DNA of 64,000 bases from a bacterium (GTDB lineage: Bacteria; Patescibacteriota; Microgenomatia; JAMCZE01). Below the pieces are notes generated by a model. That model saw only the letters and a list, made by a program, of their open reading frames with translations. It did not search any database and had not been told where the DNA came from. The number at the start of each line of letters is the position of its first letter. Position 1 is the stretch's first letter. Of this stretch, positions 1 through 64,000 are shown piece by piece. The stretch is from positions 44,370 to 108,369 of the forward strand of contig JAKBJL010000001.1 of NCBI GenBank assembly GCA_021836035.1. Reading direction: 5' to 3'. The translations under genes and the position numbers were made by a program.

Positions 1-21
1 TAAAAATGCTATACTTTTAAT

Positions 22-1581
22 ATGGCCGCAGACCCTTCGGAAATGCAACATAAGGTTTTGGAGAACGATGCTTTCCGAGCGGCAAGAGTTAGGATTGAAA
101 AGTCCCACCGAATTAAGGAAGATCTCAAACCTTCCAACGGGAATCCGTATGACCGAGAGAGAGTACAAGAACTAAGAAACATTGAAATGCGATCGGAACA
201 AGGGCAGGCGGGCAAGGAAAGTGGCCTGGAAGAGTTAGTTTTGGACACCAGAGGTTACCAAGAACACCGCCTGACTCAGAAATACCTCTCTCCGGACGGT
301 AAATCGGAAATCTCCGAGCAATTAGTTTTCTTTGTAAAAATGAGCGACAAAGGACAACCAGAATGGTTAAGAGATTCCTCCGGGAATGTCCTTGCTCTAA
401 ATGGCGAGCTTTATGATTCCAGATTAAGTAGTCAAAAGCGTGCCCAGGGGTCGGATTATGATTCAAAAGTTATACTAAGAGTTGATGGACGCGGTGCTTA
501 TACGGGAGTAGTGACTCTCATCGAACCAAAGTCAACTTCTCAGACTCAGGGCGAGGCTAAGGGGCAAATCGCCGGGGAACCTTCGGTTGCGGCAACTCCT
601 GAAAAACCAGCGGAACAACAAACCAGAACTATAGATCAGCTAACCCAGATCCCTCTCGAAAAGATTGGAAATAGTTTCAGGTTAAATGAGGCAAACCCAC
701 CAAAACCAGATACTTTGTTAGCTCCGCTAATGGGAAATATGTACGGCGAGGATGACACGCCAACGCTTGCCGGTAAGGCTATCGCCAGCGTTTACGAACA
801 GCTTGTAGAAAGGCCAGGATATGTCAGAAGTAAAAGTGCTCAAGAAGCCCAAGCGATCATTGCCCAAGATAAATTATCCAGGGAACGATTCACCGACTAT
901 GTAAAGGCAAAGTTAACTGAGAGATGGCAAAACGGCAATCAAAGTGTAACATTCTCCTCTGAGCACGAGAGCGGCAGAGATGAATTCCATTTTAATGGCG
1001 AGGGTTGGGCTACCAAAGATCACGAACTTTACTTTAATAAATCGCATGCTAACTGGAAAAATCCCAACGAACCCGAAGTCAGGGCCTATCTTACCCTATC
1101 ACCTAAAGAGCGAGATCTGGTTCAAGAATATTTTGTCGATTTGGCGCTTCAGCTATATGATTCTGGGATTGATTTTTCCGCAAAATCCTCTGGTGCTGCG
1201 GGCTTAGCTCACAGAACAGATAACATGGTTTTCTATATTGCCGCTTCTGAGCAGGCAGGGGCTTCGGAAATAATCAAAAAATATATGACTGATAGAAATA
1301 TAGGCCAGGGCCACGTCATGGCTGCAATCCCAAGCCCACAAGAAGGCCTGTCCTGGGCAATGGAACCCAATGGGGCGCAAGATAAAGTTTGGCAAGAAGT
1401 AACGGGTTCTTCAAAAACTGCAAGCTTCAATGGTTTAGTAACGGCTTATGCAATTCCTACCTATCTTGAGCGGCTGGCTTTAGCAAATCTAAGGAAAAGC
1501 GATACTGTTGCTTCTGAAACTTTCAAGAAAGAGGCAAGCAGAGTGAGACAAATACTTTACCGACCGCCCGCACAACCATAA
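22..1581 (+). CDS. hypothetical protein (519 aa), no family recognised; C-terminal about 120 aa globular region
   Basis: Long uninterrupted ORF with protein-like composition. ATG at 22, just inside the window edge. Followed by an intrinsic terminator. Confidence 0.55.
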   Translation: MAADPSEMQHKVLENDAFRAARVRIEKSHRIKEDLKPSNGNPYDRERVQELRNIEMRSEQGQAGKESGLEELVLDTRGYQEHRLTQKYLSPDGKSEISEQLVFFVKMSDKGQPEWLRDSSGNVLALNGELYDSRLSSQKRAQGSDYDSKVILRVDGRGAYTGVVTLIEPKSTSQTQGEAKGQIAGEPSVAATPEKPAEQQTRTIDQLTQIPLEKIGNSFRLNEANPPKPDTLLAPLMGNMYGEDDTPTLAGKAIASVYEQLVERPGYVRSKSAQEAQAIIAQDKLSRERFTDYVKAKLTERWQNGNQSVTFSSEHESGRDEFHFNGEGWATKDHELYFNKSHANWKNPNEPEVRAYLTLSPKERDLVQEYFVDLALQLYDSGIDFSAKSSGAAGLAHRTDNMVFYIAASEQAGASEIIKKYMTDRNIGQGHVMAAIPSPQEGLSWAMEPNGAQDKVWQEVTGSSKTASFNGLVTAYAIPTYLERLALANLRKSDTVASETFKKEASRVRQILYRPPAQP

Positions 1582-1685
1582 TGACACCCTCAGTTTTTAG
1601 TTGACTTTTGTGCTGATATAACAATTGCCTGCGGCTCGCAAGGGTTGTGCGACTAAAACCTAAGCTGCAAGCAGGTACTTTTTAT

Positions 1686-1705
1686 TTGACGAAAATTGGT
1701 ATAAT
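1686..1705 (+). promoter_or_regulatory. putative promoter with extended -10 (TGGTATAAT), weak TTGACG 8 nt upstream
   Basis: TTGGTATAAT at 1696-1705. The identical 10-mer recurs upstream of trxB. No ORF downstream. Confidence 0.3.
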
Positions 1706-1711
1706 TCGGTT

Positions 1712-1810
1712 GCTCGAAAACACTCCGTAAGAACGCTTTCTCGAAAGAGCTGGAGACAGCCGGCCGCTTAAAAATGCTGGGTAACCAAGCCGTTGGCAGC
1801 TTGGTTTTTT
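1712..1810 (+). ncRNA. candidate small RNA (about 100 nt) between the extended -10 promoter and an intrinsic terminator
   Basis: Promoter-like element, then about 70 nt containing repeated CTCGAAA motifs, then hairpin AACCAAGC-CGTTGGCA-GCTTGGTT followed by a 6-T run. No ORF over 20 aa. Confidence 0.25.
1783..1810 (+). terminator. rho-independent terminator (8-bp stem plus T6)
   Basis: AACCAAGC CGTTGGCA GCTTGGTT TTTTTT, read directly. Confidence 0.5.
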
Positions 1811-1893
1811 AATGACTAAACCCCGGAGACGACTTGCTTAAGATTTACCATTGCTTCTACCGTGCGCTTTTGGTTTGCCGTTTGACGGCAAAG

Positions 1894-1956
1894 AATTTGG
1901 AACCACCCAAACGGCCCTTTGTGTCGAGAAGAGATGGCAAGCTGCGGTTCCAAATT
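1894..1956. repeat. perfect 11-bp inverted repeat AATTTGGAACC ... GGTTCCAAATT enclosing about 41 nt; adjacent 8-bp hairpin at 1873-1892
   Basis: Read directly. Lies in a roughly 1.2 kb stretch (1582-2773) with no convincing CDS. Confidence 0.5.
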
Positions 1957-2773
1957 ATACGATGGTGGACCTGAGCGGAATTGGACCGCTTACTTGACTA
2001 TGCCATAGTCACGTGATGCCGGTTCACCACAGGCCCAAGATTGGCTGGTCAAATTATAAACTAGGTTGGCCAAGCTTTCCAGCTCTAGCTGTACCTTAGT
2101 ATCGAAATAATCTAACCCTGATACTCCTTTATAATTCGCCCCCTTTGTAAGTCTTACTGCAACTCTTGGGCCTATTCGGGCTTTATAAAACAAACGTTCC
2201 GGAATACCAGTTATTTTTTGCCAATAACGGTTTAATTCGTAAATATTTTGACCAGTTCTGCGTGGACCGTGCGCCTTGCCTTAGAGATGCGAAAACTGGA
2301 ACACCTTCTCAACATGATGATTATACGCGGACCAGAGCTACCTAAGGTAAAAGCGTCCGAGCGGCCTGAGTACTCGGAGGCTTCTCCTCTGCAAAGCCTG
2401 GCCGGGGCAATCTTTGCCGCTTCTTTGTTGTTAACCTTTCTAGCTACCGGAAAATTGAGTTTATTAAGATTCTGAAGAAACATTTCCCGTCTCGTTTTAT
2501 TATCATTAAGAGCAATCGGTCGGCCTTTACTTAAATTGCTTGTCTTAAGGGTGGCAATTTTTTGAGAATATTCTGCGGAGAGAGAAACGCCTTTGGTAAG
2601 ACACGACAAGCTACTTTCGGGCGGGGACAATTGTAAGGCTAATTTAATCTCACTATCTGTTTTACCCAGCGCTCTTGGTTTATGAATTTGGGTAATAGTC
2701 TTTTGAGAGTATTCCCTATCTACAAAATTACTATACCCCCCGGTAAACTCCGTGTGCAAATAGGATAAAAAGG

Positions 2774-3439
2774 CTACTTTTTCGGCCAAATAGCAGCTGC
2801 CGGACGATAAATCTTGGTTAAGGGATGGTTTGCACAGTCATGCGGCCGGGCCGGGCATATTTGCCTTCCGTACTCAATTAGCCAATAGGTCCATTTAAAC
2901 CAAAGCTCTTGCGGGACAATTTGCATCAGATCTTGCTCAATTTTTGCGGGATCGCCGGAATCTGTAAGATCAAATTTTAAGGATAAGCGCCGGACATGGG
3001 TATCGACCGCAATGCCCTCGACTACCCCGTAAGCGTTTCCCAAAACCACGTTGGCCGTTTTGCGGGCAACTCCGGGGAGAGTGAGCATCTCGGCCATGGT
3101 CCGCGGCAGTTCTCCGCCATACTTTTCCTTTAGTGCCTTTGCCGCCCCCAAAATGCTCTTAGCTTTGTTATTAAAGAAGCCCGTGGATTTAATATCCTCA
3201 GAGAATAGCTTCAAATCAGCTCTAACATAATCATCCAGGGTCGGATATTTTCTAAAAAGCCCTTTCGTAACCTCGTTGACCTTTTTATCGGTGCATTGCG
3301 CGGAGAGGATAACTGCGACCAGAAGCTCCCAATTATTGCCATAATTTAAAACGATTTTAGCGTCGGGAAAAAGTTTCTGTAGGATCGGGGTCATCTTCCC
3401 GATCCGTTCCTTCCTCGCCCGAAGCTTTCCGGGTGTCAT
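2774..3439 (-). CDS. nth: endonuclease III (Nth, HhH-GPD DNA glycosylase) with degenerate Fe-S motif
   Basis: Aligns to E. coli Nth over LLVAVILSAQCTD, LPGVARKTANVV and VDTHV. C-terminus reads C-X6-C-X2-H-X5-Y instead of the four-Cys motif. Start chosen at MTPGKLRARKERIG, because the ORF-track N-terminus overlaps tRNA-Ala. Confidence 0.8.
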   Translation of the reverse strand: MTPGKLRARKERIGKMTPILQKLFPDAKIVLNYGNNWELLVAVILSAQCTDKKVNEVTKGLFRKYPTLDDYVRADLKLFSEDIKSTGFFNNKAKSILGAAKALKEKYGGELPRTMAEMLTLPGVARKTANVVLGNAYGVVEGIAVDTHVRRLSLKFDLTDSGDPAKIEQDLMQIVPQELWFKWTYWLIEYGRQICPARPHDCANHPLTKIYRPAAAIWPKK

Positions 3440-3531
3440 TATTGGTATAATAACAGAGAAATCTTCCCGGTCCCATAGGCAAAGGGCGGATTTACCTACC
3501 GAAGCTTTCGCGAAGGTAGGCCGCGTTGGCC

Positions 3532-3602
3532 GGGCCGTTAGCACAGCGGTAATGCACCGCATTCGCATTGCGGGGACGGGGGTTCGATTCCCCCACGGTC
3601 CA
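3532..3602 (+). tRNA. tRNA-Ala (anticodon CGC)
   Basis: Manual fold gives a 7-bp acceptor stem with the G3:U70 Ala identity pair and D-loop GG. Anticodon stem CCGCA/TGCGG with loop TTCGCAT. T-arm GGGGG-TTCGATT-CCCCC, discriminator A. CCA is not encoded. Confidence 0.75.
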
Positions 3603-3621
3603 CAGTTCAATTTTCAAACCC

Positions 3622-3780
3622 CCAAAAAGGGTAACAACCGCTGGGGGCCCAAAAGCGTTGCGCGGCCCCTCTCTTTTAAATAACCAGAGGAAAAATAGAA
3701 AAAGGGTGAGCTCCTGAAGCGATACCGTCGTCATAGCGAAGCCAGCGTTTTGGGAATGGGTGGCTGGGACCCTTGCCTTG
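3622..3780 (+). repeat. MITE-like intergenic repeat, copy A (divergent subtype shared with copy C)
   Basis: Begins AAAAGGGTAACAACCGCTGGGGGCCC and ends GGGTGGCTGGGACCCTTGCC. Positions 3644-3774 are nearly identical to 7567-7696. Confidence 0.7.
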
Positions 3781-3783
3781 ATA

Positions 3784-4860
3784 TTACTTCAGAAACAAGA
3801 GCGGATTGACGGCGCTACCCCCGCTGTAGACGGTGAAATGAAGGTGCGGACCGGTAGATCTCCCCGTAGAACCCATCTTCCCCAGAATTTCCCCGCGTCC
3901 CAGGTTATCACCGATATTGACAAAGATTTGAGAAAGATGCCCGTAGAGCGTCCGTAATCCGTTGCCATGGTCAATAATCACATGATAGCCATAATCATGA
4001 TTGTCATAAAGAACCGTCACCACCCGCCCGGCGTCCGCGGCTCGTACCGGCGTACCGATGCCATTGGCAATATCCGTGCCGTTATGGTACCAGGAAAAAT
4101 ATTGGGTGATAATCCCGTTGGTCGGCCAGACTAAAGTTCCGCTGCCGTGGGCAAAAAGGCCTACACTGGGGGTTGAACGTACCGGAGGCGGGGCAGCCAC
4201 TTCCGGAGGAACACCTCCCGGAATAACCAAATCCTGACCGGCTGCCAGGGTAAACTTCTCATCATCAACAAAATTGTTATACGGCCAGTCAATAATCGGC
4301 TGGGAGCTGGGCAAGCCGTATTTTTTCGCCAGGGAATAGATCGTGTCCCCGCTCTTAACCTTAAGGATAACCCCGGAAACCGGCGGAATTTTAATCTTGT
4401 CCCCCGGATGCAGATTATTAATGGAAATGTCAGAATTTAAATATTTGATCGAGTCCACATCAACCCCGAATTTTTTGGCAATAGCGGAAAGTGTATCCCC
4501 GCCCCGGACTTCGTATTCTTCCACATCCCGGCGGGGCTTCTCTGACTCAATGGTGGTAGTCGAGATGGTGGCGGCCGTCACCGTATTCAGTACTTCGGAG
4601 GGCGAAGCCGTCTCGCTACCGCCCGTTGCTTTGGTCGGGTAACGGTTATATAGAATCGGGGCCAAAACCATCGCCAAAACCAGAAGCGAGACCATCCCTA
4701 AATGCAAAAAGGGACGCTGATAAGCGCCCCTTCTGACGATTAATTTGGCTACCAAACGACCTTTACCGGCGTCAAATAAACTCCCCAGGATTCGCCCCTT
4801 CTTCGTAGCGTACCAGCCGATAAACCTCAGGCACTCCGCAATTTCCATATTAACCGACAT
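3784..4860 (-). CDS. LysM-domain M23 family metallopeptidase (peptidoglycan endopeptidase)
   Basis: Two LysM repeats (GDTLSAIAKKFGV, GDTIYSLAKKYGL). M23 motifs HNGTDIA and GSTGRSTGPHLHF. N-terminal TM anchor. Confidence 0.85.
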   Translation of the reverse strand: MSVNMEIAECLRFIGWYATKKGRILGSLFDAGKGRLVAKLIVRRGAYQRPFLHLGMVSLLVLAMVLAPILYNRYPTKATGGSETASPSEVLNTVTAATISTTTIESEKPRRDVEEYEVRGGDTLSAIAKKFGVDVDSIKYLNSDISINNLHPGDKIKIPPVSGVILKVKSGDTIYSLAKKYGLPSSQPIIDWPYNNFVDDEKFTLAAGQDLVIPGGVPPEVAAPPPVRSTPSVGLFAHGSGTLVWPTNGIITQYFSWYHNGTDIANGIGTPVRAADAGRVVTVLYDNHDYGYHVIIDHGNGLRTLYGHLSQIFVNIGDNLGRGEILGKMGSTGRSTGPHLHFTVYSGGSAVNPLLFLK

Positions 4861-4871
4861 GTGGTGCTTAG

Positions 4872-4900
4872 ACTTTACCCTGTGAAAATATCGCTGTCAA
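4872..4900 (-). promoter_or_regulatory. sigma70-like promoter for the M23 peptidase gene (TTGACA-17 nt-TAAAGT), near-leaderless
   Basis: Minus strand reads TTGACAGCGATATTTTCACAGGGTAAAGT. The -10 ends about 12 nt before the ATG at 4860. Confidence 0.4.
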
Positions 4901-4952
4901 GGAAGTCACAATAGCATCAAAAGGCATCATTTATCGATTGCGAATCTTTGGT

Positions 4953-5125
4953 TTAAAAAGGGTGGTAACTTACGGTGCGTGGCTTCTGGCAACACAAAAG
5001 CGTACGAACCCTCTCCCTTTTTGTTAAATCTGTTAAATTTACCAAGATATAGATACAAGAAACAAGACGCCAGGGGTGTATGGGAGTTAGCTTATCGGGG
5101 CTGCGGGTTGCCAGGGTCCTTGCCT
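4953..5125 (+). repeat. MITE-like intergenic repeat, copy B
   Basis: TTTAAAAAGGGTGGTAACTTACGG ... ACACAAAAGCGTACGAACCC ... GGGGCTGCGGGTTGCCAGGGTCC. Flanked by TTTAAAAA on the left and TTAAAAA on the right. Confidence 0.7.
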
Positions 5126-5133
5126 TAAAAAGG

Positions 5134-6561
5134 CTATCCGACTTTTAAACTTTTGAGGAAATCGGCATTGCTTTCTGTCTTCTCTAGCCGCCCGATCAGA
5201 GCTTCTGTCCGCTCTCCTTCCGTAAGCATGTCCAGCATGCGGACTAAAAGTTTGCGGGTAGCCATCTCTTCTTCCGTAAAAAGCCGCTCATCGTTTCTGG
5301 TACCGCTCTGGGCAACATCGATTGCCGGGTAAATCCTCCGCTCGGCCAGTTTCCGATCCAGGTGCAATTCCATATTGCCTGTGCCCTTGAATTCCTCATA
5401 AATTAAATCATCCATCCGGGAGTCGGTACTTACTAAAGCGGTGCCGATAATCGTCAAGCTGCCGCCGTCTTCCACACACCGGGCCGCGCCCAGGAACCTC
5501 TTAGCCGGATAAAGCGCCGTCGGATCAAATCCGCCGGAAAGGGTCCGCCCCGAAGAAGGCATAGCCAGGTTATAAGCCCGGGCAAGACGGGTAATCGAGT
5601 CCAACAGCATGACCACGTTTCTCCCGATCTCCACCAGGCGTTTAGCTCTTTCTATAGCGACTTCTGCCGCCCGGATTTGGGTTTGCGGCGGATCATCAAA
5701 ATTGGAAGCAATTACTTCGGCCTTTGTGCTCCGGCTGATATCCGTGACTTCCTCGGGTCTTTCCCCCACCAAAGCGATAATCAGGTGATAATCAGGATAA
5801 TTGGTAGTTATCGCGTTTGCGATCTCTTTTAGGAGCCAGGTCTTACCCGCTTTGGGTGGCGAAACAATCATCCCCCGTTGCCCGCGGCCGATCGGGGCTA
5901 TCAGATCAATAATACGAGTGCTAAGTGGTGTTTTTCCCGTCTCCAGGCGCAATTGCTTATCGGGGTAGATCGGCACCAGCTCGTCAAACCAGGGACGGGT
6001 TAAGGCCTGATCCGCGTCCACTCCGTTAACCTTATCAACACGCAGCAATCCGTAATATCTTTCCGTCTCTTTTGGGGCTCTTCCCAACCCCAAGACAAAA
6101 TCGCCGGGGCGCAAACTAAAGCGCCGGATCTGCGAACTACTGATATAAACATCCCGCTCCGAGGGCACGAATTTTGGCCGCAAAAAGCCGTGTCCTTCCG
6201 GCTGGATATCCAATACCCCGGAAAGTTCCATCGTCGGGACTCCGGCTTCGATATCGTTAAGCGGCCGGCTATAAACTTGCCCCGGGCCCGCGGAAGGACC
6301 TTGCCTTGGACTTGCTCCGGTTTGATCGGGGCTTGCCGAAGGAGCTTGTCCTGAGCCCACCGAAGGAATTGGGGCTTCAGCTTGCGCTAACGGCCTTAAC
6401 GGTTCTGCCGGAGCGACGGTTGCTGAATTGGGATTGGCAGCGGGAGTACCAACCAGGTCCTGAACACTAACCGGACCGCCGCTTCTCCCCGAAAGACGGG
6501 AAGGACGGCGGCTGGTGCCTGTTCGGCTACTTCTGAAACTACCTGTGTATTTTAGAGGCAT
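5134..6561 (-). CDS. rho: transcription termination factor Rho
   Basis: Low-complexity N-terminal extension, RNA-binding region (GVLDIQPEGHGFLR), Walker A GQRGMIVSPPKAGKT, and a conserved C-terminal ATPase. Confidence 0.9.
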   Translation of the reverse strand: MPLKYTGSFRSSRTGTSRRPSRLSGRSGGPVSVQDLVGTPAANPNSATVAPAEPLRPLAQAEAPIPSVGSGQAPSASPDQTGASPRQGPSAGPGQVYSRPLNDIEAGVPTMELSGVLDIQPEGHGFLRPKFVPSERDVYISSSQIRRFSLRPGDFVLGLGRAPKETERYYGLLRVDKVNGVDADQALTRPWFDELVPIYPDKQLRLETGKTPLSTRIIDLIAPIGRGQRGMIVSPPKAGKTWLLKEIANAITTNYPDYHLIIALVGERPEEVTDISRSTKAEVIASNFDDPPQTQIRAAEVAIERAKRLVEIGRNVVMLLDSITRLARAYNLAMPSSGRTLSGGFDPTALYPAKRFLGAARCVEDGGSLTIIGTALVSTDSRMDDLIYEEFKGTGNMELHLDRKLAERRIYPAIDVAQSGTRNDERLFTEEEMATRKLLVRMLDMLTEGERTEALIGRLEKTESNADFLKSLKVG

Positions 6562-6860
6562 ACCATTACTTTATGGGCTGGAAAATTCGTGAATAGATTC
6601 AAAAATTGGGGAAACCTCTTGTGAGAAACCAACTATATCTTATCCCAATCCCGTCTGTTGTCAAGTATGAACCCTGTCTCTATAGTTTTATGGAGATCCG
6701 GAAGCCTGCCCTACTCCCGGAACTCCATAAAGCTATCGAGATTCCACGGTTCTGACAATATTTTTTCACGCGCCTCTTGACAGGCGTGATCTATTCTGTT
6801 ACCACTATTGTTAGGTTATTGGTTTTGTCCTTTACTGCCTAAAGGTCAAAATCGGACCAA

Positions 6861-6908
6861 AAGCATCACTTTTCGAGTTCAGGCTGCGGAAGTGATGCTT
6901 TTCTTTTG
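6861..6908. terminator. 11-bp stem hairpin (AAGCATCACTT...AAGTGATGCTT) followed by TTCTTTT; strand assignment ambiguous
   Basis: Read directly. Lies in the long intergenic region upstream of rho, with no + strand gene upstream. Confidence 0.3.
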
Positions 6909-7125
6909 ATCCTAATAATATTTTCACCTAACCTACTAATTCCCTAAACCGTTGTCGTTGAAATAATATCTCTTCCGTTATCGGCGATAGCTTTCATAAC
7001 CTGGTGGCTGAATGAGGAGGTCCCCGTTTGGTTTTTCCCGACGGCAAGTCTTCTGCCGCTGTAGGTTTTTAATCTTCTGAGCATTTTCTTCCAAATATTA
7101 GCACGGTATGACATAGATATATATA

Positions 7126-7353
7126 CTACTTTATAATGCTACCCGCTTTGATAGATACCGCTGCCAGAGCTAGTACCGCCCCGCTAGCGATATCCTGGTT
7201 CCCGTTAACAAAAAGCAAATCGTTAATAGCCAGGGCAGCCAAAACTGTTCCGCCGGTAAATAACAAATATTTCAAAGACATTTTGTCGTGCTTTGTTTTT
7301 ACCTCGTCTGGCAATGTCATCCATCTTGATATTTCTGGTGCTGCGGCAGTCAT
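7126..7353 (-). CDS. small hypothetical membrane protein (75 aa, 2 predicted TM)
   Basis: Two hydrophobic helices. TTGACA-type promoter-like sequence upstream on the minus strand. An overlapping + ORF has no such support. Confidence 0.35.
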   Translation of the reverse strand: MTAAAPEISRWMTLPDEVKTKHDKMSLKYLLFTGGTVLAALAINDLLFVNGNQDIASGAVLALAAVSIKAGSIIK

Positions 7354-7549
7354 ATTTAGGCTTCTATATTAGCTATAACACCAGAGCCACTTCTTGTCAA
7401 GTCCGATAGTAAATATCATCCTGTATTATTATATATCCGATAGTTATTATAAAGAGGAGAAGGGCATAATAACGCCCAATTTCTAATATCAAGTTCCTAA
7501 TTTCTAATTGTGGACAAGTTGGGGATATACTTCTCTCTTTAGTTTTAAG

Positions 7550-7700
7550 GGGTTAACAGCCGCCGGGGGCCCAAAAGCGTTGCGCGGCCCCTCTCTTTTA
7601 AATAACCAGAGGAAAAATAGAAAAAGGGTGAGCTCCTGAAGCGATACCGTCGTCATAGCGAAGCCAGCGTTTTGGGAATGGGTGGCTGGGACCCTTAAAA
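7550..7700 (+). repeat. MITE-like intergenic repeat, copy C (near-identical to copy A)
   Basis: 7567-7696 matches 3644-3774 almost base for base. Confidence 0.7.
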
Positions 7701-7717
7701 TAAAATAGGGAGTTTAA

Positions 7718-9079
7718 CTATAATTTAAAACGGTTAAGGGAAGAGAGGTTTTCGGGAGAAATAATATTGTTTAACTTCAAAGCTTTCGCTTCCTTGAGGC
7801 GCTTCTCTAACGAGTTGACCCGGCGGACATTGCCCAACAGATCCAGCTCCCCGATCGCGACCGTTTTGGCCGGTAAAGCTTTATCGCGGAAGCTGGAAAG
7901 GACAGCGAGAGCTACCGGAAGATCCACCGCCGGTTCTTCGATTTTAATGCCTCCGGCGACATTAAGATAAATATCCTCTTTATACAAAGGCAGGGAAAGC
8001 CGTTTTTGTAATACCGCGACAATCATCTGCAGCCTCTGATAGTCGATACCGTTGCCGACGCGTCTAGGGGCCGGTAAGGTGGTATTGGTTGTCAAAGCCT
8101 GGATTTCTACCAGCATCGGCCTGGTTCCTTCCATAGCCACGGTTAAGCAGCTTCCCGGTTTCGTTCCGTGTGCCTCGGTAACGAATCCCTGTAAATCAGT
8201 AGCGGGCCGCAGCCCGCTGTCGCTCATCTCAAATACACCCACCTCGTCCGTCGGTCCGAAACGATTCTTGGTTGCCCGGATCAAGCGGAGATTTTGAAAC
8301 CTCTCCCCCTCCAAATTTAAGACGGTATCCACGGCGTGTTCCAATACTTTCGGCCCGGCGATGGTACCCTCTTTTGTCACATGCCCTACCAGGAAAAGCG
8401 GTACCCCGTATGGTTTGGTAGCCATAATCAGCCTGGAAGCCGTTTCCCGTACCTGGCCGACTGAACCGGCGCCTCCGGAAAGGTCTCCTGTCGTCATAGT
8501 TTGGATCGAATCCACAATTACCAACGGTCCAACCCCGTCTTTATTTTTTCCTTGTCCTTGCACCTGTTCTTGAATTTGTTCCGCTACGCGGTCCGCGTCC
8601 GTTTCTTCTAAAACTAAAATTTGTCCGCTTTTTATCCCCAACCTTTCGGCCCTGATTTTTATTTGCCCGGCGCTTTCTTCCCCGGCGACATAAAGGACGG
8701 TTCCTTCCCTGCCGTTACCCCAATGGCTGGCCAGTTCCAAAAGAAGGGTGCTTTTCCCGATGCCCGGTTCCCCGGCTAAAAGCACCGCCATTCCGGGGAC
8801 AATTCCCCCGCCCAAGGCGCGGTCCAACTCCGTAATCCCCGTCTCTGCCCGAGTCATTTTCTTTGCCTCGACATCCGCAAGTTTTATTATTCTCCCGCTA
8901 CCGCCGGTTCGTCTGTTTCGAGCTTTGAGCTTCGAGCTTTGAGTTTCTACCATCGTTTCCACCAAACTACTCCACGCCCCGCAATTCGGGCATTTACCCA
9001 GATAAGAAGGGCTGACATAGCCGCATTGCTGGCAGACAAAATCAGAGGAAGCTTTCATTCCAAGCGTATTATAGTTCAA
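7718..9079 (-). CDS. radA: DNA repair protein RadA/Sms
   Basis: N-terminal C4 zinc ribbon (CQQCGY...CPNCGAW), Walker A GEPGIGKST, KNRFG motif, and a Lon-protease-like C-terminal domain. Confidence 0.9.
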   Translation of the reverse strand: MNYNTLGMKASSDFVCQQCGYVSPSYLGKCPNCGAWSSLVETMVETQSSKLKARNRRTGGSGRIIKLADVEAKKMTRAETGITELDRALGGGIVPGMAVLLAGEPGIGKSTLLLELASHWGNGREGTVLYVAGEESAGQIKIRAERLGIKSGQILVLEETDADRVAEQIQEQVQGQGKNKDGVGPLVIVDSIQTMTTGDLSGGAGSVGQVRETASRLIMATKPYGVPLFLVGHVTKEGTIAGPKVLEHAVDTVLNLEGERFQNLRLIRATKNRFGPTDEVGVFEMSDSGLRPATDLQGFVTEAHGTKPGSCLTVAMEGTRPMLVEIQALTTNTTLPAPRRVGNGIDYQRLQMIVAVLQKRLSLPLYKEDIYLNVAGGIKIEEPAVDLPVALAVLSSFRDKALPAKTVAIGELDLLGNVRRVNSLEKRLKEAKALKLNNIISPENLSSLNRFKL

Positions 9080-9352
9080 TATTAATTGCGGATTGTCGAA
9101 TAATCAAATTGCGAATTAATATCTCAGTTTTAAAAGGGCGGCCTTGCCCGCCAAAAGGAATGCTCTCGGGCATACGCTTAGTGCACGACGCGAAGATAAA
9201 TAGCGGCGGACTCTTAAATTAAGATCATACTTGCCGCCTGGCCGGTTAATAATGTATAATGCGCCCGTTGACAGTAATTTTGCCCTCCTTCGCTCGTGTT
9301 CAACCCGTGCATTTCGTGTACGCTCTGGAGCATTCGTTTCGGAAGGGCATAA

Positions 9353-9387
9353 GAAACCGTAACGCTCATAAATTCGCAAACGGTTTC
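9353..9387 (+). promoter_or_regulatory. 8-bp stem hairpin in the S1 gene leader (GAAACCGT-19 nt-ACGGTTTC); possible autoregulatory structure
   Basis: Read directly. Sits between a TATAAT at 9255 and the start region. Confidence 0.3.
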
Positions 9388-9409
9388 TAACGAAAGGAAG
9401 TGTGCATGT

Positions 9410-10534
9410 TTGCCGAAAGCAAAAAAGAACCTACCATCAAAGACTTTAGTAAATAGGAAGTCAAAGAACTCTGACCCCCAGACCATGGCGGAACTTCTGG
9501 CACGGGTAGGCTACCAATTTTCCGGTGTCAAAAAGGGCGAAATTGTTGAGGGTGTTATATCCTCCATCACCGGCCGCGAAGTCCTTATCGATCTTGGGGG
9601 CAAAACGGAAGGCGTTGTCGGCCGCAAAGAATGGGAGCAGGTAAAAGATTTTGTCGCAACTCTTAAAGTCGGTGATAAGATCTCTGCTACCGTTATTTCC
9701 CCGGAAAACGATAAGGGGCAAATGATCCTTTCCATTAAAAAATCCAGCTTGGCTAACCGTTGGGATAAGGCCAATAAGCTTTTCGAGTCCGGCGAAGCAA
9801 CCAAAGTCAAAGGTCTGGAGGTAAATCGTGGCGGTTTGTTGGTGGAAGCGGACGGCGCCCATGGCTTTATCCCCACTTCCCAACTATCGCCTGCTCATCA
9901 AAGCGAAATCAATAAATTGATCGGCAAATCCCTAACGGCCAAGGTCATTGAGGTTGACCAAAAACAAAATCGGTTAATCTTCTCCGAGCGCGCCCTGACT
10001 GAACAGGCGGAAAAAGATAATAAACTGGCTCTGATTAAAAGCAGGGTTAAAATCGGCGAAAAATACGCGGGTACGGTCAGCGCCATTATGAGTTACGGTA
10101 TTTTTGTCAATTTGGAAAACGGCGCCGACGGTTTAGTCCATATCAGCGAAGTTTCCTGGGAAAAAGTCAACGACCTCTCCACCATTTTTAAAGTCGGAGA
10201 CAAGGTAGAAGTAGTAGTCGTCGGCATTAACGAATCTGATGCTAAGTTGAATTTATCCATTAAACAGCTCCAGCCTGATCCCTGGTTGTCTCTCTCGGAA
10301 AAATATACTAAAGACCAAATTATTAAAGGTACCGTTGCCCAGAAGGCTCCCTACGGGATTTTTATCAACCTGGAGGACGGTATCGATGGCTTAATCCGCT
10401 CCGGCAAAATCCCCCCGGGGAAGTCTTACGATACCGGGGATAAAATAGAATGTACGATTGAGTCTATTGACCTTCCCAATCACCGGATTTCCCTCGTTCC
10501 CGTCCTCAAAGAAAAACCGATCGGATACAAATAG
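9410..10534 (+). CDS. S1 RNA-binding domain protein (short ribosomal protein S1-like, four S1 repeats)
   Basis: Repeated S1 motifs (GEIVEGVISSI, YAGTVSAIMSYGIFVNL, IKGTVAQKAPYGIFINL). AAGGAAG RBS is 9 nt upstream of the TTG at 9410. An alternative ATG start at 9485 is possible. Confidence 0.8.
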   Translation: MPKAKKNLPSKTLVNRKSKNSDPQTMAELLARVGYQFSGVKKGEIVEGVISSITGREVLIDLGGKTEGVVGRKEWEQVKDFVATLKVGDKISATVISPENDKGQMILSIKKSSLANRWDKANKLFESGEATKVKGLEVNRGGLLVEADGAHGFIPTSQLSPAHQSEINKLIGKSLTAKVIEVDQKQNRLIFSERALTEQAEKDNKLALIKSRVKIGEKYAGTVSAIMSYGIFVNLENGADGLVHISEVSWEKVNDLSTIFKVGDKVEVVVVGINESDAKLNLSIKQLQPDPWLSLSEKYTKDQIIKGTVAQKAPYGIFINLEDGIDGLIRSGKIPPGKSYDTGDKIECTIESIDLPNHRISLVPVLKEKPIGYK

Positions 10535-10608
10535 TGTAGAGCATAAAGCCAAAAAACGTAAAGATTGGCTCTTGTTTCTAGCCGACGCCATACGTTAAGC
10601 GCTATCTG

Positions 10609-12003
10609 CTACTGTTTAAGGAACTCCAGAAGAACGACGCTATTAACAAGCATCGGTTGTTGGAAACTTAAGGTGTTGGAAACCAGAGAAAGGTTGGTCT
10701 CTTCCGTCCGGCCATATAGGCTATAACCGTCTAAAATCGTTTTCCGGAAAAGATAGTTTCCTAAGGGGAGGTTGCTGACGGCAATCGGTACTCCCTCAGT
10801 ATGGTAAGAAATCTTGTCATAATTGGCTAAAATAATCCGCAGGTTATCCCCATCGCGGGCAGCGAAACCGGTTACTGAGCTTCCTTCCCCGGAAAGAGAT
10901 ACCCGCTGACCCGAAACGGAAGCGACCAGAGCTGCGGCAACCGCCAGCGGTTTTGGCGACCCGTGGTAAGTAAACATCCCGAAACCGCTGCCCAATCTGC
11001 CTGGGCCGTCGCGGATTTCAAATTTTGTCGCTATATTTACCCCATCTAAAAATGTCCGGACGACGCTGACGAAGTGGGCCGCGTCGTAGTTTAAGTCGTG
11101 GGCAACATTAGTTTCGGGATATGTTCCCCACTCCGTTACCAGCTTTTCCACTCCGCTAAGGCGGGGATATTTGGCCAGTATAGCCGCAATATTTGCCTGG
11201 TCCTGACGGAAAACGCCGACATCCGGGTGGTAGCGGTGCCAGCTGATAAAATCTAAACGCAAATTTTCCCGGTCTACCGCTGCTAAAAAGTTATCTAAAA
11301 AAGCAGTATTGCCGGGATCGGCAAGAGCCGGTCCGCCGATTTTAAACGGCTGGACTCCGAAAACCTTGCGGCTGCCGGCAATTGTATGGCGATAGAGCTC
11401 CATATAATCTTTGCTGGCGGTCCCAAATCCTACCAGCCCCGGTCCGATTCTCCACCCCCCAAAACCCCGACCATCCGGCTCGTTCCAAACTTCATAATAA
11501 ACATTGGGGATATTTAAAGTGTTAAAACCGCTTACCTGAGCAATCAGGTTAGCTACGGCATTTTCCCAAGCTATCCAGTTAAATGGTAAAGCGGTATCAG
11601 TTGAAGCTACGTTGGACGGGAAATAGGAAAGGGAAATGACGGGAGTTGCCCCCATGGAAGCGACTGCGACTACCTCACGTAGCCTTGCTTCCAGGGGATA
11701 ATCCAATAAATGATCCAAACGAATATATTTGGTATGTAGACCGCTAAGTTGGCGACTCAAGGGCGCGATGCTCACAAGCGTCCTCCCGTCATACTCCAGT
11801 TCGCCGCCCTGGGAAAAGCCGGAGCCGGGTTGCGGCAGGGGTCCCTCTTCTATCGCGGCGTCAATTGTAATATTTGCCGGCACTACTGCCGCTTCCGCGA
11901 GATAGACTTGCACCCGTTGTCCGAGGGTAATGGTTAAGGGTATAGCCAGGAGAAGTAGCAGCAGGGCAAGTGTCGAAGTCCAATTGTGCCGGAAAAACTC
12001 CAT
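10609..12003 (-). CDS. secreted glycoside hydrolase, GH-A clan (GH39/GH5-like)
   Basis: Signal peptide or TM at N-terminus. Catalytic-acid-type motif YYEVWNEPD. Confidence 0.6.
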   Translation of the reverse strand: MEFFRHNWTSTLALLLLLLAIPLTITLGQRVQVYLAEAAVVPANITIDAAIEEGPLPQPGSGFSQGGELEYDGRTLVSIAPLSRQLSGLHTKYIRLDHLLDYPLEARLREVVAVASMGATPVISLSYFPSNVASTDTALPFNWIAWENAVANLIAQVSGFNTLNIPNVYYEVWNEPDGRGFGGWRIGPGLVGFGTASKDYMELYRHTIAGSRKVFGVQPFKIGGPALADPGNTAFLDNFLAAVDRENLRLDFISWHRYHPDVGVFRQDQANIAAILAKYPRLSGVEKLVTEWGTYPETNVAHDLNYDAAHFVSVVRTFLDGVNIATKFEIRDGPGRLGSGFGMFTYHGSPKPLAVAAALVASVSGQRVSLSGEGSSVTGFAARDGDNLRIILANYDKISYHTEGVPIAVSNLPLGNYLFRKTILDGYSLYGRTEETNLSLVSNTLSFQQPMLVNSVVLLEFLKQ

Positions 12004-12083
12004 AATATTAGCTTAACACAATCAGTTTATTCCAGCGTAGCTAATTTTCACGGGGAATTAATGAGAACAAAGCGCCGCGTGTC

Positions 12084-13052
12084 TCATTGCCCGTTAAGGA
12101 TATATTCTTTGCCCCACGCGGCAATCCCGATATCGGAAAATTTTTCGTCTGTTTTAACCGGTAACAACAGCAAATGAAAGTCCAGTGTTTGTCCCGGCGA
12201 AAGCAAATCCGATTTAAAATCCTGCCGGGCAATGCCGTAAACCTTGCCGTCCTCGTTTTTCAACCAGCCGACAATCGTCATATCCGCGACAGGCAAAGAG
12301 GTAGTATTAATAATCGAGCCGCGGACGGAATACGTGTCGACCGCCTTTCCCGAAATTGAGGCCGGGATCGTCTCCGTACTCCGATTGAGAATTTTTAAAG
12401 GAACCCGGTCGGGAGAGGCGGATGCTGAAGCAGCGCTAAAAACGATTTCCATCCGGTCGGATGGTGGCGGATCGTCTACGGTGATATCATAGACCGTCTG
12501 TTCCTCTCCCCCCAAGCCAAAAAAATCATAGTTTACGCTATTATGCGCTATCTTCTGGGAAACGGTAGCGCCTCCCGCGTCGATAAACCGGACTACCGGT
12601 GTAAAACTGCCGATAAAATCACTGCCGCTGTTTTTGACTTCCCCCAACATGCGGATGCCCGCAAGATGGGCGCTGTCCGACCCCGCTCCCTGTTCCGCGC
12701 TATAAATGCCGATAAGATTAGCGGAAACAATTAATAATGCCGGGCGGTTAATCTTTTGGAGATTGCTGCTGTTAGATTCTGGGAGATCAATTTTGGGAAG
12801 CACCAACTCCCCGTTGACAATCGCCGGGCCGGTAAGCGGAGCGTCCTTTTCGACTTTAGTTTCCTTCTGCTCAACCCGGGTGCGGATTTTCGGCAAAGCA
12901 ACTACGAGGCCAACCAGAAAAAACAGCAGAACCAGGAGGGTAACCCGTTTAACGACCAGCGGTATCGGCACGAGCCAGTTATAACAAGAACCGTCAATAA
13001 AAACAAATCCCCAAAACCAATGGCCAATACTACCAATAACCAATAGTTTCAA
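12084..13052 (-). CDS. hypothetical membrane-anchored extracellular protein
   Basis: Single TM near the N-terminus, then Ser/Thr-rich beta-type sequence. True start is uncertain. Confidence 0.5.
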   Translation of the reverse strand: MKLLVIGSIGHWFWGFVFIDGSCYNWLVPIPLVVKRVTLLVLLFFLVGLVVALPKIRTRVEQKETKVEKDAPLTGPAIVNGELVLPKIDLPESNSSNLQKINRPALLIVSANLIGIYSAEQGAGSDSAHLAGIRMLGEVKNSGSDFIGSFTPVVRFIDAGGATVSQKIAHNSVNYDFFGLGGEEQTVYDITVDDPPPSDRMEIVFSAASASASPDRVPLKILNRSTETIPASISGKAVDTYSVRGSIINTTSLPVADMTIVGWLKNEDGKVYGIARQDFKSDLLSPGQTLDFHLLLLPVKTDEKFSDIGIAAWGKEYILNGQ

Positions 13053-13088
13053 TTGGGAATTGGGGCTTGAGATTTGGAGTTTGGAATT

Positions 13089-13859
13089 TTATTTGAGCGC
13101 GGCGTCAATGAGGGTTTGGAATTGGGAATAAGGTACAGCGCCAACCAGCGGCTTATCATTAACGGCAAAGCTCGGAGTGCTGTTAAAGCCGTTGCTGCTG
13201 GCAATTTTCATATCGTCCTGCACTTGGCTGTCGTAAATTTTACCATCCAGGCATTTATTAAATTTGTCCGTGTCCAGCCCTAAATCGGCGGCAAATTGCT
13301 TAAGGTTGGTATCGGAAAAAGTTCCCTGGTTTTCCCCGCTCTGCTTCTTAAACAGATAATCATGATAATCCCAAAATTTACCCTGTTCTTTAGCACAAAG
13401 CGATGCGTTTGCGGCCTGTGTTGATTCGGCGCCGAGAAAGGCCAGGTTTTTATAGACAAACTTGGCTTTGCCGGTGTCGACATAGTCCTTTTTAATCTGC
13501 GGCCAGGTTTGGGTATAAAACTTCTCGCAGAAGGGGCATTGGTAATCCGAGAATTCGACGATGGTCACTTTGGCATTGGCATCTCCTAAAACACTATCTT
13601 TATCCGTCAGAGGAATTTTTACCGACGTCGGAGCGGGCGGTTGGGTGGGAGCTGCAGCCCGTTGCGCCCCCGGTGCATTTTGGTCACCATTAGCGGCTTT
13701 GGCGTCCGCTACTTTCGTCGTTTTTCCCACTTCCAGATATTGGATCTTGGTCCACATGCTCCCGATAGCAAAAGAGGCGACAATCAGGAGAACTACCAGA
13801 AGGGGGCTTTGCCGCTCAAACATGAAATTAAAGATAGCCGAACCCGGGACAGAAGTCAA
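13089..13859 (-). CDS. DsbA-family thiol:disulfide oxidoreductase (thioredoxin fold, CPFC active site)
   Basis: VTIVEFSDYQCPFCEKF active-site context. N-terminal TM anchor plus a Pro/Ala-rich linker. Confidence 0.75.
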   Translation of the reverse strand: MTSVPGSAIFNFMFERQSPLLVVLLIVASFAIGSMWTKIQYLEVGKTTKVADAKAANGDQNAPGAQRAAAPTQPPAPTSVKIPLTDKDSVLGDANAKVTIVEFSDYQCPFCEKFYTQTWPQIKKDYVDTGKAKFVYKNLAFLGAESTQAANASLCAKEQGKFWDYHDYLFKKQSGENQGTFSDTNLKQFAADLGLDTDKFNKCLDGKIYDSQVQDDMKIASSNGFNSTPSFAVNDKPLVGAVPYSQFQTLIDAALK

Positions 13860-13862
13860 GAA

Positions 13863-14657
13863 CTAAAAGTAGTTTTCAAAGTGAATATTTTCTCTCTTTA
13901 CCCCCTTGTCAACCAACCCGTTGGTTACTTCCCGGATCATTTCCATATTGCCGCACAAATAATAGCTATGAGCTTTTAACTTTGAGCTTTCGGCCGTCTT
14001 GAGCACGTGCTCTGTCACGTGCCCCGTTAATCCCTGCCAGGAGTTAGTTAGGGGTTGGGATAAAACAATATGAAATCTAAAATTCTCAAATTCGATAGCG
14101 TTGCTCTCAAAAAATTCCCGGTAAAAAATATCCCGCTCGTGCCGCAGGCCGAAGAAAAGCTCCACCCCGGTTTCCTGTCGGCCTTCATCCCGTAGTTTGT
14201 TTAGCAATAGGGGAATCATGGCCTTAAACGGACCAATACCGGTACCGGCAGCCACAAAAACGTAATTAGGGGCTAGTCCCGTGGTTGGTAATTTCCCTAA
14301 TTGCCCACCCCTAGCTGCTGGCTCCTCTAGAACAAAGTTCCCCAGGGGGCCCTTTAAAGTTACCTCGTCGCTTATTTTTAATTCCCTGATGAATTCGCCT
14401 CCCGGACCGGCCGGTTTCGTGTCGACACAAAACTCCACATAATTGGGGTGGCTCGGCCGGCTGCAAATCGAGTAGCTGCGTTTTATCAGACCGTTCGCCC
14501 CGGTTCCCTTGGGGCCCACCGCCACCGAAACGTATTGCCCCGCCTCCCAGGCCATTTTTCCGGACAACCGCAAACCCACCTGGTAAACATGTTCGGTTAG
14601 CTGATGTTTTTCAAAAACTTTAGCCTTGAAATCTTTTATCTCCCCCATTAAAAACAT
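13863..14657 (-). CDS. FAD/NAD(P)-binding oxidoreductase, ferredoxin-NADP reductase family
   Basis: FAD-binding RSYSICS motif, GTGIGPF NAD(P)-binding motif, C-terminal YLCG. Confidence 0.75.
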   Translation of the reverse strand: MFLMGEIKDFKAKVFEKHQLTEHVYQVGLRLSGKMAWEAGQYVSVAVGPKGTGANGLIKRSYSICSRPSHPNYVEFCVDTKPAGPGGEFIRELKISDEVTLKGPLGNFVLEEPAARGGQLGKLPTTGLAPNYVFVAAGTGIGPFKAMIPLLLNKLRDEGRQETGVELFFGLRHERDIFYREFFESNAIEFENFRFHIVLSQPLTNSWQGLTGHVTEHVLKTAESSKLKAHSYYLCGNMEMIREVTNGLVDKGVKRENIHFENYF

Positions 14658-14685
14658 TGTATAACATTAAACATCCGATATTTCT

Positions 14686-14694
14686 TGGTATAAT
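14686..14694 (+). promoter_or_regulatory. extended -10 promoter TGGTATAAT for trxB; ATG 6 nt downstream implies a leaderless mRNA
   Basis: TTGGTATAAT at 14685-14694, ATG at 14701, no SD. Sits in the 43-bp divergent region between the FNR-like gene and trxB. Confidence 0.45.
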
Positions 14695-14700
14695 AAGGGT

Positions 14701-15636
14701 ATGACTAAGAATATTTTTGAATCCGATCAAATCGGATTTGATGTAGCGATTATCGGCGGAGGTCCGGCGGGGCTGACGGCGGCTATTTATACCTCCCGGG
14801 CTAACTTAAAAACTCTGGTTTTAGCCGGGGAAAAATGGGGCGGGCAACTAATACTTACGACTACTGTCGAGAACTTTCCCGGTTTTCCCGAAGGCATTCA
14901 AGGCCCGGAATTAATGGAAAAAATGAAAGCCCAGGCGGAAAAATTCGGCTCCCAAATTGTTTTTGAAACAGTTACTTCCATCCGGCGCTCTGATGCTAAC
15001 CGCTTTACGCTTTCCGCTAACCGTTCTCAGTATAACGCCCGCAGCGTCATAGTAGCTACCGGCGCCGATACCGTCTGGCTGGGATTACCTAACGAGCAGC
15101 GTTTAATCGGCCACGGCGTTTCCTCCTGTGCTCCCTGCGATGCTTTCTTTTTCCGCGACAAAAAAGTAGCTGTCGTCGGCGGTGGCGATGCGGCGATGGA
15201 GGAAGCCCTGGTTCTCACTAAATTTGCCAGCGAGGTAACGATTATTCATAGGCGTGATACTTTCCGCGCCAGTAAAATTATGCAGGAACGGGTTCTTTCC
15301 CATCCCAAAATTAAGGTTTTATGGAATACCGAAGTTATAGATGTCCTCGGCGAAGGAAATGTTACCGGTCTTTCTCTCCAAACCGAAGGTAATAACTCTA
15401 CGCTCCCGTTTGACGGTTTATTTGTTGCTGTCGGCCACAAACCCAATTCCCAAATATTTGGCGACCTGGTAGAAACTGACGAGAAAGGCTATATTATTAA
15501 ATCAAAAACCCCGGGCCTTTTTATCGCCGGTGATGTGCAGGACCATACTTACCGGCAGGCGGTTACCGCCGCAGCTTTCGGAACCATGGCCGCCATGCAG
15601 GTTGAGAAATGGCTAGAAAATCAATCTGCCTCTTGA
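14701..15636 (+). CDS. trxB: thioredoxin-disulfide reductase
   Basis: FAD-binding GGGPAG, redox-active CAPC, NADPH-binding GGGDAAMEEA. Confidence 0.9.
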   Translation: MTKNIFESDQIGFDVAIIGGGPAGLTAAIYTSRANLKTLVLAGEKWGGQLILTTTVENFPGFPEGIQGPELMEKMKAQAEKFGSQIVFETVTSIRRSDANRFTLSANRSQYNARSVIVATGADTVWLGLPNEQRLIGHGVSSCAPCDAFFFRDKKVAVVGGGDAAMEEALVLTKFASEVTIIHRRDTFRASKIMQERVLSHPKIKVLWNTEVIDVLGEGNVTGLSLQTEGNNSTLPFDGLFVAVGHKPNSQIFGDLVETDEKGYIIKSKTPGLFIAGDVQDHTYRQAVTAAAFGTMAAMQVEKWLENQSAS

Positions 15637-15867
15637 CATAAATAACCCCCCAAGCTAAATTCTGCCTATAGTTACTTATGGTACGGGAAGATCTTCCGAT
15701 AGTTGAAATCTACTATTCAGGAAACGATAAACAACGAGTAAGACCTACGTCAGCTTTTAACCCACTTTAGAGACGTTTTAAAGTTCGACCTTCAAGGCGC
15801 TAACCTGGATTGCTTAGTCGATTTCTATCGTCATAGTAGGGTCGTAAGGAAGAGCCGATTCGAAATT

Positions 15868-16209
15868 ATGTACGTTAATGACACGGTTGTGATGGAAACT
15901 CCCCGCTGGGACAGAAAGATCACCCGATGTTATCTTTCCCGGGGAATAAACGACCGAGATAGAATACATCTTCAATTGAATAGCAGAATTAAAAAATCGG
16001 ATATAAATCAGGATAACGCAGAGGTTGATGGTATCTTTCCTTTTCGTATTACTGGCATAAGAGGGTACGGCTCCTCCAAAGATGGTGACTGCTTAAAATT
16101 CTGCGCCTTAGGAACTAATGGCGGCGTGGCTATTACTGAAGATGGAAGAGTTAAATTCGACCAGATGGATAATGTAGAGCACTACTACGCTCGCCGATTA
16201 TATCTCTAA
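15868..16209 (+). CDS. hypothetical protein (113 aa), AT-richer than neighbours
   Basis: ORF only; no motif recognised. Confidence 0.3.
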   Translation: MYVNDTVVMETPRWDRKITRCYLSRGINDRDRIHLQLNSRIKKSDINQDNAEVDGIFPFRITGIRGYGSSKDGDCLKFCALGTNGGVAITEDGRVKFDQMDNVEHYYARRLYL

Positions 16210-16304
16210 TACTAGCAATAAATGCCGAGAAATGGCTGGAAAATAAATAGAATAATTTACGCGAATTAAAAACGAATTCACACGAACACTTTGATTTTAA
16301 AAAG

Positions 16305-16450
16305 GGTGGTAACCAGCGGGGAGCCCCATTAGGCGTATGAGCCCCCTCTCCATTCGCAAGAGTAGAAAGACTTCAACTAAAAAGGAAAGTGACTAAACCA
16401 GTCGTGTGGGCTAAATAGCTTGGTTGGGACCGCTGATTGCCGGGGCTCCT
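16305..16450 (+). repeat. MITE-like intergenic repeat, copy D
   Basis: TTTTAAAAAGGGTGGTAACCAGCGGGG ... GGGACCGCTGATTGCCGGGGCTCC. TTAAAA on both flanks. Confidence 0.65.
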
Positions 16451-16460
16451 AAATTAAAAA

Positions 16461-16784
16461 CTACGATATCAACGTAGAGTCTATTTGTTTTTTGAGGCTG
16501 TCTTTATCCTGATAGCCGACCATCTGGGCTACCGGCTGCCCGCCTTTAAAAATTAAGAGCGTCGGGATGCTCATCACGCCGTACTTTATCGCCGACTGCT
16601 GGTTGGCGTCCACATCCAGCTTACCGATAACCAGTTTCCCCTCATAATCCTTGGACAATTCCTCTAAAACCGGGGCGATCATCCGACAGGGTCCGCACCA
16701 GGAAGCCCAAAAATCTACCAAAATCGGTACCGGGCTCTTTTTTACCTCTTCGTCAAAATTGGCATCAGTCAAAGTCAGATCCAT
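16461..16784 (-). CDS. trxA: thioredoxin
   Basis: WASWCGPCRMIAP active site. Start taken at MDLTLTDANF. Confidence 0.85.
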   Translation of the reverse strand: MDLTLTDANFDEEVKKSPVPILVDFWASWCGPCRMIAPVLEELSKDYEGKLVIGKLDVDANQQSAIKYGVMSIPTLLIFKGGQPVAQMVGYQDKDSLKKQIDSTLIS

Positions 16785-16825
16785 GGTCGTTATTTTAATC
16801 AAAAAAAATTGTCCGTCAAGAGGGA

Positions 16826-17221
16826 CTAAAACCAAAGCAACAGCAAGCCTACTCCGATCAGTCCCGCGGCAATCCGGCGTTCCTGGCGCTCCGTAATTGC
16901 TAAAAAGGCATGGACCATCATGGCTAGAACCATCCCCTTCCCCATCATCGAGCCGCTGGAAGTAACGACAAAAACCGCCAAAATAAAGACCAGCATGAAG
17001 CCCCGGAAATTATGGAAAAAATCGGGCTGTGTTCCTAAGTATTTAGCCAGCACTTGATCCAAATCCAAAAGAAAAGTCCCGACAACGATCCCTCCGGCAA
17101 AAAATAAAAGATACCAGCTGAGGCCGTGGAATAAGGCCAGTAGCCCCCCGGCGACCAGCAGAAGCAAAGCTTCCCAAGGCAAAATTCCCTTAAGTTGTCC
17201 CAATTCCCGTTTAAGATCCAT
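16826..17221 (-). CDS. hypothetical integral membrane protein (131 aa, about 4 TM)
   Basis: Hydrophobicity pattern. Start overlaps the stop of the upstream LPXTG protein gene by 11 nt. Confidence 0.5.
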   Translation of the reverse strand: MDLKRELGQLKGILPWEALLLLVAGGLLALFHGLSWYLLFFAGGIVVGTFLLDLDQVLAKYLGTQPDFFHNFRGFMLVFILAVFVVTSSGSMMGKGMVLAMMVHAFLAITERQERRIAAGLIGVGLLLLWF

Positions 17222-17828
17222 AGTTCTTCCTAAAAAGAAAAATTCCCCCGCTAACTAATAATAATCCACCAAACGCCAGAAGGAAAGTATTTTCACTAGC
17301 TCCGGTCTGCGGGAGATCGGCGGTAGTTTCTCCGGCTAAAACCTGTCCGCCGCTAACTGTGAAACTAGCGTTGTTCACTGCTTCCAAAACATCGGCTTGC
17401 CCTTTGTCGTCTAAAACGAAACTGCTTCCCTCTTTCGTTCCGTTATAAACAAAAGTAATTTTAGCCGCCCCGCTTTTTAATGCTTTAATGTCCAGGTTGG
17501 CCAGAGTCTCTGTCCCCGAAAACTTTGCAGCTACCGGCCCGGTATCCAACAAAATTTTACCTGAGGCCGCTTCGTTTTGCGCCAGAGGTAAAGTACCGGC
17601 GGCAACAGTCACCGCCAGGAGTTCAGGATCATAATCAATAATCGCCGCCGCCCGGCTGACCGGCAGACTCGAGGTATCAACGGTTACCGCGGCATTAAAA
17701 ACTTCCCCGACTTTCACCGCTTTTTCGGCTGGGGTTAGCGAAAGAACCGTCCCGGCAGCACTGGCCGGGGAAGCGGCTGTCAACCAAAAGAAGAAAACAA
17801 AAAACGCTGATAAGGCAGCTTTCTTCAC
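17211..17828 (-). CDS. secreted LPXTG-anchored surface protein with a cohesin-like beta domain
   Basis: Signal peptide. C-terminal LPQTG, hydrophobic segment, then positive tail (RKNYGS): a classic sortase sorting signal. Confidence 0.65.
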   Translation of the reverse strand: MKKAALSAFFVFFFWLTAASPASAAGTVLSLTPAEKAVKVGEVFNAAVTVDTSSLPVSRAAAIIDYDPELLAVTVAAGTLPLAQNEAASGKILLDTGPVAAKFSGTETLANLDIKALKSGAAKITFVYNGTKEGSSFVLDDKGQADVLEAVNNASFTVSGGQVLAGETTADLPQTGASENTFLLAFGGLLLVSGGIFLFRKNYGS

Positions 17829-17832
17829 CAGC

Positions 17833-18339
17833 TTAATTAATCAGGTAGCTTGCGTTGAGTGCCTTTTCCGTTCCGGACGCCTGGGTGAAAATGAACTGGG
17901 CGGTCCCGGCTTTTTTCGGTTGGAAACGGAAGCTGGCAACAATTCCTGTTACCGGCTTAATAGCACTATTGAGGGCAGAGATTACCATTTTCCCCTTGGT
18001 ATTGTCAACCTGGGTCACGACATAATTTTCAAATATCGTCCCCTTACCCAGCGCGGAAACCTGGACCATATTGGGATCGAAACTTACCACAAAGTCGACA
18101 TTTTGTACCGGTTTATTATTGCTCTCGAGAATAATGCCAACGGGGATACCTTCAGTTGTCGTCCGACCGAAAGTTCCCTGCTGGGGGAAGAAAGATACGG
18201 TCACAACCTTGGCCTGTTGTGCTTCAGTTTTAAAAGTCTGCGGCGAAGGCTCACTGGATTTGGAGATCACTAAAGGCAGGGTTATTACTAAGGCCAGAAT
18301 TCCGAGAACCAGGGGGACATAAGAAAGGCGGCTGTACAT
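17833..18339 (-). CDS. secreted/membrane-anchored paralog of the LPXTG protein, without the sorting signal
   Basis: N-terminal TM or signal peptide. Shares a similar motif with the downstream gene (VVSFDPNMVQVSAL vs AIIDYDPELLAVTVA). Confidence 0.55.
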   Translation of the reverse strand: MYSRLSYVPLVLGILALVITLPLVISKSSEPSPQTFKTEAQQAKVVTVSFFPQQGTFGRTTTEGIPVGIILESNNKPVQNVDFVVSFDPNMVQVSALGKGTIFENYVVTQVDNTKGKMVISALNSAIKPVTGIVASFRFQPKKAGTAQFIFTQASGTEKALNASYLIN

Positions 18340-18397
18340 AACATGATACTAGGACAATTATTTCTCGGAAGCAAGAACCATTTTAACCCCTAATCCC

Positions 18398-18661
18398 TCA
18401 TCGCCTAGCGTTTTTTAGCTGTTTTAATTTCCACATAAAAAGTGCCGCGCGGTTGCGGACCTTGGCGTCACGAACATAAGAAAGAGCCGCTTCCAGTAAA
18501 AGCCGGGGAGTAGTTTTGGCCAGCTTAATATATAAAGAGCGATGTAGGGGATCATTCAATTCTTCAGCAAGCCTCAAGCCAAACTCCTGAAATTCCCGGG
18601 AAACGCGGGTGTCCGTTTCCGCAGGGTTATATTTAGATAAGAGTTTTTTGAGAGACAGCAT
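18398..18661 (-). CDS. hypothetical alpha-helical protein (87 aa)
   Basis: ORF with plausible composition, directly upstream of pth. Confidence 0.4.
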   Translation of the reverse strand: MLSLKKLLSKYNPAETDTRVSREFQEFGLRLAEELNDPLHRSLYIKLAKTTPRLLLEAALSYVRDAKVRNRAALFMWKLKQLKNARR

Positions 18662-18673
18662 ATATACTTTGGG

Positions 18674-19192
18674 CTAGCGGGTGACAGGATCCTCAAATTC
18701 TAATGACTTCGCCTTAAGTTCTTCAACTATTTTCGGGAACGCCCTCTGTTCTAAGATCTCCAGCTCTTCTTTCGTAAAATCCTGCAGTACGTATTCTTCC
18801 CCCGGTGTCCGGGGAATTCCTGCCCGCCTACTGGCGGGGCGGTTATCCACCCCGATCCGGACGCGCCAAAAGTCCTTCGTCCCCAGCTCCTTTTCGACCG
18901 ATTGAATACCGTAATGTAATTGCGGCCCGACTCCGAACTGAATCTTATATTCTCCCAACGGGATGTCCAGGTCGTCGTGAGCAATATACAAATCTTCCGG
19001 CTTTACCCTATAGAAAGCCACCCACCTTCGCACCGCTTCACCCGACTCGTTCATAAAGGTATTCGTTTCCATTGATTTCAAATTAAAATTTTCAAGTTTC
19101 AAATTCGCTTTGCGCACGAAGCGTTGTCCGGCATTGTGCCGGTTCTTCTCATATTGTTTCCCCGGATTACCTAAACCAATCAACAGTTTCAT
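18674..19192 (-). CDS. pth: peptidyl-tRNA hydrolase
   Basis: MKLLIGLGNPGKQYEKNRHNAGQ signature of Pth. Confidence 0.85.
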   Translation of the reverse strand: MKLLIGLGNPGKQYEKNRHNAGQRFVRKANLKLENFNLKSMETNTFMNESGEAVRRWVAFYRVKPEDLYIAHDDLDIPLGEYKIQFGVGPQLHYGIQSVEKELGTKDFWRVRIGVDNRPASRRAGIPRTPGEEYVLQDFTKEELEILEQRAFPKIVEELKAKSLEFEDPVTR

Positions 19193-19253
19193 ATCTGGCA
19201 ATCAAAACAACCCCTGCCGGAGCAGGGGCAAAAATCTGGCACCCAGGTAAAAT

Positions 19254-19589
19254 TTAACCCTTGGAAGTTTTTTCCAGAACCAAGCTCGACCAATCGCCAA
19301 GTACCGGCAGCATCACCTTTTCGCCGTTATAAATCTTTACCGTCAGGATTATCTGGATAATAAAGCCTGCCAGCCAAATCACCGGCGGCAGGATCACCGT
19401 CAGTGTGGTCACTAAGGCCAGGAACCAAATCACGATCATCAGGAGCAAACCCTGGACGGCATTCAGACGGACATACTCGTCTTTTTCGATAACGAGAAAA
19501 ACGATCGCCGCGATCCAGCCAACGAACGGCAAATAACAAAGAGAGCTGGCTACATTAGGCGCTAAATTCGTTTTCATCCTATGAATCAC
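19254..19589 (-). CDS. hypothetical membrane protein (about 3 TM)
   Basis: Hydrophobicity; no family recognised. Confidence 0.45.
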   Translation of the reverse strand: MIHRMKTNLAPNVASSLCYLPFVGWIAAIVFLVIEKDEYVRLNAVQGLLLMIVIWFLALVTTLTVILPPVIWLAGFIIQIILTVKIYNGEKVMLPVLGDWSSLVLEKTSKG

Positions 19590-19684
19590 CTCGCTTCCTT
19601 ATTGTCCTCCCTTCTAGTCTGGAATATACAGGTAAGTTTGTCAACCAACAAAAGAACGGGAGATAAACCTGCCCATATTAACGA

Positions 19685-21451
19685 TCATTTTGCTTGGAGT
19701 TTAAAGATTGCTTCCATCTCTTTGGTGCTGGTAGTATCTTCGGGGTTCTTCTCCCGCCAGCGCACCAGCCTGGGGAAGCGCAGGGCTAAACCTGCGGTGT
19801 GCATGGGGCTCTTGGTCAGTTCGTCCGCTTTAAATTCCCCCACCAGTTTGGGCCTAAGCCAGACGTCGCACCCCATTGTCTTATTAACATTGTAGTTTTT
19901 TGGTTTTTCACTAACCGCCAGCCCCTTGCCCCTGGCTGCCAATTCTTGCCATTCCTCATCCGTAAGCCCCGTCCCGATCTTACTAATAGTCTTAAATGAA
20001 TCCTCTTTTTTATCATAAACGCCGACGAGGAACGCCCCCACACCGAATTTGCTCCTCTTCCCCTGCCCGTAATCGTAACCCATGACCACAGCATCAATCG
20101 TATCTGCAAGCTTGCTTTCATAAGATTTTTTATATTTAATCCAGTTCCAGCCCCGCGCTCCGGCTTGGTAAACCCCATCCAATTTTTTAGCCATAATCCC
20201 CTCCAGGTTCTTGGCGAGTGCAGCATGAAATAATTTTTCAATTTCGGCAGCATCATTGACAATATGCATCTCTGCCGGCTGGATAGTATTCTCCTTACGA
20301 AGAAGCTTTTCCACCTCTTTCCGGCGCACAGTATAGGGTTCATTAATCAGGCTTCTGCCGTTTAGGTAAAGACAGTCAAAAACAATTAATTTGAGGGGAA
20401 CGTTTTTACTGAACGACTCAATATCATATTTCCGTTTTCTTTGCACGGTTTCCTGGAAAGGCAAAAATTTTCCGCTTTGGGGATTATAGCCGATGGCCTC
20501 GCCGTCAAGAATTACGTCCTCACAGGCAATTTCCTTTTCTGCCGCCGCTACCAGATCCGGGTACATCCCCGTGACGTTTTCAAGCCCCCGGCTGTATAGT
20601 CTAACCTCACAGCTTCCAGCTTTAAGCCCCCATCTTTGGGCTCGCTTTATGTGCAATTGCGTTCTTAACCCGTCCACTTTGGGCTCAATTGCACAGCGTC
20701 CCCCCGTATTCTCTAAAATATCGTCCGGGCTGGCCGCCCTTTCTGCCCGCATGGGCAGAAGAGGCGTCCCCGTGACCGGCTTTATCTCTTCGATGCTCGC
20801 CAACGCTTGCTTTTTACCCGCTTTGATCACCGCTCTTACCTGTTTTGCGATATAACCCAAATCCGGACGGATATTGTAAACAGCTTCCATTGCCGGTTTA
20901 TTTCCCTTTGTTTTATCCATCATCCAGGATAAACCTTCAAGCACCGTCATATCGGAAAAACCCAGGCGCATTTTATCCACCGGGATGCGGGCGATATATT
21001 TTGCCGATAGCGGATCGCTCTCCTGCAAAAGACCGGAGAGAATGCCGATCTTTTTTTCTACCGAACCTTCCCCCCCGGACTGGGCAATTCTCAGAAGCTC
21101 CATAAAAACTTCTGTCACCGTCTTTTTATTATTTTTTTTATTTTTATTGATTTTATTAGAAAGATCCCGAGCTGCTTCTCCCAGATCGCCGTTTTTTTTA
21201 AAAATTTCAGTTGCTTTACCGACCCCCACACCGAACGCTAACTCCAGCGCCCTAAGAATCATTTTCTCCGCCATCCCGAATTCTACCGGCTCGTAAAGCG
21301 GCGCAACCCTTCCTTGGGTTAAATACACTACTTTGTCAATTTCCGAAGCTTCGGCCTCGCCGAACAGGCGAGATAGAATTTCTACCATGGCGTTCCGGGA
21401 GGAAGTAAGTTCTAATTGCGCAAAATATTCCGCTAGCTTTTGAAAGGTCAT
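19685..21451 (-). CDS. ATP-dependent DNA ligase
   Basis: Motif I EPKVDGLR (KxDGxR) and an OB-fold C-terminus. Lys-rich low-complexity insert (KINKNKKNNKK). Confidence 0.85.
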   Translation of the reverse strand: MTFQKLAEYFAQLELTSSRNAMVEILSRLFGEAEASEIDKVVYLTQGRVAPLYEPVEFGMAEKMILRALELAFGVGVGKATEIFKKNGDLGEAARDLSNKINKNKKNNKKTVTEVFMELLRIAQSGGEGSVEKKIGILSGLLQESDPLSAKYIARIPVDKMRLGFSDMTVLEGLSWMMDKTKGNKPAMEAVYNIRPDLGYIAKQVRAVIKAGKKQALASIEEIKPVTGTPLLPMRAERAASPDDILENTGGRCAIEPKVDGLRTQLHIKRAQRWGLKAGSCEVRLYSRGLENVTGMYPDLVAAAEKEIACEDVILDGEAIGYNPQSGKFLPFQETVQRKRKYDIESFSKNVPLKLIVFDCLYLNGRSLINEPYTVRRKEVEKLLRKENTIQPAEMHIVNDAAEIEKLFHAALAKNLEGIMAKKLDGVYQAGARGWNWIKYKKSYESKLADTIDAVVMGYDYGQGKRSKFGVGAFLVGVYDKKEDSFKTISKIGTGLTDEEWQELAARGKGLAVSEKPKNYNVNKTMGCDVWLRPKLVGEFKADELTKSPMHTAGLALRFPRLVRWREKNPEDTTSTKEMEAIFKLQAK

Positions 21452-21455
21452 AAGA

Positions 21456-21638
21456 TTACTTGAAGATTAACATATAGGCTCCGAGGATTACGGCCAAAAA
21501 AATAAAGCCGGTAATAAGCGGCACCCAGGGGGGTTCCTGCCGCATGAGCTTATGGATGCCCTCAAAAATAAAACTGAGGGCAAAAAGACTGGGCAGTACC
21601 AAAGCGACAAAAATAAACTGCGGGCTATTCGCGTTCAT
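21456..21638 (-). CDS. small hypothetical membrane protein (60 aa, 2 TM)
   Basis: Begins 2 nt after the Fic stop codon, suggesting translational coupling. Confidence 0.35.
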   Translation of the reverse strand: MNANSPQFIFVALVLPSLFALSFIFEGIHKLMRQEPPWVPLITGFIFLAVILGAYMLIFK

Positions 21639-21639
21639 G

Positions 21640-22740
21640 TTAGCGCATGACGTACCTGGCAGCCTTCGTTTTTCCGGTCTTTTTAATTATCTTCTTTTTT
21701 AAAAGGTCTTTCAAATCGCGCAGAACCGTATCCTCGGAAACCATGGGTAAAATCTCCCTGAACATGGGATTAGTTAAAAAACCGACGTTTTCCATCACCT
21801 CGACCAGCTTGATCTGCCGGTTATTTAAATAAATCTGTCCTCCGGCCCGGGCTTTAATTTTTAAATCCACCGACAGGTGCTGAACCTGCTCTTTAACCCG
21901 ATTGAACTCAAGGGAGACACCTTCGATAAAATATTCCAGCCAGGCGGTCAATTCATGGTCGGGGTTCTGGTCGGCGGTCCTGATGGCATAATAGTAAGCG
22001 GCAACATTTTTATCATAATATTCTTCCAGGGAAAACAAGCGGCGGATATCATAGCCCTCATTTAAAAGGATCAGGGTCGCCATTGCCCGGCTGACCCGTC
22101 CGTTGCCTTCGGTAAAGGGGTGGATATGAATAATGGCATAATGCACTACCCCGGCTTTTATAATGGGGTGCAAATCCCAGGCGGTTGCGGAATTCAGCCA
22201 GGCGAAAAATTCCTCGAGCTGGTAGGCGACTTCCACGGCGGGCCGCGGCCGGTGAACCACCTCCCCGGTTAAGACATCCCGCAAAACGACTCCCACCTGC
22301 CGATATTTGCCCGCCTGGTCCTCCGGAACGATGCCGTCCACCGTCAATTTATGTAATTCTTTCAGTGTCTTCTCGTTATACAAATCTCCCCTTTTCCCCT
22401 CTTCCATTTTCTTTTCCTGTGGCCCGCTATTTACTGCCCCTGTCTCTTTTGAAATCTTCTCTAAGTAGCCCAACACTTTTCTGTAGTTAACTACTTCCCG
22501 AATGTCTCTCTCCCGGGCGACAATTTCTTTGCCCTCCAAGACTTTGCGGGCCTGTTCCAAATTAAGCTCGTTGCCCTCGACGTGGGTCCCGTAGTGGACC
22601 GCCCGGACCTCAGCCTCTTCTTTGAACTTGGCTTCCCAAGCCGGAAGCAAGGCAGCGCTCTCGACGACGGCCTTTGCCCCCTCGATAAGCCCGATATCCC
22701 GCAACATTTTCTGGGAAATGGTAAAACGGGGCTGGTACAT
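21640..22740 (-). CDS. Fic/DOC family protein (AMPylation-type motif HPFTEGNGR)
   Basis: Canonical Fic motif HPFTEGNGRVSR. The N-terminal segment DIGLIEGA resembles, imperfectly, the class II inhibitory motif. Confidence 0.85.
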   Translation of the reverse strand: MYQPRFTISQKMLRDIGLIEGAKAVVESAALLPAWEAKFKEEAEVRAVHYGTHVEGNELNLEQARKVLEGKEIVARERDIREVVNYRKVLGYLEKISKETGAVNSGPQEKKMEEGKRGDLYNEKTLKELHKLTVDGIVPEDQAGKYRQVGVVLRDVLTGEVVHRPRPAVEVAYQLEEFFAWLNSATAWDLHPIIKAGVVHYAIIHIHPFTEGNGRVSRAMATLILLNEGYDIRRLFSLEEYYDKNVAAYYYAIRTADQNPDHELTAWLEYFIEGVSLEFNRVKEQVQHLSVDLKIKARAGGQIYLNNRQIKLVEVMENVGFLTNPMFREILPMVSEDTVLRDLKDLLKKKIIKKTGKTKAARYVMR

Positions 22741-22784
22741 AAAATAATTTTACGCTCTTTTCCCGCAAATTGTATAATTCTCAT

Positions 22785-23513
22785 ATGAGGGTTTTACTTT
22801 ACGGCCGTTTTGGCATACACCCGGGGGAGGTTGAGGAACTCATTAGGGTCCACGGGCTGGAAATAATTACTCCTCCGGTTCCTCCCGACTCGCCCGGGGT
22901 AGCTCCCGATGTCGTCGTCACTTACGGCGGAGACGGGACCTTATTGGGTTCCGAGCGCGATTATCCGGGAATTCCCAAATTACCCCTGCGGAACAGCCAA
23001 ATTTGCCATCTCTGTTCAGCCCTGCCAAACGAAAGAATGCTGGAATTGTTGGCCCAAAACAAATTACATACCAGGTATTTGATGAAACTAGAGGCTGTAA
23101 CCGGCAAACAAAAAATAACCGCCCTAAATGACATTATCCTTGCCCACAAGTTCCCCAATACCGCCATTCGCTTTCGCCTTGCTTCTCCTGACCCGCTGCC
23201 CCGCTACCACGCTGCTCCGACTGACCTTATCGGCGATGGTCTCGTTATTGCTACCCCCTTCGGCAGCACCGGCTATTTTTACAGTATTACCCATAAAACC
23301 TTTTCCGGGGGGCTGGCTTTGGCTTTCAATAACCTCCACAATTCCCGGCAAAAAATGCAACTGTTCCCCGAAACGAAAACCGTTTCTATTTCCCTAACCC
23401 GCGGTCCGGCCGTCCTGGCGGCCGATAACGATCCCAACCTGCTGGATCTTCCCGAATCCGCCGAAATCCAAATAAAAAAATCGAAACAGGTAGCAAAAAT
23501 ACTTACCCCTTAA
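22785..23513 (+). CDS. nadK: NAD kinase
   Basis: GGDGTLL motif and an NAD-kinase C-terminal beta domain. Start taken at MRVLLYGRF. Confidence 0.8.
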   Translation: MRVLLYGRFGIHPGEVEELIRVHGLEIITPPVPPDSPGVAPDVVVTYGGDGTLLGSERDYPGIPKLPLRNSQICHLCSALPNERMLELLAQNKLHTRYLMKLEAVTGKQKITALNDIILAHKFPNTAIRFRLASPDPLPRYHAAPTDLIGDGLVIATPFGSTGYFYSITHKTFSGGLALAFNNLHNSRQKMQLFPETKTVSISLTRGPAVLAADNDPNLLDLPESAEIQIKKSKQVAKILTP

Positions 23514-23514
23514 T

Positions 23515-23672
23515 TTTAGAAAGGGTGCCAACCACCGAGAATCCCAAAAACACATGCGTATCCCCCTCTTTTAAATAACAAAGGGGAAAGAGAATAGAAT
23601 AAAGAAAAACTTTTAAAAGAATTGTCATGGTGGCTAACCGGCTTTCGGGGGTGGGTAGCTGGCGGGATCCTT
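23515..23672 (+). repeat. MITE-like intergenic repeat, copy E (divergent)
   Basis: TTTTAGAAAGGGTGCCAACC ... GGTAGCTGGCGGGATCC, flanked by TTGAATTAAAA. Confidence 0.6.
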
Positions 23673-23688
23673 GAATTAAAATACGAAA

Positions 23689-24837
23689 CTATTTCAATTC
23701 CAACAATTGCACATGCTTGAGCAAGTTTTTTTCCACCAGATGCAGATCTGTCGTAGTCATAATAGTCTGCTGCTTGGGAATCGCTTCCAGAATATGGTGG
23801 CGGTTCGTATGGTCCAGCTCCGAAAAAATATCATCCAGGAGTAAAATCGGGTTTTCCCCCGTTTGGGTTTTAACATATTCCAGTTCCCCCAGTTTAATGG
23901 CAAACACCGCTAGCCTTTGCTCACCCCTTGAACCATATAGTTTCACATCCCTTTCTTTTTGTATCTTGTTTCTTGTATCTTGGAGCTTTTCGACGGCGAA
24001 GTCATCTCGATGCGGTCCGACTAATGTCACGGCCGCGTCTATCTCTTCCCGGGCATATTTTTCCAGCCGCTCTGGTGAAATTATGCTGTGGTCATATTGC
24101 AGTTCGATGGGGAAGATCTTGCTCGGTAAATTATTTAAAAATTCCAGATATTCCTTTCTTCTTTCGTGAATTATGGCGCCGTTATTTACCAACAATCCAT
24201 CCCAATATTCCATTTCTATACGCCTTACGCTTTCCGCTATCTGCTCCTCGCGAATCCGCCAGAGCAGCCGGTTTCTCTGTCTTAAAGCCCGTTCGTAAAG
24301 GTGCGCTGCCAGCCGGTAATCTTTATATACCTGCGACAAAACCCCGTCCAGGTAACGACGCCGGGTCGAGGGAGAGTCGGCCACAATTTCTAAATCCCCC
24401 GGAGAAAATAAAACCGCCCGGAGGTGGCCGATAAAATCGATTTGTCTCCTCCCTACCCCGTTCACCTTATATAGTTTCTGGAATCTTTCTCTCGCGTCCC
24501 AATCTAATTCTAGCTCTATCTCTGTCCCCCCACTCCCCGATTCCCGCCCCTTCTCCTTTGTCTCACTTGCCCTGAGCGAAGTCGAAGGACTACCCGCTAC
24601 TTTTGTCCCGCTTATTATTACCTTTCCCACCAACCTGCTAACCGCCTGTCCTTCCCTGATTACTTCCGCTTCCGTTTCCGCCCGAAAGCTTTTCCCGGTT
24701 GCTAAAGCGTAAATGGCTTCCAAAATATTGGTTTTCCCCACCGCATTCGGTCCGACAATTAAAGTAGAGCCACTATTAAAATGCAGGTTGCTTTTTGGGT
24801 AGTTGCGGAAGTTTCCGAGGGTTAACTCCGATATCAT
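23689..24837 (-). CDS. recF: DNA replication and repair protein RecF
   Basis: N-terminal Walker A GPNAVGKTNILEAI, SMC-like signature, C-terminal LLLDDIFSELD. Gly/Ser-rich insert. Confidence 0.85.
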   Translation of the reverse strand: MISELTLGNFRNYPKSNLHFNSGSTLIVGPNAVGKTNILEAIYALATGKSFRAETEAEVIREGQAVSRLVGKVIISGTKVAGSPSTSLRASETKEKGRESGSGGTEIELELDWDARERFQKLYKVNGVGRRQIDFIGHLRAVLFSPGDLEIVADSPSTRRRYLDGVLSQVYKDYRLAAHLYERALRQRNRLLWRIREEQIAESVRRIEMEYWDGLLVNNGAIIHERRKEYLEFLNNLPSKIFPIELQYDHSIISPERLEKYAREEIDAAVTLVGPHRDDFAVEKLQDTRNKIQKERDVKLYGSRGEQRLAVFAIKLGELEYVKTQTGENPILLLDDIFSELDHTNRHHILEAIPKQQTIMTTTDLHLVEKNLLKHVQLLELK

Positions 24838-24847
24838 CAGGGGAATT

Positions 24848-25039
24848 CTACCGCATTTTCAGTTTTGCTTCACACCCGGCGCAGGGATCGGTCAGGGGGG
24901 TTAACTCCAATATTCTCATGCGGCTGTTAATTTGCTCCTGGTAAAAATCCGTCCGGTCCCTTTGCTGTCCAAGGTTTTCCGTTAAATATTTTAGGCGAAG
25001 GCATTTCCGGGGATTGCAAGCTTCCACTTTTTCGGCCAT
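24848..25039 (-). CDS. small putative zinc-ribbon protein (63 aa, CxxxxC...CxxC)
   Basis: Four Cys arranged as two pairs. Directly downstream of recF. Confidence 0.35.
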   Translation of the reverse strand: MAEKVEACNPRKCLRLKYLTENLGQQRDRTDFYQEQINSRMRILELTPLTDPCAGCEAKLKMR

Positions 25040-25186
25040 CGATTAAATCTAGCACCCCGAAATTATTTTCTACAAGTGGCAACTTTTGCTTCCGATGTTT
25101 TTTCTGCCGATTAACTTAACCTATTGCATCAACCCAAAACAGGGTTCAACCCTTTCGCAGGGCTCATTCCCGCGCGTTACCGCGCA

Positions 25187-26035
25187 TTAGCCCTGGCAGA
25201 CGGGGCAGAAGAATGTTCCCCTCCCCCCGATTACGCTTTTTTGGATAATACCTCCGTCATTCCGGGGACAAGCCTTCCCGGTTCGATGGTAGACATTTAA
25301 ATGCTCCTGCATTCCCCCCGGCTGGCCGAGAAGATCAACGTACGACCGATCTCCCGACGTGCTCCCGCCATACTTTATTCCCTCCCTGAGTACCTTAATC
25401 ACGCACGTGCGGATTATCGGTACTATCTTGGGGGCTTGGCGAACAAGAACGCTCGCGCTTTCCCGCGGATTGATTCGCGCGCACCATAAAATTTCATTAG
25501 CGTAGATATTCCCGATTCCGGCAATTTTTTCCTGGTCTAAAAGTAAAAGCTTTATCGGCCGTTTCCACCCCCGACATGTCTCTGCAAGGTATTTCTCTGT
25601 AAATTCCTTCCCCAGGGCATCCGGTCCCAGTTTTTGATTATCCATTGCCCATTGCGTATCGCTCATTATTTTTATCCTTCCGAATTTCCGTACATCATTA
25701 AAAAACAAAGTTCCTTTATCCAATCCAAAAATTGCCCGCGTATGTTTATTCGGTAGCTCCCCGGTTATCGGGTTTTTATCTTTATTAATTTTATCGGTTT
25801 TATTATAGACCAGCCTCCCCGTCATCCTTAGGTGAATAGTGAGAAATTTCCCGTTAGAAAGCTTTAGAACTATGGTTTTCCCCCGTCTTTCCACACCCCT
25901 GATTTCCTCCCCGATAATGTCTTTTTCATTGCCGCCGAAAACCGCCGGCAATATGATATCGACAGAATTTATTTTTCTTCCGCGAAGATTTTGGAGTTGG
26001 TTAACTATCGTCTGAACCTCGGGAAGTTCCGGCAT
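25187..26035 (-). CDS. mutM: formamidopyrimidine-DNA glycosylase (Fpg/MutM)
   Basis: N-terminal MPELPEV with catalytic Pro2/Glu3, H2TH region, C-terminal zinc finger ...CPVCQG. Confidence 0.85.
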   Translation of the reverse strand: MPELPEVQTIVNQLQNLRGRKINSVDIILPAVFGGNEKDIIGEEIRGVERRGKTIVLKLSNGKFLTIHLRMTGRLVYNKTDKINKDKNPITGELPNKHTRAIFGLDKGTLFFNDVRKFGRIKIMSDTQWAMDNQKLGPDALGKEFTEKYLAETCRGWKRPIKLLLLDQEKIAGIGNIYANEILWCARINPRESASVLVRQAPKIVPIIRTCVIKVLREGIKYGGSTSGDRSYVDLLGQPGGMQEHLNVYHRTGKACPRNDGGIIQKSVIGGRGTFFCPVCQG

Positions 26036-26050
26036 AATTAACTTTAAACT

Positions 26051-27265
26051 TTAAGTCGTTAAGCTCTTGATTTCTTTAATGAACCTTTCCCTGCTAAACT
26101 TTTCCGCCTGTTTTCTTAAGTCTTCAACTTTAAACTTTAAACCTTGCACCCGCTCCATTGCCTCCGCTAAACTCTCCGCATTATATTCCGCAAAGAAAGT
26201 TCCGGTCTTTCCTTCAATTATCGTTTCCAAATAACCGCCGGAGGCATAAGCGACTACCGGGGTCCCGGCCGCCAGCCCTTCGACCGGAGTTATGCCAAAG
26301 TCTTCATCGTGTCCTATTGCTAAAAATGCCTTGGCATGAGCATATAAATTATACAGCTGGTTATCCGGCACTCGGCCGAGGAATTCCACATTGCTGCTTT
26401 GTAAATTCTCAATTTTCTTCTTCTCCCATTTAATCCCGGCATATTCCCCGACTATTTTTAACGGGACTCCCAGTTTATTCGCTGCTTCCATAGCCAGATC
26501 TACTCCCTTTGCTCCCGCAATTCTCCCGACTACCAGAAAATAGGAACCTTCGCCCCGCGAAGAATCCTGTGATCCTCCCCCGCCTTTGGCGGGGTACGCG
26601 CCCAGATCCCCACGTTTATAGGGAGAGACCCCGCTGGCCCGCGGGGTTTCTCCCTGCGAAGCCACCGCGATTCTCGATGTTTCTACGGGGGGATACACTA
26701 CGACTGAGTTTTTCCGGTAGAATTTTTTTATCCTCGCCGCCACATTGTGGGAATTGGCTATAAACTGATCGACTCTTTGCGCTCCTAAAAAATCATAGAG
26801 CCTTAAAAAATGCCCGAGAATATAACCATAAATTTTCACCGGCCAGTATCTTTGCCACTCCAGTGCTGTCTGGTAACCGTATAAAAAACGCGGCGGCGTA
26901 TGGCAATAACAAATAACCCTTACGTTTCTGGGTATCCGCGCGGGTTTAGTCAGATAGCCACTGCTGGATAAAATTACCAGGTCATAACCGGAGAAATCAA
27001 AAGATTCCCAGATTAAAGGAACCAGAAAGCGCAGCGGACTGAATAAATTAAAATTTCTGATGAAAATATTTGCCCAGGAGGTAATAATTTTAGCATTGCT
27101 CCCGTCCTCCCTTAGCTTGTCCTCAAACTGTTTCTCCGCCGTACTCCCCGGAGTAACAAAGGCGGTATAAATCGGTGCGTCGGGGAACATTTCGTGCAGG
27201 ACCATCAAAACCCTCTCTGCTCCGCCGAACTCCTTTAGATAATCATGCACCAACGCGACTTTCAT
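26051..27265 (-). CDS. glycosyltransferase family 4 (GT-B fold)
   Basis: E..EDFGITPVEGLAAGTPVVA donor-binding motif. Gly/Ser-rich low-complexity insert of about 40 aa. Confidence 0.8.
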   Translation of the reverse strand: MKVALVHDYLKEFGGAERVLMVLHEMFPDAPIYTAFVTPGSTAEKQFEDKLREDGSNAKIITSWANIFIRNFNLFSPLRFLVPLIWESFDFSGYDLVILSSSGYLTKPARIPRNVRVICYCHTPPRFLYGYQTALEWQRYWPVKIYGYILGHFLRLYDFLGAQRVDQFIANSHNVAARIKKFYRKNSVVVYPPVETSRIAVASQGETPRASGVSPYKRGDLGAYPAKGGGGSQDSSRGEGSYFLVVGRIAGAKGVDLAMEAANKLGVPLKIVGEYAGIKWEKKKIENLQSSNVEFLGRVPDNQLYNLYAHAKAFLAIGHDEDFGITPVEGLAAGTPVVAYASGGYLETIIEGKTGTFFAEYNAESLAEAMERVQGLKFKVEDLRKQAEKFSRERFIKEIKSLTT

Positions 27266-27345
27266 TAATTTGATTTTAATTTACCAGACAAGCTAAAACA
27301 AGAACGCTGGAAAAATCGCTCCGACTGTTATAAAATTTCCTCCTT

Positions 27346-27978
27346 ATGGCCAAACGCGGCGGTCGGGAAACGGAATTTGCCGGAGAAGATAAAAGGGTAA
27401 CGAGAATTTGGACGAGGATCCGTCAGTTTCAAGCCCGGTCGCGAGAACTCCACGGTTTCCTCTGGGAAAATACCGGCCGGCACGGTCTCCTGACCGTGGA
27501 CCGGGGTCCCGCCGATTGCAAAAATAAAACCGTGGAAATCGGCCCCCTGGCTCAGGAATATTTTAACTCTATTTACGGTACTACTATCAACCGTGGATAT
27601 CTAATAATTATTAACGGACCCCAGCATTTCCAATTACGTCTTAACTGCTTTTTTCTTCCTTATCCCGACTTGCCCCGGGGTCCGCAGGTTTTTTCGCTGA
27701 GAACTTCAGGGAAATTCCCCCTAGCCTATACAGCCTCTGACGGTTCCCGGGAATTCCGCATTACCGCCGCTGCCGGAGATAACCGACGGCCGGGTTCGTT
27801 AAGGCCGGCAGATGTAATTATACCCATTGATCGGGAAATCCCCGTAGCGGTGGAGGGCTTCGAGCGTAGCTTGCTTCTTCTGGAAGAACCCCTGGCCAGA
27901 TTGTGCAAACAATTCGGCAGTGAAATTTCCCGTTGGAAAGAAAATCCCGGGCCAAAACGGAAAAAAGTCCGGCCTTAA
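27346..27978 (+). CDS. hypothetical protein (210 aa); may be the 5' part of a frameshifted gene continuing in 27933-28310
   Basis: Only long ORFs in this interval. GC-rich, and + strand among minus-strand neighbours. No motif recognised. Confidence 0.3.
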   Translation: MAKRGGRETEFAGEDKRVTRIWTRIRQFQARSRELHGFLWENTGRHGLLTVDRGPADCKNKTVEIGPLAQEYFNSIYGTTINRGYLIIINGPQHFQLRLNCFFLPYPDLPRGPQVFSLRTSGKFPLAYTASDGSREFRITAAAGDNRRPGSLRPADVIIPIDREIPVAVEGFERSLLLLEEPLARLCKQFGSEISRWKENPGPKRKKVRP

Positions 27979-28310
27979 AATCTATGCAGGCTATAATAGA
28001 ACTTGCCTATTTCCGTCCCCATGAATCCCAAGCCGAATTTCGCCGCAAATTTTCCCTGCGGCGCTGGAGCCAGCCGCTAACTATCAGCGCTGATGTCAAA
28101 GCGGAGTATGCTCCTCCGGAATCGGGGACTATCCATGTCCGCAGATTTGACCGCTGGCAACCCTTAGCCGTCATCCCGAAGCACGAGCGGAAAGCGACAG
28201 AATTACCCTGGGAAGATCTTGGCAGACTGGTAGTCACAATCGATAACCGCGGCGGAATCTCTGAGCGCTTCGGCTATTGGCTCCGCAGGCGCTTTTCTTC
28301 CCCCTTTTAA
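27933..28310 (+). CDS. hypothetical protein (125 aa), overlaps the previous ORF by 46 nt in another frame
   Basis: Protein-like composition. Followed by a perfect palindromic hairpin. Confidence 0.3.
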   Translation: MERKSRAKTEKSPALKSMQAIIELAYFRPHESQAEFRRKFSLRRWSQPLTISADVKAEYAPPESGTIHVRRFDRWQPLAVIPKHERKATELPWEDLGRLVVTIDNRGGISERFGYWLRRRFSSPF

Positions 28311-28314
28311 ACCC

Positions 28315-28340
28315 TTAACCCCGCATATAAGCGGGGTTAA
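28315..28340. terminator. perfect 10-bp palindromic hairpin TTAACCCCGC-ATATAA-GCGGGGTTAA between convergent genes
   Basis: Read directly. No clean T-run, so an intrinsic-terminator role is uncertain. Confidence 0.4.
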
Positions 28341-28417
28341 AGATCAAGCTGCAATTCAAGCTTAGAAGTCGCTGGCTGTAGTTAATGCGGAAAGTGGTAA
28401 GGAAATTGCAAGAAGAA

Positions 28418-29380
28418 CTAGAGCAATTTCATCTGTTCTTTGTCTTGCACATCCACGGTTTTGCCGTCGTCTGCGCCCCCGCGTTGCCCTTTATTTATCC
28501 GCTCTACCAAACTCTTAAATCCCAGTTTCTCCCGCATGTATTTCGTCCCCGCCGACCAGTCGATACTTTCTAGTCGCGCTTTCCCGGGGTCTAAACTAAC
28601 TGGAGCATCACAAGCGATTGTAGCTAACTTTTTACTTATCTGGGCATCTAACGCCCCCCGGGTTAACTTTTCCGCGAGTTTTTTATCCTTTGCGGCAATT
28701 TCTGGCATATTAGCATAAAGGTTCTCAAGACTTTGATATTGGGCGATCAATTTTTCCGCAGATTTGGGTCCGATTCCGCGGACGCCGGGATAATTGTCTG
28801 ACGGATCTCCTTTTAAGGCTTTGACGTCGGCCCATTGCGCGGGTTCCACACCAAATTCTTCCCTGACCATCCGCGCAGTATAAATCTTGGTTTCCGAAAG
28901 CCCCCTCACCGGAATACAAACCATGGTATTCTCATTGATCAACTGCAGCATATCTCTGTCACCGCTTACTATTATCGTTTCTAGCCTCTGGCCCCCAGCC
29001 CCTAACCCCCCCGCATTTTTGGCCAGCGTCCCGATAACGTCGTCCGCCTCATAGCCCGCCATCTCAAAATGCTCCACCCTCATCGTTTCCAAAAGTTCAT
29101 GGAGCAGCGCGATTTGGCTGGATAAACCGTCAGCCATCTCCGGACGTTGGGCCTGGTAGCGTGCATAAATCTTTTGCCTAAATGTCGGCGCGGGAAGGTC
29201 AAAGGCGACCGCCAGGTATTGCGGTTTTAAATCCGTAATGACCCGCAAGAGCATACCGAGGAACCCATAAACAGCGTTTACCGGTATACCTCCTGGCCCG
29301 GAAAGGGGCGGAATTGCGTGGTACGCCCGGTGTAAAATCGCGTGTCCGTCAATCAATAATAAGCGGCCATTATCCGGCAT
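28418..29380 (-). CDS. 5'-3' exonuclease / flap endonuclease (Pol I N-terminal domain-like)
   Basis: N-terminal PIN-like LLLIDGHAILHRAYHA. H3TH region with GVRGIGPKSAEKLI. Start taken at MPDNGRLL. Confidence 0.8.
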   Translation of the reverse strand: MPDNGRLLLIDGHAILHRAYHAIPPLSGPGGIPVNAVYGFLGMLLRVITDLKPQYLAVAFDLPAPTFRQKIYARYQAQRPEMADGLSSQIALLHELLETMRVEHFEMAGYEADDVIGTLAKNAGGLGAGGQRLETIIVSGDRDMLQLINENTMVCIPVRGLSETKIYTARMVREEFGVEPAQWADVKALKGDPSDNYPGVRGIGPKSAEKLIAQYQSLENLYANMPEIAAKDKKLAEKLTRGALDAQISKKLATIACDAPVSLDPGKARLESIDWSAGTKYMREKLGFKSLVERINKGQRGGADDGKTVDVQDKEQMKLL

Positions 29381-29580
29381 ACAGCGGTTAGTATACCTTA
29401 GTTTTAACCGGGGTGACACCCGACAGGAGCCCATAAAAAATGTCTCCGGGCATCTCTCTCTAAATAGGTTTACATAAATTAACTTTTGAAAAAGATTCTA
29501 AAAATTGATTGGCTGTTATGGCGAGGAGGGTTTTGGGGGCTATTGGGTGGTATGACCCGAATTATAAATTATGATTTTAA

Positions 29581-31506
29581 TTATTTTTCCGCTATCGCCA
29601 GTGCAACTTTGGGGTGGCCCATGATTTTTTCAAACTCTTCCCCTTCTAATGTTTCCCTGGCGATGAGCGCCTCCGCTACTTTGTCCAGAAGCTTCTTATT
29701 CTTTTTAAGAATATCCGTAGCTAGCTGCATACCCTCATCTAACAGCCGTTTTATCTCCTGGTCAATCCGGCCCGACATATCCTCGGAAATTTTCTGCGGC
29801 TCCTGGTAAAAGCGCCCCATAAAAGAATCCAGATGGTCGCCGAAATTGACCGGTCCCAAATTGGACATCCCGAATTCCGTCACCATTTCCCGGGCAATGG
29901 AAGTCGCGTTTTGGATATCGGCAACCGCCCCGGTTGTAACATCATTAAAGATTATTTGCTCCGCCACCCTGCCCCCCATCATGGCGGCAATTTGCTCTAA
30001 AAGATGTGATTTGGTCTCATGCAGGCGGTCCGCCTCGGGCGGATTAAAAGTTTGTCCCAAAGTCATCGCCCGGCTGACAATGCTTACCCGGTGTACGGGA
30101 TCCAAATGCGGCAATTCATGGATCACAACCGCATGCCCGGCCTCATGGTAAGCGGTCATCTTGCGGTCCAAATCGGACTGCAGCCGTTTCTTTTCCGGCC
30201 CCAACTTCACCTTGGTAGCCGCTTCCTCAATATCGATGGGATCAATGCTTGTCTTGCCTAACCGCGCGGCGAGAATTGCCGCTTCGTTGAGCATATTTTC
30301 TAAATCCGCACCGGAAAAACCGACAGTCCGCTTGGCAACCTTATCCCAATTTACCTCCGGGGTAAAAGGCTTACCGCGCATATGAATCTTTAAAATAGCC
30401 AGACGCCCCTCTTTGTCCGGCAAGTCAAGACTTACCCTCCGATCAAAACGCCCCGGACGGATCAAGGCCGGATCCAGGACGTCCGGGCGATTTGTAGCCG
30501 CCATGACAATCACGTTTTCGTTGGGAGCAAAGCCGTCCATTTCTACGAGGATTTGGTTTAGTGTCTGCTCCCGCTCGTCATGCCCGCCGACCAAACCCAT
30601 GCCCCGCTGCCGGCCGATCGCATCAATCTCATCAATAAAAATAATTGCCGGGGCGGCTTTTTTTGCCTGGGCAAAAAGATCCCGGACCCGGGAGGCACCG
30701 ACACCAACCAGCATTTCCATAAACTCGCTGCCCGCCATGGAGAAAAACGGGACCCCAGCTTCCCCGGCTACTGCCTTGGCAAGCAAAGTTTTTCCCGTTC
30801 CGGCCGGGCCGATCAATAAGACTCCTTTAGGCGTGCGGGCCCCGAGCAGCTGGTATTTACGGGGGCTCTTGAGAAAATCGACGACTTCCGTAAGTTCCTG
30901 CTTTGCTTCGTCCACCCCGGCGACATCGGAAAAAGTCACTTTCGGTTGGTCTTTTGTGTAGGGTTTAGCCCGTGAGCTGCCGAAAGACATAATGGAATCC
31001 TGGGCTCCCCGCGCCTGTCGGAATACCCAGAAGAAAAATACTCCCATAAGCACTAAAGGCAAAATATTGGACAGGATATTTATCCAATTGTTTGATAGTG
31101 AGGTATCCTGAACGGTTATTTTCGTACTGTCAGGATTAATCCCGGCCGCTTCGAGCGTCCGGATAAAGGATTCGTCGCTTTCTTTGCGGGAAACCGCCGT
31201 CTGGCCGTTTTTATACTTAATCGTCAGGGTATTATCAGCAACGGAAACCGAATCAACCTTCTGATCCTTGATGTCCTGTAAAACTGTCGAAAGCGGCTTA
31301 TTCTCCACGCTGGCCGGAGGCTTGACAAAGGAAGCAAAGATCGTTAAGGCGACAAAGGCAATAAAGAGGTAAAAAAGAAAATCCTTGAAAGAAAAATGGA
31401 ACCGCAGCTCCATCTTCTTTATCGGTTTCTTCCCGTTACCCTTGCCGTTGCTATTACCCCCCGTATTGCTTCCTCTCCCCAGTATTTTTGGTATGGATAA
31501 TTTCAT
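29581..31506 (-). CDS. ftsH: ATP-dependent zinc metalloprotease FtsH
   Basis: Walker [12 protein letters not shown] region, HEAGHA zinc site. Gly/Asn-rich low-complexity N-terminal tail. ATG at 31506 preferred over the TTG at 31533. Confidence 0.9.
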
Positions 31507-31516
31507 ATACCTTAAT

Positions 31517-31665
31517 TTTAAAAAGGGTGACAATTAGCGCGGCACCCTAAAAACGTACGTACTCCCTCCCTCTTCGCTAAATAAAACAATTCTCTTAAGG
31601 AAAAACAAACGGGTTGGTTGTATGGGCGAGTCGGCTTATTGGGACTGCGAGCTACCAGGACCCTT
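31517..31665 (+). repeat. MITE-like intergenic repeat, copy F (starts about 10 nt from the ftsH ATG)
   Basis: CTTAATTTTAAAAAGGGTGACAATTAGCGCGG ... GGGACTGCGAGCTACCAGGACCC. Confidence 0.65.
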
Positions 31666-31668
31666 AAC

Positions 31669-32016
31669 TCACCTTACCACCGAACCAGTTACTACATCCT
31701 CATCGAAATTATACAGGACTGCTTTCTCGTCTGAGGCGACCGCCAGAACCATCCCCGCGCTCTCGTATTCTTTCTCTCCGATCTTAAACCTTTTCGGTGC
31801 CAAGTTTACCACAAATGCCAACTTTCTGCCGGCCAACTTTTCCGGTGGATACCAAGGCTTTATCCCCGCACAAATGGTTCTTTTTCCGAGTTCCACACCA
31901 AAGTCCACTACCATCCTGACCAATTTATCGCTGCCCTCAACAGCCCCGCTCTCCACTACCTCCCCGACCCGTAAATCCAGTTTAGAAAAATCCGCGTAAT
32001 CAATTTGTGGTTTCAT
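31669..32016 (-). CDS. free-standing tRNA-binding domain protein (CsaA/Trbp111/EMAP-like OB fold)
   Basis: DLRVGEVVE...KL....VDFG....R.I..GI motif of the MetRS C-terminal/CsaA family. Overlaps the trpS stop by 17 nt. Confidence 0.75.
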   Translation of the reverse strand: MKPQIDYADFSKLDLRVGEVVESGAVEGSDKLVRMVVDFGVELGKRTICAGIKPWYPPEKLAGRKLAFVVNLAPKRFKIGEKEYESAGMVLAVASDEKAVLYNFDEDVVTGSVVR

Positions 32017-33028
32017 GCTTACTCAGCCCCATTTTCCCCCGCACTTCTTTTAAAGTTTTGTCAGCAATTCCCCGGGCGTAATCGGCGCCCTCTTTGAGGA
32101 TGTCCTCTACTTCCTCCGGATGTTCCTCGTAATGTTTGCGCCGCTCCTGAACCGGCCGTAACTCTTTATATATTGCTTCCGCTAGTTCCGCTTTCAGTTC
32201 CCCGTATCTTATCCCCCCGTTCTTGTACTGTTCCTTGTACTGCATAGCCCGGTCGTGGCCTTCGAAAAGTTCCACAAAGGTCATTAAATTAGCCGCCGGT
32301 CCTTCTGCCGGGAATTTCTCCCCGTGGCCACTGTCGGTCGGTGCCTTAGCCAGCACCGTTTTAATTTCTGCCAAAGAATCCGTCAGGATTATCGTTCCGC
32401 CCTTGGACTTGCTCATTTTTCCTTCCCCGGAAAGAGAAGGTACGCTCCCGCCTGGCGTAGCATAACGTTGTGGTTCCACCAGTTTAGTTCCGTACATGGC
32501 ATTAAATTTCCGGGCCATCTCCCGGGCAACTTCTAGGTGGGGTTCATTATCTATCCCGATCGGAACCAGCTCGGCGTTATAAATTAAAATATCCGCCGCC
32601 ATAAGAACCGGATAATAAAACAAGCCGATATTAATATAGTCTGGATAGGTCGCTTTCTTTTCCTTATAGGTGGGCAGGTCTTCAATTCGGGAAACCGGAT
32701 AAATGCATCCTAAATAATAAGCCAGCTCCAGGTGTTCACCCGCCAGTTGCGATTGTACCAAAAGGTGGCACTTGTGCGGATCCAAGCCGGCTCCGAGGAA
32801 ATCTAAAACCACCTCGCGGATTTGCGCCTGCAATGTTTGGGGATCATAAGGAACGATAACGGTATGTAGGTCCACGACAGAGAAAATGCAGTCGTACTTA
32901 TCCTGCAGCTCCAGCATCCCTTTCATCGCTCCCAGATAATTGCCGATATGGGGCCTGGCGTTAGCCCGTACCCCGGAAAAAACTCTTTTTTTCTGCTCCA
33001 TAAGCCCATTATCCCACAGCTTCCGCAA
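32000..33028 (-). CDS. trpS: tryptophanyl-tRNA synthetase
   Basis: Class I HIGH-type motif FSGVRANARPHIGNYLGA and KMSKSKGG. Confidence 0.85.
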   Translation of the reverse strand: MRKLWDNGLMEQKKRVFSGVRANARPHIGNYLGAMKGMLELQDKYDCIFSVVDLHTVIVPYDPQTLQAQIREVVLDFLGAGLDPHKCHLLVQSQLAGEHLELAYYLGCIYPVSRIEDLPTYKEKKATYPDYINIGLFYYPVLMAADILIYNAELVPIGIDNEPHLEVAREMARKFNAMYGTKLVEPQRYATPGGSVPSLSGEGKMSKSKGGTIILTDSLAEIKTVLAKAPTDSGHGEKFPAEGPAANLMTFVELFEGHDRAMQYKEQYKNGGIRYGELKAELAEAIYKELRPVQERRKHYEEHPEEVEDILKEGADYARGIADKTLKEVRGKMGLSKHETTN

Positions 33029-33071
33029 ATTTTCATATCGCTTACGAAAGCATCTTTACCCGGGATGGGAC

Positions 33072-33365
33072 TCAGCGTGTCAAAATATGAAGGAAAGCGT
33101 GGACCAAAGAAAGCACCAGACTGAAAGCCAGCGCCCACCAGAAGTTGGCAACCGTAAAACCCGGTATCAGGGCGCTGACCAGGAGGACAAGAAGAGCGGA
33201 AATAACAAAAGTAAATAGCCCCAGGGTCAAAATAGTTACCGGCAGGGTCAGGACAACCAGAACCGGCCTGATAACTGTGTTGGCTAGACCCAAAGCAATA
33301 GCCACGACTATCGCCGTCTGCCAGTTGGCAACCTTAACCCCCGGCAAGAGACGGGCGGTGATCAT
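33072..33365 (-). CDS. small membrane protein (97 aa), YvlD/DUF360-like, about 3-4 TM
   Basis: Hydrophobic profile and length typical of that family. The family assignment is recalled, not tested. Confidence 0.45.
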   Translation of the reverse strand: MITARLLPGVKVANWQTAIVVAIALGLANTVIRPVLVVLTLPVTILTLGLFTFVISALLVLLVSALIPGFTVANFWWALAFSLVLSLVHAFLHILTR

Positions 33366-33394
33366 TACCGCCAGGGTACCGACTAATAAATTGA

Positions 33395-33661
33395 TTAAGA
33401 AGCTCGTGGGGTAATCTTGCTCTTCTCGCCCTCTTTTTCCAATGCCGGATGCGCCTTTAATAATTCCAGTACCCGCGCTTTCTCGGCGGGGCTGGCTTCT
33501 GGGGCGTTAAAGCCAAAGCCGTTGGTCTCGTGATAAGAGGCATCGCGAAGCATCTCGGCTTCGGCAAACGGGGCCATCGACAGACCTTTGCTGGTCAGGT
33601 CCCCGATTCTTTTTACTGCCCGGGTACAAATCCTTATGGTTTCCGCAGAATATCGGTTCAT
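33395..33661 (-). CDS. hypothetical protein (about 88 aa from MNRYSAE)
   Basis: ORF with protein-like composition. The upstream part of the track ORF runs into MITE copy K. Confidence 0.35.
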   Translation of the reverse strand: MNRYSAETIRICTRAVKRIGDLTSKGLSMAPFAEAEMLRDASYHETNGFGFNAPEASPAEKARVLELLKAHPALEKEGEKSKITPRAS

Positions 33662-33717
33662 AGGATAATTTAAGCACCGGGATTTGGCTTTGTAAAGAAG
33701 GCTTGGGCTATCCCCGA

Positions 33718-34371
33718 TTAAGAGGGCCGGGCTTGCTCGGGACGAGTATGCTCCGAAAGATACCCCGAGCACGCCTTATCATACCCGCGGGGCTTAATTT
33801 GGTCGTTCCCGCCCGGTCTTCCCGCTCCTTCGGTTTTATCTCCAGCTGAGCCTGCCAACCGAAGCGAACATCGGTCCCCCCTCCCGACGCTTCCTGCCAA
33901 TTCATACGCACAAAAGATACTATATGTAAGGTAATAACTTATAGTACGGTCCAAGCGAAGCCCACAAACGGCCTGAAGAGGCGACACCCTTTTTAAGCTA
34001 AAGCGACTTGGGTTAAAAACCAGAAATTTAAGCCCGCTGCTTGCCGTCCCCGCAAGCGCAAAGTGCTTATTCCCCTCTTTTTTTATTAGTCCGTAAGAAG
34101 CCAACAACCGGGCGCTATTTAATCCTACCGAGGGCGTCCCGCCGTGTACTGCGGAATTGATAATAATTCCCATAGCTCCCGCCACGTTTAACAGCTGATA
34201 ACTTTTAGAGCTAGCCTCAATCTTACGCGTTGTTATTAAAAAGTAGGCCAAAAAAATAGCTATGGTTCCTCCCCACCCTATTGCCCCGCGGGGCATAATT
34301 GGTTTTGTCACCCCCTTGATAAAGAAAATCTCTTGCTTGCCTTGCTTGCGGGGGATGAAAGAGGTTAACAA
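33718..34371 (-). CDS. small membrane protein gene whose reading frame runs on into MITE copy K (3' extension)
   Basis: First about 120 aa look like a 2-3 TM small membrane protein. From codon about 124 (SLKRVSPL = AGCTTAAAAAGGGTGTCGCC) the sequence is the repeat element. Confidence 0.4.
   Translation of the reverse strand: MLTSFIPRKQGKQEIFFIKGVTKPIMPRGAIGWGGTIAIFLAYFLITTRKIEASSKSYQLLNVAGAMGIIINSAVHGGTPSVGLNSARLLASYGLIKKEGNKHFALAGTASSGLKFLVFNPSRFSLKRVSPLQAVCGLRLDRTISYYLTYSIFCAYELAGSVGRGDRCSLRLAGSAGDKTEGAGRPGGNDQIKPRGYDKACSGYLSEHTRPEQARPS
33783..33986 (-). repeat. MITE-like repeat, copy K, inverted orientation and divergent interior
   Basis: + strand reads CTTAATTTGG...GCGACACCCTTTTTAAGC. 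This is the reverse complement of the family termini AAAAAGGGTG...CCAAATTAAG. Confidence 0.5.
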
Positions 34372-34560
34372 ATTGGTTTTTTCTTGCTATGGGGGAAATT
34401 TACAGAAAAACGATTTTCTTTCGCCTTTATTTATTGCATATAGTTCTTTCGTGACCAAACCATAAGGATAAACCCCCTCTTGACATGGACAGATTATATT
34501 CATAGGGAGATTGTCTTGCCAATTTAATCGTGTTAAAATTAGGGGTACAAATTAATTTAT

Positions 34561-34629
34561 CGCGGGGTAGTGTAAAGTTGCATGGAAGGCTCATAATCTT
34601 CCGGTCCTGGCGCGATTCCAGGCCCCGCA
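34561..34629 (+). tRNA. aberrant tRNA-like sequence, anticodon CAU; possible pseudo-tRNA
   Basis: 7-bp acceptor stem with a C1xA72 mismatch. 6-nt D-loop without GG. Anticodon stem GAAGG/TCTTC with loop CTCATAA. T-arm CCTGG-CGCGATT-CCAGG lacks T54-Psi55. Discriminator A. Confidence 0.3.
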
Positions 34630-34684
34630 ACAAGGAGCGCGAAGCGCAGCTCGGTCCCGAGCTTGTCGAGGGACACTTCATTAT

Positions 34685-34930
34685 ATGTGGTTTGTCTACG
34701 TTCTCCTCTGTATAGATGGTAGCCTCTACACCGGAACTTCCACTAATCCTAATAAAAGATTTTCCGATCACAAAAACGGCAAGGGTGGTCGCTACACCAA
34801 AACCCACAAAGCCACCAAGCTCCTTTACACCGAACGGCTCGCTTCAAAATCGGCTGCTTTAAAACGCGAAGCCCAAATCAAAAGTTGGAGCCGCCAAAAG
34901 AAAATTCGAGTATTGAAATTGAAAACTTGA
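34685..34930 (+). CDS. GIY-YIG nuclease family protein (81 aa)
   Basis: FVYVLLCIDGSLYTGTSTNPNKRFSDHKNG...KLLYTE...EAQIKSWSRQKK matches the GIY-YIG domain consensus. Confidence 0.75.
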   Translation: MWFVYVLLCIDGSLYTGTSTNPNKRFSDHKNGKGGRYTKTHKATKLLYTERLASKSAALKREAQIKSWSRQKKIRVLKLKT

Positions 34931-35035
34931 TTTCTTTTCCTCCCCGCAACTTAGAGATTTGGGCTGCGTAGACTATCTAATATCCTTGACTCAATTTCTT
35001 TAATGGCGTGGGTGGATGGCGTTCCGGCTTTTACA

Positions 35036-36457
35036 TTATTTAATTTGATACCTCGGAATTTTCTCTAGTATCTCCGTTCCTTTTGAAGTCTGGAAAACCT
35101 TTTTATACGAACTCTCGAAATACTTGAGCATCATTTTTTCTGGTGCGGTCTCGAGCGGGGTGGGTCTGTATATAACCACCTCCGGCGGGGATGATCTGAG
35201 GGCCCGAAGATTATCTTCCCCCGCATAGGCCATTTGCCAAGAAAGTTGATCGAGCCAGGGTTTAAACGCCGGAGGCTGGTTTGTAAGCGCATAAACCAAG
35301 TCCGGCCCGTGAAATGAATAAAGAGATCGGCCTGAATATTTTTGCTTAATGTAAAGGGCCACCTGTTTTATCTCATCGTCGTAATACGGTTGATCAACCC
35401 GCAAGTGCCGCATAAATATAGAAGTCCCTACAATGAAAAGACTAACCAAATAGGTAACCAAAAGTGGCCCTCTCGACAGCTGTTTGCCTGTTGACACTAT
35501 TCCCAGGGTCAGAAACGAGAAAACTAAGGAAGACTCCAGTCGAGAATAGGCAAAGTTTGGAAAGGCGAAGAGGAATGTAGAAATAATCCAAGCGGCCAAA
35601 AGCAGCGAGGGCAAGGTGTTTTTTCTGAGGGCGAAAATTATTGGTGGCAACAGAAACAACCCTACAGCCAGAGATTGTCTCAGGCTGGGTAGGCGCAGGT
35701 AAGGTAACACACCGATAATTTTTGCTTGCGGTATAACCAATATAAATTTTATTCCCCATTTTAAAAAATCAAACAGAATATTTTTTGAAATGAGCCAGAC
35801 GAGGAAAAACGAGAGAACCAAAACAAGAGGAAACCCGAACCACAAAAATGTTGTTAATACTCTTTGTAAATTAAACCTTCTCTTGCCTCGCAGCAGCAAC
35901 AAATAAGGAACAAAAGCCAAGAGCGACAGGGCTGCGGTTTGTTTGATCAGAATTGCAATTCCGCTTATGAGCCCGACAGAGGCTATTTTCCACCATCTTT
36001 GTTTTGAGGCAAAGGATACCTCAAGTAAGAATATTGCCAGAAGCAAAGGCGGCAGGAGGCTGTCGAACCAAAATTGGTTCCCTTCAAAATTCAACAGTAT
36101 GTAACCGAGAAACAGACCAAATACAAAACTTCTTAGCTTGTTTTTTGAATAGTAATATATCGTTAGCATAACGATTCCCACGATAAGAGAGAGAAGTATC
36201 GTTCCCAGGTAGTGCAAAAATTGAGGGTCGTATCCGACCAAGCCAAAAAGTGTTTGCAGGGCAATGGGCAACAGGGGGGTATAAACCATGGAAAAGTCTC
36301 TATAGGGGATAAAGCCATGGTTCATAAAGAGGGGGTAGTTAAGCATTTCCGGCCAGTAAGTGAACATGGTTTTATAGCTTAGCAATATGACGAAAATAAG
36401 TGGTAAAAGGAACCACAGTAAAGAAATAAAAACAGTAATTAATGACTTGTTTCTCAC
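35036..36457 (-). CDS. polytopic membrane protein, probable GT-C fold glycosyltransferase (PMT/ArnT-like)
   Basis: About 12 TM, 473 aa, periplasmic-loop pattern typical of GT39/GT83-like enzymes. Confidence 0.6.
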   Translation of the reverse strand: MRNKSLITVFISLLWFLLPLIFVILLSYKTMFTYWPEMLNYPLFMNHGFIPYRDFSMVYTPLLPIALQTLFGLVGYDPQFLHYLGTILLSLIVGIVMLTIYYYSKNKLRSFVFGLFLGYILLNFEGNQFWFDSLLPPLLLAIFLLEVSFASKQRWWKIASVGLISGIAILIKQTAALSLLAFVPYLLLLRGKRRFNLQRVLTTFLWFGFPLVLVLSFFLVWLISKNILFDFLKWGIKFILVIPQAKIIGVLPYLRLPSLRQSLAVGLFLLPPIIFALRKNTLPSLLLAAWIISTFLFAFPNFAYSRLESSLVFSFLTLGIVSTGKQLSRGPLLVTYLVSLFIVGTSIFMRHLRVDQPYYDDEIKQVALYIKQKYSGRSLYSFHGPDLVYALTNQPPAFKPWLDQLSWQMAYAGEDNLRALRSSPPEVVIYRPTPLETAPEKMMLKYFESSYKKVFQTSKGTEILEKIPRYQIK

Positions 36458-36475
36458 AAATCAATTGTATCAAAC

Positions 36476-36552
36476 ACAAAAGTCCCTCTCGGGGCCGAAT
36501 TACCGAACAGAATAATCTTCTTGGTTGGGGACAGAACTAGGGGGCCGGTAGA
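36476..36552 (+). repeat. partial or degenerate MITE-like copy J (right half only)
   Basis: ACACAAAAGTCCCTCTCGGGG ... CTTCTTGGTTGGGGACAGAACTAGGGGGCC resembles the internal and right parts of the family. Confidence 0.3.
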
Positions 36553-36559
36553 GTTAGAA

Positions 36560-36787
36560 AGTGATTTCTGATTTCTTGCACTCCCCCAACAGAGTAGGAA
36601 CGGAGGCCATAGGGGCCGCTGTTTTCGTTATGTCATCGGCCCTTTCGTTGGGTGCAACTCTGCTTCCAATTACCGGAGCAAGAGTGCCAAGAGCGCCTCC
36701 CTTAAGGTAAACCGGGGGTTCGTCACGGGTATAACCAAAGGCGGCTTTAAGGAGTGTCGGTTCAACTTCTGCGGGTAGCGGTTTCTA
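36560..36787 (-). pseudogene. possible gene remnant: 76-codon open frame without a start
   Basis: Protein-like translation (KPLPAEVEPTLLKAAFGYTRDEPPVYLKGGALGTLAPVIGSRVAPNERADD) bounded upstream by a stop, with no Met. Confidence 0.25.
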
Positions 36788-36889
36788 AATTTATATTGCG
36801 GATTCATTCCTTGTCTATTACACCTTGGGTGTCAGAAAATTTGGGCGGAGGGCATTGAACCCTATCACCAGATATGACCCAATAATAAT

Positions 36890-37360
36890 ATGGACGAGGA
36901 TTCGCAACATACAAACGAATTTGGAGAAATTGAGGCATTTAAGGATACGGAATACTGGTTCAAGAAAGATTTCCAAACAATAAAGAGGTCCCCTACCGCC
37001 ACTCTCAAAGCAATACCACTAATCTTGCTGGCTACTTACTTATTTTCATTGTTGATGACCCAATTGGGCGGGACTGGGGCTGATTTTCCGTTAGCTTTTA
37101 TTTACTCTCTTGTCTTCTCACCAATTTTCTTGCTTGGATATTTAATGTTTCATATTATTGCCACTAAGGGGTATGACATTGATCCCTATGCCGGAACTCA
37201 CATTAACTCACCACAACACGTAAACCGCTTCTCGGTTAGTTATATTATGAATTCCGATATGCCGACCGGACGAAAAATAATGTTTTTATTAAGATACGCA
37301 TTTTATGTTTTGCTAGCAATAGGACTCCTCTTAAATGTCTTTGTGGGTTTAAAGAAATAA
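36890..37360 (+). CDS. hypothetical membrane protein (156 aa), AT-rich (about 38% GC) relative to the region
   Basis: ORF with TM segments and a clear compositional difference. Immediately upstream of tRNA-Met. Confidence 0.5.
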   Translation: MDEDSQHTNEFGEIEAFKDTEYWFKKDFQTIKRSPTATLKAIPLILLATYLFSLLMTQLGGTGADFPLAFIYSLVFSPIFLLGYLMFHIIATKGYDIDPYAGTHINSPQHVNRFSVSYIMNSDMPTGRKIMFLLRYAFYVLLAIGLLLNVFVGLKK

Positions 37361-37715
37361 CCCCCAATACAGCAGGGTTGGCTTATGACACCGGGATAAA
37401 AATGGGTTCGGGAAGCGTGAGGAAATAATTTCTGGTTTCTTTTCCCTCGACGGCTCGGGACAAGCTTCTTCGGAGAATTGGTTCTGCGGAATTTTTAAGG
37501 ATCAATAAATTAAACGCCGCGGAGGCTTTTCATCGCACGGCTCGGGGAGTCCGCAAGGGCGGTGGGGTCATATCGGCCACTCCACGCCAGGGCTGCCCGG
37601 GATTATACGGAAACCCCACTCCCCCGCGCGGAAATCTTACGTTTAAAAAAAGAGCGCAACCAACAGAGACGCTATCAATTCCTCTAAATCCCGGATTTTA
37701 GTATAATATCCCTGC

Positions 37716-37787
37716 GCCAAGGTAACTCAGTGGTAGAGTGCCGCCCTCATAAAGCGGTTGTCGGGAGTCCGATTCTCCCCCTTGGCA
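37716..37787 (+). tRNA. tRNA-Met/Ile2 (anticodon CAU), elongator type
   Basis: Acceptor GCCAAGG/CCTTGGC, D-arm ACTC-AGTGGTA-GAGT, anticodon loop CTCATAA, T-arm GGGAG-TCCGATT-CTCCC, discriminator A. TATAAT lies 9 nt upstream. Confidence 0.8.
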
Positions 37788-38132
37788 CTAAAAAATAAGG
37801 TTTAGCCACTTTTGCCAGTTGGGAATATTTATCGGCTTGGCTTCCGGGGTTGCCGCTAAAAGTTCCGGGGGGATAATAACGATATCCTCCCCTTCTTTAA
37901 CCCAATTAAGTTTATCCCGGGCCTGTTCTTCGATAAACTGGGGCGTTTGCACTTTGGCCGCTTCCTCCTTTAGCTTTTCATTTTCCGCCGCTAATTTATC
38001 TACCTCCGCCTGGGCATCGGTTACCTTTTTCCCCGCGCCCAAGAGGCCGATGGTCGCCTGGACTGTTGCGACAATAAAAAATAACCCCAAAATGATGACC
38101 AAAAGACGAACCCGTCGGTGTCCCATAAGCAA
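37788..38132 (-). CDS. ftsB: septum formation initiator family protein (FtsB/DivIC-like)
   Basis: N-terminal TM then coiled coil (DAQAEVDKLAAENEKLKEEAAKV). Length 114 aa. Confidence 0.7.
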   Translation of the reverse strand: MLMGHRRVRLLVIILGLFFIVATVQATIGLLGAGKKVTDAQAEVDKLAAENEKLKEEAAKVQTPQFIEEQARDKLNWVKEGEDIVIIPPELLAATPEAKPINIPNWQKWLNLIF

Positions 38133-38226
38133 CTACTATGTACCCCTAGACCCTTTACATCTTTATCTCCCCCTGCTATTATAGGGGCCTAGAATTGCAC
38201 CTGCGCTCTCTCAGGCTACAAGCTTT

Positions 38227-39072
38227 ATGCACGACTGGCAGAAAAAATTTCTCGAATACTTAAAATCAAAATCCCGGGCCACGGCTACCGTCATCGCCTA
38301 CGGTAAAGATATCGGTCAGCTCTTAGAGTACTTGGAACAGCAGGGAAAGTCAAACCTGGCGGAAATTACGACTGCCGATTTAAACGGTTTTTTGGGGAAA
38401 CTGGCCAAAGAAAACTACACTCCGAAATCGATCAGCCGCAAAATCAATTCCCTGAAAACTTTTTTCCGCTTTTTGGCAGCCGAGAAAGTAATTGCCGATA
38501 ACCCCGCCGCCGGCATCTCTCATCCAAAGTTCGAGACCAAACCCCCGCGGATTCTCTCCCCCCTGGAATACCGGGCGCTCCGCGACGCTTGCCGCGATGA
38601 CTTTAGAATTGCCGCCGTGGTAGAACTTTTGCTCCAAACCGGCATGCGCATCGGAGAATTAGCCGCCCTAGAGCTAGATAGCGTCAACGAACACGAACTG
38701 AAAGTCCCCCCGATTGAAGGGCACCCGGAAAGAACCGTTCCGTTAAATAAAGCCGCCAAGGGTTCGCTCGATCGCTACCTCTCTATCCGCCCCAGGGTAA
38801 AATCACCCGCCCTTTTTATTACTAAAACCGGCCGGCCGCTGCTTATTAGAAACATCCGCACGGCGATTGACCGCTACTTCCGCATCGCCGGGATCAAAGA
38901 AGCCAAAGTCAACGATCTGCGGCACACCTTTATCGCCCACCACCTGGCCGCCGGCGCTTCCCCGGTTCTGGTTTCCCGCCTGGTCGGACATAAAAGAATA
39001 GCCACGACGGAAAAATATCTGGAATTTATTAAAGACATGCCCGCGGAGAAGATTAAACTGGAAGAGCTCTAA
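38227..39072 (+). CDS. tyrosine site-specific recombinase, XerC/XerD family
   Basis: N-terminal SAM-like core-binding domain. Catalytic R..(K)..HxxR..H..Y region: DLRHTFIAHHL and GHKRIATTEKYL. Confidence 0.85.
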   Translation: MHDWQKKFLEYLKSKSRATATVIAYGKDIGQLLEYLEQQGKSNLAEITTADLNGFLGKLAKENYTPKSISRKINSLKTFFRFLAAEKVIADNPAAGISHPKFETKPPRILSPLEYRALRDACRDDFRIAAVVELLLQTGMRIGELAALELDSVNEHELKVPPIEGHPERTVPLNKAAKGSLDRYLSIRPRVKSPALFITKTGRPLLIRNIRTAIDRYFRIAGIKEAKVNDLRHTFIAHHLAAGASPVLVSRLVGHKRIATTEKYLEFIKDMPAEKIKLEEL

Positions 39073-39391
39073 AACTACGATAGGCTCAATCTCCAAATCC
39101 CCAACCGCGATTCCCCATAACTTAATTATTTCGTTTTTTTTCTCGTATTGCTGGCTATGGCTTCGGTTTCCTTTCCTTCCCGGGTTAACGGCCCCCTTTG
39201 TTCCTGACGACCCGGGTTAGTAGCGTAACCAATTGTTAACCAATGGTTAGTTTCTTTCGTCTCTTTTTTCACTATGGTATCGCAATTAATAAATGCCCGA
39301 CGGGTTGAGCAACCATCCGCTTCTTGGTCATTAGCGCCGACTGAAGTTGCCGACCCACTTGCCTGATCAATAATATTTGGTTTTGGAGGGT

Positions 39392-39420
39392 TTTAGGAAG
39401 AATCTTTAGGAAATTTAGGA
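39392..39420 (+). repeat. three direct repeats of TTTAGGA within 29 bp downstream of the recombinase gene
   Basis: Read directly at 39392-98, 39405-11 and 39414-20. Confidence 0.3.
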
Positions 39421-39532
39421 TACTAACGACGGAATTGAAGGTCCCTTTGGGAACCTTGTACTCTTTATTCGTGCGCAAACACAAATTCCCGGCTGGCGAT
39501 CCGATTGGCCGTTGGGTTATTGGGATTTGAAT

Positions 39533-39793
39533 TTATTTAATTTTCTCTAGGGCGTCTCCCTTCTCCACCGCCTGATCCACTTTAAGCGCGACATCCTGCC
39601 CTGGTTTGGCTTTTTCTACCGGTCTATGGTCAATCTGCATGGAGGTCACTTCCTGGGTAAATTCGCTGCCGTGACCGGCAATTTTTACCGTATCGCCTAC
39701 CGTCAAAGGAGAAGCCAGCTTTAAAGCTGCCACCCCGATCCGATCAAAATAGTGGGTCACCGTTCCTACCGCTTTGCTTTTTACCACAATCAT
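39533..39793 (-). CDS. small beta-barrel protein (about 86 aa), EF-Tu domain 2-like
   Basis: Start taken at MIVVKSKAVG. The longer track ORF overlaps the + M14 gene. Confidence 0.4.
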   Translation of the reverse strand: MIVVKSKAVGTVTHYFDRIGVAALKLASPLTVGDTVKIAGHGSEFTQEVTSMQIDHRPVEKAKPGQDVALKVDQAVEKGDALEKIK

Positions 39794-39922
39794 CACCCCC
39801 GTTCTGTTTATTTCTTTAATTATAATACCCGTCTTGCAAATCTTTTCTAATTTACCTAAACTTGGCTGTCTGCCCAGCAGAATTAGCATCAAATTCCCCC
39901 TGCCGAATTTGATTATTCCCAT

Positions 39923-40963
39923 ATGGAAATACCCAAGGAATTTTATATTTCGGAAGAAATTGCTACCTATCGCGACGACGAAAAACGCCCTGCCGAATGC
40001 CGGATACCCGTCCAAAAGCTTTTTAGCGCTTATGGAAACCTTGTGGAAAGTGGAAATTGGGAAGCAGGAACGGTTGCCCTGCAACCCATAAATTACCGTG
40101 AAGAAGACTCCCCCCGCCTGCCTATACCCTATCTTAAAACCATCCGTAATGGTCCCGCCTTTTGGTCGCTGGCCGGCATTCACGGTGAGGAACCGGCCGG
40201 GCCAAACGCCCTGGTCCGTAACATGGATATCCTGGCGGAATTAGGAAATCATATCCCCGTTGTCGTTTTTCCCCTCTGTAATCCTAGCGGTTATGTACGA
40301 AACTGGCGCTATTTCGACGAGTTCCGTGACCATAACATCGGAAACAGCGTCGGTGACAGTGATCATTTGCTTTTAAGCACAAAAGGCCTTAACCAGCCGC
40401 GCCGGGCGGAGCCAAGCAGCCCTTATGCCCTGGCCCTGGGTGAAAAAATGCTCGAACTCGCCCGGGAATATCCGCCCCTCATGGTCATTGACCACCATGA
40501 GGATGAGGACACCAGCCGCAAGAGAAGGCGGACAACTTTTTATATTTATGCTCATGGCCATTGGGGTTATGATGACTGTGTCGGAAAAAAGATTGTGGAA
40601 ATTCTTCTGCAGCACGGGATGAAGATAACGCTTAGCGGATATACCCGCTTCGGGGAAAAAATAAAAAACGGGATTATCGCCAATGCCGACGATGGCTCTA
40701 TTGACGATTTCTTGGCGGCGGAGAAAATCTGGCACCTGGGGCAAATTGAAGCGGGGCCAAACGTCGCCTCCGTTGTAGTTGTAGAAAATCCCGCGGTGAA
40801 AATAAAACTGACCAGCAGGATTGCTGCCCACGGAGAAATTGTCCGCAATTATCAGGAACTGCTAAAAATCAGACTGGCCCAGGAACAGGAGAGCTGCCCG
40901 GACTTACCCGAAACTATTTCTCCGTTAGGGATTAAAAAGCGCCCGGCTTCAACCGCTACATAA
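39923..40963 (+). CDS. M14-family zinc carboxypeptidase / succinylglutamate desuccinylase-aspartoacylase-like
   Basis: Zinc-binding motif SLAGIHGEEPAG (HxxE) and downstream NPSG. Confidence 0.7.
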   Translation: MEIPKEFYISEEIATYRDDEKRPAECRIPVQKLFSAYGNLVESGNWEAGTVALQPINYREEDSPRLPIPYLKTIRNGPAFWSLAGIHGEEPAGPNALVRNMDILAELGNHIPVVVFPLCNPSGYVRNWRYFDEFRDHNIGNSVGDSDHLLLSTKGLNQPRRAEPSSPYALALGEKMLELAREYPPLMVIDHHEDEDTSRKRRRTTFYIYAHGHWGYDDCVGKKIVEILLQHGMKITLSGYTRFGEKIKNGIIANADDGSIDDFLAAEKIWHLGQIEAGPNVASVVVVENPAVKIKLTSRIAAHGEIVRNYQELLKIRLAQEQESCPDLPETISPLGIKKRPASTAT

Positions 40964-41061
40964 TCCGTAAATATTAGCAATTTTTGCTAGGAGTGTGACC
41001 GTTCGGCGATTTGGGCTTACATCCTTCGATTCTCTTCGCTCGCTCAGGATCTCGGCGGAAA

Positions 41062-43437
41062 TTATAGGTGAGAACGGGCTGATATTTCCGCCTCGACCGT
41101 CCGGACATCCCGGCCGTATTTCAGGGCCGAAAGTTCTTTGATCATGCCCGCGACGCGGGGATTACGCGACTTATTGATCCGCTCAAAGTCATGGTTGATT
41201 TCGATACTGAACGGCGGCAGGGGTTCGTTATCAACAACCGTCTTAACATAGGCATTGAAAGCTTCCACCTTCAAAAGGTCCTGCTCGTTAAAGGTGGGGG
41301 TATATTCATGGGCCAAAAACTGAGCATCGTTCACCCCGGTCCGAAAAGTAATTTTCGTCCCGACATTGCCGAAGACCGCGTTTCTGACCTCCTCCTCCAT
41401 TTGGGAAATAAACTGGTTGGCGACCGTCAAATTCAGGCGGTATTTGCGAGCCTCGGAAAGAATGGTGGCAAAATCCGGGGTAGCAAAATTCTGAAACTCG
41501 TCAACGTAAAGATAAAAGTCCCGCCGCTGCTCCATGGGAACATTGGTCCGGCTCATGGCGGCGGTTAAAATTTTCGGAATCAACAAGAGCCCCAGGAAGT
41601 TGCTGTTCTCTTCCCCGATAAGGCCCTTGGCCAGGTTAATAATGAGAATTTTGCCTTCGTCCATTACCTGCCGGAAATCAAAAGAGCTTTTGGACTGCCC
41701 GATCATATTGCGCATCAGTTTGTTCGTCGTAAAGCGACCGAATTTAGAGACAATATAATCTAGGACTTCGCTTTTGTGGAACTCGGCAGTCTGGGCGATT
41801 TGGTCGGTCCAATAACGACGGATAATCGGGTCAGAAACTTTGGGCAATAATTCCTGGACATAGGTCGGATCGGTCAGCGCTCTTTGCACCTCGATAAAGG
41901 TTGTCCCCGGCTGGACCATAACCGTAAGCATCGCGTTTCTGATATTGTGTTCCAGACGGGGGCCCACGATACCGGTCTGATGGGGGTCATACAGTTTGTA
42001 AAACAGGCCGATAATCGAAGTGACGATATAATGCTTCTGCTCCTCGGTATAGGCCTCCATAATGTTTAAACCCATGGGCCGCGCGGTGTTGCTGGGATCA
42101 AAATAGATAACGTCTTCCGCTCTTTCGGGGGGCATCTGCTCCAAGATGGTTTCATAAGTATCGTGGGGATCAATAAAACAAACCCCCTTGCCGGCGCGGA
42201 TATCCTGCAAAATCATCTGGGACATAAGAAGCGATTTGCCGGTACCGGTCGCGCCGACGATATAGACATGTTGCCTCCGGTCGTCGTCGGAAATATAGAC
42301 CGGCCGCTCGTCCCCGCGGTAAACGGATTTCCCGAGATAAAGTCCGCTGCTGGGAATTCCCTGGGGAGCCGGCGCCCGCTTGGCATTAAGCCAATAAATA
42401 TGCGGGGTTTCGACAGCCTTATTGGGGAAATGAAAGAGGGTGGCCAGTTCTTCCGTCGTCAAAACACCCCCAAATTTCAGCATGGGCTGGTAACGGTAGA
42501 CGAAATCCGTCATGAAGTTACCTTGTACCCAGATCTTATCTTTGGTAAAGCCGTTAAGCTCCCCGTTAAATTGCTCAAAAGCTGCTTTAATGTTTCCTAA
42601 AATCATCTTGGCATCCGCCCGGGTTTTTGCCGAGACAACTATTCTTAACGAGAAATTAAAGCCCGGTTTGCCGGTTTTATTCTCGATAGTTTCCAAAGTT
42701 TTAGCGTCCACATTAAATTTAGCCTTTTCCGGATCGGCCTCATTCTTCTTGGTCCGGGAAATATATTTTTTGCCCAGGCTGCGCCACTTATTTTCGGCCG
42801 GGGAAATTAAAAGTTGGATTGCTGCCCCCTCCCCTTCCCCCAGCTTAGCCAGGGCTGAGGTAATCACGGATATGGGGTCAACCGCCAGGTCCTTATAGGT
42901 TTTAAGCGGGAAGTAATAGGAGGAGCGCAGCTTTAACGACAGATAGGCCACTTCCCCGTCTTCGGAAAAGATATTGTAGTCTTCCACCTGTTTGACAATA
43001 GCCCCGGGGTAAGTCCCGTGGATTTGTTTTTCAACCAGATCTTTGACCTGTTCGGAGCAGGAAATATAAAAACGGATGTTCTCGTGTTCCGCGACAATTT
43101 CCAAAGATAAATGTTCCTGGGGGGTTAAAAATGGCAACTTCCACATGGGGCCGCCCTTTTTCAAAGAGTAAAGGGAGGTAAAAAATTGCTCCATGGCGTC
43201 AATTTTTATTTCGTTTTCCCTGGGTACGGCTACCTGTAATAAAACAAAGTCCAGGGCATGCTCTTCGCGTTTACGCCACTTAATAAACTGATAAAACAGA
43301 TAAAGGAAAAGCGCTCCGGCGGCAACAAAAAGCAGCAAAACTACCAAAATGACGGCAAATTCTACCAAGAGGGCCTCGAAATTAGAGAAGAATTCGAAAC
43401 CGGGAGCGGCAGGATACATACTACAATGATAGCACAA
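41062..43437 (-). CDS. T4SS-type P-loop ATPase with N-terminal TM anchor (VirB4/VirD4-TraG-like, FtsK/HerA superfamily)
   Basis: One long hydrophobic N-terminal segment, Walker A VYIVGATGTGKS, Walker B FYLYVDEFQNF. 791 aa. Confidence 0.7.
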   Translation of the reverse strand: MCYHCSMYPAAPGFEFFSNFEALLVEFAVILVVLLLFVAAGALFLYLFYQFIKWRKREEHALDFVLLQVAVPRENEIKIDAMEQFFTSLYSLKKGGPMWKLPFLTPQEHLSLEIVAEHENIRFYISCSEQVKDLVEKQIHGTYPGAIVKQVEDYNIFSEDGEVAYLSLKLRSSYYFPLKTYKDLAVDPISVITSALAKLGEGEGAAIQLLISPAENKWRSLGKKYISRTKKNEADPEKAKFNVDAKTLETIENKTGKPGFNFSLRIVVSAKTRADAKMILGNIKAAFEQFNGELNGFTKDKIWVQGNFMTDFVYRYQPMLKFGGVLTTEELATLFHFPNKAVETPHIYWLNAKRAPAPQGIPSSGLYLGKSVYRGDERPVYISDDDRRQHVYIVGATGTGKSLLMSQMILQDIRAGKGVCFIDPHDTYETILEQMPPERAEDVIYFDPSNTARPMGLNIMEAYTEEQKHYIVTSIIGLFYKLYDPHQTGIVGPRLEHNIRNAMLTVMVQPGTTFIEVQRALTDPTYVQELLPKVSDPIIRRYWTDQIAQTAEFHKSEVLDYIVSKFGRFTTNKLMRNMIGQSKSSFDFRQVMDEGKILIINLAKGLIGEENSNFLGLLLIPKILTAAMSRTNVPMEQRRDFYLYVDEFQNFATPDFATILSEARKYRLNLTVANQFISQMEEEVRNAVFGNVGTKITFRTGVNDAQFLAHEYTPTFNEQDLLKVEAFNAYVKTVVDNEPLPPFSIEINHDFERINKSRNPRVAGMIKELSALKYGRDVRTVEAEISARSHL

Positions 43438-43484
43438 CAGTTGGATTTAATTTCTAATTTCTAATGGCTAATTCTTTTATATTT

Positions 43485-43646
43485 CTTTTAAAAGGGTGGT
43501 AACTCGCGGGGCGTTGTCTTTGACAACGCAAAAGCGTGCGAACCCCCACTTTTTTTGCAAGATAAAGTAAAAATCTATTTAAGAAGGGGGGGGCTAAGCC
43601 AGCCGCGCGGGTGAGTTGGTTTATGGGGGCCGCGGGCTACACCCCT
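43485..43646 (+). repeat. MITE-like intergenic repeat, copy G
   Basis: TTTTAAAAGGGTGGTAACTCGCGGGGCGTTGTCTTTGACAACGC ... GGGGGCCGCGGGCTACACCCC, then TAAATTAAGG. Confidence 0.65.
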
Positions 43647-43649
43647 AAA

Positions 43650-44150
43650 TTAAGGTAATTGTTTATCCCTAACTACTGACCCCCTGAAGAATTTGACGAG
43701 GTAACCGGCCTTAAGAAGTTCGTAAATAAACCACTCGGCGAGCCAGCGAAAAGATTTGGAAACGGGGGCTTTTTTGCCTTCCGCTAACTGATCGTCGGTT
43801 AAAACTTTTCCGCGGACGGCAAATTCCGGGATCGCATGGTGTATTGGCGTTTCTGCTACGGCCTGGGGTTTAATACCCATCTCCCTTGCCAAATCCTGCG
43901 GCACCCGCACTTCTCCGCTCTCCACCCGGTCAATACCCAACTCTTCCATTTCCTTCTCTGTTTCCAATTCGTGACCGTAGCTAAGCCAGTACTCATCGCC
44001 TTCCCTTTTAGCAATTTCGTCGGCAACTTTAAGATCCCCCATCTCGCCGACAGATTGGCCAACTTGCTCTTTTTGTAATTGCCCCGCTGAATTTGCGGTA
44101 GCCTTTTTAACAGGAGCGTCGTCTTGGATCGTTACTTTAATTTTACTCAT
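43650..44150 (-). CDS. hypothetical protein (166 aa)
   Basis: ORF immediately upstream of the T4SS-type ATPase. Confidence 0.45.
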   Translation of the reverse strand: MSKIKVTIQDDAPVKKATANSAGQLQKEQVGQSVGEMGDLKVADEIAKREGDEYWLSYGHELETEKEMEELGIDRVESGEVRVPQDLAREMGIKPQAVAETPIHHAIPEFAVRGKVLTDDQLAEGKKAPVSKSFRWLAEWFIYELLKAGYLVKFFRGSVVRDKQLP

Positions 44151-44189
44151 GGACAGCAGCTTTGGGCCTAAAGCTATTTGTTATTTCTA

Positions 44190-45272
44190 TTACACCACAC
44201 CCGCGCCACTTTTTCTACCCGTTCCCGTCGCCAACTCAATACCATGAGCCCGGCTTTCTAAAAGTCCGGCATGGGTGATCTGGATAAATCTGGCTTTCTG
44301 CCATAACTCCCGGATATTTTGCGCTCCGCAATAAGAAAAGCCCGAGCGGATCCCGGCGCAAAGCTGCTCCAAAACTCCGGTTACCGGACCCCGGTAAGGG
44401 ACCAAGCCTTCAACCCCTTCAATATGCAGTTTAAAATGCGGCTTATGGCCGTTATGCTTTTTTAACTGCCGTTCTTTTTCCCGAACCGAAGTCGACCCGT
44501 TATACTCCTTGTAAATTGCGCCCTCTTTCTCAACCACCCCTCCGGGCGCTTCGTCGGTCCCCGCAAGTAGCGACCCGCAGATAACGGCGCTCGCCCCCGC
44601 GGCCAAACACTTGACCATGTCTCCGGAACTGCTCGTTCCTCCGTCCGCCAAAACAAAACGGTCCGGAAATTTTCTTTTCGCCTTAACCACCTCCATTAAA
44701 GCCGTCATCTGGGGAATGCCGCAGCCGGTAACTATCCGGGTAACGCAAATAGTCCCCGCGCCGACACCGACGCGCACGCCGTCGGCGCCCGCTTTGAATA
44801 AATCCTCAGCTCCTTCCCGGGTAGCAATTACACCCGAAATCACCGGTAACTTAAATTTACGCTTTAATTCTGCCGTCACTTCCAAACAGCGGAGCATATG
44901 CCCGTGGGCCACATCAATGGTGAAGATATCCGCGCCCGCTCTTACGCACGCTTCCGCTCTTTTCATAACATCATCGCGCAACCCTAAGGCCGCAATTATC
45001 CGCTGGCCGGCTTTCTTTACCTGCGCGATTTTCTTTGCCTGTTCTTCCGGTAAATCAAAACGAGGCATCATAGCAATACCGCCGTATTTAGACATTGCGA
45101 TAGCCATAGCTGTTCCCGTTACCGTATCCATATTAATGGCAATAATCGGCGCGTCCAGAAAAAAACCCGGGGCTATCTCGGTTCTCAGGGAGACCTGGCT
45201 TCGTGAAGTAATCCCGGACTTTTGCGGGACCAGAAGCACGTCGTCAAAGGATAATGCTAACGGGATATCCAC
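44190..45272 (-). CDS. IMP dehydrogenase/GMP reductase family protein (no CBS subdomain)
   Basis: TIM-barrel motifs including catalytic Cys loop GVGAGTICVTR, and phosphate-binding GG/GS motifs. 360 aa. Confidence 0.8.
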   Translation of the reverse strand: MDIPLALSFDDVLLVPQKSGITSRSQVSLRTEIAPGFFLDAPIIAINMDTVTGTAMAIAMSKYGGIAMMPRFDLPEEQAKKIAQVKKAGQRIIAALGLRDDVMKRAEACVRAGADIFTIDVAHGHMLRCLEVTAELKRKFKLPVISGVIATREGAEDLFKAGADGVRVGVGAGTICVTRIVTGCGIPQMTALMEVVKAKRKFPDRFVLADGGTSSSGDMVKCLAAGASAVICGSLLAGTDEAPGGVVEKEGAIYKEYNGSTSVREKERQLKKHNGHKPHFKLHIEGVEGLVPYRGPVTGVLEQLCAGIRSGFSYCGAQNIRELWQKARFIQITHAGLLESRAHGIELATGTGRKSGAGVV

Positions 45273-45313
45273 CTACATCCCCTATCCATCATACTCAAAT
45301 AACTCACTTTTGT

Positions 45314-45907
45314 TCAATGATCAGATTTGCTTTCCCAAACTTCCTCTTCAGTTCCTGTTTGGAAATTTTCCCGCCGGGCCAGTGTAAATAAATAATCGCT
45401 CAACCTATTCAGGTATTTTATACTACCCCCCGGCCCCTTGCCCCCAACTCCGATGATCGCCCGTTCGGCCCTGCGGCAAACCGCGCGGGCGAGGTGCAAT
45501 TGGGTTGCGGTTTCGCACCCTCCCGGCAAAACAAAGCGATGGAGCTCGGGGAGTTTTAGCTGCATTTTATCTATTTCCTCTTCCATTTCTTTTACCCTCT
45601 TCTCCCATTTCCCCTTTGTTCTCCCGCTTGCCACTGCTTTTATCTTTTTATAACCCGCTAGCCCCGCGGCAATTTCCATCAAATCCGCCTGAATTTTTCT
45701 TAATTCTGGTAGATAGATCATCCCTAGAAAAGCATTCAATTCGTCCAGGTTTCCCAGGGCTATGATCGCGGCATCATTTTTGCTAACCCTCTTCCCCCCG
45801 ATTAACCCCGTCGTCCCGTCGTCTCCGGTCCGCGTATAAATCTTCGTCCCCGCGCTCCTGCTTGTGCTTTTTCTGGTAGTTTTATTCTGCATACCCGATT
45901 TTACCAT
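45314..45907 (-). CDS. ATP:cob(I)alamin adenosyltransferase, PduO type
   Basis: KIYTRTGDDGTTGLIGGKRVSKND...LGNLDELNAFLG matches the PduO/MMAB N-terminal consensus. Confidence 0.8.
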   Translation of the reverse strand: MVKSGMQNKTTRKSTSRSAGTKIYTRTGDDGTTGLIGGKRVSKNDAAIIALGNLDELNAFLGMIYLPELRKIQADLMEIAAGLAGYKKIKAVASGRTKGKWEKRVKEMEEEIDKMQLKLPELHRFVLPGGCETATQLHLARAVCRRAERAIIGVGGKGPGGSIKYLNRLSDYLFTLARRENFQTGTEEEVWESKSDH

Positions 45908-45934
45908 TGCATTCCCCTGTTTTCTGGTACTACC

Positions 45935-46234
45935 ATGGATAGCGGTATGGCTACAAAGGAGTTACCTCAGGAGGTAGAAAGTCATGATTCGCGCTTGCGG
46001 ATTACAGCCCTGCTAACCACTTTCGCGGGAGAGATAGCGGTTTGCGGAGATGCTATCGATATTCTGCAGGAACCGGGGAAACCCCTGCTGCACCTGGTTA
46101 CACCCGTACTACATAAAGCTGCTGAGGCGGGTATCAATCAGGAAACCGCGGCTTTGGGAATTATCGCCTTCTGCCTTCCGCTTATTTTTTATACCGGGAA
46201 AGAACTTTGGCCCTGGGTTAAGGAAAAAAATTAA
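45935..46234 (+). CDS. hypothetical protein (99 aa)
   Basis: ORF only. Confidence 0.3.
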   Translation: MDSGMATKELPQEVESHDSRLRITALLTTFAGEIAVCGDAIDILQEPGKPLLHLVTPVLHKAAEAGINQETAALGIIAFCLPLIFYTGKELWPWVKEKN

Positions 46235-46264
46235 CAAGGCCAAGCCGCGATACTTTGATCTTAG

Positions 46265-46403
46265 AAAGGATAGTAGCCCGCGGGGCGCCCCAAAAACGTA
46301 CGAACCCCCCGCTTTTGCTAAATAAGATTATCTTTGGGAAAAACAAATAAAGTTAGCCGTGTGGGTGAGTTAGCTTCTTGGGGCTGCGGGTTACCGGGAC
46401 CCC
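46265..46403 (+). repeat. MITE-like intergenic repeat, copy H
   Basis: GGATAGTAGCCCGCGGGGCGCCCCAAAAACGTACGAACCCCCC ... GGGGCTGCGGGTTACCGGGACCCC, then AAATTAAGAT. Confidence 0.65.
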
Positions 46404-46586
46404 AAATTAAGATAAAAGCATAAACCAGATCCCGGTTGCCGCCTAAAAATAAATAGGGCCAGTTTATAACCTTAAGTTTTTCGGGGGGCCTTATTGCCCC
46501 AACGCACAGCTGAGAAAATAATGTAATAAGGGTGGCTCATCGCCATCTTTGCGGGGGACTTTGCAAGGGGCGGTATAACAAATCTG

Positions 46587-49034
46587 TCAGCACTGGGAGT
46601 AACCGCAGGAATAACACTTTTTACAACCTTCTTCGGCAACCAATGAAGCGTCTCCGCATTTGGGACAGATATCTCTTTTAATGTTTATGCCAATTTCCGT
46701 TGCCTCTTTTTTGGCAAGATCCGTATGATCGTTGCCGTTGGTTTTAATCCCGAAATGCATGGCAATAACTTTCGCCACCGCGTCGGGGAGGCTGCGGACC
46801 CGGTTGGGACCGAAGCCGACAGAACCGGCGCCCCCGATCCCCCGCAACTGTTCCACAATTTCCGCTGCCCTGCCTAAAGCGGGCAAATGATTACCAAAAC
46901 GCAGGTTAGTAGAAATTAGCCGCCCTAAGGCTTCCGCCATCGCCGCGACTTCACTCCCCGCTTTGCCGATATTGATAAAAACTTCAAAGGGCTCGCCGTT
47001 TTCATTTTGATTTACCGTAACAAAAGCGGTTCCCAGGGGGGTTTCAATCCGGTAAGTAGCTCCCTCCACCTTCATCGGCCGGGGTTGCAGCTCGACTGGG
47101 GCGGGTTTCGCCGCTTTTTCTTTAGTTCCTAAATTTAATACCTGGGTTTCCTTGCAACCGTCCCGGTAAACGGTGATTCCCATACAGCCGGTTTCGTAAG
47201 CCAGCAAATAAGCATTTTTCACATCTTCGGAGCTGGCATCGTTGGGCAAATTAATCGTTTTGGAGACAGCGTTATCGGTATATTTTTGAAAAGCCGCCTG
47301 CATTTTAACGTGCCAGGGGAAAGCTATTTCGTGGGCGGTAACAAAACGGCGGCGGATTTCGGCGGGTATTTCTTCTATGTGCGCGATGGTACCGGCGGTA
47401 GCAATTTTGTCTTTGACCGCCTCCGTGTACCACGGCGCCCCTGCCGCTTCTTTTTCGAACCAGGGATTAAAAAAGTTTAATTCCCGGTCCAGGTTTTTAT
47501 CTTTAACCTTATGTTTAAAGGCCACAGCGAAAAGCGGCTCTATCCCGGTTGAAGCCCCGGCAATAATGCCTATCGAGCCGGTCGGCGCGATCGTCGTTAT
47601 CGTGCCGTTCCGTAACGGCTTAGCATTTTTATAAATGCTTTCTTTCCATTTGGGAAAAGGACCGCGTTCGGCGGCTAATTCTTCCGAGGCCTCGTGACCT
47701 TTTTCGTGGACAAAAGACATCACTTTCTCCGCGAGCCCAATCGCCTCTTCGGAATCATAAGGTATACCCAGCTGCACCAATAAGTCCGCCCACCCGCCAA
47801 CTCCCAGGCCGATCCGCCGCACCGCCAGCGCCATTTCCCGGACTTGCGGCAAAGGAAACGGATTGCGTTCAATTACCGAGTCCAGAAAGCGGACTGCCAG
47901 TTTAGTTACCTTTTCCAGCTTTTCCCAGTTCACGGATTTTTGTCCGTCATCCTCGCGGACAAAGTAAGTTAGGAAGATACTGCCGAGGTTACAGACGTCA
48001 AACGGGTAAAGGGGTTGCTCGCCGCAGGGGTTGGTCGATTCAACAGGCCCCAGGCTCGGTACGGGATTGCCGGTCCCTTCGTTTATCCGGTCAATAAAAA
48101 CCATCCCGGGATCACCGGTCTGCCAAGCACTCCGGGCAATTTCGTCCATAACTTCCCGGGCGTCGAGCTGCCCGGTAATTTTTTCCGTCCGCGGGTCGAT
48201 TAAATCATATACCGTCCCTTCGCGATAAGCCCTGATAAAGGCGTCCGTAACGGCCAGGGAGATATTGAAATTGGTAATACCACCGCTTTCTTTGCAATGA
48301 ATAAATTCCAAAACATCCGGATGGTCAATCCGTAAGATACCCATATTCGCGCCCCGGCGGCTGCCACCCTGCTTCACCTGTTCCGTCGCCGCGTCATAGA
48401 TTTTCATAAAGGAAACCGGCCCGGAGGCTACGCCGCGGGTCGAACCAACCCGGGAATTAGCGGGACGGAGGCGCGAGAAGGAAAAACCGGTACCGCCCCC
48501 GCTTTTATGGATAATGGCAGCGTATTTAATCCCATCAAAAATTCCCTCAATTGAATCTTCCACCGGAACGACATAGCAACCGCTGTATTGCAAACCGTTA
48601 TTCTTACCGGCGTTCATCAGGGTCGGGGAATTGGGTAAAAACTGGTGGGTCACCATGAGGCGGTAATATTCCCGGGCGGTTTCCGTAATTTGCCGGGATT
48701 CCTGCCCGAAATCAGCTCCGGCGCAGGCAATATCCCAAGCCACCCGCCAGCACATCTGGTCGGGCGTTTCTAAAACATTAGCGTCCGCGTCTTTTAATAG
48801 ATAACGCTCGTTAAGAACTCTCGCCGCTTGCCCGGACCACTCCCCCTTTTCCAGGTCCGCCGGCAGGGGGGGAATAATTGTGGCTTGAGCATGGGTACCG
48901 TTATGGCTGACGTTTCTTTTAATACCTTTGGCCGGCCGGCCTGGGCGTACAATCGGCGGAATCGGTTCGGAAATTTTGGTAGTGGGTTCAACTTGGGGCA
49001 TAAAAAAACTTCCCGTTTTTAGGAAGCTAATCAA
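46587..49034 (-). CDS. nrdJ: adenosylcobalamin-dependent ribonucleotide reductase (class II, NrdJ)
   Basis: Long single-chain RNR, with conserved N-terminal LNERYLLKD...CWRVAWDIA. The probable true start MPQVEPTT is 11 codons in. Confidence 0.85.
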   Translation of the reverse strand: MISFLKTGSFFMPQVEPTTKISEPIPPIVRPGRPAKGIKRNVSHNGTHAQATIIPPLPADLEKGEWSGQAARVLNERYLLKDADANVLETPDQMCWRVAWDIACAGADFGQESRQITETAREYYRLMVTHQFLPNSPTLMNAGKNNGLQYSGCYVVPVEDSIEGIFDGIKYAAIIHKSGGGTGFSFSRLRPANSRVGSTRGVASGPVSFMKIYDAATEQVKQGGSRRGANMGILRIDHPDVLEFIHCKESGGITNFNISLAVTDAFIRAYREGTVYDLIDPRTEKITGQLDAREVMDEIARSAWQTGDPGMVFIDRINEGTGNPVPSLGPVESTNPCGEQPLYPFDVCNLGSIFLTYFVREDDGQKSVNWEKLEKVTKLAVRFLDSVIERNPFPLPQVREMALAVRRIGLGVGGWADLLVQLGIPYDSEEAIGLAEKVMSFVHEKGHEASEELAAERGPFPKWKESIYKNAKPLRNGTITTIAPTGSIGIIAGASTGIEPLFAVAFKHKVKDKNLDRELNFFNPWFEKEAAGAPWYTEAVKDKIATAGTIAHIEEIPAEIRRRFVTAHEIAFPWHVKMQAAFQKYTDNAVSKTINLPNDASSEDVKNAYLLAYETGCMGITVYRDGCKETQVLNLGTKEKAAKPAPVELQPRPMKVEGATYRIETPLGTAFVTVNQNENGEPFEVFINIGKAGSEVAAMAEALGRLISTNLRFGNHLPALGRAAEIVEQLRGIGGAGSVGFGPNRVRSLPDAVAKVIAMHFGIKTNGNDHTDLAKKEATEIGINIKRDICPKCGDASLVAEEGCKKCYSCGYSQC

Positions 49035-49107
49035 CTATAGAGTTTCCGGGGAATTTCCGTCAACTACCAACTTTTGGTCTAAACCATATCAACTTTTCAC
49101 GGGGTCC

Positions 49108-49707
49108 TTACTTTCGGGGGAGGTTTTGTAGCTTGTTTTCAAACAAGTTTTTTACCCGTTGCTGGTTTTCCAACAGACGCCTGAGGGAGTTCTGGAGTCC
49201 CGAGGGGGTTCCCATTTTAACCGAATTCTCCGTGATCAATTCCTGGTGCTTGGCAATGGCTATCGTCAGAACTCCCAAGTAATCACGGTTTTCCGGTTTT
49301 TGCTCCGCAAGCCTAACACCCTGCTCGGCCGCCAGCTGTAAATACTGCTCGCCTTCCACAATGGTTTTTTCCCCCAGAGCATTTTTACCGTAATTTATTA
49401 AGGTAATCCCGGCCGCCAGGCGTTTGTCCGCTAAAAGTAAATAGTAGCGCGCTTTAGTCAGCGGATCAAAAAGCAAAAAAGAGACCAGCCGGTCCCGGAG
49501 ATCTTTAAATACCCAAAGGGGCGAATCCGGCAAAACTCCCGGGTAAGGCAGCGGGTAATCCACTTTTAGGGGCGGTGGGGTAGGAAGAGCCGTTTCCTGG
49601 GCCAAAACCCGGGAAGCAAAGAAAAAAGGCAAACCCGCTAAAACCATCAGCAAAATAGCCTTTTTCATTCCTAACCCCATCATAGGATTCGCCAACTTTG
49701 ATGTCAA
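49108..49707 (-). CDS. hypothetical secreted protein (199 aa)
   Basis: Signal peptide or TM, then helical repeats. Confidence 0.5.
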   Translation of the reverse strand: MTSKLANPMMGLGMKKAILLMVLAGLPFFFASRVLAQETALPTPPPLKVDYPLPYPGVLPDSPLWVFKDLRDRLVSFLLFDPLTKARYYLLLADKRLAAGITLINYGKNALGEKTIVEGEQYLQLAAEQGVRLAEQKPENRDYLGVLTIAIAKHQELITENSVKMGTPSGLQNSLRRLLENQQRVKNLFENKLQNLPRK

Positions 49708-50010
49708 GCGCCCGAAGGTCCCAACCGGGTGTGCGACTTATAGATAACAATTATCAACAGCATCGCGCGGCCCAAATAAACAACTGTAAAAGCGGGTAGG
49801 CGGCAACGTCCCCGACGCGTGCCTGGGATAATCAGGGCCGACTGTTGCTGGACGGGATATCATCGGGGTTCTTAAAAACACCAAAAGGTCGCCGATAATA
49901 CCCGGCACAATAAGAACTTGGGTAATTGGGTTAAAAATCCCTTTTTGTCTATCTTTGAAAGAAAAGAGCCTCCATCCTAACCCCTAAATCCGCTGTAAAA
50001 TTTGCTAAAG

Positions 50011-50038
50011 CGAAAATTAAAAACCCGGAAAAGCCGGG
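50011..50038 (-). terminator. minus-strand intrinsic terminator: CCCGG-CTTTT-CCGGG followed by TTTTTAATTTT
   Basis: Reverse complement of 50011-50038, read directly. Confidence 0.35.
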
Positions 50039-50804
50039 ATTAACCCCGCCATCTAATCCTTTCAATTTCATCATAAGCAGGGAGGATTTATCCGCCAAGC
50101 TTAACCCTGGTTGGCCGTAAAATTTTTCTGTGTCATACTGCTAACAACGAATGGCCGCCCCACTCCCCTAACCGAGAATTTACTTATGGGAGCATCTGGT
50201 TTTATCTTCGGACAGATTTTCGATGCTGTGGGCCCGTTGGGTTTGGGACGGATCAACCGGACGGGTACGGTCGCTTCCCCCTCTGGTCGGCTTGCTTTCC
50301 CCGTCGGAGAGAGTCGTGGACGCTGAAGGGGGGATGGTTTTACCTGAAAATGCGCAAAAAGCGCCGGAGCACAAAAGAGAATTGGAAAAAGACCAAACGA
50401 GTTACGGGGGAAATTGCCGATCTGGCAGCGCAGGTTTCTCGGGCCGAATCGAAAGACGCCTTAAGGTATATGGGCGAAGAAATCAAAACAAGACTCCTCT
50501 GGGAATTGATTGATTTTATTAGTTTGCTGTGTTACTGTCTTTATTAAAGGATGCCTATTCTTGACGCCATACCGACAAATATTTTTATCTTCGGCACGGC
50601 AATTTTTGCCGGAGTTATTCTTTTTCTGATACTCTGGTGGATCCCGGACGACGAGGAGAAGGGGGGTAGTAGGACAGATAAACAATAGGGCAGCAGGATA
50701 GTAAATTGGGTTTTAACCCCAACTATTAATCTATTTAGCATTCTACAAATCTCTGAAAGCAGGGCTGCGGCAACTCGATATTTTTCTTCTGAAAGGCAAT
50801 CTGG

Positions 50805-51014
50805 CTAATGACTAAACGGCAATTGCCTTACCGGCTCGGCTGCTGAACCATATGCTATGTGAAGAAATTGCAGAAATTCCCTCTTCCTTCTGCGGCTGTA
50901 AACTTCAGCAATATTACTCGGTGTCAAAACTGCACGCCGCCGCATTCGTGAAGTAACCCCATAAAGTTCATCTTTGGGAAGTTCTTTTGTTATTTGAAAA
51001 ATAAGAAGTGCCAA
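50805..51014 (-). pseudogene. truncated four-helix-bundle protein (TIGR02436 / 23S rRNA-intervening-sequence protein family) fragment
   Basis: AVLTPSNIAEVYSRRRKREFLQFLHIAYGSAAE matches the family core. Both N- and C-terminal portions are missing, and it abuts the gap gene stop. Confidence 0.5.
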
Positions 51015-51045
51015 CCTAAAGCTCCTTTGCCAAACAATCGGCTCT

Positions 51046-52110
51046 TTATGCCCTGCTGCCCCGCTGCCCTACCAAAATCACTTCTTCAATTAATCTGTTC
51101 GTATACCCCCACTCGTTATCGTACCAGGCGATAACTTTCAGCAGGTTGCCGCCGACCACGTCGGTCAGTGACAAATCCACAATGGCAGAGTGCGGGTTGC
51201 GGATAACGTCTGAAGAAACCAGCGGGTCAGTTGTGACCTCCAGAATATTCCGGTAGCGCTCTGATCGGGCCGCTTCCGTCAACACCTGGTTTACTTCCTC
51301 TTTGGTCGTATCCCTTTTTAAGACAAAGGTGAAATCGGAAAGGCTGCCGACTATTGTTGGTACGCGGATGGATAAACCGGTAAATAGTCCCGCCAGTTCC
51401 GGAACGGTTTCGGCGGCTGCCCGCGTCGCCCCCGTGGTTGTCGGCACAATATTTTGTGCTGCCGCCCGGGCCCGGCGGTAATCTTTGTGCCCCCCGTCCT
51501 GCAATTCCTGGTCCGAAGTATAAGAATGAACCGTCGTCATCATCGCTTTCTCTACCCCGAATTTTTCGCTGATAACCTGAGCCACCGGAGCGATACAATT
51601 AGTCGTACAGGAAGCATTGGAAACAATTTGTTCCGTTGTCGCCGCGGGGTCTAAGTTGACCCCCAGGACATAGGTTCTTACGGTGCTGTCCTTGGCCGGA
51701 GCCGAAAGGATTACTTTTTCGGCGCCCGCTTTTAAATGCCCCGCAATTTTATCTGCCGTCGTAAATACCCCGGTGCATTCCAGAACCACGTCCACGTCGT
51801 GCTTTTTCCAGGGTAGCATCTCGGGATTTTTCTCCGCGTAAAAAGGAATTTTGTTGCTATCAATAATCAGATTCCCCAGCAGCTTTGGTATTTCCTGGCT
51901 ATTCTCCGTTTGCTGTTCGCAGCTTACTGCATGATCTTTTAATATCCCGTACGCCGTATCATATTTCAGTAGATACGCCCAGCCCTGGATATCCGTTGAG
52001 CTCCCCCCATTGATGGCCACCAGATCGATCTGCTCCGTAAATCGCTCCAGAATTACCCGGTGGGCAATTCTCCCGATTCTTCCGTAGCCGTTAATCGCAA
52101 CCTTGATCAA
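51046..52110 (-). CDS. gap: glyceraldehyde-3-phosphate dehydrogenase (TTG start)
   Basis: INGYGRIGR NAD-binding motif and active site SCTTNCIAP. Confidence 0.9.
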   Translation of the reverse strand: MIKVAINGYGRIGRIAHRVILERFTEQIDLVAINGGSSTDIQGWAYLLKYDTAYGILKDHAVSCEQQTENSQEIPKLLGNLIIDSNKIPFYAEKNPEMLPWKKHDVDVVLECTGVFTTADKIAGHLKAGAEKVILSAPAKDSTVRTYVLGVNLDPAATTEQIVSNASCTTNCIAPVAQVISEKFGVEKAMMTTVHSYTSDQELQDGGHKDYRRARAAAQNIVPTTTGATRAAAETVPELAGLFTGLSIRVPTIVGSLSDFTFVLKRDTTKEEVNQVLTEAARSERYRNILEVTTDPLVSSDVIRNPHSAIVDLSLTDVVGGNLLKVIAWYDNEWGYTNRLIEEVILVGQRGSRA

Positions 52111-52118
52111 ATTTGGAA

Positions 52119-52139
52119 TCTGAAATCTGAAATCTGAAA
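52119..52139. repeat. tandem heptanucleotide (TCTGAAA)x3, 8 nt upstream of the gap start codon
   Basis: Read directly. Additional TTTCAAATT motifs lie in the same AT-rich spacer. Confidence 0.5.
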
Positions 52140-52227
52140 TGAGTGTTTAAAACATTTCAAATTAAATAATTTCAAATTGTTTAAATTAAAACTTGAAATT
52201 GTGAATTTGCCAAAATAAATTGAGTAA

Positions 52228-53280
52228 CTAAGATAAAAGTGCCCGGATTCCCGGTAGTTCCTCGCCCGCTAAAAACTTTAGCATCGCTCCTCCTCCGATT
52301 GATGCCCAGTCAAATCTGCCCGTTAGCCCTAATTTGTTTAGAAATCCCAGCGTATCTCCGCCGCCGACCACCTTAAACGCCCCCAGGTTGGCGATAATTT
52401 CCGCCAGCCGTCGGGTCCCGACCTGGTAAGTATAATTTTCCACTTCCCCGAGCGGCCCGTTCCAGACGATGGTTCCGGCGGTTTCTAAAACGCCGCGGAC
52501 GGCATCGATTGATTCCAGTGTAGTGTCTTTTTTTTCCGTCGTCAATTCTAAAAAGATCTGTTTGTTACCCGGGAAAACCATATCCGGCTTGCACTCTTCC
52601 AGAAGCTTTCCGGCAATAATTATCCGATCGGCAACATCCCCCATCCGGTTTATCAGGGGTATCTTGGTTTCCATTTTTGCCCCGCCCAAAATTACCACCA
52701 GCGGTCGTTTGGGGTTTTTAGTGACACCTCCCAGATTCTCTACTTCTTTAACCAGTCGCATCCCGGCGTAATGCGGGAGAATTTTGGGAACTCCGGTAAT
52801 GCTGGCGTGCGAACGTTCACAGGAAGCAAAGGCGTCATTTACATAAATCTGGCCCAACGCGGCAAGCTCGGTAACAAAACTTTCTATATTGGCTTCCTCC
52901 CGGGGATCAAACCGCAGATTTTCCAGGACCACCAGCTGTTGGCTAATCCGAAAGCCGGTGAAGTTATTAACCTTTTCCGGTTTGGCAACCCCGACCGTAT
53001 TGCCGCCGCGGTTTTCCAGCCAGTTAGCTATGGTTTTAGTAGATAATCCCGGTACCACTTCCCCATAGGGTCGTCCGATATGTCCGCAGAGGGTAACGTG
53101 GCATCCCCGGTTGAGAAGGTAATCAATGCCCGGCCAGATTGCCTGAAGCCTGGTATCGTCGCCGATTGACAGCCCCTCGTTTTCTGTCCCCCGTTTCCTT
53201 GCCAGCGGCACATCGATGTCCCCCCGCAGTAACACTCTTTTACTGCGAATGTCCGCTTTTTCAATCGAGGGCAGATCCAT
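52228..53280 (-). CDS. pgk: phosphoglycerate kinase (short, 350 aa)
   Basis: N-terminal KRVLLRGDIDVPL and GHIGRP. C-terminal GGGDT and GGGA motifs. Confidence 0.85.
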   Translation of the reverse strand: MDLPSIEKADIRSKRVLLRGDIDVPLARKRGTENEGLSIGDDTRLQAIWPGIDYLLNRGCHVTLCGHIGRPYGEVVPGLSTKTIANWLENRGGNTVGVAKPEKVNNFTGFRISQQLVVLENLRFDPREEANIESFVTELAALGQIYVNDAFASCERSHASITGVPKILPHYAGMRLVKEVENLGGVTKNPKRPLVVILGGAKMETKIPLINRMGDVADRIIIAGKLLEECKPDMVFPGNKQIFLELTTEKKDTTLESIDAVRGVLETAGTIVWNGPLGEVENYTYQVGTRRLAEIIANLGAFKVVGGGDTLGFLNKLGLTGRFDWASIGGGAMLKFLAGEELPGIRALLS

Positions 53281-53303
53281 AATCCCAGTTTACCACGGAA
53301 AGC

Positions 53304-54176
53304 CTACGCTTTTCCCGCAGAACCGAAGAGGGTAATTTTTCTTTCGATAATCTTGCGGACAGCCTCAATCGCCGGTGGCATTAATTTATAAACGGCCCAT
53401 TCGTCGGGATTGCCCTTTAAAACATTTTCCAAATTTTGGCGGAAAGCAATCCGTAACTCGGTATTGACATTTACCTTGACGATCCCCCGTTCGACGGCGC
53501 TCTCAATCTCTTCGGGCGCAATGCCACTGCCGCCGTGGAGCGAGAGAAAAGTTTCCGGCAGGGCACGGGAAACCTCGGTCAGTTTCTCACAATCCAGCTT
53601 CTCGCTGCCGTCCTGATAAACCCCGTGAGCGTTGCCGATAAAAGCGGCAAAAATATCTATCCCTGTTTCTTCGACGAACTCTTTTGCTTTTTGCGGATCA
53701 GTATATTTTTTTTCTAGCCCCTGACCGCGATCCGTTAATTCCCCGTGCAGTTCCGACGTCCCCGGAAAATGATCGATTTCCCCCTCCACCAATACCCCCT
53801 TACTATGAGATTCCCCAACTATCTCCTTTGTAAGCCGGACATTTTCCTCAAAGGGCAACTCAGAACCGTCAAAATGGACCATATCAAAGCCGAGCTCAAT
53901 ACCGGACTTTATTATATCCATATCGCTAGCATGATCCATATTGAGCAATATGGTTATTCCATAATCATCTTTATAATTATTGGCTAGAGATATAAAGTTT
54001 TGCAGTCCGAGGTATTTTATTTCTCCCGGGGAGACTTCAGCGATAATTGGAGCCGAGAGGTTTTTGGCAGCTTCTGCCGCCGCCTGTAAAATCTCTAGGT
54101 TATCGATATTGAATGCTCCCAAAGAAAAGTGTTCCTTTTTGGCCCTCTGTAACCAATCGATTAATCTAGTTTCCAT
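53304..54176 (-). CDS. fba: class II fructose-bisphosphate aldolase
   Basis: LNMDHASD, HFDGS, and His-Gly zinc ligand region of class II FBA. Confidence 0.85.
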   Translation of the reverse strand: METRLIDWLQRAKKEHFSLGAFNIDNLEILQAAAEAAKNLSAPIIAEVSPGEIKYLGLQNFISLANNYKDDYGITILLNMDHASDMDIIKSGIELGFDMVHFDGSELPFEENVRLTKEIVGESHSKGVLVEGEIDHFPGTSELHGELTDRGQGLEKKYTDPQKAKEFVEETGIDIFAAFIGNAHGVYQDGSEKLDCEKLTEVSRALPETFLSLHGGSGIAPEEIESAVERGIVKVNVNTELRIAFRQNLENVLKGNPDEWAVYKLMPPAIEAVRKIIERKITLFGSAGKA

Positions 54177-54196
54177 TTCTACTTAGAAATTGGTAA

Positions 54197-55156
54197 TTAG
54201 GAATTGCTAATTTTATTTTTATCTAAAAGTCCTTCAATCGCCCCTGCCTTCTGTATTACCGATCCGCCGTTCTTCGTCCCCCACCGCAAAGCCATGGCCA
54301 GTTTTTGCCCGTAATCAAGAGCTGCCAATAACCCGCTACTGAAGGCGTCTCCCGCGCCGGTCGCTTCAAAACAGGGTACCGGCGCTGCCGGTTCATAAAA
54401 ATATCTGCCGTTATGCATGGCAAACGCTCCTTCCGGCCCGTTGGTAACTACCACGATCTTCGGTCCCAACTTATTTATACTTACCAGCATCTCCTTCGCT
54501 CTTTTTTCTTTCTCCCCGGCTTTAAGCTTTAAACTTTGGGCCCTAAGCAGGGTTTCCGCCTCTTCCCAGTTTACAATTAATACTTCCGTCCGCGTTAATA
54601 TGGTTTTCAGGTAATCCGCTCCCTTTTTAATATCCGCCATCGAAGGATTAAAAGCAATCTTGACTTCCTTCGGGCAATTGTTCACTAATCCGTAAATTTT
54701 TGCCGAATCCCGTCCGGCGGAACTGGTAATGTAAATCCATTTAGACGGAGGGATAACGGCAACTAAGTCTTCGCCGGGTTCATGATAAGTGAGAATGGTC
54801 CGCTCCCCTTTAAAAACGATAATCGCCGAAAGATTGGATTGCCTTTTGGGCTCGACTGAGGAATAAGTCAGGTCCACATTGTTCAGAAGCAATTGTTTTT
54901 TAATCCAGGCCCCGCGGTCGTCATCGCCGAAAATTGTCATTAGGCCCGTGCTCAAACCCAGCCGGGAAAGCCCGACGGAAACGTTAGCGGCGTTGCCTCC
55001 CAGCGACCACCCAATTTTCTCGACCGGGATCTTTTGCCCGTAACCCAATTCCAGCTTGCAATCTTCCCCGCCCGCGTTACACTCCACCCCCGCCTGATCC
55101 ACAAACAAAAATAAATCCCGTGTCGCGTCGCCGATACAAATAAAATCTAAGGCCAT
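54197..55156 (-). CDS. PfkB-family carbohydrate or nucleoside kinase
   Basis: N-terminal GDATRD, GG..N motif, and C-terminal TGAGDAF anion hole. Confidence 0.8.
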   Translation of the reverse strand: MALDFICIGDATRDLFLFVDQAGVECNAGGEDCKLELGYGQKIPVEKIGWSLGGNAANVSVGLSRLGLSTGLMTIFGDDDRGAWIKKQLLLNNVDLTYSSVEPKRQSNLSAIIVFKGERTILTYHEPGEDLVAVIPPSKWIYITSSAGRDSAKIYGLVNNCPKEVKIAFNPSMADIKKGADYLKTILTRTEVLIVNWEEAETLLRAQSLKLKAGEKEKRAKEMLVSINKLGPKIVVVTNGPEGAFAMHNGRYFYEPAAPVPCFEATGAGDAFSSGLLAALDYGQKLAMALRWGTKNGGSVIQKAGAIEGLLDKNKISNS

Positions 55157-55831
55157 CTATTCATCTCCCTTTCCGCCCGTCTGGTTGTCCCCCTCTAAAA
55201 TTTCGACCGCGTGGCTGGTCCCAATCCGGTCCGCGCCGGCTTTAATAAAGGTTACCGCCTGCTCGTAGGTTTCAATCCCGCCGGCCACCTTGATCATTAG
55301 CTTGTTGGCAATCGCCTCCCGAACAAGCTTTACATCTTCAACGGTAGCTCCCCGCGGGCCCATGCCGGAGCAGGTCTTAAAAAAATCCGCCCCGGAATCG
55401 ACCATTAAATCGGCCGTTTTCTTAATCTCGTCCGGTGTCAAATATCCGGTCTCGGGAATAAATTTAATCACAATTTTGGGGTTAACCCGCCGGGCGGATT
55501 CGACCACCGCTCTCATTTCCACTAAACTTTCCGCCCACTTCCCACTTTTGATATACCCCACATTCAGAGAAACATCCAATTCGTCAGCCCCCAGACTGGC
55601 GTAACTTTCCGCACAGCCGGATTTTACCGACAAAGTTTCCTGCCCCAAAGGGAAAGCAACCACTGTCCCCACTCTCACTCCCTGCTCTTTAGCCAGCTGA
55701 ATATAGAAAGGGTTCACGAAGGCTGAGTTAAAACCGAATTCTTTTACCTTGGCGCACAAGGCAACTATCTCGCTTTCAGTGGAGTTGGGATGGTGATTGG
55801 CTAGATCGAGATAGGCGGGAAGATTATCCAT
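55157..55831 (-). CDS. deoC: deoxyribose-phosphate aldolase
   Basis: DeoC family with Schiff-base Lys context IKVAGGIET. Confidence 0.85.
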   Translation of the reverse strand: MDNLPAYLDLANHHPNSTESEIVALCAKVKEFGFNSAFVNPFYIQLAKEQGVRVGTVVAFPLGQETLSVKSGCAESYASLGADELDVSLNVGYIKSGKWAESLVEMRAVVESARRVNPKIVIKFIPETGYLTPDEIKKTADLMVDSGADFFKTCSGMGPRGATVEDVKLVREAIANKLMIKVAGGIETYEQAVTFIKAGADRIGTSHAVEILEGDNQTGGKGDE

Positions 55832-55852
55832 TTAAATTATTTCCTTAGTTAT

Positions 55853-56009
55853 TGAAGGGGTGGCAACTCGCGGGGCGCTGCCCCCGACAACACAAAAACC
55901 TACGAACCCCCCTTTTTGCTAAATAAAATAAGATTATCTCCGGGAAAAACAAATAAAGTTAGCCATGCGGGTGAGTTAGCTTCTTGGGGCTGCGGGTTAC
56001 CAGGGCCCC
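55853..56009 (+). repeat. MITE-like intergenic repeat, copy I
   Basis: GGGGTGGCAACTCGCGGGGCGCTGCCCCCGACAACACAAAAACCTACGAACCCCCC ... GGGGCTGCGGGTTACCAGGGCCCC, then AAATTAAGAT. Confidence 0.7.
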
Positions 56010-56022
56010 AAATTAAGATAAC

Positions 56023-56580
56023 TCAACCTTCGGCCTCTATCGCTCTGATCTTTATCAGTACCTCTTCGGGACTAGTAACAATATGGTAAACCTTCAACTC
56101 TTCGGGGCGCAGGCGCATATTTTTACCGATAGCCTCAATAATATTGTGCCAGAAATCCCCGAAAAGGATCAGCGGTTTATGGTGTCCGAAGTGAATCCGC
56201 GCCAGCCCCCAAGCCATCCCCCACTCCGAAATCGTCCCTGTCCCCCCGTTAAAAATTAAATAAACATCGGCAATTTCCAAAAGTTTTAGCGTCCGCTCCA
56301 CATAATCCTGGGTAACAATTTCCTGGTCAAATTTGTTTTCCGGGTCGCGCCCTTCGTAGTTCGTTTGCCGTTCCAGGGGATAATAAGTCACGCCGATTAC
56401 TTTTCCGTCGTCTTCATGCGCCCCCTCTGTTGCCGCCCGCATGACCCCGGGACCGCCGCCGTTAACAATCTCGTAGCCGGATTCTGCTAAAATTTTAGCG
56501 GTAGCTTTGGCTGACTGATATTCCCAATCGCTAGGTTTAGCGTCGGCATAACCCAGAAAAGCTATACGGTGAATTTTCAT
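56023..56580 (-). CDS. LOG family protein (TIGR00730; cytokinin riboside 5'-monophosphate phosphoribohydrolase-like)
   Basis: GGGPGVM and PGGTGTISE motifs. Confidence 0.8.
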   Translation of the reverse strand: MKIHRIAFLGYADAKPSDWEYQSAKATAKILAESGYEIVNGGGPGVMRAATEGAHEDDGKVIGVTYYPLERQTNYEGRDPENKFDQEIVTQDYVERTLKLLEIADVYLIFNGGTGTISEWGMAWGLARIHFGHHKPLILFGDFWHNIIEAIGKNMRLRPEELKVYHIVTSPEEVLIKIRAIEAEG

Positions 56581-56647
56581 AAACTTTACCTGCTTTCAGG
56601 ATAGAGAATTGGCGGCCTTTTTACAAGACTAATGATATAATCCGGGC

Positions 56648-58900
56648 ATGGGCAAAAACAAGGCCGGCAAGCATCAAAAGCCCAAATTGCCAGCGGTGGT
56701 CTGGCCCGCCCCGAAAAAATTATGGCGGAAGGTCCCGCCGGCTTTTTACCTTCCCTTAGCCGCCATCACCACGGCTTTACTGATCACCCTGGTTTCTCTG
56801 GTTTTTGTTTTTAAAGATCTTCCGGCCCCCATGAATCTCGACAGCAAAGCCATCCCGCAGACCACAAAGATTTTAGACCGCAACGGCCGCCTGCTTTACA
56901 ATATTTTTGTTTCCGAAAACCGCACGATTATTCCCCTTTCCCAAATGCCCAAAACCATACAACAGGCTACGATTTCCATTGAAGACAAAGATTTTTACCG
57001 CCACGGAGGAATTGACCTTATCGGAGGGATTGTCCGCGCAACCAAAGACATGCTTCTTTATCATCACCTGGAGGGCGGATCGACCATTACCCAACAGCTG
57101 ATTAAGCTCTCGCTGTTAACTCCCGAGCGAACGCTGACCCGCAAAATCAGAGAGGCAATCCTCGCCTTTTGGGTCGAGCGCCTTTACTCTAAAGACCAGA
57201 TTCTTTCTATGTACTTAAACCGGGTGCCTTATGGAGGCACCGCTTACGGCGTCGAAGAGGCCGCCCAGGTGTATTTCGGGAAGCATGCCAAGAACTTAGA
57301 CCTGGCGGAGTCGGCGCTTCTGGCGGGTCTTCCCCAGGCCCCGACCTATTATTCTCCCTTCGGGACCGATCCGCAGCGCGCCGTCGACCGCCAGCACCAG
57401 GTTTTAACCCGCATGCTCGAAGACGGCTATATCACGACGGCACAAAAAGGAGCAGCGGAAGCAGAAGAACTCCATTTCGCTTCCCCCTCTGCCGGCATCA
57501 AAGCCCCCCATTTCGTCGCTTATGTCAAAGAACAATTAGTAAAAAAATACGGCGAACAACAGGTCGAGCAGGGCGGTTTATGGGTAACCACAACTTTAGA
57601 TCTGGATTTACAGCAGGCGGCCCAGGCTTCCCTCTCCGCCCAGGTAGAAAAACAGGCCAATTTAAAAGTGGGCAACGGCGCGGCTTTGGTGACCCGCCCG
57701 GAAACCGGCGAAATCCTGGCCATGATCGGGTCCAAGGATTATTTTGCTTCCGATTCCGGCAAAGTCAACGTCACCCTGGCAGAACGCAGCCCCGGTTCCA
57801 GTATCAAACCCCTGAATTATGCTTTGGGGTTCCTCAACGGCAAGACCACTCCGGCGACCGCTTGGATAGATGGACCCTTCTGCTTTCCGCCCTACTTGGG
57901 TAAAAGCTATTGCCCGACCGATTACGACGGCCGCTTCCACGGCGTTGTCCAGACCCGCTTTGCTTTGGGCAATTCCCTGAATGTTCCGGCGGTCAAAGAG
58001 CTCGCCCTTAACGGCATTGACGATTTTATTGCCACCGCTTCGGCCATGGGCATTACTACTTTCACCGATAAAAACCGCTACGGCTATTCCTTAACTTTGG
58101 GCGGCGGCGAGGTCAAGATGGTCGATCTGGCCACCGCTTTCGGCGTTTTTGCCAATGCCGGCCGGCGCCAGGATCTCTTATCAATCTTAAAAGTGGAAGA
58201 CAGCAGGGGCAACGTGTTAGAAGATAACACCCCCGACCTTCTGGAAATTAAAAAGGAAGAGTTAAAAATAACACCGTGGGACGGGAGCAGGCCTTGGGTG
58301 CCGCACGGCAGCTATGTCCTGCCTTCGGAGGTCACCTATCTTATTTCCCATATTCTCCTGGACGATTCCGCCCGGGCGATGACTTTCGGCGCCGGCTCCG
58401 TTTTAAATATCCCCGGGCATACCGTTTCCGTCAAAACCGGCACTACCGAGGACAAACGGGATAATTGGACCATCGGTTATACCCCGTCTTTTCTGGTCGC
58501 CGTCTGGGTCGGTAATAACGACAACTCCCCCATGAGCCCGGCTTTGGAGTCGGGCAACACCGGGGCTGCGCCTATTTGGCATGAAATTATGAGCTACGTT
58601 CTACGCGGGAGCCCCAATGAGTGGCCCGCTAAACCCGAGAATGTTGTCTTCACGGAGGTCTGCAGTTTGTCCGGTTTGCTTCCCGATCACGGCTGCCCCC
58701 AGCGCGGGGAATATTTTATTAAAAATTTTGTCCCTACCCAGAAGGATCATCTCGATAAACATAAGGTTTTCGTTTACAAAGACTCCCATAAAGTTCCGGG
58801 GCCTAATGACAAACCCACTCCAGATCAACTAACCGAAGAGGAACACACCTTTCTCTCAGATCCCCTGCAAAAAGACTTCTGTGTCGATTGCGCCCTGTGA
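56648..58900 (+). CDS. class A penicillin-binding protein (bifunctional GT51 transglycosylase/transpeptidase)
   Basis: N-terminal TM. GT51 motifs EDKDFYRHGGID and GGSTITQQL. Transpeptidase SxxK (SPGSSIKP), SLN and KTGTT. Confidence 0.9.
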   Translation: MGKNKAGKHQKPKLPAVVWPAPKKLWRKVPPAFYLPLAAITTALLITLVSLVFVFKDLPAPMNLDSKAIPQTTKILDRNGRLLYNIFVSENRTIIPLSQMPKTIQQATISIEDKDFYRHGGIDLIGGIVRATKDMLLYHHLEGGSTITQQLIKLSLLTPERTLTRKIREAILAFWVERLYSKDQILSMYLNRVPYGGTAYGVEEAAQVYFGKHAKNLDLAESALLAGLPQAPTYYSPFGTDPQRAVDRQHQVLTRMLEDGYITTAQKGAAEAEELHFASPSAGIKAPHFVAYVKEQLVKKYGEQQVEQGGLWVTTTLDLDLQQAAQASLSAQVEKQANLKVGNGAALVTRPETGEILAMIGSKDYFASDSGKVNVTLAERSPGSSIKPLNYALGFLNGKTTPATAWIDGPFCFPPYLGKSYCPTDYDGRFHGVVQTRFALGNSLNVPAVKELALNGIDDFIATASAMGITTFTDKNRYGYSLTLGGGEVKMVDLATAFGVFANAGRRQDLLSILKVEDSRGNVLEDNTPDLLEIKKEELKITPWDGSRPWVPHGSYVLPSEVTYLISHILLDDSARAMTFGAGSVLNIPGHTVSVKTGTTEDKRDNWTIGYTPSFLVAVWVGNNDNSPMSPALESGNTGAAPIWHEIMSYVLRGSPNEWPAKPENVVFTEVCSLSGLLPDHGCPQRGEYFIKNFVPTQKDHLDKHKVFVYKDSHKVPGPNDKPTPDQLTEEEHTFLSDPLQKDFCVDCAL

Positions 58901-58932
58901 GTCATTCCCGACAAGATTTATACTGGTTATAA

Positions 58933-60135
58933 ATGAAAAGGGGGTTCGTTAATCTATTTATTCCCCTGCTTTTTACTCTAACAGCAGCTCTTCTGATTTA
59001 TGCAATCGCTTATTTAAAAATATTTCCTAAGCCCTCAGGCCCGGAATCTCCGGTTGCCCACCCTCAACAAACCTCTCCCGCGCCGATCGAGCAGCAAAAA
59101 CAATATATTATCGCCTCATTATCAAATTCCGGATTAAAAATAGAAGCCGATATCCCGAAAATTAATACGGATAACGGAGAATACATTTCGGCAATGGATT
59201 TTAACGGTAATATTTACTACTCCCAACAAAATAGCCTAGAAGCATACTCTCTTCTTAGCAAAAGCAATAGAACCATATTTACTGCACCAGCAGGATATGT
59301 GCTAGAACATAGGATCAATTATCTCGCTCCCGGTAATCTTTTTATCACCCTAACCGAGGAAACGCAATCCAAAGCTTTTTTAACTGATAAAACGCAATGG
59401 ATATGGGAAATTGATAGCAGCAAAGGAACTGTCATAAAAAAGATTGGCCCCTTCGGGCCTACCAATACGGTATATACAAGTTATTATTACCTGGGGGATC
59501 TATACGGCGAGAATCTAGTAATAAATGGGGGGGGTGATGCTTGTATGGGTTTCTCTACCATTTACCGATTCGCCAACGGCAAAACAAGTTCGCTGTTAGA
59601 AACCGGTTCGGGATGTTCGGACAAACCAGACATGCTGGGATACGACGAGAAATCCGGCAGGGTCCTTCTGGCCTCGGTTGTCGCAGGTACGAGCGCTAGC
59701 GATACCGGGAAAATTTATAACAAACTATCTTGGTTTGACCTTAAATCCCAAGTCCAAGAATTGGTGTATGACCTCAAATCAATTAACCACCCGGTTAAAT
59801 ATCTTGGCGAAATCAATAATCTAAAACTTATTTATCTTGTTACGGCAAAGAACGTTTACGTTATAAATATTAAGTCTAAAAACATTCAGGCGGAAATTCT
59901 CCTGCCACCGCAGCTCAGCTCGGCATCAGACTCCGTTTGGATAGGCAACGGGAACTATCTTTATGCTTATGTTTCAAGTCCCAGCCGTGTGGTGGGTTTT
60001 GATTTAAGCACCTCTAAAACCTTCTCTGTGGATATCGATAAGCGATTAATGAGTGGGAATATTACCTACCCAAACTTTCTGGGCATCTGGAAAGACAAAA
60101 TTATTTTGACAACCCTACTCTTTAGCTCCCGGTAA
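58933..60135 (+). CDS. hypothetical membrane-anchored extracellular protein (400 aa), AT-rich
   Basis: N-terminal TM, then a beta-rich domain. Lower GC than its neighbours. Confidence 0.55.
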   Translation: MKRGFVNLFIPLLFTLTAALLIYAIAYLKIFPKPSGPESPVAHPQQTSPAPIEQQKQYIIASLSNSGLKIEADIPKINTDNGEYISAMDFNGNIYYSQQNSLEAYSLLSKSNRTIFTAPAGYVLEHRINYLAPGNLFITLTEETQSKAFLTDKTQWIWEIDSSKGTVIKKIGPFGPTNTVYTSYYYLGDLYGENLVINGGGDACMGFSTIYRFANGKTSSLLETGSGCSDKPDMLGYDEKSGRVLLASVVAGTSASDTGKIYNKLSWFDLKSQVQELVYDLKSINHPVKYLGEINNLKLIYLVTAKNVYVINIKSKNIQAEILLPPQLSSASDSVWIGNGNYLYAYVSSPSRVVGFDLSTSKTFSVDIDKRLMSGNITYPNFLGIWKDKIILTTLLFSSR

Positions 60136-60209
60136 AAAAGACATGGCAATAGATAGGTCTTGACAAATTTGCTTCCCTATATGAGCTTCTTCCATAGTAA
60201 AATAGACCC

Positions 60210-61493
60210 ATGCGGGGAAAAATTGCGGCTGCCGCTCGCAACCTATTAAACTCCAAACTTTTTCTTTTTATCGGTTTCTTTTTTATCTTTGGCTCCTCCC
60301 TATCCCCGATTATCATTCTCATCGCTAACCGCCAATCGCTTACCACTACCCCGGCTGCTGCACACTTTTATTCTCCCGTTCCCGACGACCGCCTGCCAAT
60401 GGTTTTGGCCGCAGAAATCACCCCGAAAAAAGTCTTCGGTTATTTGCCTTTTTGGAATCTTTCGGAAGCAGCCAGTCTTCGCTATCGGGACCTCTCCCTG
60501 GTTTACTATTTCGGCGCGACCGTTCTGGGAGACGGCAGTTTTGACAAAACGGAACCCGGCTGGCAAAGGATGGACAGCCCGGAATTCCGGACTTTTCAGG
60601 AATTAGCCGCCAAATACCATACCCGGATGGGATTGACGGTTTTAAACATGGACCAGGATAATATCGCCGCCGTCATCGGTAATCCCAACCGCCAAAAAAA
60701 AGTCATCGACAATACCCTGAAACTCATGCGGGAGCAGGGATTTACCGATATCAATGTCGATTTTGAATATATTAATGCCGCTCCCGACTCGCTGGTCGAA
60801 GGTTATAATCATTTCATTGAGCGTTTTACCAACGCTCTGCATCAGGAAATTCCCGGCAGCACCCTGACGGTAGCGACCCTTTCCGATGCGGCCTGGAAAA
60901 ACCGCATCTACAACATTAAAACCATCAGCGCGGTTTCCGACGGGATTATCGTGATGACCTACGATTTCAACCGCCTGGATTCCCAAGCTGCCGGGCCGAT
61001 CGCTCCCCTTTTTGGCAAGGAAAAATATCAGTACGATGTCTACACAACCGTCGTTGATTATCTGCGGGATATGTCCGCCCCCAAACTGGTTCTCGGGATC
61101 CCCTTTTACGGCTACGAGTGGCCGACGGTTGACAGTAAACCCAATTCCTTCGTTTTGGGTTACAGCACTTTCGGTCCGGCGGTTTCCTCATATAAGCGGA
61201 CCATGGAAGTCGCAGCCGAAAACAAAGCCTCGATCAATTTCGATGACCAGAGCAAATCTCCCTGGTTTTCCTACTTTGATAAAGCTTCCCGGACCTGGCG
61301 GCAGGTGTGGTTTGAAAACGAACGCAGTTTGGGACTAAAACTGGATTTAGTTAACCAGGCTAATCTCGGCGGTATTGCCATCTGGGCTCTGGGCTACGAC
61401 GGAGACGAAAATGCCACCGGCAGTGCTGCCCTCTGGCAAACCGTCCGCGACAAAATTCGCCCTACTCAAAATTTGACAAAAAGGTTAAATTGA
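60210..61493 (+). CDS. glycoside hydrolase family 18-like protein (chitinase/peptidoglycan hydrolase fold), membrane-anchored
   Basis: N-terminal TM. Catalytic motif DINVDFEY (DxxDxDxE). Confidence 0.75.
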   Translation: MRGKIAAAARNLLNSKLFLFIGFFFIFGSSLSPIIILIANRQSLTTTPAAAHFYSPVPDDRLPMVLAAEITPKKVFGYLPFWNLSEAASLRYRDLSLVYYFGATVLGDGSFDKTEPGWQRMDSPEFRTFQELAAKYHTRMGLTVLNMDQDNIAAVIGNPNRQKKVIDNTLKLMREQGFTDINVDFEYINAAPDSLVEGYNHFIERFTNALHQEIPGSTLTVATLSDAAWKNRIYNIKTISAVSDGIIVMTYDFNRLDSQAAGPIAPLFGKEKYQYDVYTTVVDYLRDMSAPKLVLGIPFYGYEWPTVDSKPNSFVLGYSTFGPAVSSYKRTMEVAAENKASINFDDQSKSPWFSYFDKASRTWRQVWFENERSLGLKLDLVNQANLGGIAIWALGYDGDENATGSAALWQTVRDKIRPTQNLTKRLN

Positions 61494-61956
61494 CCTATAG
61501 TTATAGGGCATGAAAATCAATTCGGCTTTCTATGCCCGCTTATTGCAGCTGGTCGTTTTGCTCGTCGTTCTGCCGATAACTGTTTATCTGGCAAACCACG
61601 AAACTTCTTTATATGCTAATTCCTTACCGCTGGCTTCCTGGCTACTGCACTAGCCGCTTATCCGCAAATTCATAACCAATTTTCGCGCATGCCTTAATTT
61701 TACGCAGGTCGGCGCGGATCGGGCGCCCAAAAAACAGGTTATAAGCCCCTCCTTTTTAACTAAACCGGGGAGAAGCAACGTCTAAAAGAGAACGTTCCCG
61801 AAATTGTCGTTGTTCCGGGGCGCATGGGATTTTTTGAGCTGATTCGTGACGGGACTTTAGCTAGGATTATGATAGGCAAATTTCCCCATTGATAATTAAA
61901 AAATCTTCATCAATAATGCGCGTAGATCTTGGGAAGCATACCGACTCGTCCCGGGT

Positions 61957-64000
61957 ATGCCGCACAAAAAAGATGAATCCTTTCTACATCTAGGGGTCAT
62001 CAATTTCGTCCGGAAGTTTTTATATACTGCCGGAACTCCGTTATTTTTCGCGCTGCAAATTCTCGCCTGGACTGTTCTCTGGCTCGCCGATCAATTTCTC
62101 CAGATTGCCCGGGCGATTCTCTTTATTATCTTCGGGATCCTGGAAACTATCATTTGGTTTGGGGAACTTTTAACCAATTTCTTTTCCGGGAAATTTTTGC
62201 CGGTATTCCATAAGCTTCTCCACCCCCCGAAAGTCATTTATCGGCACCGGGGAAAAATCGCGGAAAAAATTTTCAGCTCTGCCGCTACCCTGCGTGACGG
62301 TTTTACTCAAATCATCCCGGCCTTCCGGCAGCAATTCCGGCTTCGGCTTTCTTTTTTATCGGCTTTCCGCCTGCCAACCCTTAGCCTCACCCATTTAACC
62401 CTCCCCCGACGCCGACCCGCTCCCGTCCGCTTCCGCAAAACAAAACCCGGACGTCCCGCGCTCTTTTCTCGCAGTTTCCTTTTGGTCCTCTTGGGTTTTG
62501 CCTTTTGCTTCTTTTTACTTTTCCTCCCCTTCTGGATTATCTCTACTCTAGGCAAACTCCCCGATCCGAGACTTTTGGCCGTCCGCGATATCCCCTTGTC
62601 AACAAAAATTTATGACCGCAACGGCGACCTCCTTTACCAAATTTATGCCGACGAAAACCGCACTCTTGTTTCTCTCGATACCCTTCCCCCATATGTAGCC
62701 CAGGCAACAGTGGCGATTGAAGATAAAAATTTTTACCACCACCCCGGTTTTGACCCCCAGGGCATCATCCGAGCTGCCCTTGCCAACACCAACGGTGAAA
62801 GCGTCCAGGGCGGATCAACGATCACCCAGCAGCTGGTAAAAACCGTTTTCCTTACTCCGGAAAAGACCCTGGAACGCAAAATCAAAGAGATTATTCTTTC
62901 CTTTTGGGCGGAGCGTCTCTTTTCCAAAAAACAAATTCTCACCATGTACCTAAACCAGGTAGCTTATGGCGGAGCCGCTTACGGTATCGAAGAAGGAGCC
63001 CGTACCTATTTCGGCAAGCCAGCCCACGATCTTTCTCTCCCCGAAGCCGCTTTGTTGGCCGGATTGCCCTCCGCCCCCTCGGCCTATTCCCCCTTCGGGG
63101 CCCACCCGGAAATGGCTAAAACCCGGCAGCGCCAGGTGCTTGCCGCCATGCGGGAACAGGGGTATATCACCCCTGAAGAAGCCGTCACGGCGGAACAGAC
63201 GGAACTGCGTTTTGCCCGACAGGCAACGCTTATCAAGGCGCCTCATTTCGTCATGTATGTCAAAGATTATCTCGTCAAAAAATACGGCATCCGGGCAATG
63301 GAAAGGGGCGGCCTGGAAGTTACTACCAGCCTGGATTACCCGACCTACGAAGCAGTAGCTAAAATGCTAAAAGACGGCGTGGAAGCGCAGAGAGGTTTAA
63401 ACGTCGGTAACGGCGCGGCTTTGGTTACTAAACCCAAAACCGGGGAAATTCTGGCCATGGTTGGCTCTATCGACTTCTTCAACCTGGCCCATGACGGCAA
63501 TGTCAACGTTACTATCGCTCCGAGAAGCCCCGGTTCCTCCATCAAGCCCCTCAATTACGCCCTGGCTTTGGAAAAAGGTATTCTTACGCCCTCTACCATT
63601 ATTTCCGACTCGCCGGTAATTTACCGCACCGCCGGGGCGCCGGATTATATTCCCGTCAATTACGACAACCGTTTCCACGGCCAGGTTACCGCCCGGGTCG
63701 CCCTCGCTTCTTCCTATAACATCCCCGCGGTTAAAGTCCTGGAAAAAAACGGCTTGCGCAACTTCCTGGATTTTGCCCGCAAAATGGGCATTACCACCTG
63801 GACCGACCCCAGCCGTTTTGGTCTGGCCTTAACCCTGGGCGGCGGCGAGGTAACTATGGTCGATATGGCTAACGCCTATAGCGCTTTTGCCAACGGCGGC
63901 AGTAAAGTAAATTTAAATCCGGTGCTTCTGGTCAAAGATTACCGCGGCCAGATTTTAGAAGACAACCGCAGTTATACCAAATCCGAGCAGGTTATTTCCG
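61957..64000 (+). CDS. second class A PBP paralog with a roughly 180-aa N-terminal extension; frame disruptions near 62460-62580; 3' end beyond the window
   Basis: From 62581 the sequence reads VRDIPLSTKIYDRNG...EDKNFYHHPGFD...GGSTITQQL...SPGSSIKP...KTG in one frame. The upstream homologous segment (GKLPDPRLLA) is in another frame, and a Met-initiated frame from 61957 is in a third. This ORF is not in the supplied ORF track. Confidence 0.65.
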   Translation, partial: MPHKKDESFLHLGVINFVRKFLYTAGTPLFFALQILAWTVLWLADQFLQIARAILFIIFGILETIIWFGELLTNFFSGKFLPVFHKLLHPPKVIYRHRGKIAEKIFSSAATLRDGFTQIIPAFRQQFRLRLSFLSAFRLPTLSLTHLTLPRRRPAPVRFRKTKPGRPALFSRSFLLVLLGFAFCFFLLFLPFWIISTLGKLPDPRLLAVRDIPLSTKIYDRNGDLLYQIYADENRTLVSLDTLPPYVAQATVAIEDKNFYHHPGFDPQGIIRAALANTNGESVQGGSTITQQLVKTVFLTPEKTLERKIKEIILSFWAERLFSKKQILTMYLNQVAYGGAAYGIEEGARTYFGKPAHDLSLPEAALLAGLPSAPSAYSPFGAHPEMAKTRQRQVLAAMREQGYITPEEAVTAEQTELRFARQATLIKAPHFVMYVKDYLVKKYGIRAMERGGLEVTTSLDYPTYEAVAKMLKDGVEAQRGLNVGNGAALVTKPKTGEILAMVGSIDFFNLAHDGNVNVTIAPRSPGSSIKPLNYALALEKGILTPSTIISDSPVIYRTAGAPDYIPVNYDNRFHGQVTARVALASSYNIPAVKVLEKNGLRNFLDFARKMGITTWTDPSRFGLALTLGGGEVTMVDMANAYSAFANGGSKVNLNPVLLVKDYRGQILEDNRSYTKSEQVIS

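Follow-up and report, generated by a model that had tools for sequence, protein, structure and literature searches.

The first gene of the 64,000-nt stretch of DNA analysed here (the window) is followed by a 381-nt spacer, and the question raised by this spacer is whether it encodes a small RNA (sRNA) of its own. A sequence-only reading had proposed a candidate sRNA at this position, with its own extended -10 promoter and intrinsic terminator. The spacer separates two convergent genes, ORF1 on the plus strand and tRNA-Ala(GGC) on the minus strand, and holds the candidate together with its signals:

7-15, plus strand: putative promoter of ORF1, TGCTATACT
22-1581, plus strand: ORF1, HopA1 family, 519 aa, predicted to be leaderless
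1686-1691, plus strand: TTGACG, a -35-like hexamer read from the sequence, 8 nt from the -10
1697-1705, plus strand: extended -10 element TGGTATAAT, an exact TGnTATAAT (TG at 1697-1698, TATAAT at 1700-1705)
1783-1806, plus strand: hairpin of the intrinsic terminator, with its T-run at 1805-1810 (terminator scan, hairpin energy)
1963-2036, minus strand: tRNA-Ala(GGC), detected with ARAGORN, previously unannotated, converging on the candidate

At its upstream end, the candidate carries an exact sequence match to the extended -10 (TGn) sigma-70 promoters and, as is typical of that class, no usable -35 element. The hexamer TTGACG was rejected as a -35, as its spacer to the -10 is just 8 nt, and it is probably not functional as such. 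The correctly spaced hexamers (1676-1683) are T-rich and non-matching, and a canonical sigma-70 scan, which requires a spacer of 16-18 nt, called no promoter at the candidate. Since TTGACG is mis-spaced, it is the extended -10 by itself that defines the candidate promoter. On the minus strand there is neither a promoter nor a gene of which the TGGTATAAT motif could be a by-product.

The 10-mer TTGGTATAAT at 1696-1705 (plus strand) has a second copy at 14685-14694, where a Pyr_redox_2/thioredoxin-reductase-like gene has its ATG (14701) 6 nt further on; this bears out the identity with the trxB promoter that had been pointed out in the sequence-only reading. The exact TGnTATAAT is found four times in the 64-kb window, compared with 1.8 expected, and 11 of 100 shuffled sequences reach four, so the count by itself is not significant. 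This agrees with a rival explanation, in which the hairpin and T-run are the plain terminator of ORF1, whose 3' UTR would then measure about 225 nt, while TGGTATAAT, lying in AT-rich intergenic DNA, is incidental or weak and yields at most a functionless short transcript; we regard this explanation as a serious possibility, if not quite a probable one. The placement of the four copies argues against an incidental promoter, as all of them lie outside real genes and none inside, although coding sequence makes up about 82% of the window. Of the other three, two precede long ORFs, with a spacing of exactly 6 nt to the ATGs at 14701 and 56648, and the mRNAs of these ORFs would be leaderless; the remaining one (TGGTATAAT, plus strand, within 3439-3455) is directed at tRNA-Ala(CGC), whose start at 3532 lies 81 nt downstream. 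In its looser form, TGnTAnnnT followed by 6-7 nt and an ATG, the arrangement is found at about 15 gene starts, including those of ORF1, nth and rho, and window-wide there are 40 configurations of a -10, 6-7 nt and an ATG, against 17 in a displaced-spacer control. This recurrence at gene starts indicates that the extended -10 is a working promoter type here, one which, judging from the spacing, often starts leaderless mRNAs; a perfect extended -10, such as that of the candidate, is the strongest form of this promoter type, which again speaks against an incidental motif.

At the downstream end, the terminator consists of a G+C-containing stem (4 G-C), an 8-nt loop and an adjoining T-run (AACCAAGC / loop CGTTGGCA / GCTTGGTT). 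It had been described as a strong terminator with an 8-bp stem plus T6; the terminator is indeed present, but two of the Ts were counted twice in that description, and the correct assignment is either a 6-bp stem (4 G-C) with T6 or an 8-bp stem with T4. The hairpin is modest (-9.9 kcal/mol, with its 8-nt loop), and the terminator is unidirectional, with no T-run on the minus-strand side. Perfect-stem terminators number five in the window (both strands), compared with 0.55 in shuffled sequences, and at least two of the other four are located just past gene ends, on the correct strand. The one at 1783-1810 (stem-loop core 1785-1804) is the sole perfect-stem terminator on the plus strand of the window, and the cleanest terminator within positions 1-6000.

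Terminator scans revealed no other terminator-like site on the plus strand between the ORF1 stop codon at 1581 and position 1783 (1582-1783), and therefore 1783-1810 is the only plausible terminator for ORF1, whose predicted transcript most likely ends there. This is what the plain-terminator explanation calls for, and the convergence of ORF1 and tRNA-Ala also favours it, as terminators are to be expected in such a spacer regardless of any further transcript. However, the 3' UTR that it implies is long for a compact genome, in which most co-directional spacers are shorter than 100 nt. Within this predicted 3' UTR, we observed a 14-nt segment (1655-1668) that could pair, with 86% complementarity, with the terminator's 3' arm and T-tract (1796-1809). 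The segment would be present in the long ORF1 transcript only, where it could act as an anti-terminator; this pairing is not favoured in the minimum free energy (MFE) structure.

The promoter thus lies about 80 nt before the terminator, in the order that had been proposed, and the motifs, in kind and in position, agree with the way this genome marks starts and ends of transcription. Because both signals match the genome's own usage, a transcript of about 99 nt, running from G1712 to about 1810, is plausible:

1712, plus strand: predicted transcription start, a G, the 7th base past the -10, placed from the -10/6-nt/ATG spacing at about 15 leaderless genes
1712-1810, plus strand: predicted non-coding transcript of about 99 nt, from the promoter and terminator positions
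1707-1719 and 1734-1746, plus strand: imperfect direct repeat CGGTTGCTCGAAA / CGCTTTCTCGAAA, 11/13 identical, 27-nt spacing
1723-1755, plus strand: predicted internal hairpin with the loop CUCGAA, outer stem 1723-1727/1751-1755 and inner stem 1735-1739/1746-1750 (MFE structure)

The reading that we favour, tentatively and with somewhat less than even confidence, is that the 3' region of the HopA1-like gene contains a small unit that is transcribed independently. From the -35-independent extended -10 TGGTATAAT (1697-1705), RNA polymerase would begin transcription at about G1712 and halt at the intrinsic terminator at 1783-1810; the product, a non-coding RNA of about 99 nt, would have this terminator in common with the upstream leaderless ORF1 mRNA. 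The layout is of the 3'-UTR type, with the stop codon at 1581, the promoter at 1697 and the sole plus-strand terminator at 1783-1810, both transcripts being predicted from these positions. From the same signals we infer the firing of the promoter, the positions of the 5' and 3' ends and any regulatory role. If the RNA is functional, it would most likely act by base-pairing in trans, using for this the 5' end (GCUCGAAAACA), which is unpaired, or the CUCGAA loop. The pairing of the two signals may be coincidental, as ORF1 needs a terminator anyway; the chance probability of a perfect promoter and such a terminator in the right order within 300 nt is, by our estimate, p ~0.04 to 0.2, depending on whether both signals are confined to intergenic DNA.

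In agreement with the sequence-only reading, there is no ORF of at least 20 aa between the promoter and the terminator. The single ORF of this size that touches the interval is a 27-aa GTG ORF (1647-1730), which spans the promoter. The predicted transcript begins with GCT, which is not a start codon, and the frame that opens at 1712 runs for 19 codons to a TAA, while an ATG at 1774 starts a 12-codon frame that passes through the terminator and has no Shine-Dalgarno sequence. A small protein gene was rejected on these grounds, namely the lack of an ORF of at least 20 aa inside and the GCT at +1. The candidate differs in this respect from the usual extended -10 promoters of the genome, which would start a leaderless mRNA at an ATG 7 nt downstream, whereas here transcription would start with a G and continue into non-coding sequence.

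The same difference can be explained if the promoter is a relic, left over from a leaderless gene that rearrangement has since removed or shortened, and is now stranded before the terminator of its neighbour. The motif normally stands 6 nt before an ATG in this genome and here it is followed by GCT, with a frame of 19 codons that lacks a start codon; the region looks, in addition, like a variable one, with an ORF1 that has no conserved neighbours, an IS1595 transposase about 0.6 kb upstream of ORF1 and an orphan 185-aa ORF. Against this, no decayed coding sequence was found, in a region that has no homologue for comparison, and a perfect 9/9 motif is unlikely to last long without selection. 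We consider a relic decidedly unlikely.

ORF1 itself is a member, in a CPR bacterium, of the HopA1 family of type III effectors. Its homologues (41-59% identity; about 50%, at most 52%, in the comparison of neighbourhoods) have different neighbours in every relative, and the IS1595-type transposase is encoded upstream of it (L001 8532-9377), which together suggest that ORF1 is a mobile or variable gene. We found no match that would indicate a phage or viral origin. Within 10 kb, the tRNA 3' end is not repeated, as it would be in a tRNA-linked island with an att repeat.

The internal features of the predicted RNA are unremarkable. The heptamer CTCGAAA does occur twice in the interval, as had been noted (1713-1719 and 1740-1746), and this is a chance-level result, as about 0.3 repeats of a 7-mer are expected in about 100 nt by our own calculation. 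The 13-nt direct repeat, which contains both copies, is by our estimate marginal or likewise at chance level. The RNA from 1712 to 1810 has an MFE of -23.9 kcal/mol (z = +0.76), and 155 of 200 shuffled sequences fold as well. Folding beyond that of shuffled sequences was also not observed for the whole 3' region (z = +0.07) or for the minus strand of 1686-1812 (z = -1.47). The hairpin at 1723-1755 appears in the MFE structure, is missing from the centroid structure and has no covariation support.

We searched for a family, a paralogue and a target of the candidate. Rfam 15, applied to the whole window at gathering thresholds and to 1400-3000 with E-values up to 10, gave no match in 1686-1810 at either setting. 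Neither the window nor the 10 kb upstream contains a paralogue; the best match is an identity of 14 nt within rho, to its sense strand and hence not complementary. The duplex energies of the RNA with 59 gene starts of the window are no better than those of shuffled sRNAs, a comparison that we used on its own because the absolute energies printed by the program look inflated, and the complementarity of the 5' seed to the gene starts of the window is below chance.

The nearest relatives of the proteins encoded in the window are found in Patescibacteria/CPR, for example in Gottesmanbacteria and Roizmanbacteria, and the only other copies of the region come from the same organism (metagenome-assembled genome (MAG) GCA_027371575.1, contig DAHXMT010000002.1), with 100% identity. 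In a collection of genome contigs, the ORF1 search revealed no relatives and the tRNA T-arm pattern gave 0 matches. The closest Nth proteins are 71-74% identical and do not share the gene order. In 80 metagenome loci around relatives of Nth, searches with 1582-2060 (blastn and nhmmer) gave no match, and no tRNA-Ala was found beside nth. A covariance model built from the single sequence detected no homologue, its best foreign match having 13.9 bits (E = 1.1), and no sequence or structure match to the candidate was present in 84 relative sources (581 kb). Conservation in relatives, the lack of which had been named as evidence against the candidate, is thus formally negative, yet this result is uninformative and does not amount to a refutation, because even the nearest relatives are far removed and have no gene order in common. 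ORF1, Nth and Rho are each the single member of their 90% cluster, which makes the covariation analysis that had been suggested impossible with public data.

Of the original proposal, the promoter and terminator calls stand, but the further step to a functional sRNA has gained no independent support, since Rfam family, unusual structure, paralogue, homologue and target signal are all missing. The absence of structure, conservation, paralogue and target signals favours a functionless transcript, as in the plain-terminator explanation. That the transcription unit encodes a genuine lineage-specific trans-acting sRNA of this Microgenomates-type CPR/Patescibacteria bacterium is, in our view, unlikely. 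With many mRNAs of this genome apparently leaderless, the targets of such an sRNA would have to be regulated at their 5' ends or within their coding regions, and not at ribosome-binding sites.

The minus-strand side of the spacer, and what follows it, holds these features:

2081-2053, minus strand: putative promoter of tRNA-Ala(GGC), TGGAAA-17-TATAAT (promoter scan)
within 1874-1956: perfect inverted repeat AATTTGGAACC/GGTTCCAAATT, 11 bp (13 bp in the predicted fold), 41-nt loop
within 1874-1956: perfect inverted repeat TTTGCCGT/ACGGCAAA, 8 bp
1990-2193, minus strand: 67-aa ORF, after the 185-aa ORF and in another frame
2232-2789, minus strand: 185-aa ORF, overlapping the end of nth by 16 nt

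The tRNA-Ala(GGC) has a full cloverleaf with a G3.U70 pair, its CCA is encoded, and its T-loop, UCCAAUU, is unusual (C at position 55); Rfam gave no tRNA-Ala(GGC) call at 1963-2036, even with E-values up to 10. Its orientation raises the possibility of a cis-antisense or insulating element, in which read-through from the start at 1712 would be antisense to the 3' trailer and body of the tRNA, and vice versa. The tRNA (2036-1963) has its own putative promoter and converges on the unit, and the minus-strand hairpins past it have poor T-tracts, so that read-through into 1810-1712 is conceivable. The plus-strand terminator, on the other hand, is the best of the region and lies 150 nt from the tRNA 3' end, and the reading is wholly speculative; we judge it very unlikely.

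A structured RNA on the minus strand, such as a two-piece tmRNA, would also make the plus-strand signals incidental. Weak minus-strand Rfam matches were obtained at 1912-1990, to cyano_tmRNA (16.4 bits) and tmRNA_permuted (13.8 bits), but these scores are far under the gathering thresholds (70 and 47 bits, respectively), and the fold of 1686-1812 on this strand is unremarkable, as seen above. The tmRNA was rejected: the Rfam matches correspond to the T-arm and ACCA end of the complete tRNA-Ala(GGC), and ARAGORN detected no tmRNA. A structured RNA on this strand is thus extremely unlikely.

Several minor observations concern the surroundings of the tRNA. The two inverted repeats in 1874-1956, just past the tRNA on the minus strand, may be terminators or processing structures of the tRNA transcript. 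Copies of the 9-mer TATAATTTG (minus strand) lie on both sides of the tRNA (2058-2050 and 1959-1951), as could happen by chance. Among 5.8 billion proteins there is no homologue of the 185-aa ORF; it and the 67-aa ORF could represent an orphan gene, a pseudogene with a frameshift, or non-coding DNA. Elsewhere in the window there are three stretches that lack an ORF of at least 80 aa, 6562-7717 (1156 nt), 39073-39922 (850 nt) and 61494-62306 (813 nt), and in these Rfam gave no match at gathering thresholds.

The transcription unit that we favour can be compared with known systems. The type I 3'-UTR-derived sRNAs, such as MicL and DapZ of enterobacteria, are transcribed from promoters of their own. 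The candidate resembles them in its promoter close to where the upstream gene ends, its predicted short non-coding transcript and its shared Rho-independent terminator. It differs from them in that its promoter is placed after the stop codon, and not inside the coding sequence, and in that it is a prediction from sequence which has no sequence homology to them and no known context of an Hfq-type chaperone, seed conservation or target. The candidate is also similar to generic orphan sRNA predictions, which follow the same logic of an intergenic promoter and a Rho-independent terminator at a distance of 50-300 nt. Such predictions normally also demand conservation of the region, the pair of signals alone having a high false-positive rate. 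The candidate belongs to no curated RNA family, and it would join known kinds of sRNA if real.

To our knowledge, the biology of regulatory RNAs in the Candidate Phyla Radiation appears essentially unexplored, and our literature search found nothing on sRNAs in Microgenomates-type CPR/Patescibacteria, and nothing relevant to the candidate on CPR sRNAs or leaderless transcripts. If expressed and functional, the candidate would be among the very few concrete sRNA genes proposed for this radiation, and would offer a way into the RNA regulation of leaderless mRNAs. At present, it is a prediction from the sequence of a singleton metagenome-assembled genome, and it answers no open question.

A sturdier by-product of the analysis is the placement of the extended -10 element in this genome. 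The -10 boxes, often with an upstream TG, end exactly 6 nt, and sometimes 7 nt, before many ATGs, as in the following examples:

7-24, 14686-14703, 22785, 56633-56650 and 60210, plus strand: -10 box before an ATG
3455-3437, 6561, 12003, 43419 and 53280, minus strand: -10 box before an ATG

This arrangement implies that leaderless mRNAs are widespread in this Patescibacteria genome. At 3439-3455, two divergent promoters overlap back to back, one being the plus-strand TGGTATAAT directed at tRNA-Ala(CGC), and the other the predicted leaderless promoter of nth, TGTTATTAT on the minus strand, 7 nt before the nth ATG.

Follow-up and report, generated by a model that had tools for sequence, protein, structure and literature searches.

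What are the repeated units that stand between housekeeping genes (rho, radA, recF, ftsH and nrd) in the 64-kb stretch of DNA analysed here (hereafter the window): small mobile elements, genes for a structured RNA, or signals that the host keeps at gene ends? Our analyses indicate that the family is genuine and specific to its lineage, and that it is related to the small mobile repeats already described (MITE/ERIC-like); its host is a small, streamlined bacterium represented by a Microgenomates-like Patescibacteria MAG. More specifically, we consider it, with somewhat better than even confidence, to be a MITE/ERIC-like repeat of some age that probably forms a 3' hairpin in co-transcribed RNA.

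Copies of the family and their extent

The sequence examined was 76 kb of one genome, comprising the window and 12.5 kb beside it, and copies were searched for using a covariance model (R1, filters off, E ≤ 10) and nhmmer (--max). In the window, both programs recovered nine strong copies (106-141 bits; E values of 1e-24 to 1e-32 for R1 and 1e-27 to 1e-37 for nhmmer) and two diverged ones (J and K), as follows.

Copy A, 3622..3782, + strand: R1 107.4 bits, nhmmer 5e-28; A/C/E subgroup; 1 nt past the stop of an M23 peptidase gene (3784-4860, -), with the 3' end of tRNA-Ala (3532-3603, +) 19 nt away.
Copy B, 4953..5129, + strand: R1 132.1 bits; Rho stop codon (5134) on one side and, on the other, the M23 gene's promoter-like sequence (TTGACA-17-TAAAGT, 4900-4872, - strand).
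Copy C, 7544..7704, + strand: R1 106.2 bits; 13 nt past the radA stop (7718-9079, -).
Copy D, 16297..16458, + strand: R1 125 bits; 2 nt past the stop of a thioredoxin gene (16461-16835, -); the T-tail of a small terminator-like hairpin before it (16477-16461, -) enters the element end.
Copy E, 23516..23680, + strand: R1 128.2 bits; between convergent genes, its left CCTTAATT motif containing the TAA stop of an NAD-kinase-like gene (22770-23513, +) and its right end 8 nt from the recF stop (23689, -).
Copy J (diverged), 29404..29566, + strand: R1 31.8 bits, E 4.5e-6, nhmmer 3.6e-4; flanked by the ftsH stop (29581) and a 5'-3' exonuclease gene.
Copy F, 31518..31673, + strand: R1 126.2 bits; between a tRNA-binding-domain gene and ftsH, containing the stop TGA of the upstream gene (31669-31671); the ftsH ATG (31506) lies 3 nt past the terminal AAGG.
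Copy G, 43487..43654, + strand: R1 132.7 bits; its terminal CTTAATT contains the stop TAA of a gene at 43650-44150 (-), and the next gene (41062-43437, TraG/VirD4-like) begins 50 nt past its left end.
Copy H, 46261..46412, + strand: R1 138.2 bits; the ribonucleotide reductase stop (46587) lies 175 nt upstream, and a small + strand ORF (45935-46234) ends about 20-27 nt away; on the - strand, a terminator-like hairpin of small size (46437-46423, -) immediately precedes the right end of the copy.
Copy I, 55851..56018, + strand: R1 141.1 bits; 4 nt past the stop of a LOG-family gene (56023-56580, -), its left end about 12-20 nt ahead of the ATG of a DeoC-family gene (55831).
Copy K (weak, degenerate), 61700..61866, + strand: R1 14.6 bits, E 0.07, nhmmer 2.9e-4 over 61722-61812; the sole copy amid + strand genes (GH18, 60210-61493, and a PBP1A paralogue).

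Nine of these were already in the initial annotation (at 3622, 4953, 7550, 16305, 23515, 31517, 43485, 46265 and 55853), which missed two and added two, at 33783 and 36476, that received no score from either program. It had also described one copy as inverted, but all 11 copies in the window are on the + strand.

All 11 units measure 150-180 bp (152-177 bp by R1); they add up to 1.8 kb (2.8% of the window), at a density of about one copy per 6 kb. As in MITEs, they are dispersed in AT-rich intergenic DNA, short (<500 bp) and without coding capacity, stop-free frames not being conserved across copies. ORFs were called only in A and C, and a search of 5.8 billion proteins returned just these two copies. 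The intergenic placement claimed earlier was borne out, as no copy lies in a gene body, and copies E, F and G hold a flanking gene's stop codon within their terminal CCTTAA motif.

Pairwise identity between most copies is 45-68%, and two pairs are closer: the inner 146 nt of copy A are 98% identical to copy C, while H and I share 87% identity overall and 94% across the right 96 nt. The assembly breaks at these recent copies. Logan contig L012 begins within I, and L002 breaks within C and A, as expected at a near-identical repeat (the break coordinates in C and A are derived ones). Most copies would be old according to their identities, and A/C and H/I may have been copied or gene-converted recently. 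We note that 45-68% identity is low for a MITE family.

Hairpin architecture and strand preference

Each unit is an imperfect long palindrome, or hairpin, with terminal arms of about 35 nt (CCTTAATTTTAAAAAGGGTGGTAAC.../...GTTACCGGGACCCTTAAATTAAGG) that correspond to the imperfect terminal inverted repeats (TIRs) of MITEs. The arm consensus is CCTTAATTTTAAAAAGGGTGGTAACyCGCGGGG on the left and CCCCGCrGGTTACCrGGACCCTTAAATTAAGG on the right. Between the arms lie a semi-conserved middle and then a variable AT-rich apex; the central third varies in length and sequence. The arm and core strings given in the initial annotation do occur, with copies G, H and I matching them most closely, and even copy K has CCTTAATTTTA and the CCCCTCCTTTTTAACTAAACCGGGG hairpin motif in common with the family.

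Pairing between the arms is register-specific, with 84.9% of cells paired versus at most 60.7% when the partners are slid. In helix 2, both sides change in seven of nine pairs, and the observed covariation was reached by none of 500 shuffles. This co-evolution suggests either that the hairpin itself is under constraint or that template switching corrects quasi-palindromes. Covarying arms are unexpected if a transposase reads the arm sequence.

A hairpin that may be constrained raises the question of an RNA product, and a structured sRNA had been offered as an alternative from the start. A family of sRNA genes, or an undescribed structured RNA with its own promoter, would fit the conserved helical layout and some compensatory changes, as well as the G·U pairs of inner helix 4 (10:2 favouring the + strand) and the + strand MFE folds, of which the terminal stem closes 8/9. 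Some MITEs are known to yield sRNAs as well (PMC10969869). Nevertheless, the terminal stem has no strand asymmetry (G·U versus A·C 15:14, i.e., 15 G·U on the + strand and 14 on the - strand), and most copies have MFE z-scores close to zero (mostly -1.2 to +1.5; copy G, -3.0 on + and -3.6 on -), meaning that stability is mostly no better than that of shuffled sequence. Such a family is also at odds with the variable central third and with the absence of the element from the nearest relatives. Furthermore, no promoter- or terminator-like site was found at a fixed position common to the copies, and in Rfam 15 the elements had no match even at E ≤ 10, only tRNAs reaching the gathering threshold. 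The balanced G·U/A·C counts and shuffled-like stability argue against a one-strand RNA gene, and there is no sign of a new kind of RNA gene; positive support for the sRNA alternative was not obtained, and we give it very little credence.

Target sites, transposase and empty sites

Prokaryotic MITEs have TIRs and direct repeats that fade with age, occupy AT-rich intergenic sites, give stem-loop transcripts and have known promoter, terminator and RNase effects (PMC10969869). The initial annotation had called the family MITE-like, and much of that reading stands: the units are short, non-coding, dispersed, intergenic, lineage-specific and bounded by imperfect TIRs. What did not appear was either of the two usual proofs, a target-site duplication or, in the 76 kb, a transposase with matching ends. 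A TTAAAA target-site duplication had been proposed, but the longest direct matches between the left and right junctions of the same copy averaged 5.8 nt, versus 5.5 nt in a between-copy control (left of X against right of Y), with a maximum of 9 in both comparisons. As the matches are no longer within than between copies, the TTAAAA motif belongs to the shared palindromic termini, and the TTAA or TA at the junctions is likewise palindromic and common to all copies. The lack of a copy-specific duplication does not exclude a MITE origin, because direct repeats fade in old MITEs (PMC10969869).

A check for a cognate insertion sequence or transposase with the same ends returned none in the 76 kb. 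The ends of a nearby IS1595 transposase are unrelated to those of the element. An integron attC site, which would follow cassette ORFs beside an intI gene, was rejected: the arms read GGTAAC ... GTTACC where RYYYAAC ... GTTRRRY is required, and ACC is not RRR. The genes flanking the copies are housekeeping ones (rho, radA, recF, ftsH, nrd), and the sole integrase-family gene is XerC/D-like (38227-39072).

Comparison with relatives supported the claim of lineage specificity. All four orthologous sites that could be compared are empty, in relatives at only 70% protein identity, so the difference records gain or loss and not transposition itself. Sites A and B are empty in one relative (contig L007), where the Rho-M23 spacer of site B is just 72 nt, and sites F and J are empty in another (L013), with spacers of 51 and 48 nt. 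R1 found no copy in L005, L007 or L013; its sole hit, a weak hairpin of 12 bits in L005, is not at a corresponding position. True matches were also absent from GTDB representatives, JGI metagenomes, IMG/VR, plasmids and phages.

The lack of target-site duplications could also suit a REPIN-like or IS200/IS605-like mover of single-stranded DNA, whose Y1/RAYT-type tyrosine transposase recognises the hairpin and not the arm sequence. This would explain why the arms covary without an RNA-strand preference, and a strand bias tied to replication direction: the strand that carries 11/11 copies shows negative GC skew over the whole window, and K has the + orientation like the others despite lying among + strand genes. 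On the other hand, replication strand is separable from transcription direction only by K, which is degenerate. No Y1 or RAYT domain occurs among the ORFs scanned in the 76 kb, and neither a conserved 5' GTAG-type tetranucleotide nor a fixed target tetramer is evident in the flanks. The architecture differs as well: REP units are 20-40 nt and IS200/IS605 hairpins are subterminal, whereas the units here span 150-180 bp and are bounded on both sides by their arms. We regard such a mover as very unlikely. According to the MITE/ERIC reading, the units would instead be non-autonomous elements spread in trans by a transposase encoded outside the accessible sequence.

Position at gene ends and comparison with known repeats

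Where the copies sit is strongly patterned. In 9/10 copies that follow a minus-strand gene, 0-14 nt separate the upstream stop codon from the right end. On the - strand, the stem is followed by a run of at least four T in five of the 11 copies and of three T in two more, while on the + strand no copy has a run of three or more. Copies C, I, J and K have no run or an interrupted one, E and H have a weak one, and erosion is seen in the youngest pair (TTTCT in H, TTC in I). A consensus terminator scan makes no call on the terminal stem, because it closes a loop of about 100 nt. Genes begin 5-20 nt past copies F, I and J, and therefore transcription must pass through or restart there.

The MITE/ERIC reading accommodates this pattern if copies persist only where a gene is not parted from its promoter or ribosome-binding site; survival only at harmless sites would explain the positions just past stop codons. 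Lying inside transcription units, the copies are probably transcribed with the upstream gene and would form a 3' hairpin. The hairpin of the sense (minus) strand, together with its T3-5 run (7/11 copies), may dampen read-through or shield the 3' end. The terminator idea itself is weak, considering the eroded T-run in H/I, the genes 5-20 nt past F, I and J, and the mostly shuffled-like fold stability.

The same positions could reflect a 3'-end module under host selection, either never mobile or having lost its mobility. Its sense-strand transcript would fold into a long stem with U residues after it and act as a terminator, an attenuator or a block to 3' exonucleases. Some copies would also restart transcription of the next gene, from a promoter made of the left arm (TTGCCA/TTACCA/TTGTCA) and, 18 nt away, a flanking TA-rich hexamer. 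The single orientation, the proximity to stop codons, the sense-strand T-run and the covarying arms are in line with this, and SPRITE and ERIC are precedents (PMC10969869). Canonical terminator-like sites, moreover, are not enriched in this DNA (34 versus 27.8, 3 versus 3.8 and 3 versus 5.6 expected), and a promoter-like GTGTCA-18-TATACT spans the left end of copy J on the - strand. However, the T-run is lost or weak in the six copies listed above, the terminal stem does not favour - strand G·U, that stem closes only 4-5/9 minus-strand MFE folds, and z-scores are weak. Only one copy passed the promoter scan, and relatives get by without it at these four sites. We therefore consider this module unlikely.

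Still less conventional, and in our estimate distinctly unlikely, is a domesticated, structure-constrained punctuation module, in which a long hairpin at the stop codon ends or insulates transcription, perhaps having spread by a hairpin-specific single-stranded DNA mechanism. Such spread would account for the strand bias of 11/11 copies and for the missing target duplications. Selection on the hairpin, whose arms covary despite 45-68% identity, would maintain the module, and some copies would also supply a stop codon, a ribosome-binding AAGG or a -35 box to neighbouring genes.

The old MITE/ERIC-like repeat that we favour has several counterparts among known systems. REPINs are hairpin-forming intergenic repeats that, like this family, have compensatory stem changes and no target-site duplication. 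They are shorter, built of two 20-40-nt REPs and linked to a RAYT gene, none of which was seen in the 76 kb. The hairpin of SPRITE is a short canonical terminator, whereas the stem here closes a loop of about 100 nt and its T-run is conserved in only about half of the copies. SPRITE nevertheless resembles the family as an interspersed repeat with a terminator-like hairpin and T-run after genes (PMC10969869).

Correia elements (CREE/NEMIS, Neisseria) and RUP (Streptococcus pneumoniae), which are IS630-type MITEs, are similar in size (100-200 bp) and have inverted ends of about 26 nt or longer. They also share AT-rich intergenic sites and high density, their ends can supply promoter hexamers and their transcripts fold into hairpins (PMC10969869); TA or TTAA at many junctions of the family is a further point of likeness. 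For Correia and RUP, a TA duplication can be demonstrated and an IS relative is known, neither of which could be shown for the present family. Copies of Correia, moreover, are near-identical and found in either orientation, whereas those here are diverged and in one orientation.

ERIC/IRU elements of enterobacteria (127-bp imperfect palindromes) belong to another phylum and have no sequence similarity to the family, which is far more diverged (45-68%) and seen in one orientation only. Nevertheless, they are like it in being whole-unit palindromes of similar size, non-coding, and located in intergenic spacers that are transcribed, frequently at the 3' ends of genes; their effects on mRNA are orientation-dependent (PMC10969869).

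Members and anatomy of the repeat family

Repeat detection in the window directly recovered a family of hairpin-forming intergenic repeats of 150-180 bp. We built a covariance model (R1) from nine copies aligned over ~160 nt and searched the window with filters off. The nine copies, A to I, scored 106-141 bits, and two further copies were found:

29404-29566, + strand: copy J, diverged, 31.8 bits with R1
61700-61866, + strand: copy K, weak, 14.6 bits with R1

The same eleven copies, and no others at E < 0.1 in the window, were returned by nhmmer --max. Together they sum to 1800 nt (2.8% of the window), and no additional copies were detected in the adjoining 5 kb on the left (L001) or 7.5 kb on the right (L011). 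The initial annotation had described a dense repeat family here, and nine of its listed copies were confirmed by both R1 and nhmmer; two copies had been overlooked, and two others, at 33783 and 36476, were left unscored by R1 and nhmmer --max and are thus non-members. It had also proposed a common orientation with one inverted copy. The common orientation stands, as all 11 copies are on the plus strand, but no inverted copy was found. The rejected partial copy at 36476 falls inside a 432-nt gap without a convincing ORF (36458-36889, between a PMT_2-type glycosyltransferase gene and the gene at 36890-37360); this gap has no Rfam match and no excess structure, its fold scoring z -0.27 (+) and +1.0 (-) against shuffles.

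According to the flanks, read copy by copy, the family-wide similarity begins with C(C/T)TT(A/G)(A/G)TTTTAAAAAGGGTGG and stops with GGGACCC(C/T)(T/A)AAATTAAG(G/A). These left and right ends are mutual inverted repeats, and in short form the outer bounds of the element are CCTTAATTTTAAAAAGGGTGG ... CCACCCTTTAAATTAAGG. The interior has four parts:

Interior of the element
Part 1: arms GGTAACyCGCGG / CCGCrGGTTACC
Part 2: optional small left-arm hairpin, in copies B, G and I
Part 3: semi-conserved segment pair, CAAAArCGTACGAACCCCC and GGGTGAGTTAGCTTnTTGGGG
Part 4: variable, AT-rich apex; frequently a C-run/G-run hairpin whose loop is TTTTnnTAAATAA

Most copy pairs share 45-68% identity, and the copies fall into two looser groups, A/C/E and B/D/F/G/H/I. 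Two pairs are recent: A and C are 91% identical overall and 98% across the inner 146 nt (3629-3774 versus 7551-7696), while H and I are 87% identical overall and 94% across the right 96 nt (46320-46415 versus 55926-56021). As the left arm and outermost ends are far more diverged in both pairs and the interior and right arm near-identical, the alignments suggest partial gene conversion between copies as a likelier origin of this pattern than clean whole-unit transposition. A 50-aa ORF is encoded in A and C, and a protein search with it matched these two only, with no further copies. In independent Logan assemblies of the same organism, contigs break inside A and C, which form the 98%-identical pair, and inside I (both ends of L002, one end of L003 and the start of L012). 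MAG assembly of this lineage would therefore be affected, and the repeat limits the assembly contiguity of its host.

The window also contains a second, protein-coding kind of repetition:

56648-58900 and ~61957-64476: PBP1A-type genes (transglycosylase + transpeptidase), 5.7 kb apart

With 72-79% nucleotide identity in several blocks (repeat families D7, D9-D11 and D14), these genes are tandem paralogues; between them lie a 400-aa gene without a Pfam match and a GH18 gene.

Hairpin structure and position at gene ends

RNAalifold predicted the terminal stem on both strands. In the alignment of the copies (A2), 84.9% of cells paired in register; sliding the partner by 1-3 columns lowered this to 60.7% or less. 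Both sides had changed in 7 of 9 pairs of the inner terminal helix, and the observed covariation was reached in none of 500 column shuffles. Hence, each arm is a better match to its partner in the same copy than to arms from other copies. The strand counts were balanced in the terminal stem, where G·U on the plus strand and G·U on the minus strand (A·C on plus) occurred 15 and 14 times; overall, the counts were 28 versus 17 (p = 0.14). Minimum free energies were mostly no better than those of dinucleotide shuffles (z-scores from -3.6 to +1.5), with z < -2 only for C on plus, E on minus, G on both strands and H on minus. The covariation signal gives no indication of an RNA transcribed from a single strand. 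An sRNA gene family, with one fold and one transcript strand, had been offered initially as the alternative to a mobile element; given the strand-symmetric terminal stem, the weak z-scores on both strands and the empty Rfam result, we consider this reading unlikely, and nothing counted in its favor as positive support. Arm covariation with no preferred strand could arise from a constraint on the DNA hairpin or on both transcripts, and would also be compatible with template switching, a neutral mechanism that corrects quasi-palindromes.

No match to the elements was found in Rfam, either at the gathering threshold or at E<=10, and a known RNA family was rejected on this basis. Readings as integron attC sites, CRISPR, tRNA-derived repeats or ribozymes are ruled out by the anatomy together with the absence of Rfam matches. 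No internal promoter or terminator at a fixed position is common to the copies. Elsewhere in the window, ARAGORN identified four tRNAs and a whole-window Rfam search at the gathering threshold reported only two. Two of the predictions are as follows:

34561-34631, + strand: tRNA-Met, in Rfam (42.9 bits) only in a smaller-region search
1963-2036, - strand: tRNA-Ala(GGC), from ARAGORN, never in Rfam output

Their absence from the whole-window Rfam output is probably due to filtering in the large search.

The copies are closely fitted to gene ends. Ten of the 11 follow a minus-strand gene, and in nine of these ten the right end lies 0-14 nt from the stop codon of that upstream gene (only H, at 175 nt, lies farther away). 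The stop codon of the upstream gene is inside the element in F and G, and in E the stop of a converging plus-strand gene is inside the left CCTTAATT. In tandem contexts (n=6), the element is always closer to the upstream stop than to the next start. Copy B is followed by a promoter-like site of the next gene. In F, I and J, only ~3-20 nt separate the terminal AAGG from the start of the next gene, so transcription must traverse the element or restart within it; a consensus promoter-like site across the element end was found in J only. Directly downstream of copy G is the following gene:

41062-43437, - strand: 791-aa TraG/VirD4-like coupling-protein homologue with DUF87/HerA, TraG-D_C and T4SS-DNA_transf domains

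Copies A, B, D, F and G carry 4-5 T after the terminal stem on the sense (minus) strand, and E and H carry 3 T there; no copy has such a run on the plus strand. This DNA shows no enrichment of canonical terminator-like sites. Two small hairpins of this type stand directly before copies in the sense direction:

16461-16477, - strand: terminator-like hairpin before copy D
46423-46437, - strand: terminator-like hairpin before copy H

Their T-tails reach into the element at its outer end, a hint of a preference for AT-rich sequence just after genes; the element may favor such tracts behind existing terminators. Four features, namely strict orientation, stop-codon position, sense-strand T-run and covarying arms, would be compatible with a selected 3'-hairpin function (attenuator, terminator or stabiliser) and also with a hairpin-specific mechanism of ssDNA mobility. 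GC skew is negative across the entire window, where the minus strand carries most genes. Orientation by transcription and orientation by replication are inseparable in these data, because the two coincide at every copy but the degenerate K.

Junctions, relatives and distribution

The TTAAAA-like flanks had been read initially as target-site duplications. We compared the longest direct match between the left and right junction zones of each copy with a control in which the left of one copy was matched to the right of another. Within-copy matches averaged 5.8 nt (9 nt in B and 7 nt in D), and between-copy matches averaged 5.5 nt with a maximum of 9. As the control equals the within-copy match, no copy-specific duplication can be claimed, and the flanking strings belong to the common palindromic termini. 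TTAA or TA occurs exactly at both junctions in 6 of 11 copies and is read equally well as part of the inverted repeat. No transposase was present among ~29 ORFs scanned against Pfam, including those adjoining each copy. One was located ~12 kb left of the window, surrounded by small hypothetical ORFs:

L001 17164-18009: IS1595-family transposase gene (Zn_ribbon_IS1595 + DDE_Tnp_IS1595)

The ends of this IS1595 element do not resemble those of the repeat, and it was rejected as the cognate.

The Rho protein encoded at 5134-6561 (minus strand) has an identical counterpart on contig DAHXMT010000002.1 (343 kb) of MAG GCA_027371575.1, on which the window maps to ~27010-91009. Among named homologues, the best for Rho and FtsH belong to Patescibacteria, Microgenomates and Gottesmanbacteria. 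The closest relatives are only 80% (Rho) and 70% (FtsH) identical, which indicates an isolated lineage. At the rho locus of one relative (L007, Rho 70% identical), the order radA ... rho - M23 peptidase - tRNA - HhH-GPD is kept, the rho-M23 spacer is 72 nt and an antisense tRNA lies 2 nt after the M23 stop; such short spacers mean that sites B and A are empty. Likewise, in the ftsH locus of another (L013, FtsH 70% identical), the gene order is conserved (tRNA-binding gene - ftsH - ... - 5'-3' exonuclease) and the spacers at the orthologous sites are 51 and 48 nt, so sites F and J are empty. R1 found zero copies in these two loci, and L007 and the rho locus of the closest relative (L005, Rho 80% identical) have no intergenic repeat family of their own. 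The rho-M23 spacer of L005 carries a hairpin:

L005 1587-1689: 105-nt hairpin GGGGTCCTGCCAGC...GCTGTCACCCCTTTTTAA, ending GTCACCCCTTTTTAATAAA, between a promoter-like site and the M23 peptidase ATG

Its position differs from that of copy B, and its ends resemble the element arms, with an R1 score of only 12 bits. It is possibly a short relative of the element, inserted elsewhere in the same spacer.

A degenerate 24-nt core pattern, which matches 5 of 9 copies in the window, had one match in GTDB representatives (185,579 species), three in JGI metagenomes and none in IMG/VR. These matches have no R1 score and are chance matches; thus, no true copy was found in the GTDB representatives (among which the host species is evidently not included), JGI metagenomes or IMG/VR. 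BLASTN searches of plasmids and phages with copy I gave no match. Given the empty sites in relatives and the database negatives, the family appears, as far as can be seen from these sequences, to be restricted to the host lineage.

Significance and kind of element

Genomes of Patescibacteria (CPR) are ~1 Mb, densely packed and generally held to be repeat-poor. Here, a repeat makes up ~3% of a 64-kb stretch and sits at the stops and starts of the essential genes rho, ftsH, recF and nrd, where it would influence the transcription of their operons and the annotation of gene ends. If the hairpins are terminators or insulators, they would give access to transcription punctuation in an uncultured phylum in which canonical terminators are seemingly scarce. 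The interest is moderate and comes mainly from the host group and the tight fit to gene boundaries. A full-text literature search yielded no paper on MITEs in Patescibacteria.

We consider the element to be real, previously undescribed and of an ordinary kind. By its anatomy and its gain in one lineage, the family groups with the small, non-autonomous hairpin repeats known from bacteria, that is, MITEs in the broad sense. The original MITE-like reading is retained on these two grounds, but the target-site duplication was absent when tested. We file the family as MITE-like rather than as a proven MITE, since, of two defining MITE features, the duplication was tested without success and a parent IS is absent from the window and the 12.5 kb beside it. 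Functional analogues of the element are ERIC, Correia, RUP and SPRITE (PMC10969869).

Follow-up and report, generated by a model that had tools for sequence, protein, structure and literature searches.

Two identical 132-bp repeat copies flanking a rho block in a Patescibacteria genome belong to a palindromic gene-end family and were probably homogenised by recombination

The pneumococcal SPRITE elements (PMC3049150) are species-restricted dispersed repeats of less than 200 bp in which a terminal A-run and T-run surround a long stem followed by a U-rich tract; they are strongly enriched beside the 3' ends of coding sequences (CDS) and between convergent genes, target duplication has not been established for them, no matching IS ends have been found, and their co-option as terminators has been proposed. 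The Correia/NEMIS, ERIC, and RUP MITEs, which are transcribed within operons, are of 100-200 bp and intergenic, carry terminal inverted repeats and a long hairpin in the transcript, vary in presence or absence by lineage, and are recognised hotspots of homologous recombination; they have clear target duplications (e.g., TA), occur in both orientations, and often have an identifiable parent IS (PMC10969869). REP/BIME sequences are extragenic palindromes at gene ends whose structure is conserved more than their sequence, and they have been proposed to protect mRNA 3' ends or to act in termination; individual REPs measure 20-40 nt, typically come in clusters of alternating orientation, and are accompanied by a RAYT gene (PMC2817692). 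Homogenisation of dispersed palindromic repeats by recombination is a well-known phenomenon and belongs to ordinary repeat biology. Gene conversion (concerted evolution) between dispersed repeats is known from rRNA operons, tuf genes, and IS copies. A literature search found no paper joining MITEs and Patescibacteria.

Here, a stretch of 64,000 nucleotides from a Microgenomates-like member of the Patescibacteria (hereafter, the window) was analysed, starting from a first-pass annotation that had reported two near-identical copies of a divergent MITE subtype, A and C, at 3644-3774 and 7567-7696. Both copies belong to a family of imperfect palindromes of approximately 170 bp, for which 11 nhmmer matches (E-values from 1e-26 to 1e-37) were found in 77.7 kb of one genome, so the resemblance of A and C is not due to chance. 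All 11 copies lie on the + strand (two-sided P ~0.001). The elements are 162-185 bp long, contain no transposase gene, and hold only non-conserved ORFs that run out into the flanks. Their density is approximately one copy per 6-7 kb, or 3% of the sequence. Pairwise identity among copies is only 42-66%, except in two pairs, A/C and F46/G55. The closest relative of A and C is copy I23 (23508..23685, between convergent genes), which shares CTCTTTTAAATAAC...AATAGAA with them and is 56-59% identical, in agreement with the initial description of A and C as a divergent subtype of a larger family.

The SPRITE traits listed above recur in this family, as do the size, terminal inverted repeats, transcript hairpin, intergenic position, lineage-dependent presence, and recombination potential of the MITEs, and the extragenic, gene-end position, the conservation of structure over sequence, and the proposed roles of REP/BIME. 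In contrast to SPRITE, the family occurs in a different host phylum, and its elements are larger and more elaborate, with conserved blocks inside an outer stem of ~12-25 bp and, optionally, a further hairpin within it. It is not AT-rich, has one orientation in 11/11 copies, and shows a clear U-tract in 5/11 only; the likeness is one of function, not of homology. Unlike classical MITEs, it has ambiguous target duplications, a fixed orientation, and old, diverged copies, and its stems covary, whereas in MITEs it is the sequence that is conserved. In form, the elements do not match the REP/BIME class: they are ~170 nt long, single, and in one orientation rather than GC-rich palindromes of 20-40 nt in alternating clusters. 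Nor do they match integron attC sites, in which RYYYAAC...GTTRRRY core sites lie downstream of promoterless accessory cassettes beside an integrase gene (intI): the arms here read GGTAAC...GTTACC and vary between copies, and the genes on either side have housekeeping functions, keep their synteny, and possess conserved promoters themselves.

The position of the copies relative to genes is strongly biased. Ten of the 11 lie directly downstream of the stop codon of a minus-strand gene, and in nine of the ten that have such a gene on their right, the right end is at most 9 nt from the stop codon or overlaps it. Four copies occupy convergent intergenic regions and none a divergent one. Copy A (whole element ~3612-3785; nhmmer match 3623-3785) separates the tRNA-Ala(CGC) gene (3532..3603, + strand) from the convergent LysM/M23 peptidase gene (3784..4860, - strand). 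Copy B (4946..5130), of the major subtype, lies between the stop codon (5134) of the gene for transcription termination factor Rho (5134..6561, - strand) and the sigma-70-type peptidase promoter (TTGACA-17-TAAAGT; 4872..4900, - strand), which is conserved in four relatives and sits just downstream of B on the minus strand. Copy C (whole element ~7536-7712) begins 21 nt past the stop codon of radA (7718..9079, - strand); downstream of it on the minus strand, a conserved box, TCCCCAAnTTGTCCACA (7509-7525), precedes a likewise conserved promoter-like box (TTGACA-17-TATAGC; 7372..7400, - strand). Thus, B and C each stand between a stop codon and promoters conserved across species. Among the remaining copies, H16 (16290..16460) lies between convergent genes, with its right end touching the stop of a thioredoxin gene (16461); J29 (29396..29573) is downstream of an FtsH stop codon (29581); the left end of D31 (31510..31677) is 3 nt from a probable FtsH start codon; the TTAA flank of E43 (43482..43657) contains the stop codon of the gene at 43650-44150; and G55 (55843..56021) fills the gap from the stop of the gene at 56023-56580 to the DeoC start codon (55831). 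The degenerate copy K61 (61692..61861) is the only one flanked by + strand genes. Since K61 is nevertheless in + orientation and GC skew keeps one sign over the whole window, the orientation of the elements may track the replication strand rather than the genes. The single orientation together with the adjacency to stop codons points to a selected gene-end element or to a strand-specific mechanism; strand-specific (ssDNA) mobilisation, as for REP/BIME, could explain the orientation bias.

Where the radA-rho-peptidase-tRNA-Ala synteny is retained in relatives, the sites of A, B, and C are cleanly empty, indicating that these three elements are insertions; these relatives are distant, with Rho proteins 70-80% identical. 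In relative L008, only 1 nt separates the peptidase stop codon from tRNA-Ala(CGC) (the empty site for A) and the rho-peptidase intergenic region measures only 72 nt (the empty site for B). In L008 and L006, the radA stop codon is directly followed by the TCCCCAAnTTGTCCACA box, where the window has ~190 extra nt.

Exact-match extension and alignment of the assembled sequence place the longest exact match at 3643-3774 and 7565-7696 (132 bp, 0 mismatches; both + strand), one base off the pairing originally proposed, which is immaterial. The two copies are therefore direct repeats, offset by 3922, and 100% identical over 132 bp. Similarity extends to the left up to 3629/7551, giving 146 bp at 98% with three mismatches (3631, 3637, and 3642); further left, the resemblance fades to the loose level of the family. 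On the right, the identity ends abruptly after ...GGGACCCTT. All three differences thus fall within the first 14 of 146 nt, in the left arm, ahead of 132 positions without a mismatch, a distribution with P ~9e-4 under an even-spread model. Each locus retains its own left arm of family type: that of A (AAAAAGGGTAACAACCGCT; 3621..3642, + strand) has not been homogenised with that of C (TTTAAGGGGTTAACAGCCGCC; 7543..7564, + strand), from which it differs at the three mismatches and in its A-run. In arm-against-arm comparison, the shared right arm pairs better with the left arm of C than with that of A.

The first-pass annotation had proposed recent transposition or gene conversion as the source of the identity, and the distribution of the differences favours the latter. 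Under recent transposition, either A or C would be a newly inserted, active MITE, moved by cut-and-paste or copy-and-paste with a transposase supplied in trans from elsewhere in the genome; this fits the small size (<200 bp), the terminal inverted repeats, and the absence of the elements from orthologous sites in relatives. TTAA or TTAG is present on both sides of most copies and could represent a YTAR- or TTAA-type target duplication, a type of flank that we presume to be linked to IS5-type targets, and an IS1595 transposase is encoded just outside the window. However, a fresh insertion should copy both ends, which is at odds with a left arm that differs at three of 14 positions while the next 132 nt are identical, and with each site having a family-type left arm of its own. 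The TTAA motif is palindromic and continues the inverted repeat and is therefore not a demonstrable duplication, and no target duplication is visible at C in comparison with the L008 and L006 empty sites, nor at A. The IS1595 element has ends that bear no relation to the family, no transposase is annotated within the window, and no Y1 (RAYT) transposase was seen in ~78 kb annotated. The subtype is represented by only two copies in public protein calls, and the rest of the family is old. Transposition is for these reasons considered possible, though unlikely.

The MITE label itself is thus only partly appropriate. Following the definition in PMC10969869, the elements are shorter than 500 bp, lack a transposase gene, have terminal inverted repeats within the range of ~4-30 bp, and at A, B, and C show the occupied and empty orthologous sites expected from mobility, but they are not AT-rich relative to the genome (element GC 40-52% vs. 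48.6% for the window), and no clear target duplication, nor any cognate transposase in the ~78 kb annotated, was found. The family presumably derives from a MITE- or REP-like mobile repeat; in its behaviour, the family appears more like terminator-like gene-end repeats such as the pneumococcal SPRITE.

The clustering of mismatches in the left arm instead favours gene conversion between resident copies. Family members are insertions between a gene's stop codon and the next promoter or gene, all in the same orientation. According to the proposed sequence of events, A and C would already have been resident, as two members of one subtype at a distance of 3.9 kb, and a recent non-reciprocal homologous recombination event would have copied one onto the other, overwriting all but the left arm. 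As in the concerted evolution of rRNA operons, tuf genes, or IS copies, the perfectly identical tract breaks off sharply within the homologous unit. The same mosaic recurs in the pair F46 (46254..46415) and G55, with a diverged left arm and then ~94% identity through to the right flank. In contrast to the known examples of concerted evolution, the repeats here are very short (146 bp of homology) and the process is read from a single assembly. We consider it probable (roughly 60%) that A and C are resident members of a lineage-specific family of gene-end palindromes that were homogenised by recent gene conversion. Membership in a species-specific palindromic family, together with a likely recent evening-out by recombination, is the most likely reason for their identity. 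As a separate observation, a conversion tract that reaches the right end of the homology requires right arms that were identical beforehand, a point against conversion.

At the level of the assembled sequence, conversion and the homogenisation of near-identical copies by an assembler give the same picture and cannot be told apart. The sequence comes from a genome assembled from short metagenomic reads (GCA_027371575.1), and near-identical repeats can be collapsed by assemblers, so that two similar, non-identical loci, or a misplaced copy, might have been evened out by bubble-popping or consensus polishing. Against this, contig L002 of the independent k=31 Logan assembly (run SRR13170412) equals window positions 3745-7594 exactly and stops on either side precisely 30 nt (k-1) into the exact repeat, which is what reads holding the repeat in two contexts would produce; the terminal 31-mers are thus genuinely common to both copies and form branch points in the raw data. 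Both copies are present in three assemblies: the spurious ORFs P0121 and P0122, which start inside A and C, are each found on three contigs (NCBI, ENA; the longest of 360,735 bp) that hold both loci, and both loci lie in conserved synteny with unique flanks. The pair is therefore no obvious artefact, and such an explanation appears very improbable, although bubble-popping by short-read assemblers could mask a few true differences within the 132-bp repeat.

The terminal inverted repeats are maintained as stems. Pairing is seen in 83% of terminal-stem cells, compared with 38-54% in slid controls, and 11 pairs show compensatory double changes, compared with 1-7 in the controls; the outer 12 pairs are 79-95% paired (10 copies), and compensatory covariation extends to three helices. 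On the minus (gene-sense) strand, the closing stem often ends in ...ACCC-UUUUU, and a UUUU(U) tract follows it in 5/11 copies. A canonical intrinsic terminator (short GC-rich hairpin, loop of 3-8 nt, U-run) was rejected as a description, since it is only the long outer stem that precedes a U-run, and this in just 5/11 copies; a terminator scan of 3300-8000 gave no call inside A, B, or C and no canonical terminators at these gene ends. The long stem, the U-rich tail, and the enrichment at CDS 3' ends and between convergent genes match SPRITE-like repeats as a functional class, not by homology. Against such a role, the stability of the folds is mostly unremarkable and wobble-type mismatches show no strand asymmetry (51 vs. 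44); any function at the RNA level is therefore putative. A terminator-like or 3'-end-protecting hairpin is the predicted gene-end role, and the elements may at times also provide the following gene with a TTAAGG Shine-Dalgarno-like sequence.

The covariation, the conserved asymmetric internal blocks, the single orientation of all copies, and the + strand fold of C (z = -2.9) are also what would be expected if the family consisted of structured non-coding RNA genes or cis-regulatory 3'/5' UTR elements, with A and C a recent duplication kept identical by selection. Nevertheless, for most copies the fold is no more stable than that of shuffled sequence (z-scores of ~+2 to -4 on either strand, mostly -1 to +1), the lack of wobble strand asymmetry also speaks against RNA genes, and no promoter travels with the element. 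Rfam returned only tRNAs at gathering score and nothing credible at relaxed E-values over A, B, C, E43, and F46, and the family was undetected in relatives and in the JGI and viral collections. Moreover, with copies diverged to the levels given above and with many indels, selection cannot explain 132/132 identity in just one pair. Structured RNA is thus held to be a highly unlikely explanation.

As initially described, the copies flank a block that contains the peptidase gene, rho, and two small ORFs of 56 and 75 aa upstream of rho (6944..7353, - strand). The proposal that they provide a substrate for deletion or inversion by homologous recombination stands for deletion only: recombination between direct repeats can delete the block, excise it as a circle, or duplicate it in tandem, but cannot invert it. 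Loss of the block would remove rho and would probably be counter-selected. The 3.9-kb block within 132-bp direct repeats is a plausible site of deletion/duplication polymorphism, and it is a known breakpoint of short-read assembly, since Logan contigs break exactly there.

A bolder and rather improbable reading would see the family not as a decaying MITE, but as a structure-selected, orientation-locked gene-end module serving as the main terminator or 3'-end processing signal of a bacterium of the candidate phyla radiation (CPR) without canonical terminators, sometimes donating a Shine-Dalgarno-like sequence, with spread and uniformity due to one-sided copying that spares the same arm (A/C and F46/G55). 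If this were true, the sparing of the same arm in both young pairs would hint at a copy mechanism with polarity, perhaps tied to ssDNA or to replication, of a kind undescribed for such repeats. The analysis documents a dense, lineage-specific, orientation-biased family of gene-end repeats in a streamlined Patescibacteria genome; should its members terminate transcripts or stabilise their 3' ends, the family would inform how CPR bacteria punctuate transcription.

The two repeat copies on either side of the rho block, A (approximately 3612-3785) and C (approximately 7536-7712), were found by alignment and then scripted exact-match extension to share a 132-bp tract without any mismatch (3643-3774 and 7565-7696), on the same strand and at an offset of 3,922 bp. 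The near-identity reported in the first-pass annotation was therefore borne out by the pairwise alignment (132/132 identical), its coordinates being correct to within one base. The likeness runs leftward to 3629/7551, a part in which three mismatches occur (3631, 3637, and 3642), and its right-hand edge is abrupt, just past GGGACCCTT.

Several database contigs bear on the authenticity of this repeat. Two short contigs from Logan and NCBI contig DAHXMT010000002.1 (343 kb, GCA_027371575.1) carry the gene for the M23 peptidase that lies between A and C. The Logan contig L002 (run SRR13170412) corresponds exactly to positions 3745-7594, and both of its ends lie 30 nt (k-1, with k=31) inside the exact repeat, which is the behaviour of a de Bruijn graph when the reads hold the repeat in two contexts. 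Spurious ORFs starting within A and C are found on three NCBI/ENA contigs each. Together, these break points and ORFs make misassembly of the repeat very unlikely, including the case, envisaged in the first reading, that one copy is an artefact. An assembly artefact is also an unlikely explanation of the identity itself; small differences between A and C may have been erased by assembler bubble-popping. The A/C repeats already break up short-read assemblies, as in L002, and another Logan contig, L127, is likewise interrupted at the family copy G55: it starts at 55972, within this copy, where F46 and G55 (copies at 46.3 and 55.8 kb) have exact 31-mers in common. The Logan contig L003 ends at 6890, where no repeat is present, possibly as a result of low coverage or a variant.

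Repeat finding and nhmmer profiles place A and C in a family that has 11 members in the window, each 162-185 bp long. The copies start at approximately 3.6, 4.9, 7.5, 16.3, 23.5, 29.4, 31.5, 43.5, 46.3, 55.8, and 61.7 kb, take up 3% of the window, and are all in + strand orientation (11/11, two-sided P ~0.001). No extra copies were found in the 6.2 kb to the left or the 7.5 kb to the right of the window. Except for A/C and F46/G55, pairwise identity among copies is 42-66%, the nearest relative of the A/C subtype being the copy at 23.5 kb (I23, 56-59% identity). A protein search with the spurious A/C ORF returned the A and C ORFs alone, and hence no third copy of this subtype. Pattern scans specific for the A/C/I23 subtype and for the major subtype gave no match in JGI metagenome contigs, and neither did two scans of viral contigs. 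A scan of genome contigs with CAAAARCGTN{1,2}CGN{2,3}CCCYNNNNYTTT was too degenerate, producing at least 117 single random matches in unrelated taxa, and nhmmer found no true member among the matches listed. Judged by Rho homologues, the organism falls within Patescibacteria/Microgenomates, and its nearest relative has a Rho that is just 80% identical. Literature searches found no description of such repeats in Patescibacteria.

The two ends of an element form inverted repeats, the left one CCTTAATTTTAAAAAGGGTGGTAAC... and the right one ...GTTACCnGGACCCCAAATTAAGG (ends also given as AAAGGGTGGTAAC...GTTACCnGGACCC), the minus-strand end often reading ...ACCCUUUUU. The interior has an AT-rich centre, asymmetric blocks that are conserved, and an optional hairpin of small size. 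Covariation is seen in the terminal stem and in a GGGG/CCCC helix: in these helices the share of paired cells is 83%, compared with 38-54% in slid controls, and 11 pairs carry double changes (1-7 in slid controls). Fold z-scores indicated no clear preference for one strand, and stability beyond that of shuffled sequence is mostly absent on either strand, the exception being C on the + strand (z = -2.9). Wobble-type mismatches, in which a strand asymmetry was sought, are symmetric (51 vs 44), and thus a specific RNA strand of action is not demonstrated. Rfam gave no family match at gathering or relaxed thresholds, and scanning and inspection of the elements revealed no convincing -35/-10 pair that could serve as an internal promoter for downstream genes.

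Around rho, the minus-strand order is radA, C, a conserved box and promoter, a 75-aa ORF, a 56-aa ORF, a promoter, rho, the copy B (4946-5130), a promoter, the M23 peptidase gene, and A, followed on the opposite strand by tRNA-Ala(CGC). Ten copies have a minus-strand gene to their right, and in nine of these the right end overlaps the stop codon of that gene or lies at most 9 nt from it. Convergent gene pairs enclose four of the copies, and divergent pairs none. In 5 of the 11 copies the closing stem is followed, on the gene-sense strand, by UUUU(U), and a terminator scan of positions 3300-8000 detected no canonical terminators at these gene ends. The most degenerate copy, K61 (61.7 kb), keeps the + orientation despite its + strand neighbour genes, and GC skew has a single sign over the entire window, so that orientation may track the direction of the genes (10/11) or, alternatively, the replication strand (11/11). 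Read on the minus strand, the left-end motif is TTAAGG or CTAAGG; it precedes the FtsH and DeoC start codons by 3-11 nt (31506-31515 and 55831-55848), and from this position the element may supply their Shine-Dalgarno sequence. The stop codons of a 166-aa gene (43650-43652) and of the NAD kinase gene (23511-23513) fall inside the TTAA flank motifs of E43 (the copy at 43.5 kb) and I23, respectively, which fits insertion at stop-codon-containing TTAA sites.

Comparison with relatives whose Rho is 70-80% identical shows that A, B, and C are insertions. Their loci keep the order radA, small ORFs, rho, peptidase, nth, no family members were found in them, and orthologous empty sites are clear at all three positions. 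At the A site, the distance from the peptidase stop codon to the convergent tRNA-Ala(CGC) is 1 nt in a relative's contig, L008, compared with 180 nt, filled by A, in the window. At the B site, the rho-peptidase spacer of L008 is 72 nt and is made up of the promoter TTGACA-17-TAAAnT kept in all species; in the window, B separates this promoter from the rho stop codon. At the C site, a box conserved between species, TCCCCAAnTTGTCCACA, comes immediately after the radA stop codon in L008 and in a second relative's contig, L006, followed by a TTGACA promoter that is conserved as well, and the window has approximately 190 nt extra (C with its flanks) exactly between the stop codon and the box. No target duplication is evident at the A, B, or C junctions; most copies have TTAA or TTAG on both sides, a palindromic motif that belongs to the inverted repeat.

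Two sigma-70-type promoters on the minus strand, TTGACA-17-TAAAGT (4872-4900) and TTGACA-17-TATAGC (7372-7400), and the box (7509-7525) are kept across these species. In the closest relative (L004, 1560-1695) the stretch from the conserved peptidase promoter to the start codon is longer by approximately 120 nt; this extra sequence ends in GTCACCCCTTTTTAAT, like the minus-strand end of the family, and nhmmer gave no detection there. The tRNA-Ala(CGC) beside the peptidase is inverted in L006 (8506-8577), where it is preceded by a strong hairpin, relative to the window (3532-3603) and L008 (12552-12623). In addition, several spacers of L006 carry another intergenic repeat, namely 9-nt-period arrays of AATTTGnCn units (3209-3831, 11527-11717, and 16755-16810).

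Recent gene conversion between A and C is the best explanation of their identity. Of the 146 aligned bases, only the first 14 contain differences, three in all (P ~9e-4 under uniform placement), and farther left the family's left terminus takes a different form at each locus (AAAAAGGGTAAC at A, TTTAAGGGGTTAAC at C). A full element of this subtype was therefore already resident at both loci before all the sequence to the right of 3643/7565 was homogenised. The first-pass annotation had proposed very recent transposition or gene conversion, and the leftmost clustering of the mismatches favours the latter. Whole-element transposition ranks second; a fresh insertion should leave both ends identical, and the left ends of A and C differ. 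A polar copying process sparing the left arm would fit A/C equally well. The mosaic recurs in F46/G55, the one other young pair, with a left arm approximately 55% identical and the remainder approximately 94% identical through the right flank. Movement of the 3.9-kb block by segmental translocation or as a composite transposon was rejected, because the order radA-rho-peptidase-(tRNA-Ala)-nth is ancestral in repeat-free relatives.

As A and C are repeated in direct orientation, recombination between the two would lead to deletion of the block, its excision as a circle, or its duplication. Of the deletion or inversion of the rho locus previously suggested, deletion is possible and inversion is not. 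Deletion would remove a 3.8-kb block with rho, the peptidase gene, the small ORFs, and B, and selection would probably act against cells that had lost rho.

No transposase genes are annotated in the window. An IS1595-family transposase gene lies just left of position 1 (contig L001, 15463-16308), with flanks unlike the family ends; this element was rejected as a parent, its ends being unrelated and a 12-mer in common with D31 (the copy at 31.5 kb) being within chance expectation. The window also holds tRNA-Met (37716-37788) followed by a tyrosine recombinase gene (38227-39072, +) and a DUF87/TraG-like ATPase gene (41062-43419, -), and 37716-43419 may be a mobile element integrated at the tRNA gene. 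Two paralogues of the PBP1A type (transglycosylase/transpeptidase; 56648-58900 and approximately 61958-64000+) contain matching blocks that are 72-79% identical in nucleotide sequence, always offset by 5,738 bp.

The initial designation of the elements as MITEs agrees with the published criteria (PMC10969869) in size, inverted repeats, and empty sites, but not in AT-richness, and this status is unproven. Size and arrangement set the family apart from REP/BIME. Core motifs and gene context separate it from integron attC sites, a reading rejected on account of the housekeeping genes, conserved synteny, and non-matching core sites. Its closest functional likeness is to SPRITE of S. pneumoniae, a species-restricted repeat with A/T-run termini, a long stem, and a U-rich tail; SPRITE shows enrichment at the 3' ends of CDSs and in spacers between convergent genes, has been proposed to be co-opted as a terminator, and has neither an established target duplication nor an IS partner (PMC3049150). 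The main interest of the family described here lies in its strict orientation, its adjacency to stop codons, and its recurrent one-sided homogenisation.

Follow-up and report, generated by a model that had tools for sequence, protein, structure and literature searches.

A palindromic MITE-like repeat family in a compact bacterial genome and the probable nature of the spacer preceding ftsH

The 162-nt spacer that precedes ftsH in the DNA analysed here is probably filled by a single copy of a MITE-type insertion element that is palindromic, non-coding and restricted to its lineage. Ten intact copies and one decayed copy of this repeat have been found in the window (the whole 64-kb stretch of DNA under analysis), all of them on the minus strand (Table 1). 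The repeats had been noticed earlier from the letters alone and called MITE copies, and the family has proved real: nhmmer detected ten copies in the window with E values from 1e-61 to 5e-3, and a covariance model scored the ten intact copies at 115-146 bits and the decayed eleventh, c11, at 30 bits. A degenerate 28-nt pattern of the core matched five times, with no match expected. The copies are ~150-190 nt long; the unit measured from stem to stem is 140-165 nt and reaches ~170-190 nt with the outer repeat and the tail. Their density is about one per 6 kb of the window in a very compact genome. The open reading frames called over c1 and c3 are short and spurious, so that the element is regarded as non-coding.

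The copies have diverged strongly from one another (mean column identity 57-61%), more than is usual for a MITE that has been active recently. Two pairs are much closer. The identity of c1 and c3 is 98% and is confined exactly to the stem-to-stem unit, which we read as a recent duplication, and c9 and c10 are 94% identical in the core.

Table 1 Repeat copies and associated motifs, in window coordinates
Feature	Position	Strand	Context	Detection
c1	3626..3774	-	9 nt past M23-peptidase stop; faces 3′ end of tRNA-Ala(+) 3532-3603	nhmmer, covariance model
c2	4957..5121	-	12 nt past rho stop; M23-peptidase ATG 4860 is 96 nt downstream	
c3	7548..7696	-	21 nt past radA stop; next minus-strand ORF start ~190 nt downstream	
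c4	16301..16450	-	10 nt past thioredoxin stop; convergent with plus-strand ORF ending 16209	
c5	23520..23672	-	16 nt past recF stop; convergent with NAD-kinase-like gene (+)	
c5 tail		-	overlapped by NAD-kinase-like gene stop at 23513	
c6	29390..29560	-	20 nt past ftsH stop; exonuclease ATG at 29380	
c7 (earlier copy F)	31507..31665	-	between tRNA_bind stop TGA 31671-31669 and ftsH ATG 31506	136 bits
c7, 5′ arm	31665-31647	-		
c7, 3′ arm	31540-31523	-		
c7, T-run	31524-31520	-		
c7, tail TAAAATTAAGGTAT	31520-31507	-		
TAAAAT	31515..31520	-	-10-like hexamer in c7 tail, 8 nt before ftsH ATG	
TAAGG	31510..31514	-	Shine-Dalgarno-like motif in c7 tail, 3 nt before ftsH ATG	
c8 (earlier copy G)	43480..43646	-	3 nt past stop of 166-aa gene; ATPase gene downstream	
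TGCTATCAT	43434-43426	-	extended -10 of ATPase gene, outside c8, 6 nt before ATG 43419	
c9	46253..46404	-	182 nt past ribonucleotide-reductase stop; 3′ end faces possible 99-aa plus-strand ORF	
c10 (earlier copy I)	55843..56010	-	12 nt past LOG-family gene stop; deoC ATG 55831	
c10 tail TAAGGA	55847-55842	-	~10-11 nt before deoC ATG	
c11	61690..61870	-	decayed; tail TAAAATTAAGG kept	30 bits, E 2.5e-5

Architecture of the repeat

The element is bounded by an AT-rich outer inverted repeat, yTTAATTT … AAAyTAAG, the yTTAAT of which sits a few nucleotides before the 5′ GGG. Inside it lies a GC-rich terminal stem of 14 bp, in which AAGGG..GGyAACC.GC pairs with GC.GGTTrCC..CCCTT, and further imperfect pairing turns the whole unit into a rod-like hairpin with an AT-rich apex. 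The stem is followed, on the sense side only, by a T-run and then by the tail TAAAAyTAAGG(TAT). The T-run is intact (at least four T after the CCC that ends the stem) in five of the ten copies and is kept no better at convergent junctions than at tandem ones. The tail had been considered as a genome-wide Shine-Dalgarno consensus. This was rejected, since the minus strand has four occurrences of AAAAyTAAGG, of which three are element tails, and the motif is assigned to the element or its target.

The terminal stem is well supported by the alignment: 86% of its cells are paired, against 43-58% with a slid partner, 15 of 22 pairs have changed on both sides, and none of 500 shuffles reached the observed values. 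The minimum free energy fold is a rod closed by this stem in eight of the ten copies, and G·U outnumbers A·C on the sense strand of the stem (26 vs 13). Local hairpins HP1 and HP2, once viewed as separate terminators, have been superseded by this end-to-end stem. The folding energies of the element are not clearly below those of shuffles (z from -2.8 to +0.75), nor is the sense strand more stable than the antisense one. The hairpin may have a role as RNA; no RNA function is claimed from folding, because the sense strand is not the more stable one and the z-scores are weak, and the co-variation of the arms could equally be that of matched inverted repeats. When the whole window was compared with Rfam 15 at the gathering score only tRNAs were matched, and c10 at a permissive E-value gave chance-level matches of at most 15.5 bits.

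Placement of the copies and empty sites in relatives

According to the sequence-only reading the copies abut the start codons of ftsH, deoC and the ATPase gene. For the first two the distances were fair. The terminal stem of c7 (31522-31665) ends 15 nt from the ftsH ATG at 31506, and its conserved tail TAAAATTAAGG(TAT), which ends at 31510, or at 31507 with TAT, is 0-3 nt away, where ~10 nt had been given; for c10, 23 nt separate the stem end at 55855 from the deoC ATG at 55831, where 22 nt had been given. The 48 nt reported between c8 and an ATPase start at 43437 has to be revised. The stem end at 43491 is 53 nt from that TTG, and the deposited gene call (785 aa) starts at ATG 43419, with TGcTATCAT exactly 6 nt upstream; this ATG is the likelier start, which would leave the element 60-71 nt away and hence not abutting.

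A start codon lies within ~27 nt of only three copies, c7, c10 and c6, the last of which precedes a 5′-3′ exonuclease gene, and in five of the eleven (c1, c4, c5, c9 and c11) the feature ahead is a plus-strand gene or tRNA whose 3′ end points toward the element. The distance from the element to the downstream feature varies between 6 and 194 nt; on its other side, the element follows the stop codon of the minus-strand gene upstream after 3-21 nt in nine of the ten intact copies. Abutment to start codons is a minority pattern, and closeness to the upstream stop is more regular. Tandem spacers of the window that are free of the element measure mostly 0-60 nt, with genes ~30 bases apart, so that an insertion between genes lands beside a stop codon and, where the genes are in tandem, beside a start codon too; abutment thus results from this compactness and is no sign of promoter capture. 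The element occupies 0 of 11 divergent spacers, 3 of 11 convergent, 7 of 38 tandem spacers on the minus strand (c9 included) and 1 of 8 on the plus strand, and the zero for divergent spacers is not significant at these numbers. Its mean relative position in the spacer, roughly estimated from the gaps, is ~0.32 against 0.5 expected (~2 SD), a marginal bias toward the stop codon. The 99-aa plus-strand ORF opposite c9 has no Pfam hit and was left out of the spacer gene map.

The host is an uncultivated member of Patescibacteria known from a metagenome-assembled genome (GCA_027371575.1); it belongs to Microgenomates, near Gottesmanbacteria, and DNA reads of the same strain are available as SRR13170411 and SRR13170412. 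Its closest relative in the comparison (locus L004, FtsH 74% identical) has kept the order trpS–tRNA_bind–ftsH–exonuclease, with tRNA_bind 61% and the exonuclease 62% identical (320 aa in both). The tRNA_bind–ftsH and ftsH–exonuclease spacers, 162 and 200 nt long in the window, measure 36 and 17 nt there, and c7 and c6 are therefore insertions; at 74% FtsH identity this empty-site relative does not set their exact boundaries. In L004 the ftsH leader reads AAAACTAAGGAATT-ATG. Between tRNA_bind and ftsH there are 2-9 nt in other Gottesmanbacteria-like relatives and 2-36 nt in the closest clade, an operon-like arrangement with no promoter of ftsH's own in the spacer, and the equivalent spacers in relatives measure 2-60 nt overall. 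Insertion into a short spacer, demonstrated by sequence comparison at these two sites, presumably took place at the others as well.

The family appears to be confined to this lineage. No copy was detected with nhmmer or the covariance model in ~0.9 Mb covering the ftsH loci of 80 relatives, two degenerate patterns (the second, a two-arm pattern, run on metagenomes only) gave no match in genome and metagenome collections, and blastn with the element gave none in plasmids and phages. A search of 5.8 billion proteins yielded no FtsH with an identity in the range of 75% to 99%; the remaining assemblies of this species are 100% identical and hence offer no presence/absence polymorphism within it.

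A candidate target-site duplication is TA(T), which directly flanks both recognisable ends of c6 and c9 and one end of c3, c5, c7, c8 and c10, and TTAA recurs near both ends of the element. No transposase family was found in the gene calls, which cover most of the window. An IS1595-family gene situated 0.6 kb left of the window was considered as a partner and set aside, having no matching inverted repeats; a 12-nt identity with c7 is, by our own estimate, at chance level for the amount of sequence. An integron attC-like site was also rejected: the arms are GGyAAC and GTTrCC, not RYYYAAC and GTTRRRY, and instead of cassettes the element is flanked by housekeeping genes in conserved synteny.

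Transcription across the element and its mobility

The element leaves no space before the ATG of ftsH or of deoC. Either, then, it belongs to an mRNA that reads through from the co-oriented gene upstream, or it supplies the promoter. This much stands of the earlier claim that any promoter or untranslated region of the adjoining genes has to lie inside the element; the claim ignored read-through, however, and the ATPase gene has its own -10 outside. We favour an inserted element. At the tRNA_bind–ftsH and LOG–deoC junctions, both tight and tandem, it most likely forms an intercistronic hairpin within a joint transcript, and translation of the downstream gene would then make use of the Shine-Dalgarno-like TAAGG of the tail. 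Where space is left, as at the ATPase and M23 peptidase genes, the gene would have kept its own promoter downstream of the element. The extended -10 of the former, TGcTATCAT (offset 6), is situated 46-54 nt beyond the c8 tail, and a promoter-like site of the latter, TTGACA-17-TAAAGT, at 4900-4872, outside c2. Occasionally the element may also drive outward transcription from a promoter like the Correia 'Black' one, composed of a -35-like hexamer in the arm and a -10 completed at the junction of tail and flank; c6/exonuclease would be the clearest completed promoter and the TAAAAT before ftsH a weaker version with a -10 only.

Promoter donation as the general role of the element, with an outward promoter at its 3′ end (the -35 of the arm and/or the TAAAAT of the tail) driving leaderless or near-leaderless transcripts, that of ftsH included, is a tentative possibility. 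A leaderless design seems common in this genome: of 64 genes, 13 have TAnnnT at an offset of exactly 6 nt from the start codon, while at most other offsets one or two genes have it (four, four and three at offsets 7, 8 and 9), a pattern which the idea of leaderless transcription would fit. The proposal of a -10 and a leaderless mRNA for ftsH retains this background and the TAAAAT at offset 8, but that hexamer lacks TGn and is not at the modal offset, and no usable -35 accompanies it 16-18 nt upstream. The sole -35-like hexamer nearby, TTGTCA at 31533-31528, is 7 nt upstream, too short a spacing; counted 18 nt onward, the TTGTCA of the c7 arm reaches TATATG, which overlaps the ftsH ATG, and such a transcript would therefore start inside ftsH. 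Scanning for sigma-70 sites called no promoter in c7 and no sense-oriented one (-35 and -10 spaced by 16-18 nt) in c1-c4 and c8-c10; c6 alone has such sites, weak ones (9 of 12), and the site counts were not above those of shuffles.

The case of c6 is the best candidate for a completed promoter, at a gene that the earlier reading had not named. The GTGTCA of its 3′ arm (29419-29414) is separated by an 18-nt spacer from TATACT (29395-29390), which sits at the tail/flank junction 9 nt before the exonuclease ATG at 29380, and in most copies the 3′ arm carries a comparable hexamer (TTGCCA, TTGTCA, TTGGCA or TTACCA). To this extent promoter capture is upheld; against it, deoC has no -10-like hexamer at offsets 4-10, and at the ATPase and M23 peptidase genes the better promoters are outside the element. 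The same tail is found, equally conserved, in the five copies that face no gene, and its conservation is therefore no evidence of local selection for expression. Since the ftsH spacer of the closest clade is promoterless, the insertion of a stem with T5 would need to restore transcription, and Correia 'Black' promoters operate likewise (PMC2649163). If the c7 stem and T5 made an efficient terminator there would be no read-through into ftsH, which would favour the promoter. Taken as a whole, the sequence points only weakly to the element as a supplier of promoters.

There is a modest chance that the element is instead a selected terminator, insulator or RNA-processing module, the hairpin and T-run of which end or attenuate the upstream transcript, or which RNase III cuts or binds, uncoupling the neighbours. 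The family would then have been retained because ordinary terminators are scarce in this genome; in 40 kb of the window, terminators made of a short-loop hairpin and a T-run were no more frequent than in shuffles. The position shortly past the stop codon suits such a module, although the bias is marginal, as does the occupation of convergent and not divergent spacers, although the latter absence is not significant. The single orientation, with a T-run after the stem on the sense strand only, and the excess of G·U over A·C agree with it as well, and precedents exist in SPRITE (PMC3184786) and the Correia elements (PMC2649163). The T-run, however, is degenerate in half of the copies even at convergent junctions, and the closing stem spans ~150 nt, which should make it a poor kinetic terminator; the short-loop scan calls no copy, folding is no better than in shuffles or on the antisense strand, and a strong terminator right before ftsH would be harmful.

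The shared orientation of the eleven copies could reflect transcription-linked selection or a strand-specific mechanism of insertion. That the element is a mobile single-stranded DNA hairpin (REPIN/RAYT-like or derived from IS200/IS605), its orientation set by the direction of replication, seems improbable. REPINs are doublets of REP sequences which form hairpins and are moved by RAYT transposases. Like them the element is intergenic, with arms that pair into one long hairpin and pairing preserved by two-sided changes; unlike them it has longer arms and AT-rich ends, and no RAYT gene was seen in the available sequence. The finding of all eleven copies on one strand has a two-sided chance of ~0.001, and the window lies in a single replichore (GC skew negative throughout); about three quarters of the genes are on the minus strand too, and the directions of genes and replication are thus confounded. 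The neighbours of c11 on both sides are plus-strand genes, so that this copy keeps the family orientation while antisense to both, but it is one decayed copy. Moreover, the ends of the element pair with each other as inverted repeats, unlike those of IS200/IS605 with their separate subterminal hairpins, and neither a Y1 transposase nor RAYT is present in the gene calls for most of the window and ~17 kb of flanks (11.5-21.7 and 42-50 kb being partly annotated).

We see little probability in a stop-and-restart cassette, in which the hairpin and T-run would end the upstream transcript and the tail, with the -35-like hexamer of the arm, would restart a leaderless or near-leaderless one, the spread of the family in a streamlined genome having split ancestral operons such as trpS–tRNA_bind–ftsH–exonuclease into separate units. 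It is very improbable that the copies represent a conserved cis-regulatory RNA (an ftsH/deoC leader or riboswitch) or a small-RNA gene that exists in multiple copies and has a promoter and terminator of its own: they are structured and sense-oriented, end in a stem and T-run and have yTTAAT before the 5′ GGG, but the element is missing from the same junctions in all 80 relatives, and these empty orthologous sites already largely refute the reading, while the attachment to functionally unrelated genes and convergent junctions, the lack of an Rfam match and the weak folding z-scores speak against both.

Known repeats compared and consequences for the host

The family is MITE-like and Correia-like in behaviour, as proposed before, and is presumably not a member of the Correia family. 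The Correia elements of Neisseria (CREE/NEMIS) are non-coding, ~70-157 bp long (153-157 bp in the long form) and dispersed in many intergenic copies near genes; their terminal inverted repeats can form a hairpin in mRNA (PMC2649163). The repeats described here are likewise short, non-coding, intergenic and hairpin-forming with terminal inverted repeats. A 'Black' promoter consists of a -35 and a partial -10 at the end of the Correia element, completed by some flanks (PMC2649163), an arrangement which the c6/exonuclease junction mimics. Whether a Correia element is part of the neighbour's transcript depends on a native promoter between element and gene (PMC2649163), and c8 and the ATPase gene mimic the opa case, in which the promoter lies between the two. 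The resemblance is functional only, the phylum being unrelated; the copies here also differ in their single orientation, one-sided T-run and tail, and far greater divergence. The IHF site, RNase III cleavage and TA duplication of CREE have at most putative counterparts here.

In Neisseria REP2 the repeat provides promoter, ribosome binding site and ATG (PMC3184786), and the c7 tail is alike in having TAAAAT and TAAGG before the ftsH ATG. REP2 lies upstream of genes as a rule, whereas five of the eleven copies here face no gene, and the unit here is a long palindrome with inverted-repeat ends. It is also similar to co-transcribed hairpin-plus-T-run repeats located just past genes (PMC3184786), but is longer (a rod of ~150 nt), with the T-run degenerate in half of the copies. 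No description of small palindromic insertion elements in Patescibacteria was found in a literature search; on present evidence the type of element is ordinary, the host unusual.

The copies occupy otherwise tight operon junctions of housekeeping genes (ftsH, rho, radA and recF). Should they affect termination, the processing of RNA or the use of promoters, they would rank among the main sources of regulatory change in a regulator-poor organism. The elements also mislead gene callers, as seen in the exonuclease start called inside c6 and the spurious ORFs over c1 and c3, and they break assemblies: in other assemblies of the strain, one contig stops within c1 and another within c10.

A repeat family at gene junctions

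One copy (c7) of a palindromic repeat fills nearly all of the 162 nt between the tRNA_bind stop codon and the ATG of ftsH. Ten copies, each on the minus strand, were found by nhmmer with a five-copy profile; a covariance model derived from these ten recovered all of them at 115-146 bits and added a decayed eleventh (c11), so the repeat family at gene junctions described in the sequence-only reading is real. The uniform orientation of the copies (11 of 11; two-sided chance about 0.001) is also real, gene direction and replication direction being confounded in this single-replichore window.

The window matches contig DAHXMT010000002.1 of MAG GCA_027371575.1, and other assemblies of the same strain show 100% identity wherever they overlap it; two contigs of these assemblies end inside c1 and c10. 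The nearest FtsH sequences come from Gottesmanbacteria-like Patescibacteria (top match 74% identical), and the large protein collection yielded no FtsH protein of 75% to 99% identity. Copies of the element were found neither in ~0.9 Mb around ftsH of 80 relatives nor in the genome, metagenome, plasmid and phage collections. The copy c7 preceding ftsH thus belongs to a family of palindromic elements that is MITE-like and lineage-restricted.

Coordinates of the features discussed (positions in the window unless another sequence is named)
Feature	Position (nt)	Strand	Description
ftsH	29581-31506	minus	Pfam FtsH_ext, AAA, Peptidase_M41
tRNA_bind, upstream of ftsH	31669-32016	minus	tRNA-binding-domain protein, 115 aa
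c11	61690-61870	minus	decayed element copy
ORF over c1 and tRNA-Ala	3492-3734	minus	80 aa, deposited
ORF over c3	7504-7656	minus	50 aa, deposited
ATTAGAAATT, first pair	7478-7508	minus	downstream of c3
ATTAGAAATT, second pair	43449-43465	minus	downstream of c8
Gap before c9	46405-46586		182 nt, from ribonucleotide-reductase stop
tRNA-Met	37716-37788
Second tRNA-Met	34561-34631
Tyrosine-recombinase gene	38227-39072		Phage_integrase
GAPDH gene	51046-52110		predicted TTG start
Tandem heptamer	52111-52150		TTTCAGA, three times
Penicillin-binding-protein genes	56648-58900, 61957-64000		class A, paralogues
IS1595-family transposase gene	L084 8532-9377		281 aa; Zn_ribbon_IS1595, DDE_Tnp_IS1595
ftsH leader of closest relative	L004 1694-1729		contains AAAACTAAGG

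Anatomy and insertion of the element

The copies are strongly diverged (mean column identity 57-61%), with the exception of the recent pairs c1/c3 (98%) and c9/c10 (94%), and the c1/c3 identity spans precisely the stem-to-stem unit. In the consensus structure, 14 pairs form a stem that joins the two ends of the element. Of its cells 86% are paired, and sliding the partner by 1-3 columns lowers this to 43-58%; changes on both sides occur at 15 of the 22 predicted pairs, and the observed pairing values were reached by none of 500 shuffles. Folded alone, eight of ten copies close with this terminal stem to give an irregular rod whose apex is AT-rich. Outside the stem, yTTAATTT … AAAyTAAG forms a further inverted repeat, AT-rich and weaker. 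A T-run and a tail, TAAAAyTAAGG(TAT), are located on the 3′ side of the element only, the tail being still present in c11. The terminal stem of the sense strand contains 26 G·U vs 13 A·C. The palindrome is established; a role of the hairpin as RNA is something we infer, since whole-element folding is no more stable for the sense strand than for the antisense and is only weakly better than for shuffles. The co-variation of the arms could alternatively stem from the need of both ends to match one transposase.

A terminator scan of 40 kb of the window found ordinary short-loop hairpin-plus-T sites to be no more frequent than in shuffles. At least four T residues follow the stem in 5 of 10 copies only, and the scan called no element copy because the element loops are long.

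The copies on either side of ftsH are insertions, and the other copies probably are too. The gene order trpS, tRNA_bind, ftsH, exonuclease is retained at the ftsH locus of the closest relative (L004), in which the tRNA_bind-ftsH and ftsH-exonuclease spacers are 36 and 17 nt vs 162 and 200 nt in the window; the former spacer is 2-9 nt in other Gottesmanbacteria-like relatives. TA(T) at both ends of c6 and c9 and at one end of five other copies hints at a TA-type target duplication, the exact element ends not being fixable. The AAAACTAAGG motif in the L004 ftsH leader equals the c6 tail exactly and is one base off the c7 tail: either the tail imitates a ribosome-binding region native to ftsH, or sites of this kind are preferred targets of the element. 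To the left of the window, 0.6-1.4 kb from its start, lies an IS1595-family transposase gene, and terminal repeats resembling the element were not found at it.

Position relative to genes

Each distance was measured from two points, the final base of the conserved terminal stem and the base at which the conserved tail ends. Copies had been proposed to abut the start codons of ftsH, deoC and an ATPase gene, which holds for two of the three on the measured distances and the likely ATPase start: the ftsH start is 15 nt from the c7 stem and 0-3 nt from its tail and the deoC start 23 nt from the c10 stem and 11 nt from its tail, whereas the ATPase start is 53 nt from the c8 stem with TTG 43437 and 71 nt with ATG 43419, the deposited start (785 aa). 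A further abutted gene, uncited in that proposal, encodes the 5′-3′ exonuclease downstream of c6. Its deposited start (29434, 338 aa) falls within c6 and is mis-called; the 320-aa product from ATG 29380 aligns end-to-end with the 320-aa L004 orthologue at 62% identity.

The stop codon of an upstream minus-strand gene (M23 peptidase, rho, radA, thioredoxin, recF, ftsH, tRNA_bind, a 166-aa gene and a LOG-family gene) lies 3-21 nt before nine of the ten intact copies, a more regular spacing than that to the downstream feature, which follows at 6 to 194 nt. Five of the eleven copies (c1, c4, c5, c9 and c11) point towards a tRNA or plus-strand gene at its 3′ end, and therefore no start codon follows them; the facing neighbour of c9 is just a 99-aa ORF without Pfam hit, and c9 was counted as tandem in the spacer tally. 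Elements occupy 0/11 divergent, 3/11 convergent, 7/38 tandem-minus and 1/8 tandem-plus spacers. Since tandem spacers without an element are mostly 0-60 nt, any intergenic insertion is bound to lie near a start codon. The nearness of elements to start codons is a consequence of genome compactness, and the family is tied to gene 3′ ends at least as much as to start codons.

ATTAGAAATT, a decamer, recurs without mismatch at four places that form two pairs, each pair just downstream of an element and before the next gene. The two deposited ORFs overlying c1 and c3 are probably spurious. In the gap preceding c9 are GCCACCCTTATTAC and, ahead of AAAAACTTAAGGTTAT, a small GC hairpin; as these resemble the 3′ arm and tail of the element, the gap may contain the remnant of an older copy.

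Promoter-like sequences at the junctions

Of 64 window genes, 13 (e.g. starts 14701, 22785, 24848-25039, 43419, 53280, 56648 and 60210) carry a TAnnnT hexamer at an offset of exactly 6 nt upstream of the start codon, often with TGn ahead (TGnTAnnnT). The hexamer stands at offset 7 in 4 genes, at offset 8 in 4 and at offset 9 in 3, and most other offsets account for 0-2. This striking pattern points to leaderless mRNAs as a main expression mode in this Patescibacteria genome. TGnTATACT stands 6-11 nt before ftsH in many relatives, and in the more distant Levybacteria-like ones ftsH has its own promoter of this type 6-11 nt before the ATG.

The sequence-only reading held that promoters of the abutted genes must lie inside the element. 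This fails for the ATPase gene, whose TGcTATCAT, at offset 6 from ATG 43419, is outside c8, and is unsupported for deoC, with no −10-like hexamer at offsets 4-10 and just the tail TAAGGA 10 nt upstream. The case for ftsH is weak: TAAAAT occurs at offset 8 within the c7 tail, but it is not preceded by TGn, the sole −35-like hexamer is too near (7 nt away), and a general sigma-70 scan showed no promoter-like site in c7 and no excess of such sites. Read-through from the ancestral operon into ftsH is at least as likely as an element promoter. The M23 peptidase gene has TTGACA-17-TAAAGT outside c2.

The analogy with the Correia elements of Neisseria is apt in that it describes ways in which such elements can behave. 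In their outward 'Black' promoter the element gives a −35 and a partial −10, completed by some flanks (PMC2649163). The c6/exonuclease junction is alike, GTGTCA of the c6 arm being separated by 18 nt from a TATACT that lies where tail and flank meet, 9 nt upstream of the exonuclease ATG; judged by its motifs, this junction, not considered earlier, is the strongest candidate for an outward promoter completed in this way.

The tandem heptamer directly precedes the predicted start of the GAPDH gene. The two penicillin-binding-protein paralogues are 5.7 kb apart and share 72-79% DNA identity in patches. The tyrosine-recombinase gene adjoins a tRNA-Met gene, and the region 37716-39072 may be an integrated element.
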